A stretch of DNA of 64,000 nt from Chiloscyllium plagiosum (Eukaryota), in assembly GCF_004010195.1 (NCBI RefSeq), contig NC_057718.1, forward strand, positions 61,618,136 to 61,682,135, read 5' to 3'. The notes beneath the pieces are model-generated. The model was not told where the DNA came from, searched no databases, and worked only from the letters and a program-made list of their open reading frames with translations. Shown piece by piece: positions 1-64,000 of this stretch (position 1 is the first letter of the stretch; every line of letters starts with the position of its first letter). A program made the position numbers and the translations under genes.

Positions 1-473
1 GCTGTATGTCTCTACCACTCTATAACTTATGAGTGTTTAAAACCTCCAACATTATTACATCTTCTGTGATTGCAATGATATGCGGAGGAAACAAAGTTTT
101 GAAAGTGATTGAGAAGTGTTGGAGAGGAAATAATCTGATCCAAATGTGAGCAAGGAAGGGAAGGACAAGATAATTTTGGTGGTCAGGAACTGGCAGAAAC
201 AGAAGAGGATGATTCTTCAAATATGGAGGCCAGCGAGATGGGATGTCAGGAAAAAGTGAACCCTATTGCAGTACTGGAGAGGGGAAGGTGTGAGAGGAAT
301 ACCTGCTTCTATCTCCTTCTCAAAATTCAACAGACTGTGGGGTCTGCAGCCCCACTTTTGCACAACAAATGTTTCCCATTTGGCAATTATGAATCAAGCA
401 TCTGAGATACATGAATTAACCCTTTGTTGTGTAGTCCTTATGATAAGTGAAAACTCACTGTACTCCTTTAAAT

Positions 474-780
474 TAGTTTAGATTCCCTACAGTGTGGAAA
501 CAGGCCCTGCAGCCCAACCAGTCTACACCGACCCTCTGAAGAGTAACCCACCCAGATCCATTTCCCTCTGACTAATGCACCGAGCACTATGGGCAATTTA
601 GCATGGCCAATTCACCTGACCTGCACAACTTTGGACTGTGGGAGGAAACTGGAGCACCCGGAGGAAACCTACGCAGACACGGAGAGAATGTGTAGACTCC
701 ACACAGAAGCCTGATGCTGGAATCGAACCTGGGACCCTGGTGCTGTGAGGCAGCAGTGCTAACCACTGAGCCACAGTGCC
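474..780 (-). mobile_element. HE1-like tRNA-derived V-SINE, near full length
   Basis: Reverse complement begins GGCACTGTGGCTCAGTGGTTAGCA (A box) and contains GGTTCGATTCC (B box), the V-domain GGTTTCCTCCGGGTGCTCCAGTTTCCTCCCACAGTCCAAAG and a CR1-like tail CCTGTTTCCACACTGTAGGGAATCTA. Homologous copies occur elsewhere in the window. Confidence 0.9.
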
Positions 781-2664
781 ATTATTTTCATAGCTCCTGT
801 TTTTTTTTAACACTAATAAATAACTTACAGGTATTCTGGTCATAAATATGTTCTACCAACAGATAATTGAAACTATTGAGAAGAAGGATATGCGTACACT
901 TCCTTCAATAAGCAATTCTTAACTATTTTAACATTCTCAGTAATAATTCATATGAAAGTGTTCCAGACTTGAAACCACAATCTTTATGGCATTGCACCAA
1001 ACTTTAGTCTGACAACCTACACATAACACATAACACAATTTCAATCCATATGTACTATTCTAGACTTTGATTTATATGTAACCGTTTCTGAACTACTTAA
1101 AATTCTGCGCCATTCTCACAAGGGATAAAATCAACAACTTTCCATCATACTCATTCAAGAGCACTCACTTTGGTTTACCATAATCCCAGTGAGAGAGTTC
1201 TGGTTCAAATTCCTCTGAATAGTCACTGAAGTTTGATCTTTTGAGTAATAAGTTTTGCCAATTTGCACCCAGAACACAAGGCAAAAGGTTTTGATGTAAT
1301 TGAATCTTTGTCCTGTGGAGAGAAGGAGAAAAAGGGGAAGTAGGATAGGTTAAATGTGAAGAAGACTATTCACCAGCTATGGAGATGTCAATGAACTGTA
1401 AAGAATACAGCTTTGCCAATGAAGAAGTGAAGATAGGAAATAGTAATGCAAATTTAAAGGAGAAGTATATATTAAGAAGAAATAGAGTCTTAGTAGGTAA
1501 ATACCTGTTCCACAATACTAAGTCAGAGCAATCAATTGTTATGATCCCCATGGAGATTGCTAGTTTTAAAAAAGTAATTCAAACTTCCAGTTGACAACTG
1601 GAAGACAGACACATCAATGTTTAATGTTTTAGAACTTTTATTGTAACAAATGATTGGAATAGCACTATTGGCTAAACATTTATATTTTTGTAGGCAAGTT
1701 TAAACTGCAAGAAGCAAATTCTTATGGAATGATGAGAATGACAGAAAAGCTCCCACTATGTGTTATATTGTCCACTAAGTGGACACTTCATCCAGAAGCC
1801 AGTCTAAAGTTATGCTCAGGATCCAAAGGGCTTAGTATTTTTTTTACTTTCCCAGCTGGGACACTTCTAATTCTAGACTGTCTTTCATTGTTAAGACAGG
1901 TCACATCTATCAGTTATAATCTAGATAAATATTCCAACACCTTTAAATCTTCCAAAACTCAGTCATCAATCTGTACATGAACATCATCCTTTGTTCAACA
2001 TGTGAATGAGAGGATCAGCATTTTCTCTGCTCATTGCGCAGACCTGGATGCTTCACACTTTCACTCTCTTCTATTTCTCAGACGACTGCAGACCACACAG
2101 GACCAACTGCAATCTGTTGTATATTTGTCATGGGTTTACTAAGACCCCTGTCACCCAATCTACAAAATGGCGCCTCTACATTCTTCCCCGTTACATCAGA
2201 ATTACATTATCTTGAGAAATACTGATCAGTTATTTTAACCCCTACTCAAGTTCATCTGAGCAGTAAAAGGATATTTAACTGTAACTGTTTACAACTTGAT
2301 ATCTTAAAATGTCTTTCTGAGATGTCAAGAAATTTTGGGTCTACTCATGCCATATTCAGAGACTGTTATCATAGCCTCCAAGCATAAATAACTTAAAATA
2401 GCCTCTAAGCAAAGCAATCTGAATTTACCTTTGATCACCACCAACCTACTGAAACTCACTGTCAGTCAGACTGCAGAAAAAGTCACATGATACCCTTCAT
2501 TTAGTATTCAATATAGGGAATGCAAAACATGATCAGATATTGGATAATCACATAATGTGATTCCCATGCCTGAATTTAACGGTATCCAATTCAACTAATT
2601 TAAACACTCAAACTTTTCTGGGAAAAGATACCCAGTGTTTTCCTGCTAACAGATCCATTCAGTC

Positions 2665-3319
2665 TGTGATGATGCTGCCCCTTTAACAAGGTTATGTTGT
2701 CCTTGTTATTTTTCAAAAGGGGTTGTAAAAGGCAGAGGGTCTGATTTGTCTGGTGTTTGGAGATTTTACTAATTGCTAACAGATACTGCCAAAGGTAACA
2801 ATCAGGGAAAAGGCTTTTAGGCTTTTTAAAAACACTTGTACGGTAAAAGTAGAGTGGCCAGTTTTCCCAGTTCAGGGATTTTTCTCGTTTGGTTTAGTTT
2901 TAGCTGGGGACGCAGAGAAAATGCTGGAGTGCAAGAGATTCCATGCTTCAGCAAATGATCCCTCACTGATTCTCTCTGCCATCTCTCTCTCCTGGAAGAG
3001 CCTGTGTTTGAATTTACCTTTTTGCCGAGAGGTGTGTTTACGAAATGTTGCAAGAAATCAGAATAGCTCTTTGTTAAGTTGAGGGGAATATTGTGTTGGT
3101 TGGATTTTCAAATCATTGTTATTATATATTCTGTTTTCTTTTGTCTGTGTTTCCTTTGATGGTGTGTAAATAAATTCTGTTTTATTTGAAACCAAATGGT
3201 TTGACCAGCTGTATCACTCCTGAGATACCCACCTCATGTCTGCCTGAAACCACTAGAAAAGCAGGGGTCTGGGCTACCTTCTTAAAATGTTTGAAGGGAG
3301 TCTGGCCTGCTCCAGAGCA
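2665..3319 (+). mobile_element. Probable solo LTR (Gypsy-like)
   Basis: About 650 bp segment starting TGTGA and ending CA, with an internal AATAAA near 3169. No clear TSD seen. Confidence 0.4.
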
Positions 3320-4415
3320 CTGCCTTGTTTACGCCTCAGGAGCAAAACGCATCTTTAAAAAGTTGGATTTTTACTGATAATTCATACACCAGCAGAACCC
3401 TAATAATGAGGGATACACCCAATAAGGTAGGATTCCCAGGCATTATGTGGGGAGCTCACATCTTACATTTAAATGATTCAATATCCAGAAGCTCACTTAT
3501 GGGCGTGACAGGATCAGGGGCACAACTCAATATTGAATGGAACACATAATCTACCAGACATATGCCCAATAAATGGAGGCTAGAAAGCTTGGGACTCACT
3601 TACACAAGTAAAGGGTGACCATGTGGCTGGAGAACTGAATAGTAATTAGTAACTATGCATTGAAAATTGAGAGGGTGAGGAGGAATTGGGTTTTGCCTTC
3701 AAATGTCTCAGTAGATATAAGACATTCTTTTGATTGGCATGGTTCATACGAAAAGCTGGCAAGCTGCATTAGTGTGTTTGTTTTCTCATGTCAAATTTAG
3801 CTCAAAAAAACTAGCTGCTGTATCTTCAACAAATCTCATATTGCAAATTCGGGTTTGTAAAATATATTAATTTAAAAATAATTTTCCATTGAATGGCTCT
3901 GTAATAAAGAATTATTGACCATTTATTGATTCTGTATTCCTCAGGCAAAGTACAGCGACCTTGCAGTCTATGTTATTGCTTACTGTTCTCTTGGCCTTCA
4001 CAATCCATATCGCAGTATTAATTTATTATTACTTCACTCTTTCTAGAATACTGAACACTCTCCCACTAGCCTTTGCTCTTGGGTTTTCATGATTCTTTGG
4101 TAAAAGGAATTGTGCAGTCAAGTGTGTAATTTAGTTTAGACCCTGAGACATAATGAAGGGAGAAAGTTAATAGTTCTTTAATAATCTTACAGATAAGGAT
4201 AACCTTGAATGCTCTGTCTCGCCCCTTAAAGCTGGAAATAAAATAAATGTCTGAATATGAACTGAAATTGTTTTGCTATGTATAGGAATATAAGTGTTTT
4301 TTTTCAATTATTAGTATCTCAGTCATGATTTGGAGATGCCAGTGTTGGACTGGGGTGTACAAAGTTAAAAATCACACAACACCAGGTTATAGTCCAACAG
4401 GTTTAATTGGAAGCA

Positions 4416-4450
4416 CACTAGCTTTCGGAGCGACGCTCCTTCATCAGATG
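4416..4450 (-). ncRNA. Minimal type I hammerhead ribozyme motif in PLE pLTR
   Basis: Reverse complement reads cat-CTGATGA-a-ggagc-gtc-gctcc-GAAA-GC-TA-gtg: intact core, 5 bp stem II, 3 bp stem I and a loopless palindromic helix III (AGCT). Confidence 0.75.
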
Positions 4451-4940
4451 ATAGTGGAGGGCTCGGTCGTAACACAGAATTTATAGCAAAAATTTACAGT
4501 TTGATGTAACTGAAATTATACATTGAAAAATTGATTGTCTGTTAAGCCTTTCATCTGTTAGAATACAATGATAGTTTCACTTCTTTCATGTGTAAATCAC
4601 AAAACCTTTTTTAAAAAAAGTTGCATTCGCAGGTTAGCTATTAACAATGGTGATAGCTAGACAATATGTTGAAGGTCTTTTGCCCGAAACGTCGATTTTG
4701 CCTGTCCTCGGATGCTGCCTGAATTGCTGTGCTCTTCCAGCACTGTGTGTGTGTGTGCGCGCGCGCGTGGTGAGTGCAGAGTGTCTTAAGTCTGTGAGGG
4801 GGTGCATGTGTGGGAGTGTGTGCGTCTATAAGGGTGTGTGTGGGTGTCTGTGTACGCGTCTGTGTGTACCTGTGTCCGTGTGTATGTGAGAGTGTGTGTG
4901 TGTAGGAATATCTGTGTGTGTGTGTGTAGTGCAATGGTGA

Positions 4941-6195
4941 TCACCTGTAATGTGACATGAAGCCCTCCCTATGGGTATGGAACTTAGCTATCTGCCTCTG
5001 CTCGGCCACTTTTCTCTGCTGCCTGTCCCGAAGTCCACCTTGGAGGATGGTCACCCGAAGGTCCGAGGCTGAATGTCCTGGACCACTGAAGTGTTCCCCA
5101 ACTGGGAGGGAACCCTCCTGTCTGTTGATTGTTGTGCAGTGCCCATTCATCCGTTGTCGTAGCCTTTGCTCAGTTTCCCCAATGTACCATGCCTCTGGGC
5201 ATCCTTGCCTGCAACGTATAAGATAGACAACGTTGGCTGAGTCACATGAGTACCTGCCATGTACAAGGTGGGAGGTCTTCCCATGCATAATAGTAGTATC
5301 TATGTCCACACTCTGACACGTCTTGCAGCGTCCACCATGACAGGGTTGTATGGAGTTGTCCTGAGAGCCGGGCAGTTTGCTATGAACAATGGTCTGTTTG
5401 AGGTTTGGCGGTTGTTTAAAGGCAAGTAGTGGAGGTGTGGGAAGGTCTTGGTGAGGTGCTCAGCCTCATTGATAATGTGTTGCAGGTCACGAAGAACATG
5501 GTGTAATTTTTCAGCTCCTGGGAAGTACTGATTAATGAAGGGTACCCTGTCAGTTGCAGCATGTGTCTGTCTCCTGAGGAGGTCATTACGGTTCCTTGCT
5601 GTGGCATGTCGGAACTGGCGGTCAATGAGTTGAGCATCATACCCTGTTTTTGTGAGGGCATCCTTGAGTACTTCCAGGTGTCCATCACGTTCCTCTTCAT
5701 CTGAGCAGATCCGGTGTATGCATAGGGATTGTCCATAGGGAATGGCTGTTTTAATATGTTTTGGGTGGAAGCTGGAGAAGTGTAGCATTGTGAGGTTGTC
5801 TGTGGGTTTGCGGTAGAGTGTGGTGCTGAGGTGTCCATCCTTGATGGAGACACATGTGTCCAAGAATGAGACAGATAGTCGAGAGTAGTCCATGGTGAGC
5901 TTGATGGTGGGATGAAACTTGTTGATGTCACTGTGTAGTTTTATCAGTGACTCCTCGCCGTGGGTCTAGAGGAAGAAAATGTCGTCAATGTACCTGGTGT
6001 ACAATGTTGGTTGGAGATCCTGCATAGAGAAGTCTTGTTCGAACCTGTGCATAAAAATGTTGGCATATTGGGGTGCAAATTTGGTCCTCATGTCTGTTCT
6101 GTGTGTCTAGATGAAGAACTGGTTGTCAAAGGTGAAGACGTTGTGATCGAGGATAAAGCGGATGAGTTGTAGGATGGTGTTTGGAGACTGGCAAC
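4941..6195 (-). pseudogene. Disrupted PLE ORF: reverse transcriptase, thumb, Zn-finger and GIY-YIG endonuclease
   Basis: Minus-strand translation gives FAPQYANIFM, RYIDDIFF (YIDD at 5981-5992), FLDTCVSIKDGHLSTTLYRKPTD and NVVYLIRCRQGCPEAWYIGETEQRLRQRMNGH, with in-frame stops and frameshifts. Confidence 0.9.
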
Positions 6196-6589
6196 CAGGA
6201 CCTTGGGTTCATGTCACATTACAGGTGATCACCATTGCACTACACACACACACACAGGTATTCCTACACACACACACTCTCACATACACACGGACACAGG
6301 TACACACAGACACGCACACAGACACCCACACACACCCTTATAGACACACACCCTCCCACACTCATACATGATGGGTATTTCTGTGCCATATGATACTATG
6401 ACAACAATATAACAGCTTCTGCAGCTCCATGTAACCTCTGATGAAGAGCAAGAGAAGCAGCAACCACACTAACACCATCAGCATCAGCAGCAGCATTAAC
6501 TGCCTTCTCCTCAGCCACATGGCACTCCACATAATTGGGTATATATACTTGGGAATTCCATCTTTCCCAACAAACATTGGGATAGTCAT

Positions 6590-6955
6590 ACTGTTAAGGC
6601 TTTAGAGCAGGTGGATTTCTTGAAATGTATTCAGGGAAGTTTATTGTAACAAAATGTAGAAGGCCCAACTAGGCATGGCACAGTGCTGGATCTGATTCTG
6701 GGATCGAAGCCGGACAAGTGTTCAAATGTGGCAGTGGGGGAGCACAATGTGGTACGGTTCAAATTTGATATGGACAAGGAGATATATGACCAGCAAAAGA
6801 TGGTTTGAATTGGGAGAAAGCAGATTTCATTAAAATATAGCAGGATCTAGATAAAGTGGACTGGAAACAGCTCCCTCTGGGTAAGCTTACAGCAGAGCAG
6901 TGGGGGTTACTCATTAAAGAGCTGGAGGGTACAGGTTCAACATGTACCTTTTGGG
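6590..6955 (+). mobile_element. Old CR1 ORF2 fragment (endonuclease end and linker)
   Basis: Translates, with disruptions, to DFLKCIQGS, VEGPTRHGTVLDLILG, LNWEKADFIKI and VDWKQLPLGKLTAEQW, typical of CR1 ORF2. Confidence 0.65.
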
Positions 6956-7446
6956 GGAAATACAGGAGGAATATCCCCAGGGAACACTGGATGTCTGAAA
7001 ATTCAGGGGCGGACTCACAACCCCCAACCCAGACACACAAAGACACTCATAGACAAAGACCCACATGCACACATATATTTTGTGGGGTGAATTTGTACTT
7101 GCAGGGTTACATTGTACTTTGCTCAAAAACTGCACGCGTTCATGTAGAACTTTGTTATCTCACGTTTTAGATTAGAATCAATCTAAACATCAGGTCATAG
7201 ACAGAGAACACAGGGGGCTAACACCTTCAACATATTGTCTAGCTATCACCATTGTTAATAGCTAACCCGAGAATGCAACTTTAAAAAAAAGGTTTTGTGA
7301 TTTACACATGAAAGAAGTGAAACTATCATTGTATTCTAACAGATGAAAGGCTTAACAGACAATCAATTTTTCAATGTATAATTTCAGTTACATCACACTG
7401 TAAATTTTTGCTATAAATTCTGTGTTACGATCGAGCCCTCCACTAT

Positions 7447-7482
7447 CACCTGAATGAAGGAGTGTCGCTCCGAAAGCTAGTG
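7447..7482 (+). ncRNA. Hammerhead motif in inverted pLTR, with a 1 nt insertion in the core
   Basis: cac-CTGAATGA-aggagtgtcgctcc-GAAAGCTA-gtg; inverted partner of 4416-4450. Confidence 0.6.
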
Positions 7483-7589
7483 TGCTTCCAATTAAACCTG
7501 TTGGACTATAACCTGGTGTTGTGTGATTTTTAACTTAGTATCTCAGTGGTATTCTAAGAAATGTGCTGTTTGTATTGAAAAGGCCTGCA

Positions 7590-8005
7590 CTTAACAATGG
7601 AGTGTAGGTGTCTGGGGGATGACTTTATAGAGGCTTTTAAAATCATGAGTGGCATAGATAAGGTGAATAGCAAATGTCTTTTCCCTAAGGTAGGGGAGTT
7701 CAAAACAAAGGAGGACTTTTTTTAAGGTCAGAGGAGAAAGATTTAAAAAGGACCAGGGGCAAACTTTTTTACACAGGAAGTGGTTCATGTGTGGAATGAA
7801 CTTCCAGAGGAAGCAGTGCATGCAGATACAATTACAACATTTAAAAGACATTTGGATAAGTACATAAATAGGAAAGGTTTGGAGGGATATGGGCCAAACA
7901 CAGTGAGATGGGACTAGTTTATTTTGGGAATATGGTCAGCATGGATTAATATATTTACAACTTGGATTGAAGAGTCTGTTTCCATGCTGTATGACTGTAT
8001 GACTT
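7590..8005 (+). mobile_element. CR1 (HER1-like) LINE 3' fragment
   Basis: DFIEAFKIMSGIDKVN-like ORF2 end, the CR1 3' UTR and terminal short repeats (ATGACTGT)2. Confidence 0.85.
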
Positions 8006-8744
8006 GTTCAGATGCATTCAAGGATGCTGAGGGAACTAAAGATGGAAATTTCAGATTTGTCCATAATTTTCCAATCCTCCTTAGGTACAGAGATGGTGTT
8101 GGGGATTGGAGAATTGTAAATGCTCAAGCAGATAAAACCAGCAAATTCAGGTCTGTCTGCACAGCCTCAGTGTTGGAAGAACATTTTGAAACAAAGATAC
8201 AAATTAATTGTACAAGGAAGGAAGGAGGGAGAAGGGAATGAGTTGTGAGATTCTTTACATGAGCGTCAGATGGCTTAAAGCTGGAAAGGAAATACTTCTG
8301 AAGTTTAGTCAAGGGAAAAAGCAGCCCATTTGCATGCAGGCAACCCCAATAACTATCAACGTGATAATGATCAACTATCAATGGACTAAATAGCCTATTT
8401 CTACTCTTATTTCTTATGATAATTTGACAGGCATAGCTGCATTTGGGTTTCACAATACCTGCCTGATGTTTAATGAACTTGGATATGACACAAAACAAAA
8501 ATTATTCCTTTACTCATTTGTCTAAACCAGTAACAGTTCTTTTGCTCTTGCAAAGGGCATGATGGGAAGGGCCAGATAGCAATGAGATCAATGCATTTCC
8601 CATAGCCTAATGTCAATCAAGTTGTGGAATGGATTTGTAACGAGTGCTCAAGTGTCAGTAGGTTGCTAGCGTCCCCTTGTGCCCTGCCAGTACTCCCTTT
8701 GGGTCTTTGTCATACTCCAGTCAGTGAGTCAATGGGCCATTACA

Positions 8745-9072
8745 GATATAGATAAGGTGAATGGCTGGTATCCTTACCTGGTGATGGGGGAGTTCAAGAC
8801 TACGGGGCATATTTTAAGGTGAAAGGCGAAAGATTTTAAAAAGACATGAGGAGCAATTTTCTTAGACAGAATGAACTTATTGAGAAAATGGTGGTTGTGG
8901 GTACAATTACAATGTTTAAAAGACATTTGGATAAGTGCATGAATAAGAAATGTTTAAAGAGATCTGGGCTAAGCGTAGACAGATGGGATGAGTTCAGTTG
9001 ATATTGTGGTTGGCATGGACTGGCTGAACTGAAGGGTCTGTTTCTGTGCCGTATCACTCGATGATTGTATGA
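8745..9072 (+). mobile_element. CR1 LINE 3' fragment
   Basis: Homologous to 7590-8005 and 29216-29625. Confidence 0.8.
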
Positions 9073-9829
9073 GTTGGGTAGCAATGGGTCACTGGACCCC
9101 TCTTGGGGGGGTCGGGGGGGGGTGCGATTCTGAGTATCTCCCCCAAATCTAGCAAGGTTTCTAAGCCACATCTTCAAAGGTCCTTTAACCTGCTCGATCA
9201 TCATCCAAGTAATCTCCTGTCGTGTGTTATAACTCTGCTCTGTGATTGTACCAGGGTCCTTCATATCTGCAAGGAGACACATCTTCAGTGGATTGCCTTT
9301 GTTACTCAATTACCATCATTGAAGGAAACCAAACACTGACTCAATATCTAGGCATTGTGACAACTTCCCAGACACCTTGTACAGACCTGAAGAAACTATT
9401 TGTGGTGAGCACACACCAGCTCCACATTGACTGAGTGGAGGGCCTCTAGTTGCCTGGTGAGTGAAAGCCTTGATGGCCAAATGTCTGAAGTCGATCCCTG
9501 GTCTAAGAGGGATCCCAATGATCTCTTCCAGTGATACATTCCCTCATGAAATCTTTGCTCCTCTGACCCTGACCCTATTCCATTTCTCCAAACTCCAAAC
9601 TTAGTTTTCACCCCAAAGGTAGGTCTGCAGGTTCAGACCATTTGTCAGCTTGCTGCACCTGCCTTGGAGAAAAATGACTTCATTCTGGAGAGATGGAAGA
9701 TATGTCTTTGTGTTGGTGTGATAGCCTGGTTAAGAGCCCCACCTAAGTTCTCTGGGACTTTGTCTCAGCTGTACTGTTAAATCTTAGGCCCTCTCACCCT
9801 CACCCCCAAATCCTCTTGCCTCACTCACT

Positions 9830-9960
9830 GGTATTCCTGATGAAGGGCTTTTGCCTGAAACATCGATTTTACTGCTCCTCGGATGCTGCCTGAACTGCTG
9901 TGCTCTTCCAGCACCACTAATCCAGAATCTGGTTTCCAGCATCTGCAGTCATTGTTTTTA
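9830..9960 (+). mobile_element. Solo PLE pLTR-tail mini-insertion with degenerate hammerhead, 11 bp TSD
   Basis: CCTCACTCACT at 9819-9829 and 9961-9971. Contains ttc-CTGATGA-agggcttttgcct-GAAACATC and is nearly identical to the 3' end of the PLE at 18143-18273. Confidence 0.85.
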
Positions 9961-11774
9961 CCTCACTCACTCCCATGCCCTGTCTGTCCTAACTCATGCC
10001 AACCCTTTGCTCCTCAACCGTAACCAGAGTTTTATCACAAACTGTATGGCAACCCTTGTCCTACACCCATCACTCCAATGCCAACTTTGTATCAATTCAT
10101 GCCAACCTGAGTCCCCGACCCACCATCAATGCTCATTAAATCACCAACCTACTGGAATTACATTCATAGGTGCAATGCTCTTATCTGAACTGGCAACATA
10201 TATGTTATAAAACATGATTACACATTCTAGGTGTGTACTTGGCAGAGAAGACAACATTCTCCTGGATCCAGTGAGTACAGAATTTGTCAAGCTTCTCCGG
10301 TTTATGCATTGTGTAAATGGGAACACTTTTTAGAGTGAGGTTCTCATGTTCAGTAGTTTTTAACAACCCATATTCACTGCAGGTTGATCTTCCATATTTG
10401 GAGCCATTGCAGCTCTAATAGGTGGCCAGACCCATTAGCCTGCAGCATTGATGCAGCCACACTCACTCACTTGAGCAATAATGTCTGAGGTAGGTATGTC
10501 TGAGGCAAATAAAAGGGGAAATCAACTGAAAGGGGTCGTTGGATGTAAGGGTGTGCAACTTAATAGGAGAATAAACAGTAATGATAAAAGGAAATGTGAA
10601 GCCAAAGAAAGCAAATGAAGGGATGGGTTTATAGAGGGCAGTTGAAGAACCCATATGAACGGAGACAACAGTATGGGACTCACAAGGGAGAGTCACAGTT
10701 AGACAATAGGAATTATGAGGTTTGGAAGCTGAATATTTAGGGCAAGGAATGGACTGGAGTAATTTGGAGAGCTGAGGAGGGACAAAAAGCAATGAAACTG
10801 AAATGGAGTGGTGGAAGTGTCAGGCTGAGTGCTGAAATCTCGATTGGTGTAGGTTCACGGGAAAAGGGAATAGATGTCATTGATATGAGTAATGGGCAAG
10901 ATTTATAGGGGAGTCTGAACGAGGTCACAGGGGAAGTGGGTTGAAAGGCTATCTAATGTAATGAAGTGAGAAGTACAAGAAGGGAAAGGTACAGGTGAAA
11001 AGAACAAAAAGGGAAGTTATCTCCCAATTCGGGAATGTAAGAATGTGTAGTACAAAAGAGAGGGGCCCCAGATCTGTTTACACATGTTGAGGCTGGCTGA
11101 AAACATAACCAAAGCAGGCGATCAAAAGTAAAACTCAAGAAAGCCTATTGTACAAGCAATCCCTTAAGGCATTTGCAATGAAGCCAAACAGTGACTGTAA
11201 ATTCAATGCCACTAATGCCTCATGTTACGCCTCAGCGGGGTAGCATGCTGGGAATCGAACCCTGCTATTCTCAGAGTTGTCGCAAAAATTAAAGATTTTT
11301 AAAAGTATGCAGAATTCCCCAAGTTACATGATTTTCAGGCCCTGACTAACAGAAAGCACAGACCACAGTTCTGCACACAACAAGAATTATTATTTATTGT
11401 CAGTAAGTAGACTAGCCACAGGTAAACAGTTAAGAACCATTGACACAGAACCACCAGTTAATTCTTTAAATTCTTCTAAGTTCCCCCTTACTCAATCTCT
11501 CATACACGCGCACACGTGCACATGTGCACACATTTACACACACAGATGCACACAAACACATGTGCGCAAACACACAAGAGTGCATTCACATACAAACACA
11601 CGCATGCACCCACAAACGCATATGGATGCACACGCATTCTTGGCAGAGGAAACCTGGTAAAGCAATTCAGTGATTTCTGTTCACAAGGCCGGCTGGGACG
11701 GTTCTTGTACTGATTAGAATGTTGCTTCTTGCTCTTACTTTTTTTAATCATTCTGTACCTTGTAGCTACTGAGT

Positions 11775-12225
11775 GTCAGTGGTGGAGGCAGTGGATGCTT
11801 GTAGATGATGTGTTGATCAAGCTGGCTGATTTTTCCTTGGATTGTGTCAAACTTCTTGAATGTTGTTGGAGCTGCATCTTTTCAGGCATTCTATCACAAT
11901 CCTGACTTGTGCCTTGTAGGTAGTGGACAGACCTTGTAGAGTCAGGAGGTGAGTTACTCATTGCAGTATTCCTAGTCTCTGACCTGATCTCGTAGCCGCT
12001 GTGTTTATGTAGCAAATTCAGTTGAATTTCTGGTCAATGTTAACCCCCAGGATGTTAAGAGTGGGGGATTCAGTGATGGTTACACCTTTGCTGTTAAGGC
12101 TTGGTGGTGAGGTTATCTCTTATTGGTGATGATCATTGCCTGGCATTTGTGTGGTGTGTATTTTACTTGGCACTGTTCATCCCAAGTCTGAATATTGTGC
12201 AGATCTTGTTGCATTTTTACCTGAA
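11775..12225 (-). mobile_element. CR1/L2-group LINE RT C-terminal fragment
   Basis: Minus strand reads QQDLHNIQTW, TPHKCQAM, LNILGVNIDQK and LSTTYKAQVR. Homologous to 34755-35440, 43110-43547 and 46945-47215. Confidence 0.75.
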
Positions 12226-13139
12226 CCAATCACATTGTTGTTTGAAGGTAGAGGGCCTTTGTCATCAATAACTGGTCACTAGTCCATAGACCAATAGACC
12301 TATTGCTAGTTGAAGCTCGACGTGCACACACCCTTGTTTTCAGCTTGTCGGCACGATTTCCTGCTTCTATTGGACCAGCCGCTGTGTAACCAATGCTGAC
12401 AATGAATGTCAAGTTACTTCCTTGAAACATACAGTAATCCTTCAGCAACCCATGGTTTTTTAAAGCAGTTACTTTACCATTTCAGTCCACTACCAAAATA
12501 CAGAAAAACAAAAATAAAGGTTCCCAGAAAGCATGGCCAATCACTCTTGTGTGAAACACTCAATATGACGTTGAACAGCTGCTCCTGCATCCACCAGGGA
12601 CAGAATTAAACTGACAATTATTCTATTAATAATGAATTTCTATTGCCTGCACTGTTCAGGAGAAATATCTGGTGCTTTCTGGACAGCACCTCCACAATAA
12701 TTATTGTTTTTGGCAAGAACATGGAACAAGAACACAGGAAAGTATAAGAATATATGTGTATTTATTTACAATATAGTCATTCATAAAAGGTTGACTCCCA
12801 TGCACCCACTTTGAATATTCTTTAACGGTTCTGTTCTGGACAATACATCTAGATGCCACCTCAGCAGGAAGCTGCTTACTTTGTTCCCTTACCATCGTGG
12901 AGTTTGGTGGGAGTGTTCAGGGGGCTCAGGGCCTAGAGGGCTCCTAACACTTGGAGTTTTTCTCACAGTGGAAGGTCTTTGGTCTGAGCTGTTGAATGGT
13001 GGAGGTACTGAGCAGAAGGGAGGTGGGCTGACACCTCTAGCATGTCTTAAGGAGAGATTTCCTGTTGCTTCACCTCCCTGCCAGTGTACAATGATACTTT
13101 CATCTTTACAGGGAATGGGGCACCTGGACTGAAATAAAA

Positions 13140-13470
13140 AAAACAGGAGCAGGAATAGGATATCTGGCCCTTCAAGCCTTCTCTAGTATTCAGTATGATC
13201 ATAACTGATCTTCTATTCCAGTTTACACCTCACCCTTTGATGCCTATAAAATCTGAAAATGCATCCTTCTCTTTCTTGAATATATTCAGTGACATGGCCT
13301 CCCCAGCCTCCTGTGGTAGACTTCGATAGGTTCACTACCCTTTCTTCATCTCAACCTTCAATGGCCTACCCCATATCTTGAGTTTAGGTCCCGTGGTTCT
13401 AGACTCCCCAACCAACCTCTCTGTCTCAGGGCTGTCCAGTGCTGTTTGAATTTTATACATTTCAATCAGA
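13140..13470 (-). mobile_element. CR1 LINE 3' fragment
   Basis: DLIEMYKI and GESRTTG in ORF 13335-13577, followed by a CR1 3' UTR. Confidence 0.65.
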
Positions 13471-13756
13471 TCAAAGGGGCCCCTCTTACCATCCCAGTGA
13501 CTAAACACCTTCATTCCGTGACCTGACAGAAATTGATTACTGTACTGGACCTGGCTCCTCACATTGCTGCCACCCAATCCATGGAGACAGTCACGTGCCC
13601 ACAGTCTGGTGCCACAACCTCAGTCAGAACCTTTGAAGGTTCCTATGTCCAGTCTTTGACCCAGACTTTTTGTCGGATCTGATTGACATCCTCCTGCTAG
13701 CCTTCATGCCCCAGTCAACTCATAAATGGCCAAGTCTAGGAAATCAACCCAACTCG

Positions 13757-16560
13757 GAGTGTGGTGCTAGAAAAGCACAGCAGGTCAGGCAGCATCGAAG
13801 GAGCAGAGGAATCGACGTTTCAGGCCAGAGCTCTTCATCAGGAATGAGGCTGGGAGCCTATGGGGTGGAGAGATAAATGGGATGGGTTGGGGCTAGGGGG
13901 AAGGTAGCTGAGAGTGCAATAGGTGGATGGAGGTGGGGGTAATGGTGATAGGTAAGAGGGGAAGGTGGAGTGGATAGGTGGGAGGAAGATTGACAGGTGG
14001 GACAGATCATGAGGGTGGTGCTGAGCTGGAAGGTTTGAACTGGGATAAGGTGGGGAGAGGGGAAATGAGGAAACTGGTGAAATCTACATTGATGCCATGG
14101 GGTTGGAGGATCCTGAGGCAGAAGGTGAGGCATTCTTCCTCCAGGCGTCGGGTGGTAAGGGAGTGACGATGGAGGAGGCCCAGGACCTGCATGTCCTCAG
14201 CAGAGTGGGAGGGGGAGTTAAAATGTTTGGCCACAGGTGATGGGGTTGGTTGATGCAGGTGTCCCGGAGATGCTCTGCAAGTAGGCGTCCTGTCTCCCCA
14301 ATGTAGGGGAAACCACATCGGGAGCAATGGATACAGTAAATGATTTGTGTGGAAGTGCAGGTGAAACTTTGATGGATGTGGAAGGCTCCTTTGGGGCCTT
14401 GGGTGGAGGTGAGGGGGGAGGTGTGGGTGCATGGTTTTATTCTGCAGTGGCAGGTAAAGGTGCCAGGAGGGGAGGGTGGATTGTTAGGAGGCGTGGACCT
14501 GACGAGGTAGTCACAGAGGGAATGGTCTTTACACAAAGCAGATAAGGGTGGGGAGGGAAGTATATCTGTGGTGGTGCGGTCCATTTGTAGGTGGCAGAAA
14601 TGGCAAAGGATGACGTGATGTAAACAGAGGTTGATGGGTTGGAAGGTGAGGACCAGGGGGGTTCAGTTCTTATTGCTGTTAGAGGGGTGGGATTTGTGAG
14701 AGGAAGTGCAAGAAGTGGATGAGATGCGCTGGAGGGCAGCATCAACCATGTGGGAGATGGAACTGTGGTCTTTTAAGAAAAAGGCCATCTGGCATGTTCT
14801 GTGGTAGAACTAGTCCTCTTGGGAGCAGATGCAATGGAGGCGGAGGAATTGGGAATATGGGATGGCATTTTTGCAGGAGGCAGGATGGGAGGAGGTGTAA
14901 TCTAGGTAGCTGTGATAGTCGGTGGGTTTGTAGAAAATGTCAGTGTTGAGTCAGTCACCGTTGATGGAGATGGAGAGGTCCAGGAAGTGAAGAGAGGTGT
15001 CAGAGATAGTCCAGGTGATGTTAAGGTCAGGGTGGAATGTGTTGGTGAAGTTGATGAACTGTTCAACCTCCTCGTGGGAGCATGGGGTGGCATCGATGCA
15101 GTCATCAATGTAGCAGAGGAAAAGATGGGGAGTGGTGCCAGTGTAATTGCGGAAGATAGACTGTTCCACGTCGCCGGCAAAGAGACAGGCATTGCTGGGG
15201 CCCATGCGGGTGCCCATGGCTACCCCTGTCATCTAGAGGAAGTGATAGGATTCAAAGGAGAAATTGTTGAGGGTGACGACCAGTTCAGCCAACACATTCC
15301 ACCCCGACCTTAACATCTATCTCTGACACCTCTCTCCCCTTCCTGGACCTCTCCATCTCCATCAACAGTGATTGACTCATCACTGACATTCTCTGCAAAC
15401 CCACCGACTCCCACAGCTACCTGGATTACACCTCCTTCCACCTTGCCTCCTGAAAAAACACTATCCCTTATGCCCAATTCCTCCGCCTCCGCCGCATCTG
15501 CTCCGAGGAGGACCAGATACACCATAGAACACGTTAGATGGCCACCTTCTTTAAAGACCACAATTTCCCCTCCCACGTGGTTGATTATGCCCTCCAGCAC
15601 ATCTCATCCACTTCCCACACCTCCGCCCTCAAACCCCACCCTTCCAACCGCAACAAGGACAGAATCCCCCGGTCCTCACCTCCCACCCCACAATCCTCCG
15701 CCATTACCACCATCTACAAATGGACCCCACCCTTATCCACTTTCTGTAAAGGCCGTTCCCTCCGCAATTACCTCGCCAGGTCCACATCCCCGAACAACCT
15801 ACCCTCCACTCCTGACACCTTCCCCTGCCACTGCAGGAATTGCAAAACCTGCACCCACATCTCCACTCTCACCTCTGTCCAAGGCTCCAAAGTAGCCTTC
15901 CACATCCATCAAAGTTTCACCTGCAATTCCACACCTGTCATTTATTGTATCCATTGCTCCTGATGCAGTCTCCTGTACATTGGGGAGACAGGACGCCTTC
16001 TTGCAAAGCAATTTAGGGAACATCTCTGGGACACCTGCACCAACAAACCTCACCGACCCGTGGCCAAACACTTCAACTCCCCCTCCCACTCCGCTGAGGA
16101 CATGCAGGTCCTGGGCCTTCTCCATCGCCACTCCCTAACCACCCGTTGCTTGGAGGAAGAATGCCTCATCTTCCACCTCGGGATCAATGTGGATTTCACC
16201 AGTTTCCTCATTTCCCCTCTCCCCACCATGTCCCAGTTCCAAACTTCCAGCTTAGCTCCGCCCTCATGGTTGTCCCACCTGTCCATCTTCCTTCTCACCT
16301 ATCCACTCCACCCTCCCCTCTTACCTATCACCATTACACCCACCTCCATCCACCTATTGCACTCTCAGCTATCTTACCCCTAGCCCCACCCCCTCCCATT
16401 TATCTCTCCACCCCCAAGACTCCCAGCCTCATTCCTGATGAAGGGCTTCTGCCCAAAACATTGATTCTCCTTCTCCTTGGATGCTGCCTGACCAGCTGTG
16501 CTTTTCCAGCACCATACCTTCAACTTTAATCTCCAGCATCTGCAGTCCTCACTTTCGCCT
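13757..16560. mobile_element. Neptune-like PLE palindrome: minus arm (about 13757-15288) and plus arm (about 15289-16560)
   Basis: Minus arm encodes GVAMGTRMGPS..YIDDCI and IIYCIHCSRCGFPYIGETG. Plus arm encodes the same thumb and GIY-YIG region (CHCRNCKTC..VIYCIHCS). Both arms end outward in hammerhead-bearing pLTRs. Confidence 0.88.
13811..13845 (-). ncRNA. Minimal hammerhead motif in PLE pLTR
   Basis: Reverse complement reads attc-CTGATGA-agagctctggcct-GAAACGTC-gatt. Core intact, stem II mutated. Confidence 0.55.
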
Positions 16561-17094
16561 ACTCAACATTTGTACTCAGCAGGGGCCTGTTCTTAAGCTG
16601 TTTCTTCTTCCTGTAGTTGATGGTCTGTGCTGTTCGCTCCAGAATGTGACCCTTAGCCTATTCTGCATAAATTACACCTTGAGATAAGTGTCTCTGAGTT
16701 GCTGGAGGGTGAGGTGGGACACCTTGATGATGCTTCCTCTGAAGATCCTGACTGCTTCTCCTCTGGAAAGTGATGTGTGAGACTAGGAGAAAGGAGACTG
16801 GGGGAATTGGCTCTGCATTGTCCTCAATAGGCCTGCAATTAAGACCCCAAGGTTGCAGAAAAATATTAAAAAGATGTGTTCATTGGGCAACCCTTACCAA
16901 TGGTTACATTACAGCTTTGGTGCTTGATGTGAGATGCTGTTTGGAGCATTCTCACGCGACAGCTGGACATATCCCATTTCACCTCATGCACAGGGTTCTC
17001 AGGCCAGCCAGCTCTTCAAAGGTGATGAGAACCTAGAATTCAGGCATTCTGCTCCCTGTCATGGTACACTCCCCCTGGTACTGCAGGTTATTGG

Positions 17095-18271
17095 CCGTAA
17101 TTACACCGACACCACTCCCCACCTCTTCCTCCGCTACATTGATGACTGCATTGGCGCCACCTCGTGCTCCCGCGAGGAGGTTGAGCAATTCATCAACTTC
17201 ACCAACACATTCCACCCTGACCTTACGTTTACCTGGACCATCTCTGACACCTCCCTCCCCTTCCTGCACCTCTCCATCTCCATTAATGATGACCGACACT
17301 GACATTTTTTACAAACCCACCGACTCCCACAGCTACCTGGATTACACCTCTTCCCACCCTACCTCTTGCAAAAAAGCCATCCCAATGTATTCCCAATTCC
17401 TCCGCCTCCATTGCATCTGCTCCCAGGAGGACTAGTTCCACCACAGAACACACCAGATGGCCTCCTTCTTTAGAGACCGCAATTTCCCTTCCCACGTGGT
17501 TAAAAATTCCCTCCAAAGCATCTCGTCTACATCCCGCACCTCCGCCCTCAGACCCCACCCTTCCAACCGTAACAAGGACAGAACGCCCCTGGTGCTCACC
17601 TTCCACCCTACCAACCTTCGCATAAACCAAAACATCCACCGACATTTCCGCCACCTCCAAACAGACCCCACCACCAGGGATATATTTCCCTCCCCACCCC
17701 TTTCCGCCTTCCGCAAAGACCATTCCCTCCGTGACTACCTGGTCAGGTCCACGCCCCCCTACGACCCACCCTCCCATCCTGGCACTTACCCCTGCCACCG
17801 CAGGAACTGTAAAACCTGCACCCACACCTCCTCCCTCACCTCTATCCAAGGCCACAAAGGAGCTTTCCACATCCATCAAAGTGTTACCTGCACATCCTCC
17901 AATATCATTTATTGTATCCGTTGCTCCCCATGCGGTCTCCTCTACANNNNNNNNNNNNNNNNNNNNNNNNNNNNNNNNNNNNNNNNNNNNNNNNNNNNNN
18001 NNNNNNNNNNNNNCTCCACCCTCTCTTCCCTGACCTATCACCTTCAACCCCTCCCCCACTCACCCATTGTACTCTATGCTACTTTCTCCCCACCCCTACC
18101 CTCCTCTAGCTTATCTCTCCACGCTCCAGGCTCACTGCCTTTATTCCTGATGAAAGGCTTTTGCCCGAAATGTTGATTTCGAAGCTCCTTGGATGCTGCC
18201 TGAACTGCTGTGCTCTTCCAGCACCACTAATCCAGAATCTGGTTTCCAGCATCTGCAGTCATTATTTTTAC
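17095..18271 (+). mobile_element. 5'-truncated Neptune-like PLE with 14 bp TSD (contains an assembly gap)
   Basis: CTGCAGGTTATTGG at 17081-17094 and 18272-18285. Encodes FLRYIDDCIG, FYKPTDSHSYLDY and CHRRNCKTC..IIYCIRCSPCGLLY. Hammerhead-like CTGATGA..GAAATGTT near 18147. Confidence 0.92.
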
Positions 18272-21200
18272 CTGCAGGTTATTGGTCAACACAAGGCCTG
18301 GCAAGGAAGGCAGAATTTCCTTCCTGCCTCGAAACAAAATTTGGAATTTTGCCCATGCATGCAGATGTGGTGAATTCCAAAGAACATAATTGCGCAAGAA
18401 AATCTGTTCCTTAGCAGAATTACATGCGTTTTGGGGGGGTTTGCCAAGACACTTATCCTCAGAAGACAAAATTGAAGCCAGTTCCAGCAACACTGATCTT
18501 CTCCATCAGCTAGAGAGCTAGTGGGAGTCTGTTGGAGACTCAACCCAATTGAATTGCACAGGTATTTACTTGGATGAGTCGGACCTCCAGAGCTGGTAAG
18601 GGGCCTCCAGATGGCAGCCATTGTTGGCCCTTTACCAGCTCCAGTGGTTGCTGCTGGTAATATCCAGAGGCTTGCCCAGAGTTTTGACTGGCGCAGACTT
18701 TATGAGCCAAAGGCCCTTTCTCTATGCTATAGACTTCTCGGCCTCTAGGATCATCATTAGATTGTACATGGGCATAGTTCCTGCATGACTATCTGGCTTC
18801 ATAAGATACCCTTATGTGTGCTCTGTCAAATCCCTGAACAGCCACCCAGTTCCTTTGGCGGCAGGCTAGACATGGCTTTAACCCATTTATGAGCCTAATA
18901 GACATTCTACTTTTCACATTGGGACTTTCCAATTTTTGACTGAGTTTTCCCAAATCTAGAAATCAGGCACAGATCCTGCCTGATCCCTTGACCCACTTAT
19001 TGCCACCTTCATTCTGCCAAGCTATCCCAAATTCAGTTCAATGCTTTTTCATTACATAACTAAAAAAAATCTGTTCATTATGAAACTGTGCAATTAAAGA
19101 AGCTTATGAAACATAAAATGCTTTTCATTGGTAGTAATTTGTCATTTAAGTGAATGAATGAAGTGCAATAAGGTCCTACTGAACGTGGTTAGGTTTACAA
19201 GTCCAGCTGATTGAAGAATAAAGGATTGCTGTTACAAAAACCCATAGATATTCTCACCTAAAATGAACAACCTGCTCCTTATTGCTGCATTGTTGCAACT
19301 TGGGATGTTCTTGCAATGATATCAACAAATTGGTTTACATTACGTTTTGGGGGGTGGAGTGTTTGACAAAGCCAAGCAGAGAGACAGAAATCGATTGTGT
19401 ACTGTCAGCTGATGAAGTTGCCAAGTTGACCGTATGTCATTTTGTCCCAGTCTTCATGCAAGAGTGGTCATGCACTAGAAATCCAAAAAACTGCATCTTC
19501 GACGTGGACTTTGGACCTGGTAAAGTTGCTTTAAGCCACAGACATGTGACGATTCAGGGGGACAGGTTAAATACCTTGGCTAAAATAGTCTTCTTGAGTT
19601 ATCAGAAAAAGTAGGTGGAATATGTAATTTTAAAATTCAATTAAACAATGTTTGTAAATATTTATTTTTTTGCAAGAATGTGATCAAAGCTCAAACCATC
19701 CCTTGTGTCTTCACTTTCAACCTCACTCAAATTCCTTTTGTTTTTTTTTGCCTTGGTATGCACTTTTCTTTTTTGCTTTGTTAAATATTTGAGGACATCT
19801 GTCATGTGTGATGAACGTTGTGGAAATATAAAGTTATTGTTGATTGCGCAGACAATGTAAATTTGAATGTGTGGTTCAATTTGAGCTCCTGTAATTGTAC
19901 TCCATTTTGTGCACTTCATCATTAAGAATCTAAGCAAATGTGGAAAAATTCATGGCCAGTGGCCCTCATATCAGAAGCTAGAGCCCACGAAATGATTAAT
20001 CTGTTATTTCCTTATAGGATTTCCTTTATCCATCACTCTGATTTTTTAAAGTGCCCTATATTTTATCAACTGGTTAAAGGCAAGTGCAGCTCTCATAGTT
20101 CTCTGATAAATTCAGAGAAATTAGATCTGTGATGCCAGCTTTATTGATTGCTATTTGTTCTTCACTGAACAACCCTACAATCAGGAAAAGGCTAAGAATT
20201 GTCATTTGATCTCTTGGAATTATACCACAGTTGTGCGAGAAATTGTGACCTGCTTTCTATAAAAGATACATTGTGGCTTAATGTAGCACTGATAAAATCC
20301 CTCCTTCGGCTTATTTACAAGATGGTAATTTAAAGCATATTCAGTGTTGCAAGGGGAATGGCAGCTGAGAATGATAGGGAAATAACAATAGTCTGCTCTA
20401 ATGCTGAATCGAAAGATGCAAAGAAAGATCTGTAAATGTGAGGCACTAACTATTGCAATGGCCACTCAATCAATCTGTTTCCCAAAACAGTATTTTCAAA
20501 AGGGACAACTGCCTGATGAAAGCCAGCCTAATTGTTTAACGCTTTTAGTTTGAATTAAACTTTGCACCTCCGCTGACAGTGATGAATTAAATGGGCTCCT
20601 TTTTCAATACAGTAATCCTCTTTAAACAGTGACCGAAAGGTACATCCCCCCCCTTCCTCTCTGCATCAGAAGCTCAAACTAACCCAGAGTGTAAACCAGC
20701 ATAATTTGTCATTGAAGCTCATGCCAATTAAATTGATTGTGTTGAACAGAACTTGAAGATCTCAGCTGCAAAGACCGTGGAAAATGGTCTTTTGTTTACA
20801 GTCTATTCCTAGGTGTGAAGCTAAGACATGACTCAGCCCTGAAAGATGCTTTAGATATAGGTTTAACTTGCAAAGACAGTTACAGCATAATCAAACCGTC
20901 GATCTGTCCAAAGCTTGCAGTGTGGATTTGCGCAAAGCGCCTTAATCCAGTTTAGACGGAAATTAGAATTACATTAAAATAAGTGATTACAGTAAATAGC
21001 ACATATAAAACCAGGGTGTGAAGTACTGTCCCTGGGGGTCACACAACATTGCTTAAAATTCGGTGCACATTACTCATTAAATCGCGCTATATATTTGGAA
21101 ACCCAAAAAGTAACTGTGGACATCTTAAAGCTTTCTCCTGAGTCGAACATTCTTCAACTTTCACAAAGGCCAAAACTGAGAAATCAAGACCACAAGAATT

Positions 21201-22269
21201 TAACCTAAGGCTCAGTTGCAGATCTTTCTGTTCCTGATACAAAAATAATTCATACAGTATATGTTCACACTATTTCTCAAACAAGGCAGCAGTGTTGAAG
21301 CTCTGGACCAATCAATAGTGTTGAAGAATCAAAAGTTCTTATAAGTAGTTTTTTTTAGCCCCTGCTTTTAAATGCTGTCAGACATCTGCCAGTATATCCA
21401 TGGAGACACATTCAAGAACTCTTTCATCATTTCCATTAAAGTCCTCTCAGATGTCTGCAGTGGAGTTCTTGTTATGTACTTCTCTGAACTGAGCAGTGAA
21501 CTGCGCAGGAAATCCAGAAATTCTGCAGACTGATTACTGGCTAAATCAGTAAAATTTTATGGACAAAATAGTACTTAGAAGACCTTTGCCAATTAGGAAT
21601 TATATCTTTGAGCACATCTCCGTCGGTTCAAATAATTTGGCACCTAATTTACCTGAATGTATCTTTAAATGAAAAGGAAATGAATTCAATAGATGCTGTT
21701 TGCTTAACTTTATATGATGGATTTTAATCCTAAACTGGCACTTGCACAGAAGAGAGAAACTTTATTTTATTCATGAGTTTTATTTGTACACTTTGCTTTC
21801 AATCATTTGCAAGAAGTGGATGTCACTGGAAAAATCAGCATTTATTGCCCATCTCTAATTACCCTTGAGAAGATAGTGGTTAACCACTTCCTAGACAATT
21901 GAGAGGCTGGTTAGGGTTTTCAGAGAATGATTAAGAGTCAACCACATTGCCATGTGCCGAGAATCACAGACAAACCAGACCAGGTCAGGTCCTTGCCTTC
22001 AGAACCTTACTCAATAGTTGGGATTTTGTGACAAGTCAATAGTAGCATAGTCATACAAATATTACTATTTTTTCATTCTAGGTTTATTTAATTCATTGAA
22101 TTTAAAATTCTAAGTCGTCTTGGTGTTACTGTATTCAGATCTCTGGATCATTAGTCCAGGATCCTAAATTACTAACCCATTAACATAACTAGGTAACTGT
22201 TTCCATATTTTATTCTTCTTTATAAGAAATACTTTAATTGAGAATTTTTAAGAATGCCATACTTGATTT

Positions 22270-22990
22270 AACTTACTCACTCAGACTTCAGAAAGATTAC
22301 AACTGACTGGAAACTGTAAACATAACAACTCTTTTTGAAAAAGGAAGAAGGCAATAAAAAGGAAACGTTAATATTTGTCACCAGAAATAAAATTAGAATT
22401 CATTATAAAAAGTAATAGTAGGGAAGACACAAAACATTCAAATAGAGTCAACATTTATGAAAGGAAAATTGTGTTTGAAAACGTGATTAGAGTACTTTGA
22501 GGATGTAATAAATAGGGTAGATGAAGGCAAATCAGTGGATGCAGTTTATTTGGATTACCGAGAAATATCCAATAAGCTGCTACATGAAAGATCAATACAT
22601 AATGAAAATACTTATGATTTTAGGATGGAGACAAAAAAAACTGCAGATGCTGGAATCCAAGGTAGACAGGCAGGAGGCTGGAAGAACACAGCAAGTCAGG
22701 CAGCATCAGGAGGTGGAGAAGTCAATGTTTTGGGTGTAACCCTTCTTCAGGACCTATGGTTTTAGGATAGCATTGTGGCATGGAAAGGCTTGGCTAACTA
22801 ACCGGAAACAGGAAGTGAGAATAAATGGGTATTTTTTAAATTGGCGAACTGTAGCTAGTGGTATTCCACAGAGATCAGTGTTAAAGCATCAACTTGTTAC
22901 AAGTTATATTAATGATTTAGACAAAGGGACAGAGAGCACAAGGCCAGATTTTCTGATGATACAAAGGTAAGTGAGCAAGCAAGTTGTGAG
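22270..22990 (+). mobile_element. Decayed CR1 RT fragment interrupted by a PLE mini-insertion
   Basis: MDAVYLDY and WLTNRKQEVRINGYFLNWRTVASGIPQRSVL..YINDLD motifs. Confidence 0.8.
22627..22754 (-). mobile_element. Solo PLE pLTR-tail mini-insertion, 14 bp TSD with 1 mismatch
   Basis: TATGATTTTAGGAT at 22613-22626 versus TATGGTTTTAGGAT at 22755-22768. Reverse complement starts g-gtc-CTGAAGA-agggttacaccc-AAAACATT-gac. Confidence 0.8.
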
Positions 22991-23885
22991 AAAGGCACAA
23001 TCATTTGATTTTCACAAGGTTGTGAATACTCTCCACCTTCTTCAAAATGGCACCAGGAGGTACAGTCTGGAAACTTTGTCCCCATGGCCATCAGAAAGTA
23101 TTTTCATAAAGAGGCGAGAGGGTCAACACACAAGATGTGATTCATATACAGGAGACCCAGACCTACAGGGCCATTTGAAATCAGTTTAAAGTTCCAACAA
23201 ACTTCATTTTTGCTGGAATGGTGTACATTTGCCTCAGTGTGTGCCTTATAATTTTCCAGAGAAATGTAAATGTGTATAAAATATGGATACAATATATGGA
23301 ATCTTCAAGCTGCCAAGTTATCCCTGCACTTTAACTTTTGGAAAAAAATACTGTCTCCAATTGGAAAAGATCAGTGCTTGAATCTTCAATAGATGGTTGT
23401 CAACATAAGCCTGAGGGTTAATCATTGCCATGTAATTATGGTTTGCCTGCTTCCACAACCTTTATTGTCACTGAGGGAGGATAAATTTGCAGTTTGATTA
23501 ACAGTTCCAAGAGGTTAGTTATTGAGGGATTAGTTTTCTTTGCTGTGGGTCATGAATACAAATGTTTCATTTTATAAGGGATTAAGTATTTAAAAGAATT
23601 CATATGTATTGAGCAGATTTTTATCAATGAAAGTTTTCTCTTAATATAACAATGTTTATATATAACACGTAGATCTTTGCTTTATTTCATCTCATCATGG
23701 CATGGCATGATTGATACTTGGTGGTATGTAGAATGAAAAGACAAATGATGGAGAGTAGGTCATTGGTTGGCATGAGTGAACATAAATTAGCATAGAGCTA
23801 TAAGGGGTTTATAGGGATGAATATGGGGATCATATGTTAACATGGGTTATGACATTGGGACTATAAAGAACCATGGGAATGAGGA

Positions 23886-24065
23886 GAAAGTGAGGACTGC
23901 AGATGCTGGAGATCAGAACTGAAAATGTGTTGCTAGAAAAATGCCCTTCTTCAGGAAGGGCTGATGCCCAAAGAAGGGCTGGAGAAGGGCTCATGCCCGA
24001 AACGTCGATTCTCCTGCTCCTTGGATGCTGCCTGACCTGCTGCGCTTTTCCAGCAACACATTTTC
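23886..24065. mobile_element. Fold-back PLE pLTR mini-element, 17 bp TSD
   Basis: AACCATGGGAATGAGGA at 23869-23885 and 24066-24082. Two inverted pLTR pieces join at the hammerhead. Confidence 0.85.
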
Positions 24066-24224
24066 AACCATGGGAATGAGGACAGGCACATGTATTGGCA
24101 TCAAATGTAATAGAGTCCATGGAAGTTGATAAAAGGACATAGGTTGACACAGAGAGCATGAAGAGCCAATGGATGGGTAGAAAGACACGTTAATACATTA
24201 TAGAGATAATATGGAGAGTGTTAC

Positions 24225-24748
24225 ATTTTGAATGAGATGTTAAGCAAAGACCCCATCTGCAAGTTCAGGTAGCTGTGAAAATCCTACAGCTTTATACTGA
24301 ATTAGAGTAGGAAGTTCTCCCTGGTATAATAAAAGCAAAATATTACAAATGCTGGAAATGATAAATAAATTACAGGAAACACTGCAGAAACTCAGCAGGT
24401 CCAGCAATATCTGTGGAGAGAAAGAGAGTCAATGTTTTGAATTCAACATGACTCAATACTCCCATCAAATGCAAAACATTGACTCTATTTCTCTCTCCAT
24501 AGACGCTGTCAAACCTGCAAAGTTTCTCCAGCGATTTCTGTTTTAATTTGAGTTTGTTCTGGGGACCTGACTAATGTTTATCCTTCAATCAATATCATCA
24601 AATAAGCAATCTGATTATTATCACACTGCAGTTTTGTGTAATGTTGATGTATGCATGTTGGCTGTTCTGGGGATTCCTACACTACAGCAGAGACTTCATG
24701 ACAGTGGCTGTACAGTGAGCTTGAAAACAGCTACATAAATGCAAGTTA
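24225..24748 (+). mobile_element. Deu-domain SINE (SacSINE1-like), split by a fold-back element
   Basis: Degenerate Deu core (TTTATCCTTCAATCAATATCA..ATTATCACACTGC..TTGGCTG..TTCCTACACTACAGCAG) and 3' end CTACATAAATGCAAG. Confidence 0.6.
24331..24550. mobile_element. Older fold-back pLTR-derived element (third family)
   Basis: Inverted arms CTCAGCAGGTCCAGCAATATCTGTGGAGAGAAAGAGAGTCAATGTTTTG and CAAAACATTGACTCTATTTCTCTCTCCATAGACGCTG. Related copies at about 26620-26815, 30037-31068 and 60291-60465. Confidence 0.65.
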
Positions 24749-24751
24749 GTG

Positions 24752-25361
24752 AGTTTTAAGAAGATTTGTAGATCATGTAGATTTGAGTTTCTGGATATAG
24801 GTTTGCTCACTGAGCTGGAAGGTTCATTTTCAGCTGTTTCATCACCATACTAAGTAATTAGATTAGATTACTTACAGTGTGGAAACAGGCCCTTCGGCCC
24901 AACAAGTCCACACTGACCTGCCAAAGCACATCCCACCCAGACCCATTCCCCTACATTTACCCCTTCATCCAACACTTCAGGCAATTTAGCATGGCCAATT
25001 CACCTAACCTGCACATTTTTGGACTGTGGAAGGAAACCGGAGCACCCTGAGGAAACCCACGCAGACACCTGCTGTGCAAACTCCACACAAACAGTCGCCT
25101 GAGGCCTTTGGATGAAGCACTGGTGGTATAACTCGCTTTCTATTTATACGTTTGGGTTTCCTTGGGTTTGTGATATCATTTCCTGTGGTGACATCATTTC
25201 CTATGTTGATGTCATTTCCTGTTTTTTTCTCTGGGAGGTGGTAAATGTGATCCAAGTCAATGTGTTTGTTGATAGAGTTCCAGTTGGAATGCCATGCTTC
25301 TAGGAATTCTCATGCGTGTCTCTGTTTGGCTTTCCTAGGATGGATGTGTTGTCCCAGTTGA
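24752..25361 (-). mobile_element. Poseidon-like PLE 3' end interrupted by an HE1 SINE
   Basis: Minus strand reads WDNTSILG, KQRHA*EFLEAWHSNWNSINKHIDLDHIY. Homologous to 38045-38522 and contains an 18 bp x3 tandem (GNDVTT-like). Confidence 0.8.
24858..25105 (-). mobile_element. HE1-like SINE, 5'-truncated
   Basis: V-domain and (TCTAA)n tail present, tRNA head absent. Near-identical to part of 58605-58920. Confidence 0.88.
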
Positions 25362-25364
25362 TTG

Positions 25365-25466
25365 AGAAATGTCGATTCTCCTGCTCCTTGGATGCTGCCT
25401 GACCGGCTGCGCTTTTCCAGCCACACATTTTTCAGCTCTGATCTCCAGCATTTGCAGTCCTCACTT
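25365..25466 (+). mobile_element. PLE pLTR tail starting at the GAAA of the hammerhead
   Basis: GAAATGTCGATTCTCCTGCTCCTTGGATGCTGCC..CCAGCATTTGCAGTCCTCACTT; same family as 56814-57724. Confidence 0.8.
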
Positions 25467-28400
25467 GCATCATAATTAGTTGCCTCTGTTCAGTACTGTA
25501 ATGCTCTCTCCATCATAGTGTTCCAACTCTAACCCCTACAACTGAGTTCCCACCCTCCTTCCCACAGCAGTGGCCTCTGATAACCCTCCCTTAACTTTGA
25601 ACCAAAGGACTCCCAGGATTGACCATGGCCCAATCCCTTGAATGACTTAGCAAGGCAGCCCTGAGCAATGAGTGAACAGTCTATGGTTCCCTAAGTGTAT
25701 TCCTTTGACTCCCCGGACTGATTGCACTCAACTGACAAGGCCTTACTGTAACCCACTCCCTAGCGAGTGGGTCCTCATATCCTGACCCTGACTGTCCTGA
25801 CTATGCCCAAAATCCTGATAAGGGAGGCTGCACTGACAACTATGCCAACATCCCAACTGAAGCATGTTTCACTGTGGACTACCCTTCTTAGCTGTTGAGA
25901 CATGGCCACTTGGCTGGTGCACGCGCAATGAGTTGTTGTGGCTGGTGCCCATGGTGCAGGTGTAGGATTCATGTACCTCTGTACTGTACAGCAAAATGTC
26001 TGCCCTCTTAACTGACCACTATAGGCAAGCATAACCAGCTGCCTGACTTTGTGACTGCATTAAACAGCAAGAAAAGAGAGATGTACTGTGACCATTTAAG
26101 GTATGACTGAGGGGGCAAAGAACTAAAACGCAGGGCAAGACATGGTAAATGAAGGCAGGAGTGCTTGGATGCAAAGCAGGGAGGCTACCTACAGTACATA
26201 GACTGTAGTGGTTCAGGAAGGAAACTCCACCACCTTCACAAGGACAAGTAAGGATCATCAATTGATGATGGCCCAACCAGGGAAGCCCACATCCCTGGAA
26301 TGAATATTTTAAAAAGCCCTCTCAGTACTCAGGCACAAGAATCATGTCGCCAGTTATAGGACTTGGTTGGAAAATGGGACTTGTTACACCTCAAGTCAAG
26401 AATGGCTCCTCTCAACATCTCATGCAATTCTCGCAAATTTCTTGTCATGGTCCACATCAATCAGGAACTAGGAATATTCCACCCTTTTCATTCAAGTATC
26501 ATTGCAGAACCTATTGGCCAGATGGAGTGTCAGAATGTGGTTCAACAGACTGATGACTGATCTTCCACAGGGGCTAGGAAAAATAGTGTGTTAAGGTATG
26601 AAACAAATAAGCTAATGTGAACACAGGAACAATTCAGTAAGTGTGGCAGCAGCTGTGGTGAAAGCAGTGGAGTTATTGTTTCAGTTTGTGACCTTTCAGC
26701 AAATTGATGACCTAAAGTTTTAATTCAGTTGCATTTGCCACAGATCTGGTGAGTTTTCCCAGCATTTTTTTTTTGTTCTTCTTTTAGATTTCCAGCATCT
26801 ACATGTCGCTTTTGAAATAAACATGTTAATTCAATCTCCTGTTGGTCTTGTTGATTGTTCAGCATTGGTATGACATGTGTAATGGTGATTCTGCTCAGAA
26901 TCATTGGTTTCTCTCAATTCTACCATTTGCTGTTACAGTTCCATTCATGGAGAATATATGACACACATTTTCTATTCCCATGCGCAATACTTTACAATTT
27001 GACTTAACTAAATTAAATTTGCCATTGCACAGCCCACTCACAAATTTTGCCCATCCCCTTCTGCAATTTCTGGGCTCCCTCCTTATGTTTCACTTGTCCC
27101 TTTTCGATATCTACTGCAGATTTGACCAATTTGCAGTGTTGAAAACAGTCTATTCTATACTGCAGGGTTATGTCTACTGGGAAATTAATTGAAAATTCAT
27201 TTTAATTGTGGTTCTTCAAACTTTCTTCTCTTTTCAATTCACATTTTCTTCCCCAGAGATGAATGATACTGGTTATCTATCATCAGTAATTTTTATCCAG
27301 AATTATGACGTGACTGCAGATTGGTTTCAATATGTCCATGTACAACAGCTGTTGTCATAGAACTAGTCAAGTGTGTTTCTTATCTATTGCCTGTTCTTTC
27401 ATCTTTACTGTAAAGTGAGAGTAAATTTTAAGTTTGAATTAACATTTTTATTGAAATCTGTGGAAAAAAATTCCAGAAAAGGTTTTGCTGAGGAACGTGT
27501 GCAAGGTCATTAAAATAGAGAAATAATGGACACTAGATCAAAATTCAGCCAGCATAAACCACAAGATTTTACTGCAAAGGTTTAATTGAGGTGATTTTTT
27601 TTCTTATTCATATTTAGTCACATTATGGCACATCTCCAAACCTGGACACACATTTAGATGTGGTTCACATACCTTAACCTTAAGTAGAATGATTGTTCAT
27701 AGGTCATCACTTTCTATCTAATCATTTTCCTAAGCTTCCAATTTCATAGTGGCATGAACTGAGAATATTGATAGTAGATCTATTGATTCGTTTGGTTTTA
27801 AATATTGTGGACTTTCAGTGATATTACATATGATCTGCAAGGGTTGAATGGACTTCCAGATTTGAGAGTACAGCTCAGTGAAGAATAAAATAGGTTGGAA
27901 AATTGCATGATTGTAAAGACCTAGGACAAGAAAAGTCCCACTATTGGAAATGGTTAAATAGGCAATGATCCAGTGACTTAGCAGTCAGAGTTTTGGTTTC
28001 TCAGTTGCAAAATATTAGATGCAACTTTTCTTGTATCCATTCCTCCTCTTCCCTCAAATAAACTTGCTGCCTTTGTAAATAAGAACCACAGTCACCTTGT
28101 GCCCTAGATAGATCCTTACACCTTAGTTGAAGGATGCGAAGACAAAACTGCTCTGACCCTGATTCGCATGTGTGATAAACTTGTTTTGCAACATAAAAAC
28201 AAGGAACACCAGGGTCAACTCACATTTCTTTAACAAATCAAAACTGTGGTGTAATCCAAAAAGTTAGGTAAATTGAATAATTTATTGGAATTGAATCTAA
28301 GTATTGAAAATGCTATCTGGAGTAATTAAGAATTAACATGAGGTGGAGTGTGTGAATTTTAACCTCGCTTACCAAAATGATATCCACAAGATCAAATGGA

Positions 28401-28945
28401 ATTCTGATTTTACATCCAGGTCAATGTCACTCTCCACTGATGGAGATCCAAAACAAGCCTGGGGTAAAATCAGTGCTATTCTCAATCCTGTCATTTTCTT
28501 GCGCAGCAGGTTAGATTAAATCCCATAATCTTTAACACTATTGAAAGACTGTACGCCTACTCATTTAGATGTTTCATCAGGATATGTTGAGATAAAGAAA
28601 AATCACAAATATGCTTTATCTCAAATGTAGCTTTAATTTAAATCCAAGAAAAAATGAGTTTAACTGTAAACAAAAGTCTTACATCTATACAGTTCTTTTC
28701 ACCATGACCGAACATTTCCAAGTTCAGTATTTTTTGAACAGTAATTATTCTGTAATGAAGGATATATAGCAACTGGTAGGCACTCAGCAAACTCATAAAC
28801 AGTGCATTGATAATGACCAGAGAATGCGTTTATTGAAATACTGATTGAGGGGTAAATACTTTCCAGGACACCAAGGAAAACATTGCCATAGATCTGGTGC
28901 CAAGGGATCTTTTATATCTACAACAACAGTCGGTTCAATTTAACA

Positions 28946-29784
28946 GTACAGTGGTTCAGTGGTTAGCACTCCTGCCTCACAACGCCAGGGACCTAGGTTC
29001 AATTCCACCCTATGGTGACTGTCTGTGTTCTCTTTGTGTCTTGCGTTGGTTTCTTCCAGGTGCTCCAGTTTCCTCTCATAGTCTACAGGCCTAGGGAGTG
29101 TTGCTGAACAAAGAGACCTTGGAGTGCAGGTTCATAGCTCCTTGAAAGTGGNNNNNNNNNNNNNNNNNNNNNNNNNNNNNNNNNNNNNNNNNNNNNNNNN
29201 NNNNNNNNNNNNNNNGGGCTGTTTTCCCTGGAGCGTCGGAGGCTGAGGGGTGACCTTATAGAGGTTTACAAAATTATGACGGGCATGGATAGGGTAAATA
29301 AGCAAAGTCTTTTCCCTGGGGTCGGGGAGTCCGGAACTAGAGGGCATAGGTTTAGGGTGAGAAGGGAAAGATATAACAGAGTCCTAAGTGGCCACAGAGG
29401 GTGGTACGTGTATGGAATGAGCTGCTGGAGGAAGTAGTGGAGGCTGGTACAATTGTAACATTTAAGAGGCATTTGGATGGGTATATGAATAGGAAGGGTT
29501 TGGTGGGATATGGGCCGGGTGCTGGCAGGTGGGACTAGATTGGGTTGGGATATCTGGTCGGCATGGACGGGTTGGACCGAAGTGTCTGTTTCCATGCTGT
29601 ACATCTCTATGATGCTATGACTTTATGTGAAGGGTAGATGGATCAGACATGCTAAGTTGCTGATAGTGTCCAGGCTAAGTGGATTAGCCATGGGAAATTT
29701 AGGGTAGCAGGTAGGATTGTCTTCAGAGGGTCAATATGGACTTGATGGGCCAAATGGCTTGCTTCACCTGTAGGGATTCTGTGA
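28946..29784 (+). mobile_element. HE1-like SINE split by a CR1 insertion
   Basis: A box GTGGTTCAGTGG and B box GGTTCAATTCC. The body resumes at about 29626 and ends TGTAGGGATTCTGTGAT. Confidence 0.8.
29088..29625 (+). mobile_element. Relatively young CR1 3' fragment (gap at 29152-29215)
   Basis: EQRDLGVQVHSSLKV and LFSLERRRLRGDLIEVYKIM, followed by the CR1 3' UTR and terminal repeats. Confidence 0.9.
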
Positions 29785-30139
29785 TCTCATCTGAAAGGTG
29801 GCTCCTCAGACAGAGCAGTCCTCCACTGAACGGTCAATCTTGGCTTTAGTGTTCAAACCCTGGAAGAACAAAACTGCAATGGAATTATTTGCAACAAGTA
29901 TATAAAAATAGAAAAAAAACTAAATTAATTCCAAAATTGTATTTGGTCAATTGTCAGATATTATTGGCCTTAGTGGTTCTCATTTCAATTCTATGATAAT
30001 TTGAGATTAGACTCTTATTTAAGGCAGGGAAAAGTATCTGAAATAAAAACAAAAAGTGCTGGAAAAACTCAGCAGGTCTGGCAGCATGAGTGGACAGAGA
30101 AACAGAGTTAATTCTTCCAGTTTGATATGAGCCAGTTCA

Positions 30140-30942
30140 GGATTGAGATGGAGTGCTCAGTGACATGGTGTAAAGACAACAATCTCTCCCTCAAAGTCAG
30201 CAAAATGAAGAAGCTGGTCATTGACTTGAGGAACCAGACCCCCGAGGGCACACTCTTCTCTGTATCAATGGTGCTAAGATGAAGATGCTCAAGAGCTTTA
30301 AATTTGTAGGAGTAAAGATCATCAACAATCTGTCCTGGTCAATCCACGTTGACCCTAAAGTTAAGAAAACACACCAATGCCTCTACTTTCTCAGAAGCGT
30401 AAGGAAATTCGGCATGTCCATAATGACTCTTACCAATTTTTATGGATGCACTATAGAAAGCGTCCTAGCCAGAAATGTCACAGCTTGGTATGCAACTGCT
30501 CTGTTCAACACCAAAAGAAATTACAGAGAGTGTGAACACAGCCCCGTCACCTCGCAAATCAGCCTTCCTTCCATTGACTCCATTTATACTTCCTTCTGCC
30601 TTGTGAACGCAGCCAACATAATCAAAGACCTCTCCCACCTTTGTTACACTTTCTTCCACTCTCTTCCATCAGACAGAAGATTGAAAAGTTTAAAAACACA
30701 TACCAACAGATTCAAGAACTGCTTCTTCCTTGCTGTTATCAGACTTTTGAATAGACCTCCCACATACTAAAGTTGATTTTTCTCTGCACCTTCTCTGTAG
30801 CTGTGACACTATATTCTATATTCTGCATTTATATTACCCTATTGCACTTATGTATGATATAATTTGCCTGGATAGCATGCAAAACAATACTTTTCACTGT
30901 ATCTCAATATATGTGATAATAATAAAGTAAAATCAATCAAAT
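30140..30942 (+). mobile_element. Rex1/Babar-type LINE 3' fragment inserted in a fold-back pLTR element
   Basis: WCKDNNLSLKVSKMKKLVID, SFKFVGVKIINNLSW, LTNFYGCTIESVL and TNRFKNCFFLAVIRLLN, with a 3' AATAAA and short-repeat tail. Host arms at about 30037-30139 and 30950-31068. Confidence 0.85.
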
Positions 30943-32889
30943 TATTCAAAATGAAGAAAAGACATATCAGACTCAAAATATCAACCTTGTTTCTCCCTCC
31001 ATGCTGAGTTTCTCCAACACTTCTCGTTAGTTATTTAGATTTCCATCATCCGCAGTATTTTGTTTTTATAGATAGATATCTGGATATCGGACTGACAATT
31101 CCATGGATAGGTATTGTCCAGATGACTAAGATCTTAGGGTGAAGTACCACTGATAGAGCATGGGCACAGCATTAGGTGTTAAAGAAAATGTGTTCTTCCC
31201 CTTCCTCACTCATTTACTCTTTTACATAAACAAAAGGTTTATGTTTTAATTCTCCCCTTCTTTATTAGCTGTAGCAAGACATCACAATGGTAAGGTGTTT
31301 CATGGAAAAACAAAGAACAAGCAAAGAGATTAACAGTCAACAGGTTAGAGTTGGGAAGGCATATTGCAATATCATAAATACAAACCTGTGATAGGTGCTG
31401 GGAGAAAACATGTGTTTGTCTTTAATTTGATTTTAGGGAAAATGCACAAATGAAACTTGTAATGGTAACATTTTTCAAAAATGGTTATGTTCATATATTT
31501 ACTGTGGTGATCAGGAATTGATTATCAAACTCCAGCAGCAACTACTTTTGTTGGGGTAGATGTAAACATAGAAACACAGTGGGAAATTTTAACATGGGTG
31601 TGAGCGTGAGGATGGGAATAGAGAGGTTTAATCATGAATAATTTCTGATTGCCTCAGGAATCAACACAGCAACTTCCAGATTTAATGGAGGCAGGCAGTC
31701 CATTCCCAAGAACTGGGCTGGCATTTTAAATGTGCTAATGGGAGTGACATCCTCTGATTTAATCTGTTTTGCTGGTTTTAGTCTGGGAAGATGGGCTTCT
31801 CAGTCATCAATAAACCTGGCAGCAAAAGTAAGTGGAGGACAACATTTGAGCAACAGCTGATGCCTTTGCAACCATAACATGTAAGCCAAGAGAAGCAGAA
31901 GTACTTCTGTGCCAGGACCGGAAACAGCCACTCCCAATCCGCCCTCACTCCTATTCAGCAGCAAAAACCCATAAGTCGGGGATAGAGACCTCTTGCCCAA
32001 CATGGGTTTGGCCTTTCTTATAGGAGAAACTGAATCTCTCAAAACAAGTCCTATCAGGATCAACAGCCTCTCCCTTTCCATAACCACACCCTCCCCACAC
32101 TCCACTAAATGCCCTCAGGGATTATATATCTTGGTTAACTGGTCCTGTGGGCTGCTGTGGCATGATCTCTGCTCCAAAAAAAGCCAAATCCCTCAATAAT
32201 GCTGACTTCCGGGCACAGGACCTGTCAACGTCAAAGTACTGTGGAGTTAAACTCACTGCTATGCCGTGAAAGACAAATCTGCAGATTTCCTGCCTGAAAC
32301 TTAGTTTCTACCTCCCTGTACTGTATATCTAATGTGTCCTGGTAAAAGGCCACTATGAGTGCCTTCATATTGAAATGAGAATTGTCTTGCATTAAATGAT
32401 ATATGACAGAGTCAATGCAAAGCTTCTCAGAGCCAGTTGGAATCTATAATTCCAATTAATGTTGTGTTCCACTTTAACAAAAAATGCACTGGGTGCTCTT
32501 AAAGTCATGTTAATACATATACATATACATAATGTTAGAACAGATGCCCGAGGTAAGCTTATTAACTACACACTCACCCACACATCTAGCCACCCACATC
32601 TAATACCTGAAATCTGCTTTCCCTGTCACACATGTTCTGACTTTCTGTTTCTAAGTATAGTTTTTGCTTAGTGAGAGGATCAGTTTTTTTTTACAAAAGG
32701 GTCTGTTTAGAAGATGTAAAGTGCCCAGTAACTGATTAATGCAAAAATCCACTAAAACTATAAGCTACAATATTTGGGTTTCCAGCTTCTTTAACTATAG
32801 CTTTCAGCTTCTGAAATCAAACTGGATTCATTGGCTTAAAATATTATAGCCTGAAGAACTTGGCCTGGTGCACAACAATAAGATGTTAT

Positions 32890-33750
32890 TTTATCCCAGA
32901 GTGTTAAGAAAAGCTAGTGATGAGATGTGTGAGTCACTAACAATCATCCTGAAGGAGTTACTGGACCCTGGACCAATAAACTGAAGACTGGCTAATGTAA
33001 TACCCAGGGTTAAAAAGGGTGACCTGATGGATGTTGTTAAGGTTGGTCCTGTCTGATTGAGCTACTTAACTGTTTTGAGAATGTGTCAATCCCTATTGAC
33101 TCGGATAAACCCCACCAGGTTTTCCAAAATGTATTTGATAATGTTCCACATACAGCATGACTAATTACACTCAAAACTGAAGGTAACATTTACACCTGAA
33201 TTAGTAATGACTGGCAGAAAACAATGGGTACTAGTTACAAGTATAATATCAGCATAAGGAAAAGTACTCAATGGGATACATTAGCACTCAATGTGAGACA
33301 ATTGACACTGCTAATTTAACTTCTTGGTGTGGATTCTGAAACTCATTTGCAAATTAGTCAAATTTGAAGGTGATGCCAATATCAGGAAGCCAATGGAATT
33401 GAAATTCCAGAACAAATTAAAATATGTGAGTGAAGCAAACATGAAAGACAAAATTGAATACAAACAAATAGAAACCATTGGGCATTTGGAGGAGGATTGA
33501 ACTAAAGCATTATCCATGGATGTTGAAATAAATGAGAATGAATTTGAAAGAGACCAAAAGGTTGAAGCAGACTTCGTGCTCAAGTATTCCACAGATTCAC
33601 AGCAAATTCCCTGGAGGGATCATAAATCTGACCCCTGATGCCAGGACCTGTGTTATATGAGAAGACAGGAGAAATTTGAACTTTTCATACTGGGAAGGAA
33701 TGATCTAAGGGATGATATGACACAGATGTACAGTACAAGGTAGTAAATGA
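32890..33750 (+). mobile_element. Highly decayed CR1 RT remnant
   Basis: LANVIPRVKKGD, FPKCI*/DNVPH and LELFILGRNDLRDDM-like remnants. Confidence 0.5.
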
Positions 33751-34754
33751 CATTGTTCTAGACAGTGTACCAATTTGTTTTCTGATCCCATTCCTCTACT
33801 GGTTATAAATAAAAGGCTGAGTGACAAAAGGGAGGCGATGTTGCCAATTGTAAACATAAATATATAATATATATATCAGGCTGTATAGAACTTAGCACAT
33901 TCAGAAACAAATCATACAGGTTCCTTCAGTAACAAATAAAGAACTTACTCAATCTCCTGCAAAGATGATTAACAAAGCTTGACGTGCAAAAATATCCAAC
34001 CAGTCTTCTAAACAACAAATCATGTCAATATGCACACAACCACCAAGTCTGGGGAAAATAATACAAAAACTCTGCAATTGTTATTGATAAGTTCTTCGGC
34101 TAAGTAACAGTTAAATCCAAGAAAATGAATTATTTACAGTATGTCCAAATGTTGGTCTGTAGCCAATGTTACTTTGTTCATGAGCTATCAACACTGCAAA
34201 GTCTTCCTGGATCAGTTGTAGCTGGCTGGAGTTACTTTTCTAGAGATAGTGGTGTGAGTTTCAAATTCTCCTGTATGTATCCTTCACTTGCAGTGATGAG
34301 GCCTTCCGTCAGTTTTCAACATAAATACTTTGGTGAGTTGGGGTTCAGAGAAAAATAAAAGAGATGAGAGAAATGTACCAAATGCTGTTGCTCCAGGCAG
34401 GTTATCTTTCTGACTGTTCCAATCCAGTAGCTTTATTATACCTGTAAACAGGGCCATGTGACTTTGTTCTGAAATAGCTCCAGGCAAACAACTGGTGTTA
34501 TTTGGAAATACAACATTTTTCTTTGCTTCAGTCAGTCTGCTTTGCTTTGCAAATGACTTTTTCTAATAAGTCTAAGATGTTCCGTCAATGATATTCCAAA
34601 TTAATACTTCAGACAACACATGTGCATAGCAGTTTAAAAAAGATTTATTTTAACGTTTATTTAGTTTAAATATTGGGAATCGGTTAAGGGCCATCGGTTC
34701 AAACAATAAAAAGTAATTTATGAGCTAATAACAAAAAGTTCTTCACACAGTGAG

Positions 34755-35440
34755 AAGGTGTCGGTGAGCTGCTTTCTTGAACCACTGCAGTCCATTCGCT
34801 TTCGGGAGAACCACAATGCTGTGAGGGAGGGAGTTTCAACATTTTGACCCAGCAACACTGACCAAAAGCTGATACATTTCCAAATCAGAATGGTGAGTGG
34901 TTTTGAGGGGAATTTGCAGGTGGTGGTGTTCCATGTATCTGCTGCCTTTGACCTTCTGAATGGTAATGGCCATGGGTTTGAAAGATGCTCAGGACATTTT
35001 GCTGAATTTCTACAGTGCATTTTGTAAGTGGTACACTCTTTTGATATTGAGCATCAATGGTGGAGGGAATGAACATTTGTGGATGTGATGCTAATCAAGT
35101 GGGTTACTTGTCCTGGATGGTGTCAAACTATTTGAGTGTTGTTGGAGCTACACTTATCCAGGCATGTAGGATCATTCCATCACACTCCTGACTTATGCGT
35201 TATAGATGGTGGACAGACTTCGGAGAGTCAGGAGATGAGTTACTCACTGCAGGATTCCTAATCCCTAATCTGCTGTTGTGGTCACTGTAATTATATGGTG
35301 AGTCCAGTTCAATTTCTTATCAATGGTAATCCCCAGCATGTTGATAGTGAGGGATTCAGCAACAGTAATGCTAATGAATATCATGGGGCAATTGTTAGAT
35401 GCATGTTAAATAATGATGGGCATTACCCGGCATTTGACTG
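34755..35440 (-). mobile_element. CR1/L2-group LINE 3' end
   Basis: RRSKAADTWNTTTCKFPSKPLTILIWKCI in ORF 34718-35020; homologous to 11775-12225. Confidence 0.75.
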
Positions 35441-35589
35441 TTGCTTTTGTCTTGTCAGCCCAATAAAGGGATACAAATTGTGTGAGGTAAAAATCTGGTA
35501 AAGATAAATAATAAATGTAATTAAGGGAATACTAAACTAGAATATATATGGTAGAAGGGACATAAAATAGATGGATTTTTAGCAAGATG

Positions 35590-37800
35590 TTGGAATAGTT
35601 GAAATCTATGGCTTGTAATTTCTGAACTATGTGTGAACTTGGAATCTCTTCATGTACTTTGGATAACATGTGCAGGAATTGCGTCCAGCTTCAAGACAAC
35701 ATGACATTTCTGCAGGGCATACAGGAGGTTAAACTTTTCCAAGATTTCACATTTCTGGTCACTCCACAGCCAGAGTTCAAAAGGTTAGTAAGCAGTAACA
35801 TGACGACAGATCAGAACTCCAAAATAGTGTGGACATTTGTTATTTGTAATTCCAAGATGTGGTTTTTGAAAGAGATCTGATCTGGCAAAAAATGGCTGCA
35901 CGTATAAATTATGTGGTTATCTGGAGAGAGAGATCCATGGATTGTCACACCTATAGATGCAAAAGGTATTCAAACTACAGTCATTTAAAGAGGGAGGATG
36001 AGGTAAGTCAAAACAGACTTTACAGTGATCTCTTGTGACTACAAAGCTAATGAAGGGCTGACAATGCCCTGCTCAACAGAAAACTGCCCCCTGAGGATTA
36101 TGTCCCAAATATTAGCACGGGTGTCACAGAGTTGCATAGAAAGGTAGATGTCACAGGGGTTTTGCTATTCAGGATGGCAGACAATTGCTTCAGCTGTCAT
36201 TAACATGACTCCTATATAATGAGTTATTTTGACAGTACCAGAGTCAAGGGCAGCATTTCTAACCGGTATAACATTCAGCAAAAAGGTTAGACTCCATATT
36301 GAAATCAGTGGCTTGGGCAAGGAGAGAGTTGAGGTCCAACAAACAGTATTTCGGGACCCTGGGGACAAAGTTAAAAGAGCAGGATCTCAAAAATGGCAAT
36401 CTTGTAATTATCCCCAGTAGCAAGTTATAATACATTGCACACGTTGTCTCCAATACGGGGAATACTGTAAATATTTCAATGAAACACAATATGGTAGACA
36501 ATTAATTAGACATTAGACAAAATAAAAACAAAGCAGAGGTTGGTATCTCTCAGCCAGTCATGGACTTGGTTGGAATGTATTCTAGTTTGTTGAGGGAAGT
36601 AAATACAATAATGTGGAAACTCTGACCACAAGCTTTTGAATCCTCTACAAAGACGGGAGGGCAAGCGAATTGCAAATGCACACCACTGCTCAAAAAGAGA
36701 GAGAGGTATCAACCCTAAAATTGTTGGTCAATCAGCCTCATAGTCAATGATGGGAAGCATTTCAAGAGACGTATAGGGAGAAAATGGAGCAAATGCAAAT
36801 GTTTGAGTTCATAAAGTTAAAGGTAGCAGCACAAATCATTTGACCAACTTGGATGAGTTGGTGGTGAAATAAAAGGCAGGGTTGTTGAGGATAATGTAAA
36901 TGAATTTTGTGGATGTCATCCATCAAATGGTGAACCAAAATTGAATCCCTTCAGATTACAGTAGTAATAGCACCACTGATATAAAATTGACAAGGGACGC
37001 AAAGGAGAGCACCATGAGTGATCTAAGGTTGGTTTTCAGGCTGGATTGACATGTGCAGTGGCATCCCCTAGGGATCAGCGCTTGGACCAATGTACCTTCT
37101 AAACCACACAGTTGTACATTTGTGTGGCAATGCACAAGACCCCATGCAGATCATGCATAAGTCAGACCCTATAAATGACCATGTGTACACTACAACATAA
37201 AAATGTAAAAGGGTTATTGTAAGAAATTGCCTGCACATTCCAAAAATATTAAAGGGAACAGTGGCATGTAAAGTATTTTCTATTTTTAGTTTGAACCTTT
37301 AAAAAACACTGGTTTGGCCCCAGCAGGATTATTGCGGCTAATTTGGAAGAATGCCATGGTTTTTGAGAGTTTTACTAGAATAGGACCAAACGTTATGTGA
37401 AGCGACTAAGTAAATAGAATTTATTCGCCTTACAGCAGAAAAGATTAAAGGAGATTTGCAACAAGTATTCAAATCATGAAGGGTCTTGATAGCAAGTTAA
37501 GGAGAAACTGTTTCCAATGGCTGAAAGGTCAGGCAACAAAAGTCATCAATATAAGGTAAGTGACAAAAGAATTGGAGGTAACATGATTAAAACAAAATTA
37601 CACAGCAGGTTGGTATGATCTGGAATAGATTATTGGAAAGGCTAATGGAAGCACTTTCAATAATAATTACTAAAAGGCAATTGGATAAATACTAGAAAGG
37701 GAGTTATTTATATATTTGAGCTATCATGAAGAGCAAGGGGAGTGGAGCTAATTAGATAGATCAACCAGCATGACAGGCTTCTTACTGTACTATCATATTC
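35590..37800 (+). mobile_element. Long, heavily decayed CR1 (ORF1 remnant through 3' UTR)
   Basis: C..C ORF1 Zn-finger remnant (MCRNCVQLQD), endonuclease remnant (SGWQTIA..INMTPI), SGIP*GSALGP and LQQKRLKEI, followed by a CR1 3' UTR. Confidence 0.5.
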
Positions 37801-37852
37801 CACGATTCAAGCCTTATACAAGGTACAACCTGGTAAATCTGGACAATCTTCT

Positions 37853-37989
37853 AGGAGAAAGTGAGGGCTGCAGATGCTGGAGATCAGAGCTGAAAATGTG
37901 TTGCTGGAAAAACGCAGCAGGTCAGGCAGCATCCAAGGAGCAGGAGAATCGACGTTTCGGGCATGAGCCCTTCTTCAGGGCTCATGCCC
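37853..37989 (-). mobile_element. Solo PLE pLTR tail with intact hammerhead core and a micro-inversion
   Basis: Reverse complement of 37949-37979 is c-CTGAAGA-agggctcatgccc-GAAACGTC-ga. Positions 37977-37989 are an inverted copy of stem II. Confidence 0.85.
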
Positions 37990-38044
37990 TGAACAATCTG
38001 GGCAATATGTGACTAGTTGGTGTTTGTGTACCCTGATGGCTAGT

Positions 38045-38522
38045 GTTCTACCATGTAAAGACTGCCAGAAACATTACATAGGGCAAACTGGAAGAAAACT
38101 AGCCATCAGGGTACGTGAACGCCAACTAGCCACCAAGAGACATGATCAACTGTCACTTGCATCCGCACACATGGACAAATGAGGACATCAATTTGACTGG
38201 GACAATTTATCCATCCTAGGACAAGCCAAACAAAGACATGCACAGGAATTACTGGAAGCCTGGCGCTCAAACCAGAACTCCATTAACAAACATATAGAAT
38301 TAGATCCTATATACCAAAAACTAAGAAACAAAAACAGGAATGATACCACACACCTCGGGTACACATAAATAGCAAGCGGGACAGAACACCAACGCTTCAC
38401 CAGAGGCACACTGCCGATGTTACATAGCATGGTGACAAACTGTCTGCAAACAAACTTGCCAGCTGAGTGAGCAAACCGGCAATCTGATCCACAACCTGAA
38501 CTACAAATCTTCTCAAGAACTT
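38045..38522 (+). mobile_element. Poseidon-like PLE 3' fragment (GIY-YIG) with degenerate hammerhead
   Basis: PCKDCQKHYIGQTGRKLAIRVRE..FDWDNLSILGQAKQRHAQELLEAW..SINKHIELDPIY, then CTGCCGA-tgttacatagcatggtgac-AAACTGTC near 38411. Confidence 0.85.
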
Positions 38523-38777
38523 CAAAGAGTGAGAAATGTCAGAGGGTTCTGACTTGCTAACCTTAATAATGAACCGGGAAAAGTTAGTTACATTGAATTC
38601 ACCTCTACCTGGTGGCTAAATATAAAACAGAATCCAGAGTGACTCACACTGACCCTCTTAACTATTCAACCCCTCCCAACCAAGACCTGAATCCTCAAAC
38701 GTACCTGACCCAAACCCACTTGGAATTGTCCTAAGCCTGCTAAAATCATCTAACCCCAGCTATTCACAATATCTTGT

Positions 38778-39700
38778 AATAATTTAGATAGGGGGACTAA
38801 ATGGAATATTTCAATATTTGCAGAGGACGTAAAACAGGGTGGAAGGGTCGAGCTATGGAAAGGATGTAGAGATGTTGCAGTGTGATTTGGACAGGCTAAG
38901 TGAGTGGGTAAGTGTATGGTGGATGCAGTATCATTTGGATAATTGTGAGGTTATCTATTTTGGTAGCAATAATACAAAGGTAGATTATTCTTTGAATGGC
39001 TGTAAAATGAGAAAGGGGAATGTTCAACAAGACCTGGATGTCCCATGCAGCAGCTGCTGAAAATAAGTGTGCAGGTACAGCAGGCCTTAAAGAAGGCAAG
39101 CTGTATGTAGGCCTTCACAGCAAGAGGATTAGAGTGCAGGAACAAGGGTATCTTGCTGCAATTTCACTGGGCATTGATGAAGCTACACCTGGAATATTGT
39201 GTGCTGTTTTGGTCTTCTTTTCTGAGGAAGGTCATTCTTTTGAGAGAGAGAGTGCAACAAAGGTTTACTGAATTGATCCCTGGGATGGCAGGAACGATGT
39301 ATGAGGAGAAATTGAATCAGTTATGAATGAATTCACTGGAGTCTACAAGAATGATGGGGGGATCTTACAGAAAGCTATAAAATTTTATCAGAGCTAGACA
39401 GATTAGATGCTCAATATTGGGGGAATCCAGAATCAAGGATCACAGTTTAAGCTGAGGAGCAATGTCTTCATTCAAAGGGTGGTCAGCCTTTGGAATTGAC
39501 TTCCACAGAAAGTGGTTAAGGCCAAAATGTTATGTTTTCAGGAAGGACATTGATCTAGCTTTTGTAGTGAAAGGGATCAAGGGATCTGGGGACCAGCAGG
39601 ATTAAGGCATTGAGCTCAATGATCAGCCATGATCATCTGAAATGTCAGAGAAGGCTCCATGTGTTGACTGGCATATTTTTGCTCCTATCTTCTATGTTTG
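38778..39700 (+). mobile_element. CR1 RT C-terminus and 3' UTR
   Basis: FAEDVK, MLQCDLDRLSEWVSVWWMQYHLDNCEVIYFG and HLEYCVLFW. Confidence 0.85.
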
Positions 39701-40499
39701 TATGTAACAGTGGCCAGTATGATCAGAATGTTCATTTCCTAGTGTTACTGTTTTCCTATTGGTTTTTCCCTCTGCGTTACTGTCTGCCATCTAACCTATC
39801 CTACCATCCAGCTCACCCTATCTACCTTGCCACTCTATTCTACTACCGTGTTACTAAGTCCACCCTGTTAGCCAATCCACCTTGCCACAATTCACCCTTG
39901 TCACCTGTCCTCTTCCATACCCTCTTCCCTATTTACCTCACCCACTGCTTACCTGAACCACACTAAGACGTTAACAGTTCCACACTGTGTTAGTGAATGA
40001 GTGAACATTTTAGAATATGGCAGTTCATGCTATAAAAAAGGTCCTGACTGTCCTCAACTACAGGGATTCAGTTTGATTGAAATTATGCTGCATGTTTCCA
40101 AAGACGCAGGCATACAAAATATGACACAGAAATGCAGCCTGGACAAAGCATAAAAAAGAATAAATTCAACAGTGATTGGTGCTCTTGGATATTTCAGTCA
40201 TATCTTACATTTTACAAACATGGACTTGTTGAATATAGTCAATGCTCTGCTTATTGCCAAAAAGATTTGCTGTTTGATATGATCTGCCGGACACTAGTGC
40301 ATAGTTTCGTAGCTGGCATTGCAATTCATATGCCACATTATTAATTGGCACATCATCTTTTAGGCTTGAAGGCTGCATCCAGTAAGTGGAAAACCCCACT
40401 CATGTTGCTACTGCATAACAGAAGCATAAAGTAAGGAGTTTCACTGTTGCTAAACTTTTTGAGCTAGTTTGTCCTTTCAGGGTAATTTGAGATAGGCTA

Positions 40500-41555
40500 G
40501 CACTTTTTAAATCTGAAAGTGGCAGCCTTCCATCCACTAATGAGTATGCATGATACACAGTGAGCAATGGTCATTCGCCATTATCCTGGAAGATCACTTT
40601 GATGCAGTCTATTTTGATTGAAAAACTCACTCAAACCTACTCACAAATTTAACAAGAAAGTCAATCTTAAAAAAGCATGCAGCTGTACCAATCCCAGGCA
40701 TATATTGACAAGTGAAAATTGATTGCAAATGTGAGTCGGGAATTCATTGGCAGATTTTCAATATGTGCATTGAGAAAAGGGGCTTGTTAGCCTTCTCCTT
40801 GTGAAAGGTGAATTTGAATGTGAGATGGAGTCCTTTAAGGTGTATTAGGAGATAACAACAGAATTCAGATTCTATTAGGATGAATGTATCATCTACGTAT
40901 CAGAAGTATGCAAAGGCTTGTAGGTTAGAGGTCATGCCATTGAAAACCCGATTCTCATGGAAATTGTCCAAAATGTTGGCAAGAGCTGAGCCTTGAAGGG
41001 ATCCCGTGGAACACAATAATGAGTAATGTGATACATGAATTTCAGTGCCAGTGCAAACTAGCCATGTAAGACATACATTCTAATGACTGGCAAATCGTAC
41101 CAATCAGATGTCCCTTCAGCTTCTCATGATTGGCTGAGTACAATGAAACTATGGTTGCAGAATTCAGAACATATCTGATATAAGATGTGATTCTAAGAGT
41201 GGACAACACTTTCTAAATAATATTAAGCAAGTTAAGAAATGCACCAACAATGAAATGAAAGATTACCTGTGAGTTTCAAAATATTCAGACACATAGACCT
41301 ACCCTCTACAGAAAAAAGGAACATATTCAGGGTATTATGTCTTTTTTGACAAGAACAAAAGCACGTTGGACAGTAGCATTTTGCAGTATTCTCCATGGCA
41401 ATGACTCAAGAAATCAGAATCAACTTGCCAATGAGTCAGAGGTTTTTTCTCATGAAATCATTTGACCCTTTGAAGTTTGGCATTCTTGTGTCTGTCCTGA
41501 TCTTTGCAAGAATAGCATTTGACAGCATATCTTTCTTTTAAGCAATACTCAAGCT
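40500..41555. mobile_element. Old Poseidon-like PLE: inverted RT piece (minus) joined to a GIY-YIG 3' end (plus)
   Basis: Minus strand reads YF*YVDDTFI (about 40878-40908) and FKFTFHKEKANKPLFL. Plus strand reads SNVIHEFQCQC from about 41020. Confidence 0.6.
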
Positions 41556-41599
41556 TTTTCTACCAAGGGATCAATTTTAAAACTTCAATGGTTTATTTA

Positions 41600-42075
41600 T
41601 TAGACCTTGCTCAATCTTTCTTAGTTGGCACAACTTTTCATTTCTAATATCATATTTGTAATATAATCTTGCATTATTTCCAATCCTCATACATGCTTTT
41701 AATATATGAGACAGACCAGAATTATTCATTGAGCTCAAATTCTAGTCAAGGTTCTGCACAAGTTTAACATAACTTCAATGCTTATCAATCCCATTCCTGT
41801 AGAAATTAAGCTTTGATTGCACTTTTAATGGTCTTATTTCCCTCTATCATTGCTTCTGGTGATTTGTATATATCTACCCTTGGATTTGCCTGCCCCTCTA
41901 TTCTATTTAGACAGTATTTGGCCTCTTTATTCTTCTTGCAAAACTGTATCACCTCACACTTATCTGTATTGAAACTAATTTCCCAATAACATGCCCATTT
42001 TACAAGATTATTAATGTCCTCTTGTATTTTGTCACAGTCATGCATTGTATTAACTATGACCCCGAATTCAGTGTC
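41600..42075 (-). mobile_element. CR1 RT fragment
   Basis: DTEFGVIVNTMHDCDKIQEDINNLVKWACYWEISFNTDKCEVIQF in ORF 41806-42114. Confidence 0.75.
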
Positions 42076-42536
42076 ATGCACAAGAGAGGAGTAATGCATC
42101 AACAGAAGCAGCACTTAAATATCCTCACAGTGAATTGTGTCTTTTATTTTTCTGGAGTACACAAAAATAATTTGTATAAATTATAAATTTTCATTGAGGG
42201 CTTTTGAAAACAAAAAAATCATATGTTTAAAAATTACAATGTCCACAGCACAGCTTCCTTCTTGTCCCAATCAATTTTAAATTGGGGTCAGTTCCTGACT
42301 TAATTTGTACTCAATGCTGTTATATATTGGTCAAGAACACAGAAAAAAAGTGATTTCATTCTTATAGCACCACAGGGCTCCCAAAGCACTTTTCAGCCAG
42401 TCAAATTCTTTGGAATAGAAATCAGTGATATAGTATTGGCAAGGCCCACAACCAATTTGCACGCAGCAAGATTTCATACATCACATTATAATGAAGGCAT
42501 TTCTGGTCTTACTGTTTTTCATCATGAATGGATAGT

Positions 42537-42665
42537 AGGAGAAAGTGAGGACTGCAGATGCTGGAGATCAGAGTCAAGAGTGCGGTGCTGGATAAGCACA
42601 GCAGGTCAGGCAGCATCCGAAGAGCAGGAGAATCAATGTTTCAAGCATAAGCCCTTAATCAGGAA
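42537..42665 (-). mobile_element. Solo PLE pLTR tail with degenerate hammerhead
   Basis: Same family as 37853-37989. Homology ends 3 nt upstream of CTGATTA. Confidence 0.8.
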
Positions 42666-43547
42666 AGAGGCCCCTCAGCAAAGAAAAAGCCTGGCAACTA
42701 GGCTTTCAGTGAATTTTCATTGAAAAGTTCATACTGTCCTCAACGTAAGCAGTCAGTACCACGTATCTCAAACTTGTGTCCCCAGCATCCACCATGATTT
42801 CATAATCAGGATCTGGTGTTGTCTTTAAACTCTTAGATGATTTTGAGCTTTATTGAGGGTAATGAAGATGGCTCAAGCACAAGCCACTACAGCCGCCAAA
42901 CCAATGGATGCCACTCAGAAAACAAAATGGTAGTTTATCTTAATATCTTTTTTGGAGTCATGAAGAGTCAGCTTTAAGATCCTCCCGGCTACCAAGTTCC
43001 TCGACCATTGCCCCTGATCATCAAGCTGCCCTGAATCAAGGTAACATTCATTACGTACTGGCAACTCTCCAATTTTAGTACAGATAATGCCAGTTAATAA
43101 AATTGGTCAAGTTTCTTTGTTTTTAATTCACTTGACAAAGCCAAACCATATAAGTCATCTTTACTTGCCTTGAAAAAGTGATGGTGAGCTAACATCTTGA
43201 AGCACTGCAATGCTTGTAATGTAGGCGCTCTGTTCAGAACAGAGTTTCAGCATTTTCAATCAGTGATGGTGAAAGACACGCATACAGTTGTAAGTCATGA
43301 TGGGGTGTAGCTTGGAGGTAGGTTTTTGGATTTAGAAGGTGCCATTGAAGAAACTTGAGTGAGTTGCTGCAGTACATCTTGTAAATAGTACATACAGTTG
43401 CAACTCTGAAGGAAGTGAATATTGGAAGTGTTAGATGGGATGCCAAACAAGCAGGCTGTTTTGTATTGGATTGTGTCCAAGTTCTCAAATGTTTTCAGAC
43501 CACACCTATCCAGTAAGTGTACAGTATTACATCACATTCCTAGCATG

Positions 43548-43775
43548 AGTCAAAAAGTGTGGCGCTGAAAAAGCTTAGCAGGTCAGGCAGCATCTGAGGA
43601 GCAGGAGAATTGACGTTTCGAGCATAAGCCCATTATCAGGAAACCTCACGATTCCTGATGAAGCGCTTATGCCTGTAACATTGACTCTCCTGTTCCTCGG
43701 ATGTTGTCTGACCTGCTGTGCTTTTCCAGCACCACACTTTTCGATTCTGAGCTCCAGCATCTGCAGTCCTCACTT
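43548..43775. mobile_element. Fold-back PLE mini-element with two divergent hammerhead motifs, 14 bp TSD with 2 mismatches, inside a LINE fragment
   Basis: ATTCCTAGCATGAG at 43536-43549 versus ATTCCTGACATGAG at 43776-43789. Cores at 43633-43639 (minus) and 43655-43661 (plus). Confidence 0.85.
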
Positions 43776-43903
43776 ATTCCTGACATGAGCCAGGTAAACA
43801 GGCATCAAGAAAACAGGAGATGTGTGGTCACAAAATTACTCACCTCTGACCCCCTCTCATAACTATAATTTATGGTATAGATCGTCTCGATCAGTTTCTG
43901 ATA

Positions 43904-45025
43904 TTTTTATTTCAAAAATATACATTGTTTATTAAAAATCTCTTTTTATATATTGTCACAATTGCAGTTTGATTCTATACAGTAATATACCAAGTAAACA
44001 AACAAATATTTGAGTTTGACTCTATCAATTCCGCCACCTCCAAACAGACCCCACCACCAGGGATATATTTCCCTGCCCACCCCATCAGCGTTCCGGAGAG
44101 ACCATTCCCTACGCAACTCCCTCGTCAGGTCCACACACCCCCACCAACCCAACCTCCACTCCCAGCACCTTCCCCTGCAACCACAAGATGTGCAAAACTT
44201 GCGCCCACACCTCCCTCCCTCACCTCCCTCCAAGGCCCCAATGGATCCTCCATCGCCAGACCCCGGCCACACGACACCTGGAGGAAGAGTGCCTCATCTT
44301 CCATCTAGGAACCCTCCAACCACACAGGATGAATGTAGATTTCTCCAGCTTCCTCATTTCCCCTCTCCCCACCTTATCTCAGTCCCAACCCCTGGATTCA
44401 GCACCGCCCTCTTGACCTGCAGTCTTCTTCCCGACCTCTCTGCCCTCACAACCTCTCCGGCCGATCACCCTCACCCTCACCTCCTTCCACCTATCGTATT
44501 CCCAGTGCCCCTCCCCCAAATTCCGCCCCCCCACACACCTTTTATCTCAGCCCGCTTGGCACACCAGCCTCATTCCTGAAGAAGGGCTTATGCCCGAAAT
44601 GTCGATTCTCCTGCTCCTCAGATACTGCCTGGCCTGCTGCGCCTTTCCAGCACCACACTTTTCAACTCTATTCCAACAAACCAAAGGCATCTCTTACGTG
44701 TACAAGATTATATTTACATTTATTGAGGCATGAGGAGGGTCCAGTAATCGAACAGACCGCCAAGTAACTTCAACAGGAAGATCTCTGCTTGTGGTCTTTC
44801 CTCACTGCACCTTGGCGGAAGCTGCCCCAAACTTTAGTCCATCCCTCAGCATGTAGTCCTGGACCTTGGAGTCTGCAACACTCAGTCAAAGTCAATTCCT
44901 TGTTCTGGAAGACCAACAAGTTCTGGACAGACCAGAGAGTGTCTTTCATCGAGCTGATTGTCCTCCAGGCTCAGTCGATATTTGTCTCAGTGTAAATCCC
45001 AGGGAACAGATCGTAGTGTTGATTA
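43904..45025 (-). mobile_element. L1/Tx1-like LINE 3' end, interrupted by a PLE fragment
   Basis: Minus strand reads LFPGIYTETNID*AWRTISSMKDTLWSVQNLLVFQNKELTLTECCRL, with an AATAAA and A-rich 3' end near 43904-43935. Confidence 0.7.
44028..44669 (+). mobile_element. Internally deleted Neptune-like PLE 3' fragment
   Basis: PTPSAFRRDHSLRNSLVRS, CKTCAH and LEEECLIFHLGTLQP. Hammerhead CTGAAGA-agggcttatgccc-GAAATGTC at about 44576-44603. Confidence 0.88.
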
Positions 45026-45989
45026 GGCTGTTGAAAGGGGGTTCTGGGAGGCCATTTAGCAATAGTAAGGCTGTAGAATGTCCCAGAGAGGTGGTTAACT
45101 GCTATCTTGATGGTGATATTTATTGTCTGGCACTTATGTAATGATGATTTTTTTTGGATCTCCTATCAGCCTGAATTTGAATGTTGCCCAGAGTTTGCTG
45201 GATGCAGACCACAGGTATTTTCAGTACCTGAGGAGTTGTATATCGCACTGAACACCATACAACTGTAAGCAAATAATCCAACCTCTTATCTTATGTTGGG
45301 GGGGGAGGTCATTGCTAAAGCAATTAAGTTGGTAATCCTGTTGAACTTCAAGGAGGTATGATTTGAAATTCTATGCCCTCATGCATCATGAGGTCAGAAA
45401 TGCATCTTCAAATGCCATATCTTATCAATTGCACCACCAGCCGCACACTCTGCTCACAGCACTGCATCACCATTAGTCACCCACCAATACATCCATCAGT
45501 CACAATTCTGAGCTAATATTCATTACTTTCTAACCATCATGCTTGCACTGCTGAAAGTCTCACACCTTCATCTTACAGCTTGCACAGACCGACAGCTATC
45601 TAATCTGAACAGCAACATCACCAAAACACATTGCACCACACTCAACAACACACTTTCTTTACAAGATGGCACACAGTCACTGCTACAGGACTAACCAGTG
45701 GGGAATAGGCACATCCTTATGTCAGTTCAAGAGCCAATATCTGACATCATCGGTAAGATTTGCATGGTCAGGAAGGAGAAATCATATCCAGACTGAGACA
45801 AACAGCCTGCGATAAATTAACAACCCAGGATCGGGGAACATAAAACAAAGACTGACATCACAGGAAAATCGTAAGCTCATTGGTTGGTAATACCTGCTAA
45901 ATTTACTATCCGTTATGGGTCACTTTCAGAATGAAAATAAAAGAACTAAAAGATCGGTAGGAATTTTTTTTAGAAAACAAGTGAAGAAT

Positions 45990-46952
45990 GAAGTAAACAA
46001 AATAGAGATGCCAGCCCAGGCGATGGGTTGTACCCACATGATGTGGGAGCTGGTGGATTCCATTGTGGTTCATAATGACCACATCTACAGCAAGTATTGG
46101 CTGCTTGAGGAACTCTGGTTCAGAGCTGATGAGTTAGAGTCTGAGTTTCGAACACTGTAATGTATCGGGGATGGGGAAAGTTATCTGGATGCTGTTTTTC
46201 AAGAGGCAGTCATACCCCTTAGATTGACTACCAGGAATTCAGTCAGTGTTCAGGGACAGGAGGCTGTGACAACAAGCAAGGTGGTTAGAGGGATCCAGGA
46301 GGTAGTGTTGAAGGAACGTCAGCCCTTAAGATTGTCTAACGGGTTTGAGATTCTTGTTCCCTGTGTGGATGAGAGAGAGTGCTATAGGAAGGATGAGCAA
46401 ACTATCCATAATATTGTGGTGCATGGAGCCATTCACAAGGGGGCAGAAAAAAGAAGTGTAGCTGTAATCAGTGACAGTATATTCAGGAGAATAGACAATA
46501 TTCTCTGTGGTCAGGATTGAGGTCCTGAAGGCCATGTTGCCTGCCCGGTGCCCTAGTTCAGTATATCTCATATAGCTTGCAGAGGAACTTGGAGTGGAAA
46601 TGAGCCAGTTGTTGTGATTCAGGTAGGTACCAAAGATACCAATGCAAAAGAGGAAAGAGGTTCTGCTGAAGGAATATATGTAGATCAGGCTAAATTAAAA
46701 AGCAGAATCAAAGAGATAATAACCTCCATATTACTACCTAAACTGCAAGCTAATTGGCAGAGGGTCATCAAAATCAAAGTGGTAAATGTGTGGCTCAAAG
46801 ATGGGTGTTGGAGAAATGGATTCAAATTGATGGGACATTTGCACAAGTACTAGAGAAGGAGGGAGTTGTTCTGATAGGACAGGCTTCATTTTAATCATAC
46901 TGGGACCAGAGTTCTGGTGAACCACAATACTAAGGCTATGGATAGGACTTAA
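45990..46952 (+). pseudogene. CR1 ORF1 remnant (Zn-finger/coiled coil and SGNH esterase)
   Basis: MMWELVD..LEELWFRADELESEFRTL, LSNGFEIL, VAVISDSIFRRID, CCLPGA, IQVGTKD and DRLHFNHTG across frameshifts. Confidence 0.8.
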
Positions 46953-47324
46953 TACTGAGCATCAGTGGTAAAGGATGTGGATGTTTGTGGATGTGGTGTG
47001 AATCAAGGGGACTGTCTTGTCCTGGATGGTGTCAAGCTTCTTGAATCTTGTTGGAGCTGCATCCATCCAGGCAAGCGGGGAGTATTCCATCACACTCCTG
47101 ACTTGTGCCTTGGCATTGGTGGACAGCAGTCAGATGGTGAGTTATTCACTGCATATTTCTAGCCTCTGACCTGCTCTTGTAGCCATTGTGTTTATGTGGC
47201 ATGTCCATTTGAGTTCTGTTGCAGAAGACTCAGTCAAAGTAGAGTACAGAAAGAAAGGTTAACGGGCATACTTGCTGAGTGGTGTAGAGCTGTTAGTAAA
47301 TGAGGAATGGAGGTGGCATTCGAT

Positions 47325-48400
47325 ATAATGTAATCAGATGAGCAATCATAGACAGTCCACTCAGAAAGAGACTTTGTTGACTCTCTCAACTCTTCCACCT
47401 ATGCCTCCGCTTTTCCCTTAACTTTGTTTTCCTCCACTTCCTCCTCAGCTGCCTGCTACGTTCCTAGTAACAAAGGCAATGTCCTCAAGATGTAGAAAGC
47501 AACATCAACATACCATGTTGAATCATGCCCTGTCAATTATTTCAGGGATCTTCAAGAGTAGTTCAAGCAACAGAAGTGGTTAAACTGCCAGTGGTTTTCT
47601 CAATGACACTTGTATAACTCTCATCATATACCTGCTGCTCAGTTGTGCATGGAATTCACAACATAATCATGAACCAAGGCATATAGTAAATAGCCCTTAA
47701 CTACCACCCAATAGCCACCCTCTGATTTCCCATGGGGGCTCAAGTGGTGATGGTAGACTATACTGGCACAGTTTAAAAGTCATCATTATCGCTGCCAGTA
47801 TAACTGGCATTGACCCATGCTAGACAGAGCACGATCACACACTGACTGGATATTAACAGATTGTGACTCTTTGTGGTGTGGTACATTTTAAATTCACGTA
47901 CCGCATCCACAAAGTGACTTATGTGCAGTGTCATTGGCAACCCCACACCATAGAGAAGGCTGCAATTCTGAAAAGCTGGTGTGCTCACTCTGCCTGCAGT
48001 TCTCTTGCAGGAGAGAACGAAATGCATTCAGCCTCTCTGGAACCCAGCATTCGGCCACTTCTTTTGTACAATAGTAAATGGCAACCTGCAAGCTGAAAAT
48101 GTCACCTGTTTCAACATGGATTGGAGCCAACACAAACAAGTTCAAGGCCACAGATATTTGCACAAATATTGGCAGCCATGTCCTCATTCCTCCTTCCGGC
48201 GACAAAATAACAGATTCCTGTGAGTGCCTGCTGAGTGAAACAGAGGCATCATGCACCCTGCTCCTCACTGAGGTTGGGAGAGGATAAGTGCTTCCAAAGA
48301 CATTGGGATTCCATGGCCTGTGGTTGAGAGGCCTGTTATCTTCCTCCTCCTTCTTTGAGCAGCTTCTCCTGCTCTGCATCAGCTCATTCTCACTGCCATG
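47325..48400 (-). pseudogene. Decayed PIF/Harbinger DDE transposase
   Basis: Across frameshifts: NLSEEQG..LCFT, RTWLPIFVQISVALNLF..GDI..AIYYCTKEV, RIAAFSMVWG, WVNASYTGSDNDDF, GWLLG..KGY, VIEKTTG..HFCCL and an acidic tail. These are colinear with HARBI1-family motifs. Confidence 0.75.
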
Positions 48401-48599
48401 TTGCATGCCAAGTCAAATATAAACTATCGGTCTCAGGATTGAGAGCAAGTGGTCTGAGCAGAAATCTCGCAGGAAGAACCGGTCCTTCACCAAGGTCCAC
48501 ACCAACCCTTGTAGATTCACTAACTTAAAATGAGCTTCTAACGCTAATTCATCCAACAGGCTTTATCAATCCATTGGCAAATAACTTGAAATTAGTTAA

Positions 48600-48995
48600 T
48601 GATGTTGCTGGGACTGGGAGAGTTTAAGTTATAAGGATAGGCTGTGACTTTTTTTCACCTGAGCGTAGGAGGTTGATGGCTGAGGTTATAGAGGTTTATA
48701 AAATCATGAGGGGTATAGATAAGGTGAATGGCAAAGGTCCTTTCCCTCGGGTGGGGAAATTCAAAACTAGGTGGCAAATTTTTAAGGTGAGAGGAGAAAG
48801 ATTTAGAAGGGACCTGAGGGGCAACTTTTTCACACAGGGTGGTTAGCATTTGCAACATTTAAAAAAACATTTGGATATGCACGTGAATAAGAAAGGTTTA
48901 AAGGGATGTGGGAGAAACACAGTCAAGTGGGATAAGTTTAGTTTAGGAGACTTGGTCGGTATGGACCAAAGGGCATGTTTCTACTCTATAATTCT
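48600..48995 (+). mobile_element. CR1 3' fragment
   Basis: IEVYKIMRGIDKVN and the CR1 3' UTR. Confidence 0.85.
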
Positions 48996-51542
48996 CATAA
49001 ATAGCACAGATGGATGTTCTTCTGACTGCCAAGTTCATTTTCAGCTGGATGAGATTAAAAGAGGTTAACTTGGAGTATAAAAGGGGAAAATGGACATCGC
49101 TAGATTCAAGCCAATGCCACACACTGACTGACAACACAATTGACCTACTCTGCATTCTTCTAGGGCACATTTACAGTTCCCACATTAACATGTTTGTCAC
49201 AATGACACCTGGTGATGTCAGTACCAGAACGGTGTGCCCAGTATGGATTGTATATTTTGGACGTGAATGTGCGCCAGTACCGCCAAAAAATACAAGCAAC
49301 TGAAATTTGCAGCCCCAGAATAAATGCAATGAAATGGTGAATAGATCTGGGAAGAACCCATTTACATTTGCACTACACACTCCATACTCAGGAAATCTTG
49401 TACCCCCTCCCAGCCCTCAGCTCTTTTCCTCTTGTGCAGACACAGATATAATACCCTACTTTGCTGAGGTATTTCAGAAAGCCCACTGGGACTAATATTC
49501 ACATACAGTTCTTGGCCAAAGCATGAGCTGCTGAATTAATATACCTATTATTAACATTCAAGAAACATTCCATAACCACAAATTAAATGACTAAAACTAA
49601 TTGAATAATTCAAATTTGACCTCGCTATTTGGTTTATCTGGTTTTACCTGACAAATAGTGAGCCCTATATGAACTTCCCTGGAAATCCTTTGACCTCTTT
49701 AACATAAGTTGATACCAACCTCCGCCAAGAAGGTGATTAAAACATGATCATGTGCACTTGAACTGCATGAGCAGGGTTTAATCCACACTTACGGGTAACT
49801 CATCAAGATAAGGGCTTAGTATAAAAAGACGTTATCATTGTAAATGTATGGAAAATGTTGCTCTGACTTTGAAATGTCTTAATAAAGAGAGTGGAACTTA
49901 ATAGTAATTGCAACATAATAGCAGGCAGGATACACAATATTTTGGTTGGAATTTGCACTCCTTTCAATGAAGCACTTGCTGCTAACTGCATATTCCTGTA
50001 CTCGATGGTAGAAAGTTAGAATCCTTGTCTTCTGTGAAAAGCTTTTCATACCAAACTCTTTCACACTGCAGTTGGCAATATTATTTTTAAATGCTTCTTT
50101 TTGTTTAAGTAGACAGTGGCTCCTCTGCCCTTGCTCTCCTGGCTTTCTACTCACTGCTAGTTTGCAGCTTCCATCAGCCTTCTTACCCATGAGGCCTCAG
50201 TTCAATGACACACAAACAATTTCATCTGTTTCCTTTGCTGTGCCCATTTTAAGAACAAAAGCAATGCCGGTCAATTGTCCGTCTCCTTCCTAGCCCCCCC
50301 TAAACTTTCCTGTACCCCATTGTGGAGTCACGAGGTGTAAACAGAAATTAAACCTGCCTTTAGGTTCAAATTAGCGTTTCTTCTCGTCACTGTGCCATGT
50401 CAAAAAATTAAAAAGTAAACAAAGGTCCCACAAATCCCCTGATTGCATTAATCATTCAAATGACGTATTAGCATTCTTCATACTCTGCTGTTGTGCTTCC
50501 AAATTAACACCTCCAGGTTCATGGGAATAGAAATTAACTGAATAATCTGGCAGCCCCAGATGTCCTGGCGTGTTTTTCCCTGTGACTGATTTAATATGCC
50601 TCAAGAACAGCTCTGATGCATAAAAACTGCTAATGGTCAAGAAATAATTTATGACATTTGTAACAGATATGCCGAGCTTTCCTGGCACACTAAAAATACC
50701 AATCATGCGTTGGCTCATCTAGCAAGCTTAATCTCTCCTAGAGTGGTGCCAGCTAGGCCAAAGCAGGCACCGGAACGGTCCCCTGGCATTATTAGATGCA
50801 TGCCCAGAGTTATATTTGCATACAATATTTAGGACAAGCAGTTTTTTTTATTGTTCTTAATCAAAAGAGAATGACAACAAAAATAAATGAAGTTGCAAGT
50901 GCATGTGTTTTTTTTATCACATTGCGAATGTGCTTTTTCTCCCATTTATCACAGCCCATATTGAGAAAGTAGAATTTCTGAAAATGTGGTAATCAATGAA
51001 GGAGCTACATATGGCAGGGATCAAAGGTGTTACATAGTGTGTGGTTATGCTTTATTGCCAGCCAGTACTGTTAATTAGACAACAAGATCAGAGGCAATAT
51101 TAAAATCCAATTAAATTGATATGAACAGATTGCCAAGTGATGTACACTAATGTATAATTGAGTATCAAGCAAATGCTAGTCCCCATCTCCTGCTCCTACC
51201 TTCTGAATAAATGATGGAACCATAGAGGACGGAAACAAGTTTGCACATTAGCTGTGCAGCTCAGGGCTTTCATTTGCTTGTTTTGAATCGGTGGCTTTAG
51301 TCTTATCCCAGTGAATCATATCATCCTGCACTTCTCCATTGTTGTTGTCAGTCTGCATATGCTACTATCAGAATACTTAAACTGTGCCAGTGAGTCCCAC
51401 TGGTTTACAGGCATCAGTCCCATAAAACGTTCTTAAGCATGCTTTTTTAAAAAAAACTCTATGTTCTGTTATAATTTATTCCACATTGTCCCATCCCTAG
51501 TATTCTTGCAAAGCTCTATTTTACTATGAGCCAGTCCCAGTT

Positions 51543-51571
51543 TGTGTGTGTGTGTGTGTGCGCGTGTGCGC
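51543..51571. repeat. (TG)n/(CG) microsatellite
   Basis: TGTGTGTGTGTGTGTGTGCGCGTGTGCGC. Confidence 0.9.
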
Positions 51572-52459
51572 TGGAGCATTCTGCGATGATGGCCATATAA
51601 TGAATCACAATCTTGACCTCATAAACCCATCCCAAAACAAGCTACTGAATTGTAATTGGAAAAAATAATTTCGTGTGAGATTTCTTCTGCATCATATCTG
51701 AAGAATATTGAGACCAATTGTAGCATTCCTAATGATGCCCTGCCCGAGACTAGCTAATTCAGCATACACTGGACACTGCAATTGGTCCCTGCTGACCTGT
51801 CCATTGTTTGCTGACCTGTGTCCATTGCTTGTGATGTTATGTTTTATTTCTATCAAAATTATGTAAGTATGCATCATTCGCAGTGGGGATGAAATTGGAT
51901 AGCGGCAATATGCCAGCATGAATTAGGCATGAATTCCTGTCGCAGAGGCCAACTCAATATTCTACCTAGGGTGTCATTTTAACATGATGACTATAGCGTG
52001 AACCATGTGCGCCTGCTGTAAGATCCCACACAGCCTGTTACTAACTTAACAGTCCATCACAGGCAACTGCCCTTACTGTTGAGTTAGATGGGAGGCCCTG
52101 CTATGTTTCAGAACTGGTGTAGAGCTGGACCACCAGTTCATCCACAGTCACTCTGAACGCAGTTATCACATACAAAAGGCCTGAACGCAGTTTCAGATGT
52201 CCTTTACCAAATGGCAGGTGGGGCAGAATGTGTGCTGGATGCCATCATCTTGGACTCTTAGTTAGTAATTTCTCACCGGCAAAACAAATACAGCATAAAC
52301 GAGTTCCTAGGTCATTGTAGGACACGATTTACAGTGTTCCAATTCATGACATTTGATTGCAAGATGAAATATTGCAGTTGATTTAGATATCATGATAAAA
52401 CAAATTAAATACTCACTCAGTCCAAATGTTCTAGGACAATCCTCGAATGCCTTATCTTA

Positions 52460-52702
52460 GGGGTGGCACAGTGGTTCAGTGGTTAGCACTGCTGCCTCAC
52501 AGCACTAGGAACCTGGGTTCAGTTCCACCCTTGGGTGACTGTCTGTGTGGAGTTTGCACATTCTCTCACTGTCTGAGTGGGTTTCCTCCCACAGTCCAAA
52601 GATGTCCAAGTTAGGTTGGTTAGCCATGGGAAATACAGGGATAGAGTAGGGGGATGGGTAGGTGGAATACAAACGGCCTGCTTCCGCACTGTAAGTACTC
52701 TA
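52460..52702 (+). mobile_element. HE1-like SINE (internally deleted)
   Basis: A box GTGGTTCAGTGG, B-box-like GGTTCAGTTCC and V-domain. Confidence 0.85.
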
Positions 52703-53519
52703 CCTGGCCTCTGCTACAAAAACTACTGGTGAAAATAAACAAATTCTCAACACCCATCCCCTGTTGCTATTATACTGAAAATTATACAAAAAAAAGTCAC
52801 AAATTGTTTTAAGAATCATTTCTATTCATATTTAGTTTAGATTCTTTATCATAAATGCTAGTTCAGAATTATCTTGCCTTTTGTCAATAATAGATGATGG
52901 GCTGATCCTTATGTTATTTTGACAAAGTGTAAACTGTGTTGGGTTTTTTGGAGAGATTCCTGTCACGAAGTCAAGTGCATTTTCTCACCATATCTCAGCA
53001 AACACATCTCATTAACCACCTATTGCATCTCAACGGCATCCCACACATCCAAATCTAGCTCCATCTTACCATGTGCCATCCCCAGAATAACTCATCACAC
53101 AGTAGATATCTGCCCAAAGACTGGCATTCCTTGCATCTCTGCCAGCTTTGAGCCACAAATTCATGGTATCCGTGGTTCATAGATGATATTCATGACACTC
53201 GTTCACATATGCAATCCCATCCTCTCACCCTGGTCACTGTTTAATGATGAGACCACACAACTTACCTGTCCATACCTACATCCCTTCTAAACACCCTCTC
53301 TGAGTCCCAACACTCCTGATGTTGAGTGGTTACTCACATCTTGTTAGTGTCCAGTAGGAGACTATCACACGCAGGCAAGCAATTGGACTCGTTCAGATAT
53401 GACTTTTTATTGAAGCCAGCAAAAGGGAGCACAAAGGAAATGAATATGGCCTGCAGTTCAACCTGAGGATGTAAACCAAATGTGCTCTTGGCAATTCTTG
53501 ATGGTCTTCTGCAGCCAGC

Positions 53520-53720
53520 TCATACCGACAGGAACCTGGGGTCAGTCGGGTCCTGTCTGCCTTGTACGGCCTGATGCAGCTGAGCTCTGTCATCCACAAG
53601 GAGAGCTTCTTCCACATCAATGTCCTCATCTTTCTTCTCAAACAGGTCATCTCATTCCACCAGCTCCTCTATCACATCGCCTTATTGCTTGCTTCACTTG
53701 TGCAGAGCACAGCACCAGTC
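53520..53720 (-). pseudogene. Possible Harbinger transposase C-terminal remnant
   Basis: CCALHK*..GDVIEEL..DEDIDVEE..QGRQ..RF resembles the CCxLHN plus acidic tail of Harbinger transposases. Confidence 0.45.
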
Positions 53721-56214
53721 TGTCTGGATCCACTTTCTTTTGCATTCATTCAAGTCCATCATCATATTTATATAATGTGTGATGCTGTGATGTTCCCCTC
53801 ATCCCACAACATCATTGAAGAGTTCTTTAGGTATTAGGCTGCTTCTGTCCAACATTAACCTCCTTTTTATGTTATTGCCACTAAGTTCTGCATCACTGAG
53901 ATGACAATGTTACATTAACCAGCACCAAAGGCATGGTGGAATCTACCTTTGATTGACATTTAATGCATAAGCACATGCACTTTGCATTGTAAATGTGTGA
54001 AAAAATGTTCATAAATGAAATGTTGTGAAGTTCGTGTCTTTGGTTCTTCACTGTCCTATGGTCCAGCAAAGGTGGATCCTGCACTCTTGTCCATCAAATT
54101 GACACTGGCACCTCCCACCCTGGGCACTGTCCCAGCCATTGTTCAGCTGCTTTGCGCAGCCAGAGAATGGTCAGTGATGGCAGGAAAGGCATTTTGAGCT
54201 GGATACCAGCGAACTCTGCCCGGTTATCAGGTACGTCCCCAGAGCGTCCAACTCTCCTTTTACCTCACAGTACCCCAACAGCCCATTTCCACCCATCCCC
54301 CAATGGCAGTCATCACATTGAACACTACCTCCAGCTTCCTCCCTGCCCCCTGAATCCCAACTTTAAACCTTAATGATACTCACCCTGCTCCACTATGCTC
54401 CATCTGAGGAGGGAGCAGTGGATGTCATTGTCTCTCACCTCCCCCTCCTGCAGCCTACAAGGCCCTTATGTTGTTCCGCATAACCCCAGACAACTTGAAT
54501 TTTCCTCAGCACCACCCTTCCCACCTCCAAAAATGCCTCTGCTTTCCCTTCCACAGTGTTAAGCACCCTCCACCACTTTTGGACATGTTCCCTCCTCGGC
54601 CCCTAAACGCATCCCTTCAATCTCCTTTAATAACTGAAAAACAGAACTCCAAGACCCCAAACTGACTTTGACAACAAGCCCATAGACAGGACTGACCTGA
54701 CCCCTGACCACAGACTTTGCAGCTCCCCAACTGATGAAACATGATTCCCCTGACTGCCACTAGTCTTATTAGACAGACAGCTGCCCACTCCCTGGATGGC
54801 ATGGGGATAGATCCCCTGATGGTGATTGCTCCAAATGGATGACTGATTGTGCCCATGACTGATACCAGGTCCCCCTGACTGAGATCACTCCTCCCCCAGA
54901 CTGAACTGAGGACAAATCCCCACTCAGTGTCCAACATGGCCGCTTGGTTGAATGCACATATGTGCTGGTCGCGCAAACAGTTAGCACATAATGTTTCACT
55001 GTGCCATGCAGCAAGATTTCTGTGCCCACCCCTCCCCAATAGGTCCCTATTGACAAGCAGCCTGACTATGTGACTGCACAAAAGAGCTCATCAATATAGC
55101 AGCACTGATAGTCTTTGACTGATGTACCCCAAAGCACTGACTGGCATGACATGGCACAGCAGGCAGGATTTGGCATAGATGCTGTGAGCATGCAGGGGGC
55201 CCTAACTGAGCAAGCAACCCTAAGACACAGCCTAGTCCAACCACAGAGTTGGGTGTATCCATGATTGCAAAATATCGTGGCAGAAGCCTCTCAGTGCCAG
55301 CCGCCAGTGTCCCTGCAACATATGTCTATGCTTCCTCGGTAGCTTCAAAAGTGAATTGGAGAGGTACCATGTTGGTTGTGAGCAGTTGACAAGTACCAAT
55401 GTCCATAGGTAAGGGTGCATGAAGCTAGTTCCCATGGCCCTGAGGTGATGCTTGATGCTGGGTAACATGGAGATAGATTGGGACAGCAGGAAGAGAGAAC
55501 GTTGGTGGGGGGGGGAGGGTGAGGGAGGGGTAGGGAGGTGGGGAAGAGAGATGGCAGGGACTGGGAAGAGGGAGGGACACTGGAATCCGGGAGGGAGCCA
55601 GAGAGGATTGGGTGGGGAAAACAATGGTGGGGGATTGCAGAAGGTGACAGGGAGGGAGAGGACTTCCTGGCATATGGACCCTCCTTGCGCCACCCCATCC
55701 CAGGATTGCTGTCTCTTTGTCATCCCTCAAGCCTCTGGGTCCTTTTCCCTTCAGACTCCAGGGGAGTCCCCATACCATGTCCCTTCTCCTCACCACTGAA
55801 GCCCAGTTCAAAAATGTGTGCACTTCCCTGCACATGTACAATAATGCATTTGTGCCTGATATCATATGGAATGTCTGCATGATGATATCAGTGTGTGAAA
55901 GTTTGTTTTTGGTAATGAGCACACATGCGCAGTTGGCTGCAGTTGGCAGTGTCAGTAAACACTGCCTAGTTTTTATTGTTGTGTTTTGTAATTTCTTTGC
56001 TTTCTCATAGTGGCTGTTTGTCAATCATTCATTCATATATTATTTCGAGACCTTTTTTGTTTCTTTACTTGTTCTATTACCATACCCTTGACCTTGCACC
56101 AATCCTTTTGTCATTTAATCTGCCGTGCTTCACAGCTGTCACACACCTTCCCTTTTACTCTTTTTTTTCATCCTCGGCATTTCATTTGTTTAAAATTCAT
56201 ACATTTCCCCCCAT

Positions 56215-56465
56215 GTCTGAGTGGGTTTCCTTCGGGTGCTCCAGTTTCCTCCCACAATCCAAAGATGTGTAGGTTAGGTGAATTGGTCATGCTCAATTGC
56301 CCATAGTGTTCAGGCTTGTGTAGGTTAGATGCATTAGTCAGGGGGAAACGTCGAGTAATAGGGTAGGGGAATGAGTCTGAGTGGGTTACTCTTCAGAGGG
56401 TCAGTGTGGACTTGTTGGGCCAAATGGCCTGTTTCCACACTATAGGGATTCTATGATTCGATGAT
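56215..56465 (+). mobile_element. 5'-truncated HE1-like SINE nested in an old pLTR
   Basis: V-domain and tail present. Host pLTR sequence continues on both sides (about 56040-56210 and 56466-56580). Confidence 0.85.
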
Positions 56466-56813
56466 TTCTAACTTGCCCTACCTGTGATGAAAGGTCATTG
56501 ACCTGAAGCATTTATTGTTGTTCCACTCCCCCGTGGTACTGCCTGTTTGATATTTCCAGCATTTTCTCTTTTTGCTGTTTTTTGCAACCAGTTGGCAATC
56601 AAACCTTTGAAGGTTCATAATATTCTCTTCTTGTCTTTCAATATTGGCTTTTTCACCTGAATAAATCTGCATCAAATCCCCAATATTATCACATTTGTAC
56701 ACTTAAACTGGTAACAGAAGAAAATCAAAATGTCAGAAAACCCAGTTAGAAAGGAGTAGACGCCAATAGCACTAGTGTCTGTGGCAACATTAGGCAGTTT
56801 CATTTTTAAAGAG

Positions 56814-57724
56814 GAGAAAGTGAGGACTGCAGATGCTGGAGATCAGAGCTGAAAATGTGATGCTGGAAAAGCGCAGCAGGTCAGTCAGCATCCAAGGAAC
56901 AGGAGAATCGACGTTTCGGGCATGAGCCCTTCTTCAGGAATGAGGAAAGTGTGTCCAGCAGGCTAAGATAAAAGGTAGGGAGGAGGGACTTGGGGGAGGG
57001 GCTTTGGAAATGCGATAGGTGGAGGGAGGTCAAGGTGAGGGTGATAGGCCAGAGTGGNNNNNNNNNNNNNNNNNNNNNNNNNNNNNNNNNNNNNNNNNNN
57101 NNNNNNNNNNNNNNNNNNNNNNNNNNNNNNNNNNNNNNNNNNNNNNNNNNNNNNNNNNNNNNNNNNNNNNNNNNNNNNNNNNNNNNNNNNNNNNNNNNNN
57201 NNNNNNNNNNNNNNNNNNNNNNNNNNNNNNNNNNNNNNNNNNNNNNNNNNNNNNNNNNNNNNNNNNNNNNNNNNNNNNNNNNNNNNNNNNNNNNNNNNNN
57301 NNNNNNNNNNNNNNNNNNNNNNNNNNNNNNNNNNNNNNNNNNNNNNNNNNNNNNNNNNNNNNNNNNNNNNNNNNNNNNNNNNNNNNNNNNNNNNNNNNNN
57401 NNNNNNNNNNNNNNNNNNNNNNNNNNNNNNNNNNNNNNNNNNNNNNNNNNNNNNNNNNNNNNNNNNCCACCTTCCTAACCTGCAATCTTCTTCCTGACCT
57501 CACCGCGCCCACCCCCACTCTGGCCTATCACCCTCACCTTGACCTCCCTCCACCTATCACATTTCCAACGCCCCTCGCCCAAGTCCCTCCTCCCTACCTT
57601 TTATCTTAGCTTGCTGGACACACTTTCCTCATTCCTGAAGAAGGGGTCATGCCATAAACATCGATTTTCCTGCTCCTTAGATGCTGCCTGACCTGCTGCG
57701 CTTTTCCAGCAACACATTTTCAGC
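56814..57724. mobile_element. PLE with inverted pLTRs and 15 bp TSD (interior is a gap, 57058-57466)
   Basis: TTCATTTTTAAAGAG at 56799-56813 and 57725-57739. About 56847-57057 is the inverse of about 57515-57724. Confidence 0.9.
56906..56941 (-). ncRNA. Minimal hammerhead motif, intact core
   Basis: Reverse complement reads attc-CTGAAGA-a-gggc-tcat-gccc-GAAA-CG-TC-gatt. Confidence 0.7.
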
Positions 57725-57809
57725 TTCATTTTTAAAGAGCCAAAACTTCCTTATGAGCTTTACATTCAGGGCAAATTTGAATTAATGTGAAATCTGATTT
57801 TAAAATCAA

Positions 57810-58390
57810 TGTAAAAAGTAGAAAAGTTTTGTTAAAACTGCACAAAGCACTAGTCAGACCACAGCTGGAATACTGCGCACAGTTTTGGACCCTTATCAAA
57901 GGGAGGATATATTGGCATTGGAGGCAATCTAGAGAAGGTTCATTAAGCTGATACCGGGTATGGAGGAATGTCTAATGACGAGAGGTTGAGTAGATTGGGC
58001 ATGTACTTGTCGGAATATGGAAGATTGAAAGGTGACCTTATTGAAATATATGAAATTCTTAGGGGACTTGACAGGGTAGATGTGGAGGGGTTGTCTCCCC
58101 TTGTGGGGGAGCCTAGGATCAGAGGTCATCATCTCAAAATAAAGGGTCGCATATATGACGCAGAGAAGGGGGACTTCTTTTTTCAGAAGGTAGTGAATCT
58201 GTGGAATTCTTTACCACAAAGGGCTGGTGAGGTATATTCAAGGCTGAGATAGCCATATTTTTAATCAAGGCTTATGGAGAAAATGCAGGAAAATTGAATT
58301 GAGAATGATCCAATCAGCCATGACCTCATTGAATGATGGGCAGTCTCGATGGGCTGAATGGCCAACTTCTGCACCAACTTCTTATTGCTG
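57810..58390 (+). mobile_element. CR1 RT C-terminus and 3' UTR
   Basis: KALVRPQLEYCAQFW and ERLSRLGMYLSEYGRLKGDLIEIYEILRGLDRVD. Confidence 0.88.
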
Positions 58391-58404
58391 TAAATATTTT
58401 TCAA

Positions 58405-58978
58405 GTTGGTTAGCTCAGTTGGCTAGAGAGTTGGTGTCAAGAGTATGTGGTCCTGAAAAAGCACAGCAGGTCATGCAGAATCTAAGAAGCAGGAAGAGCT
58501 GGTGAGTGATGTCCCCAGCATGTGTTCAATTCCTGTACTAGCTAAGGTTACTCTCCCTCTGAATCCCACCCCTCACCCGAGGCATGGTGGCCCTCAGATT
58601 ATAATAGATTAGATTACTTACAGTGTGGAAACAGGCCCTTCAGCCCAACAAGTCCACACCAATCCTCCAAAGAGCAACCCACCCAGACCCATTCCTCTAC
58701 ATTTACCCCTTCATCTAACACTACGGGCAATTTAACATGGCCAATTCACCTAACCTGCACATCTTTGGACTGTGGCAGGAAACCGGAGCACCCAAAGGAA
58801 ACCCACAGAGACACAGGGAGAATCTGCAAACTCCACACAGATAGTTGCCCGAGGCGGGAATTGAACCCAGTTCTCTGGCGCTGTGAGATAGCAGTGCTAA
58901 CTATTGTGCCCCGTGCCACCTGGATAGACCAGTCATCTCTCTCTAATGCAAGAGTATGACCATGGTGATTTTACTTAT
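58405..58978 (+). mobile_element. Second tRNA-derived SINE family, split by a pLTR piece and an HE1 SINE
   Basis: A box TAGCTCAGTTGG near 58411 and B-box-like GTTCAATTCC near 58524. The body resumes at about 58928. Confidence 0.5.
58605..58920 (-). mobile_element. HE1-like SINE, full length
   Basis: Reverse complement shows a tRNA head with GGTTCAATTCC, the V-domain and a (TCTAA)n tail. Confidence 0.9.
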
Positions 58979-59354
58979 TTAAATAGCTAATTAGACCAAA
59001 AAGCATTTTGCAAGTGGATGTGTATCTAATTCAGCTGGTGTAACTTTGAACTTTCAATGCCTCCAACTGGTTAGTTGTCATAGTTCAGGTTTGCTCCAGT
59101 AGAATTCAATAAAACTCAGTGTAGACTGAAAATTCCTGAACAGTCAGAATCTCGGTTGAGACCCAGCTTTGGAACTCCAAAGCTCAGCAGGGTGGAATAT
59201 TCCAGGATCTCGACAGCATCACCTCCACAAGGATTCACAATTGCAGATGTGGAACCATAAGGAGTTGCTAAGGGGGAGCCAAGTGTTGACCTCACAAAGG
59301 GCAGACAGATGAAAGGGATAACGTGTCAGCCATTCTAACATACTTTACCACCTG

Positions 59355-59670
59355 GTCTGTGTGGGTTTCCTCCGGGTGCTCCAGTTTCCTCCCACAATCC
59401 AAAGATGTGTAGGTTAGGTGAATTGGTCATGCTCAATTGCCCATAGTGTTCAGGCTTGTGTAGGTTAGATGCATTAGTCAGGGTTAAACGTCGAGTAATA
59501 GGGTAGGGGAATGAGTCTGAATGGGTTACTCTTCAGAGGGTCAGTGTGGACTTGTTGGGCCAAATGGCCTGTTTCCACACTATAGGGATTCTATGATTCG
59601 ATGATTTCTAACTTGCCCTACCTGTGATGAAAGGTCATTGACCTGAAGCATTTATTGCTGTTCCACTCCC
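59355..59670 (+). repeat. 316 bp local duplicate of 56215-56530
   Basis: Ungapped alignment with 6 substitutions by my count, including about 65 bp of non-SINE flank. Confidence 0.92.
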
Positions 59671-60154
59671 TCTTGGTGGACTGATCACAGAGGTTTTACC
59701 TGTCCTCTTGGAGAGAAATAAGGTGTCATGTTGACAAAATTGGAAAATAACCTGTCAATCAAACCACTGTAAGGGAAGAAAATGGATACCATCCTTACCC
59801 AGAGATCTAGACCTGGAATTCAAGTTCAGTATGTTACAAGATTTCAGTGAATCTCTATTTATTCTGGTTCCTTCACTAAATTACATTTCCAGATAGATTT
59901 AAGTGGAACTTATTGCAGATTCACAGATGGCTAAGGCAACCAAATATTATCTGTACACAAACACTAGAAAGTGGAGCATGGGATCAGAGGCTTCAGCTAA
60001 ATCTTAGGATGACATTTGTCAGAAGGTGTGCGAGAATGAAACCACCGATGCAATGGATCCATCATATTAACCAACACAGGCTGCTTCATATTCAGGTCTG
60101 TTGAAAAGTAATGGAGGCAGTCCCATGGGCATAAAGGTAAAATGATGATGTCAA

Positions 60155-60465
60155 AAAAACTGAAATTAAAGCAACGTAGGCTGGAAACACTCAGCAAATC
60201 CGACAGCATCTCGAGTGAGAAAAACCGAGTTAACATTTCACGTCATGACCGTTCATCAGATCCTTATTCCCACAGATGGTGTGCGTGCGTAAAAGCACAA
60301 ATTGTTGGAGAAGCTCAGCAGGTTTGGCAGCATCTTTTTGAAGGGTCACTGGAGCCAAAATGTTAACTCTGCTTTCTCTCCACAGGTGCTGCTAGATCTG
60401 CTAAGTTTCTACAGCAATTTCTGGCTTTATTTCAGATTTCCAGCATCCGCAGTTCTTCAGTTTTA
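60155..60465. mobile_element. Two adjacent pLTR-derived units: solo minus copy 60155-60260 and fold-back 60291-60465
   Basis: Reverse complement gives t-CTGATGA-acggtcatgacgt-GAAATGTT-aac ending at 60260. The second unit has inverted arms and a CCAGCATCCGCAG tail. Confidence 0.7.
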
Positions 60466-63400
60466 TTGTTTAGTGCACTATTGCAAGGGATGTTAAATCA
60501 TTTAAAATAAATCAGGTGAGAGAAGAAGAAAAAGTATGCACAGAGTCATAGTGCAAACAACTTATGAATTTGTAAGTGAGCAAAGGTCTCAGCTTAATCT
60601 ACAATCTTGCAGCTACATAATACAACAAATCTTTAACTTGCATTAGAAACTGCTCCATAATATTACAATTCATATACAGACATCAAACTCCGTTTTACTC
60701 CATTACTATTTTATTGCATTCAACAATAGGAAAGTAAAATCACTTTTTTTTTCCCAGATGCTACTTGTTAGAAAATAGGTCAGTTGAAAGCCACAAAGAA
60801 AAGCAACATTTGAAGGTTAACCTAAATGATTTCAGTAGCTGAATGTGCACCAGATGAATACAAACTGGCATCAATCACTTTCAAATTCAGAGACACAGGA
60901 CAATGGGGCTTAAAGAGAATTGCTTGCAATGTCAGCTTTGGAAAGGAAAGTGTTAACCCAGTAGCTCTGCAGAAGTGCCTTATTGGGAAAAAAAAACTCT
61001 TTCCAGCTGAAATAGCAGCATTAGGGCGAAGAAGGAAAGAAAAAAATTGGAGATTAAGGTAACAGGTAGAAGTGTGGCGAATCCCTCAGAGCTCCTGTTG
61101 GAAGCTGGGAGATTGGGAGAATCATCCCAGCGGGGAGCTAATACTCATCATCCCAAGCTGCAGCTGAGTCCTGCGTGACTGACAAGCAGCTAGTACCTGA
61201 AAGAGCCATTGATATCTCACAATTGCTGGCATGTAGAGCTGAAAGATTTATGGCAGGATAATTAGCTGGGAGTATTGAGTGGCAGAAAAGATCAGCAATT
61301 AATGTTTAGCAAACAGAAAGAGGGATAAACTAACAGAAGTAATCTCAGATCCATGTTTGTTTGTTTGTCTTTGCAAAAGTACAAAGTCATTTTAAAAAGG
61401 AATGCCTAATGCAAGTTTATAATGCAGAAAGTGAATGTAAGAGCCTGAACAGGTGTCTATAGCTGGCAAAATAGAGAATGTGGATTGAGTCAAGATATAA
61501 AGGTAGAGGTCATTAACATCTTCAGCCATTAACAACAATGAAAGGGTACTTACCACAGAGCTGGACAACTATGCAGGTGCATTCAAATACTAAGGGAAAA
61601 TAAATAAGATACTGAATGGCTGTACAAAGCCACTGCTTGTGCTATTGATTCACTCGGCCAGCTGATGGTACTATGAGGCTTTTTCTATTCATTTCCAGAA
61701 GGTACATCTTTCTCCAAGTAGAATTGTCTTTGATTTAAACAGTTTTGTTTTCCATGAAATTGAATCCAGCTTAGGCACAGCTGTCAGGCTTTGCAGCCTG
61801 TCCTACCCATGGAGACTGCCTTTACTATTGAATAAATGAAACAAGTACAATATGTCCCAAACATGATTTTTGATCAGTCATATTTAAAATTTGTTAATAT
61901 TCACTTTTTCGATTGTATATTTAATTAATTAGGTTTCAGCTAGTCAGGGAAATATGTATAGCACAGTTTTCTATATTTGTAGCATTGTATAAGTTAGATT
62001 AATTTAATGCTTTAAGGAGTGACGCACAATTTCATCACTAAATAACAAATGATTTCCACCACTTGTTAGAATAGCATGCAGTAGGAATACACCTGGGGGT
62101 GGGGGGAACATTTCTAATTCTCCATTCAACCCTCACTGTCCCTTCAAAAATGGTGAGATATATTTAAACATTTTTGTAGTTATTAAAATGTTCTTACATT
62201 TTTAAACAACTCAGATCTGAAGCATTGTTTGCATCATAGCTATTTTGGAGTTTTGTCAGAACTGTCAATAATCGTTCTGAATGACTCAGTTACTTGTTAG
62301 TGATAAAATCACCAACAAATACACAAGGACAGTTTTAAAAAGGAGAGTAGAGAGGTAAAAGATTGCCATAGTTGGAACATGTGAGAAATTACAAGCATAT
62401 TTTAGGATATATTACCAGGATATGCAGGGCAAAGGAAAACAATTCTCGTTGAAAGATACTCTAAAGAAAACAGAAAATAGTAGCCTTTATCTGTGTTAGC
62501 ATATTGTGGCAAAAGTGATTGCTTTCTGGTATAGGTCAAATTCAGAGAAATTTCAAAATCTTTATTTGCCGGTTTTGAATGATTATTTTAGTAAACTTCA
62601 AGTGTTTCTTTGAAGAAACTACAAATGATGTTTGCGAGCTAGCTCAATCACTCTAAAATGAGAGTTATATAGCTTTGCTTGCTTAATTATAGCCAAGACA
62701 CTTCAATCATTTTTAATTTAAAAAATTATCCTTGCAAGATAACTAATTTGTAAAGCAACACATGAACTAAAAGTAAATGAAATATTAGATTTTGTACAGT
62801 AATTCAATTAGAGTTCTATTCTGGTAGATTTCTCTTAAGATTAAAATTCCACCATGATGAACTTTATGATAAGTAGGTGGATATTGTCTATTTTAACTGT
62901 TGTCTTAATAATTGCCTAAACAGATAATGTAGTCAATAATGTTTATTCAAAATAATATTTTAATTAAGTAAGTAGTGCGTTATATCTTCACTGTTTTCAA
63001 TTATGAAGTTTGATGATTAACATAGTGAAGCCTCATTCTAAAGAGTACATTTAATATCATGGACTAAATGGACAAACTGCTATATAAAAGTGACAAGAAT
63101 GGTCAACCCTGCTTCTACAGCTCCAAACTCCCTATGGTACATGTAGTTTCTATCCATGTGCCAATGTGTGAAGCAACAGAACTGAGCCTTGTATCTAGAT
63201 AAGCAATTACCAGACTAAATCAAACAATTAATATTGTTTGTCTTAGTGTCAATTATAGCCCTTTCAGTCTAAGGAAGATATTATAACCAAAAAAGACAAT
63301 TTAGCCAGACTCTGTAGCTGTTCTCAGCTCCAAGAGGTTTCAGAGGGAGAAACGTTCTTCAATTATACTGTTGATATAAAACAGAATGGTAAATCAAGAT

Positions 63401-64000
63401 TTATAACAAAACAAAAGTACAGGAGATTGCTGAGAAATGTGGATGTTATGTTGAAATGATGGTGAAACAGAATCTATGTTGCCACAGCATATGAACCAAT
63501 GATGAATAAGATAAATAGACATTCTGCAGGTTTGCATAGCCTTTTCTTAACAGATTAAATGTGTTAGGAGCAGTTTGTGCAGAGTACATCGCGTATAGTG
63601 TCAGGAAGGAAAGGAAATGATCCTATTCTAGAAACCTTTGCTTGTTATTATTTTCTTTATTTGAGGTGTTCAAGAGGACATTGAGTGGTTTCATGGATAG
63701 TAATCATGTGCAGTGATATGCAGAAAAGATAGGAGATTTACACTATATAATAGAGCCAGATTGGATAATAGAACTAGTGCAAGTTTGATGGGTCAACTGG
63801 CCTCCTCCTGCACTATAATAATTCTGTGATAAACATTGACATGTTATGCTGACCAGAAATTCTAATTAACATCACGAACTAGAATACTAATTATGTAGTA
63901 TTGTATACTTGCATTGTTATGTCTGACTCTTGTTTGACTTGAACAATTTTCATTATCTCAATTCATGGAACCTTTTAATGGAAAATTTTGAATATCGTGG

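What the first reader, a model, noticed from the sequence alone, without database searches (positions are those of the whole stretch)
9819..60465. Hammerhead-anchored non-coding mini-retroelements whose 5' ends fall at the ribozyme
Seen: at least seven independent short insertions from several pLTR families contain only hammerhead + pLTR end + tail (9830-9960, 22627-22754, 23886-24065, 37853-37989, 42537-42665, 43548-43775, 60155-60260). In each, the 5' boundary or inversion point lies within about 1-7 nt upstream of the CUGANGA core. Four have their own TSDs. Known: PLE pLTRs carry minimal hammerheads, and ordinary 5' truncation should scatter breakpoints. Inference: this is either a discrete non-autonomous ribozyme-defined unit of about 125 nt mobilised by PLE RT/GIY-YIG (SINE- or retrozyme-like), or a strong RT stop or switch at the ribozyme. 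The boundary is upstream of the core, not at the predicted cleavage site after NUH, so simple cis-cleavage does not explain it. This is the best candidate for an undescribed system in the window.
Basis: partly seen in the sequence, partly recalled or inferred. Interest (0 to 1): 0.78.

Follow-up and report, generated by a model that had tools for sequence, protein, structure and literature searches.

The report
Penelope stubs ending at transcription start
These tiny insertions are real short copies of the ribozyme-bearing end of a known jumping gene (Penelope-like) and not a separate mini-element family; half of them stop at one spot just before the ribozyme, likely because the copying enzyme starts near the front of the element's RNA and runs off its start, which would explain an open step in how these elements move.

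Summary
All seven insertions are present; five have target-site duplications. In a 1.8-Mb sample of the genome, 83 of 166 insertions reaching hammerhead base C3 end 0-9 nt before it (4.4 expected). Only 8 of 227 end near the predicted cut site.

The SINE/retrozyme reading is not supported. Short and long copies interleave on a tree, and the short unit lacks the upstream TATA-like box.

The boundary most likely marks the RNA start. It lies about 31 nt behind an A/T island (55 of 65 long copies; shuffles 6). In an unrelated second Penelope family it sits at -5 to -9, behind a canonical TATAAA at -38 to -40. The tail runs into the ORF start, so published internal RT starts would give ~95-130-nt run-off cDNAs.

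Head-to-head pairs carry one tail in 48 of 55, with the tail-less arm leading in 38 of 45, which fits two-sided priming. An extra G (cap?) is enriched but confounded. No RNA 5' end was seen. Earlier scan notes reached similar readings on other DNA, including this genome.

The parts
9830..9960 (+). Solo short insertion (hammerhead, pLTR end, tail); C3 at 9837; homology starts at -5 after two unmatched G; exact 11-nt TSD 9819-9829 / 9961-9971
22629..22754 (-). Solo short insertion of another subfamily; C3 at 22750; starts at -3 with G at -4; 16-nt TSD (2 mismatches) 22613-22628 / 22755-22770
23886..24065 (.). Head-to-head pair: inverted tail-bearing arm with a rearranged junction, forward tail-less arm starting at C3 (23979); exact 17-nt TSD 23869-23885 / 24066-24082
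37853..37989 (-). Short insertion; C3 at 37978; starts at -1 behind an 11-nt fold-back of stem II; 14-nt TSD (2 mismatches) 37836-37849 / 37995-38008; the same junction recurs elsewhere in the genome with arms of varied length
42537..42665 (-). Older solo short insertion; C3 at 42662; starts at -2; no TSD found
43548..43775 (.). Head-to-head pair: tail-less arm to -3 (C3 43639, minus) and tailed arm from -4 with G at -5 (C3 43655, plus); 14-nt TSD (2 mismatches) 43536-43549 / 43776-43789
   Evidence: left junction bridged by a contig of another sample (record 24)
60155..60260 (-). Old tail-less arm; C3 at 60259; starts at about -1; no TSD; faces arm 60340-60457 (plus)
13752..16561 (.). Long head-to-head pair of the same element type, with decayed RT-linker-GIY-YIG sequence; junction deep in the ORF; a counter-example to the boundary
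16900..18270 (+). Long 5'-truncated copy: RT motif YIDD (17132), linker zinc finger, pLTR, tail; contains an assembly gap
44000..44673 (+). Long 5'-truncated, tail-less copy
56812..57728 (.). Long head-to-head pair (tailed and tail-less arm) around an assembly gap; TSD 56795-56813 / 57721-57739
16398..16403 (+). TATA-like A/T island about 32 nt before the predicted start A; also at 18110, 44540, 57599 (plus) and 56973, 13878 (minus); absent from the short copies
16429..16435 (+). Initiator-like TCATTCC; its A (C3-4, 16431) is the predicted RNA start and also the first base of hammerhead stem I
16431..16466 (+). Minimal type I hammerhead motif (stem I -4..-1 with +28..+31, core, stem II, GAAA, predicted cut after +27); this copy carries decay changes
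4358..7540 (.). Second, unrelated Penelope-like family (inverted arms, RT and GIY-YIG remnants, core at 4447 minus, canonical TATAAA at -38); used as an independent test of the boundary

Best explanation
These are dead insertion products of endonuclease-bearing Penelope-like retrotransposons, and their shared 5' edge likely marks the transcription start of the template RNA, where reverse transcription would run off the RNA's end. Shown here: the boundary peak, a TATA-like island about 31 nt upstream, an initiator-like A at -4, the tail continuing into an ORF start at about +162, TSDs of about 14 nt, and one-tail pairing. Taken from print: PLE RT starts at two internal sites that lie in the start of the ORF and bound the tail, nicks and extends both target strands, and uses uncut RNA (PMC11167929). 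Inferred: the RNA begins with the hammerhead. When RT uses the start sites near the RNA's 5' end (+90 or +125), it copies only 95-130 nt and falls off at -4. When it uses the sites in the 3' pLTR it passes upstream and gives ordinary long truncated copies. The free cDNA end then joins the target, folds back on itself, or anneals by microhomology to a second cDNA primed from the other target strand, giving head-to-head pairs. The template may be the 5' leader of the coding mRNA or short transcripts from solo pLTR promoters; these were not separated. Short copies lose the TATA-like box and would be dead ends.
For: Peak: 83 of 166 insertions at 0..-9, 4.4 expected. Whole-genome exact counts for one young subfamily: 7436 reach -3, 5988 reach -4, 4196 keep the templated C at -5 and 3618 the T at -6; the largest single loss (30%) is just past -4. 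Best TATAWAW-like heptamer lies 26-36 nt before A(-4) in 55 of 65 long copies, mode -31, shuffle mean 6, max 13; 16 of 21 dissimilar representatives, shuffle mean 3.8, max 10. YYANWYY at -6..0 in 41 of 65. Second family: ATAAA box at -37..-40 in 14 of 18 long copies; 18 of 28 other copies end at -5..-9 and none at -2..-4. Tail runs into an open frame starting at +162/163 in two loci, whose relatives are predicted shark proteins starting at the same Met. ORF-leading copies share the edge: 63 of 234 lack the templated C at -5, 38 of them G. G share of untemplated bases: 1100 of 1792 at -5, against 18 and 30 of the first 100 listed at -4 and -6. Second family: 60 of the first 100 at -9, against 30 at -8. 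Pairs: 48 of 55 classifiable have one tail; the tail-less arm reaches further 5' in 38 of 45 untied, which one fold-back cannot make; 35 of 63 pairs have TSDs of 11-18 nt, control 0.
Against: No RNA 5' end was observed. A(-4) is also the 5' edge of stem I (pairing 40 of 42 at -4, 2 of 42 at -5), so promoter and ribozyme edge coincide in the main family; in the second family stem I may extend to -6 with one mismatch. The extra G is confounded: in many of 19 G loci read, the neighbouring arm, the TSD or element sequence could supply it, and among solo copies only 3 of 8 untemplated bases are G (p 0.38). In the main families the A/T island is a weak TATA match (2 mismatches in 46 of 65) that reads ATAAA on the opposite strand. 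The edge is fuzzy (-9 to +10), and one subfamily has few short copies (3 of 27). No gap-free copy linking the ORF start to RT was found.
Confidence: 0.68

Rival explanations
1. RT primed in the 3' pLTR stalls or switches template once it has copied through the hammerhead, because of RNA structure, bound protein or snap-back of the self-complementary cDNA; no RNA end is involved.
For: The boundary equals the stem I 5' edge in the main family. Fold-back junctions exist (37853). Extra stops occur within the ribozyme (+1..+23: 0.009-0.014 per nt against 0.003).
Against: A structure should block RT at its 3' edge (+28..+33), where there is no excess (8 of 227). Solo copies join the TSD directly at the edge. 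The boundary keeps about 30 nt from a TATA-like box in two unrelated families.
Confidence: 0.17
2. A discrete non-autonomous SINE- or retrozyme-like unit of about 125 nt amplifies from its own master copies using PLE enzymes.
For: Short copies have their own TSDs. The short/long label is slightly clustered (29 changes against 37 shuffled, 1 of 500). One junction recurs in many near-identical copies. Non-autonomous PLE derivatives are known (PMC8557442; bioRxiv 2026.07.22.740005). A four-unit tandem of 194-224 nt appears.
Against: Never one clade; each well-sampled subfamily has both short and long members. 5' and 3' ends and arm lengths vary. The unit lacks the TATA-like box. The clustering is explained by subfamily differences in the short share.
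Confidence: 0.08
3. RNA processing makes the end: hammerhead cleavage (at +28, or at an alternative site near -1) or a splice acceptor.
For: Intact GUC site in 28 of 42 long copies. Pyrimidine tract plus AG at about -17 to -25 in several subfamilies. In D. virilis the intron ends at helix I (PMC4209133).
Against: No peak at +24..+33; only 1 of 72 insertions ends at -20..-39 and 11 of 83 at -10..-19. Most ends lie upstream of -1. No shared spliced-on exon was seen upstream of short copies.
Confidence: 0.05
4. The peak is an artefact of alignment drop-off in divergent upstream DNA, later deletion or assembly collapse.
For: Upstream DNA is pyrimidine-rich and differs between subfamilies; the oldest subfamily has few long references; the assembly has gaps inside long copies.
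Against: All 65 long references were called long. The peak holds in young copies (52 of 92). TSDs abut the edge. Exact-match genome counts show the same step.
Confidence: 0.02

Closest known systems
Insertion units of EN+ Penelope-like elements, Neptune/Nematis type (Craig et al. 2021, PMC8557442, passages read; Arkhipova et al. 2013, PMC3846280, passages read)
   Same: pLTR, adjacent inverted 5'-truncated copy, 30-40 bp tail at one end only, TSD, linker zinc finger and C-terminal GIY-YIG; a putative TATA plus Inr in the pLTR is noted for a rotifer family.
   Different: The passages describe 5' truncation without a preferred point, explain inversions by self-priming on an antisense template, and the tail by endonuclease resolution. 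Here half of the insertions end at one place about 31 nt behind a TATA-like box, and arm asymmetry favours two primed cDNAs.
Poseidon PAc of Anolis carolinensis (Frangieh et al. 2024, PMC11167929, parts 1-2 of 4 read, supplements not seen)
   Same: Two internal RT starts in the ORF start bounding the tail, both target strands cut and extended, predicted dimer, uncut RNA as template. This predicts the 3' ends seen here (+90, +125).
   Different: Different clade; there the ORF starts inside stem II. The text read does not map the RNA start or describe mini-insertions ending at it; its Fig. S2 coverage plots were not seen and may bear on this.
[quoted passage not shown]
   Same: Same architecture; thousands of single motifs 'probably related to truncated PLEs', and opposite-strand pairs 100-700 bp apart.
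   Different: Proposes cleavage and circularisation of the template; here insertion ends do not map to the cut site.
Animal non-LTR retrozymes (Li et al. 2026, bioRxiv 10.64898/2026.07.22.740005, parts 1-3 of 5 read)
   Same: Non-coding, hammerhead-bearing, pLTR-derived; dispersed monomers exist.
   Different: Defined as head-to-tail arrays of two or more complete hammerheads; the seven insertions are monomers or head-to-head pairs without their own lineage.
Drosophila virilis Penelope promoter (Schostak et al. 2008, PMC2377424, passages and Discussion read)
   Same: Promoter lies in the pLTR; a partial tandem is needed for expression.
   Different: Compared there with TATA-less internal promoters; the start lies 46 bp before a 75-bp intron, so far upstream of the hammerhead, not at its first base.

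Membership tests
EN+ Penelope-like element (Neptune/Nematis type) | RT followed by C-terminal GIY-YIG in the parent element | tested here: met
   YIDD at 17132 and YIGET at 15973 in long copies; Pfam GIY-YIG E 2.3e-4, just under the curated cut-off, on locus L241; tblastn to the window. Remnants only.
EN+ Penelope-like element (Neptune/Nematis type) | Zinc-finger-like linker between RT and endonuclease | tested here: met
   C-x4-C-x2-C before the GIY-YIG region in window copies
EN+ Penelope-like element (Neptune/Nematis type) | pLTR with hammerhead, inverted 5' copy, 30-40 bp tail at one end, TSD | tested here: met
EN+ Penelope-like element (Neptune/Nematis type) | Clade placement by RT tree | not tested
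   No intact RT was fetched; Neptune versus Nematis is unresolved
SINE-like non-autonomous family | Short copies form their own lineage(s) | tested here: not met
   29 label changes, one group in 0 of 200 bootstrap trees; only 88 columns
SINE-like non-autonomous family | Fixed unit ends | tested here: not met
   5' ends peak at -4 but spread from -9 to +10; two 3' ends; variable arms
SINE-like non-autonomous family | Promoter carried inside the unit | tested here: inconclusive
   The TATA-like island lies outside the unit; downstream promoter activity cannot be tested from sequence
Non-LTR retrozyme | Head-to-tail array of two or more complete hammerhead units | tested here: not met
   None of the seven is tandem; one array elsewhere in the genome (C8)
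Non-LTR retrozyme | Circular RNA and self-cleavage | not testable with these tools
   Only poly(A) single-cell reads and contigs were on hand
Minimal type I hammerhead | CUGANGA, extra base, stem II, GAAA, palindromic minimal stem III, NUH, stem I | tested here: met
   Stem II pairs in 34-40 of 42, stem I in 34-41 of 42 with one U-U gap, GUC in 28 of 42; no Rfam hit; covariation not significant in 12 copies

The most novel reading that the evidence does not exclude
In these Penelope families the capped RNA begins with the hammerhead itself, so ribozyme cleavage would cut off the cap and act as a switch between message and template. A dimeric RT copies one RNA twice from two internal starts, one per cut DNA strand. 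Short TATA-driven transcripts from the many solo pLTRs could keep feeding about 125-nt templates to the enzyme: a renewable non-autonomous source that needs no master lineage.
Probability: 0.2. Interest if true: 0.72.

Novelty: new variant of a known kind. Interest (0 to 1): 0.43.

Why it matters
How Penelope-like elements finish an insertion, why they form inverted repeats with one tail, and what their hammerhead does are open questions. If the reading is right, genomic stubs map the RNA start to the base without RNA data, place the ribozyme at the first bases of the transcript, show that the template is uncut, and give direct predictions for the existing in vitro system. It also warns annotators that abundant hammerhead 'mini-elements' with TSDs need not be SINEs or retrozymes. 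The elements themselves are of a known kind and are dead copies.

Tried and rejected
Rfam scan: no hammerhead family hit, four chance miRNA-type matches. Pfam on 13 window frames: nothing informative; PDB sequence search: 0 hits.

Cap-G as proof: rejected as decisive. 19 G loci showed arm, TSD or element sequence often supplying the G; the solo test was 3 of 8; in a second pattern G led A only 56 to 44 of the first 100.

RNA: no RNA holder listed. Raw poly(A) single-cell reads: 2394 laid from X19, 0 from X20; 92% run on into unlike sequence; no place where many molecules begin. They look like passengers in host transcripts and give no test of the start. Contigs laid on 37400-44000 showed no empty-site joint among those listed (696 not shown); no test.

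A locus with three cores 2-3 kb apart, taken for a tandem, was three separate insertions. Folding single copies does not give the hammerhead as lowest-energy fold, as expected for a minimal motif. A contiguous link from ORF start to RT failed on an assembly gap.

Literature searches that found no description of a 5' pile-up at the hammerhead or of twin priming in PLEs. PMC6431247 passages held nothing relevant. Subscription papers and all supplements were not seen.
Full report
Setting. The window is G000:C9:61.62-61.68 Mb of a 3.56-Gb genome. Relatives of the element's ORF start are predicted proteins of carpet sharks, so the host is likely a shark. Offsets below are from hammerhead base C3 = 0.

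Observation. The seven stretches are present and hold only hammerhead, pLTR end and tail, singly or as head-to-head arms. Their homology to long copies ends between 0 and -5. Five have TSDs, three strong and two moderate; 42537 and 60155 have none. The window also holds six arms that run far upstream, with RT, linker zinc finger and GIY-YIG remnants, and several that stop inside the ribozyme.

Genome test. I took 18 blocks of 100 kb at arbitrary places on 18 chromosomes, found 367 arms and scored 289 against 65 long natural copies; 78 were dropped as short, weak, beside N or at an edge. Of 184 arms reaching C3, 95 stop at 0..-9, a rate of 0.052 per base against 0.001-0.004 further upstream; young copies give 52 of 92; every long reference was called long when left out. 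Counted per insertion, 83 of 166 stop there against 4.4 expected, and 8 of 227 stop at +24..+33 around the predicted cut. Exact whole-genome counts for one young subfamily fall from 7436 (-3) to 5988 (-4), 4196 (-5) and 3618 (-6), the largest step just past -4. The share varies by subfamily, from 3 of 27 arms to 26 of 57 (rough assignment).

Not a separate family. On a tree of 67 short and 48 long young copies (88 columns, weakly resolved) the label changes 29 times, 11 of them forced by well-supported branches, and is never one group; it is mildly clustered against shuffles (37). The best genome matches to the 37853 copy share its fold-back junction but have arms from a few to about 90 nt, which points to repeated formation, not a master.

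What sets the edge. In long copies the best TATA-like heptamer starts 26-36 nt before A(-4) in 55 of 65 (mode -31; shuffles 6, max 13), and YYANWYY covers -6..0 in 41 of 65. With 21 dissimilar representatives it is 16 of 21 against 3.8. The match is weak in the younger subfamilies and reads ATAAA on the other strand; an older subfamily has sense TATAAA-like boxes. A(-4) is also the first base of stem I, so this family cannot separate promoter from ribozyme. A second, unrelated Penelope family in the window (4358-7540) helps. Its long copies carry a sense ATAAA box at -37..-40 (14 of 18), and 18 of 28 other copies end at -5..-9, none at -2..-4. The edge thus lies about 30 nt behind the box in both families, though stem I of the second family may reach -6.

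Extra G. The base before the predicted start is G in 1100 of 1792 untemplated cases, against 18 and 30 of the first 100 listed at the flanking positions. In the second family it is 60 against 30 of 100; long copies show 0 of 57. A copied cap would do this (recalled from non-LTR elements, not from a call). But the partner arm, TSD or element sequence could supply the G in many of 19 loci read, and solo copies gave 3 of 8. I count it as suggestive only.

Why so short. In some loci the tail continues into a frame starting at +162/163, homologous to predicted shark proteins starting at the same Met. That this frame is the RT ORF is inferred; the one candidate link has a gap. Frangieh et al. (PMC11167929, parts 1-2 of 4) showed that PLE RT starts at two internal sites in the ORF start, extends both target strands and uses uncut RNA. 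The 3' ends here cluster at about +90 and +125. So start sites sit near the front of the RNA, and using them would yield 95-130-nt run-off copies. Copies that lead from the hammerhead into the ORF show the same edge: 63 of 234 lack the templated base at -5, and 38 of these have G.

Pairs. Of 63 head-to-head pairs, 55 could be classed and 48 have one tailed and one tail-less arm; 35 of 63 have TSDs of 11-18 nt, control 0. The tail-less arm reaches further 5' in 38 of 45 untied pairs. A single fold-back cannot make an arm that extends beyond its template's 3' end, so two primed cDNAs, likely on one RNA, fit better. Short fold-backs such as 37853 show that free cDNA ends near -1 also snap back. 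The one-sided tail itself is known (PMC8557442, PMC3846280, passages).

Limits. No RNA end was observed; the available reads were uninformative. Cleavage, promoter activity and cis versus trans templates were not testable. Supplements, including the PAc coverage figure, were not seen.

Known and new. The elements are EN+ Penelope-like insertion units with minimal hammerheads (PMC4209133, parts 1-2 of 4); they are not retrozymes as defined by Li et al. (bioRxiv 10.64898/2026.07.22.740005, parts 1-3 of 5). A putative TATA and Inr in a pLTR is noted in PMC3846280, and the D. virilis start lies far from the ribozyme (PMC2377424, passages and Discussion; PMC4209133). Eight searches found no account of the pile-up or of twin priming. 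Earlier unchecked notes of this scan reached the start-site and twin-priming readings on other DNA; I had written both ideas down first, and they are not evidence. The TATA spacing and the second-family shift did not appear in the notes shown.

Verdict. A real, strong, genome-wide signal; not an undescribed mini-element; most likely a fossil record of the element's RNA start and two-sided priming. Interest 0.43.

Noticed in passing
window 4358-7540: Second Penelope-like family with inverted arms, RT and GIY-YIG remnants, a different hammerhead and a canonical TATAAA; a short copy of the first family (4670-4744) sits inside it next to a TG repeat.
   Followed up: partly
G000:C8:24157757-24158529 (listing): Four head-to-tail units of 194-224 nt (hammerhead, tail, ORF start), a retrozyme-like array; a similar pair at C10:95402197-95402581. 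Such units could arise by template jumps.
   Followed up: no
L258, L260, L233, L222: Partial tandems in which the ORF start is joined directly to a new unit beginning at or near -4, a possible route to pLTR formation.
   Followed up: partly
window 37978-37989; L002-L030: A recurrent fold-back junction through a CCT/AGG microhomology between -1..+1 and stem II.
   Followed up: partly
window 56812-56926 (minus): In the young subfamily a 26-codon frame starts in stem II and stops before the tail, and the tail ends in a pyrimidine tract with AG; a possible uORF or splice acceptor ahead of the main ORF.
   Followed up: no
window 24343-24555: Old head-to-head pair lacking the hammerhead core; it causes the chance mir-3202 and mir-14 Rfam matches.
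   Followed up: yes
window 468-707, 24853-25095, 58599-58841, 56204-56503, 59344-59643: Dispersed SINE-like repeats (resemblance to shark HE1 is recalled, not tested); 56204-56503 and 59344-59643 are 97% identical over 300 nt.
   Followed up: no
window 7591-7929, 8738-9004, 29222-29550, 48652-48948, 58026-58081: Dispersed 3' fragments of a LINE-like repeat (class recalled, not tested).
   Followed up: no
window 30225-30770: Frame with a Pfam ALKBH8_N hit (E 4.5e-7), probably a retroelement fragment.
   Followed up: no
P0001-P0003: Public shark proteins named 'mucin-2-like' or uncharacterized look like frameshifted reads of this element's ORF start, so likely misannotations.
   Followed up: partly
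window 17947-18013, 29152-29215, 57058-57466: Assembly gaps or masked stretches, two of them inside long copies; long and inverted copies may be under-assembled.
   Followed up: no
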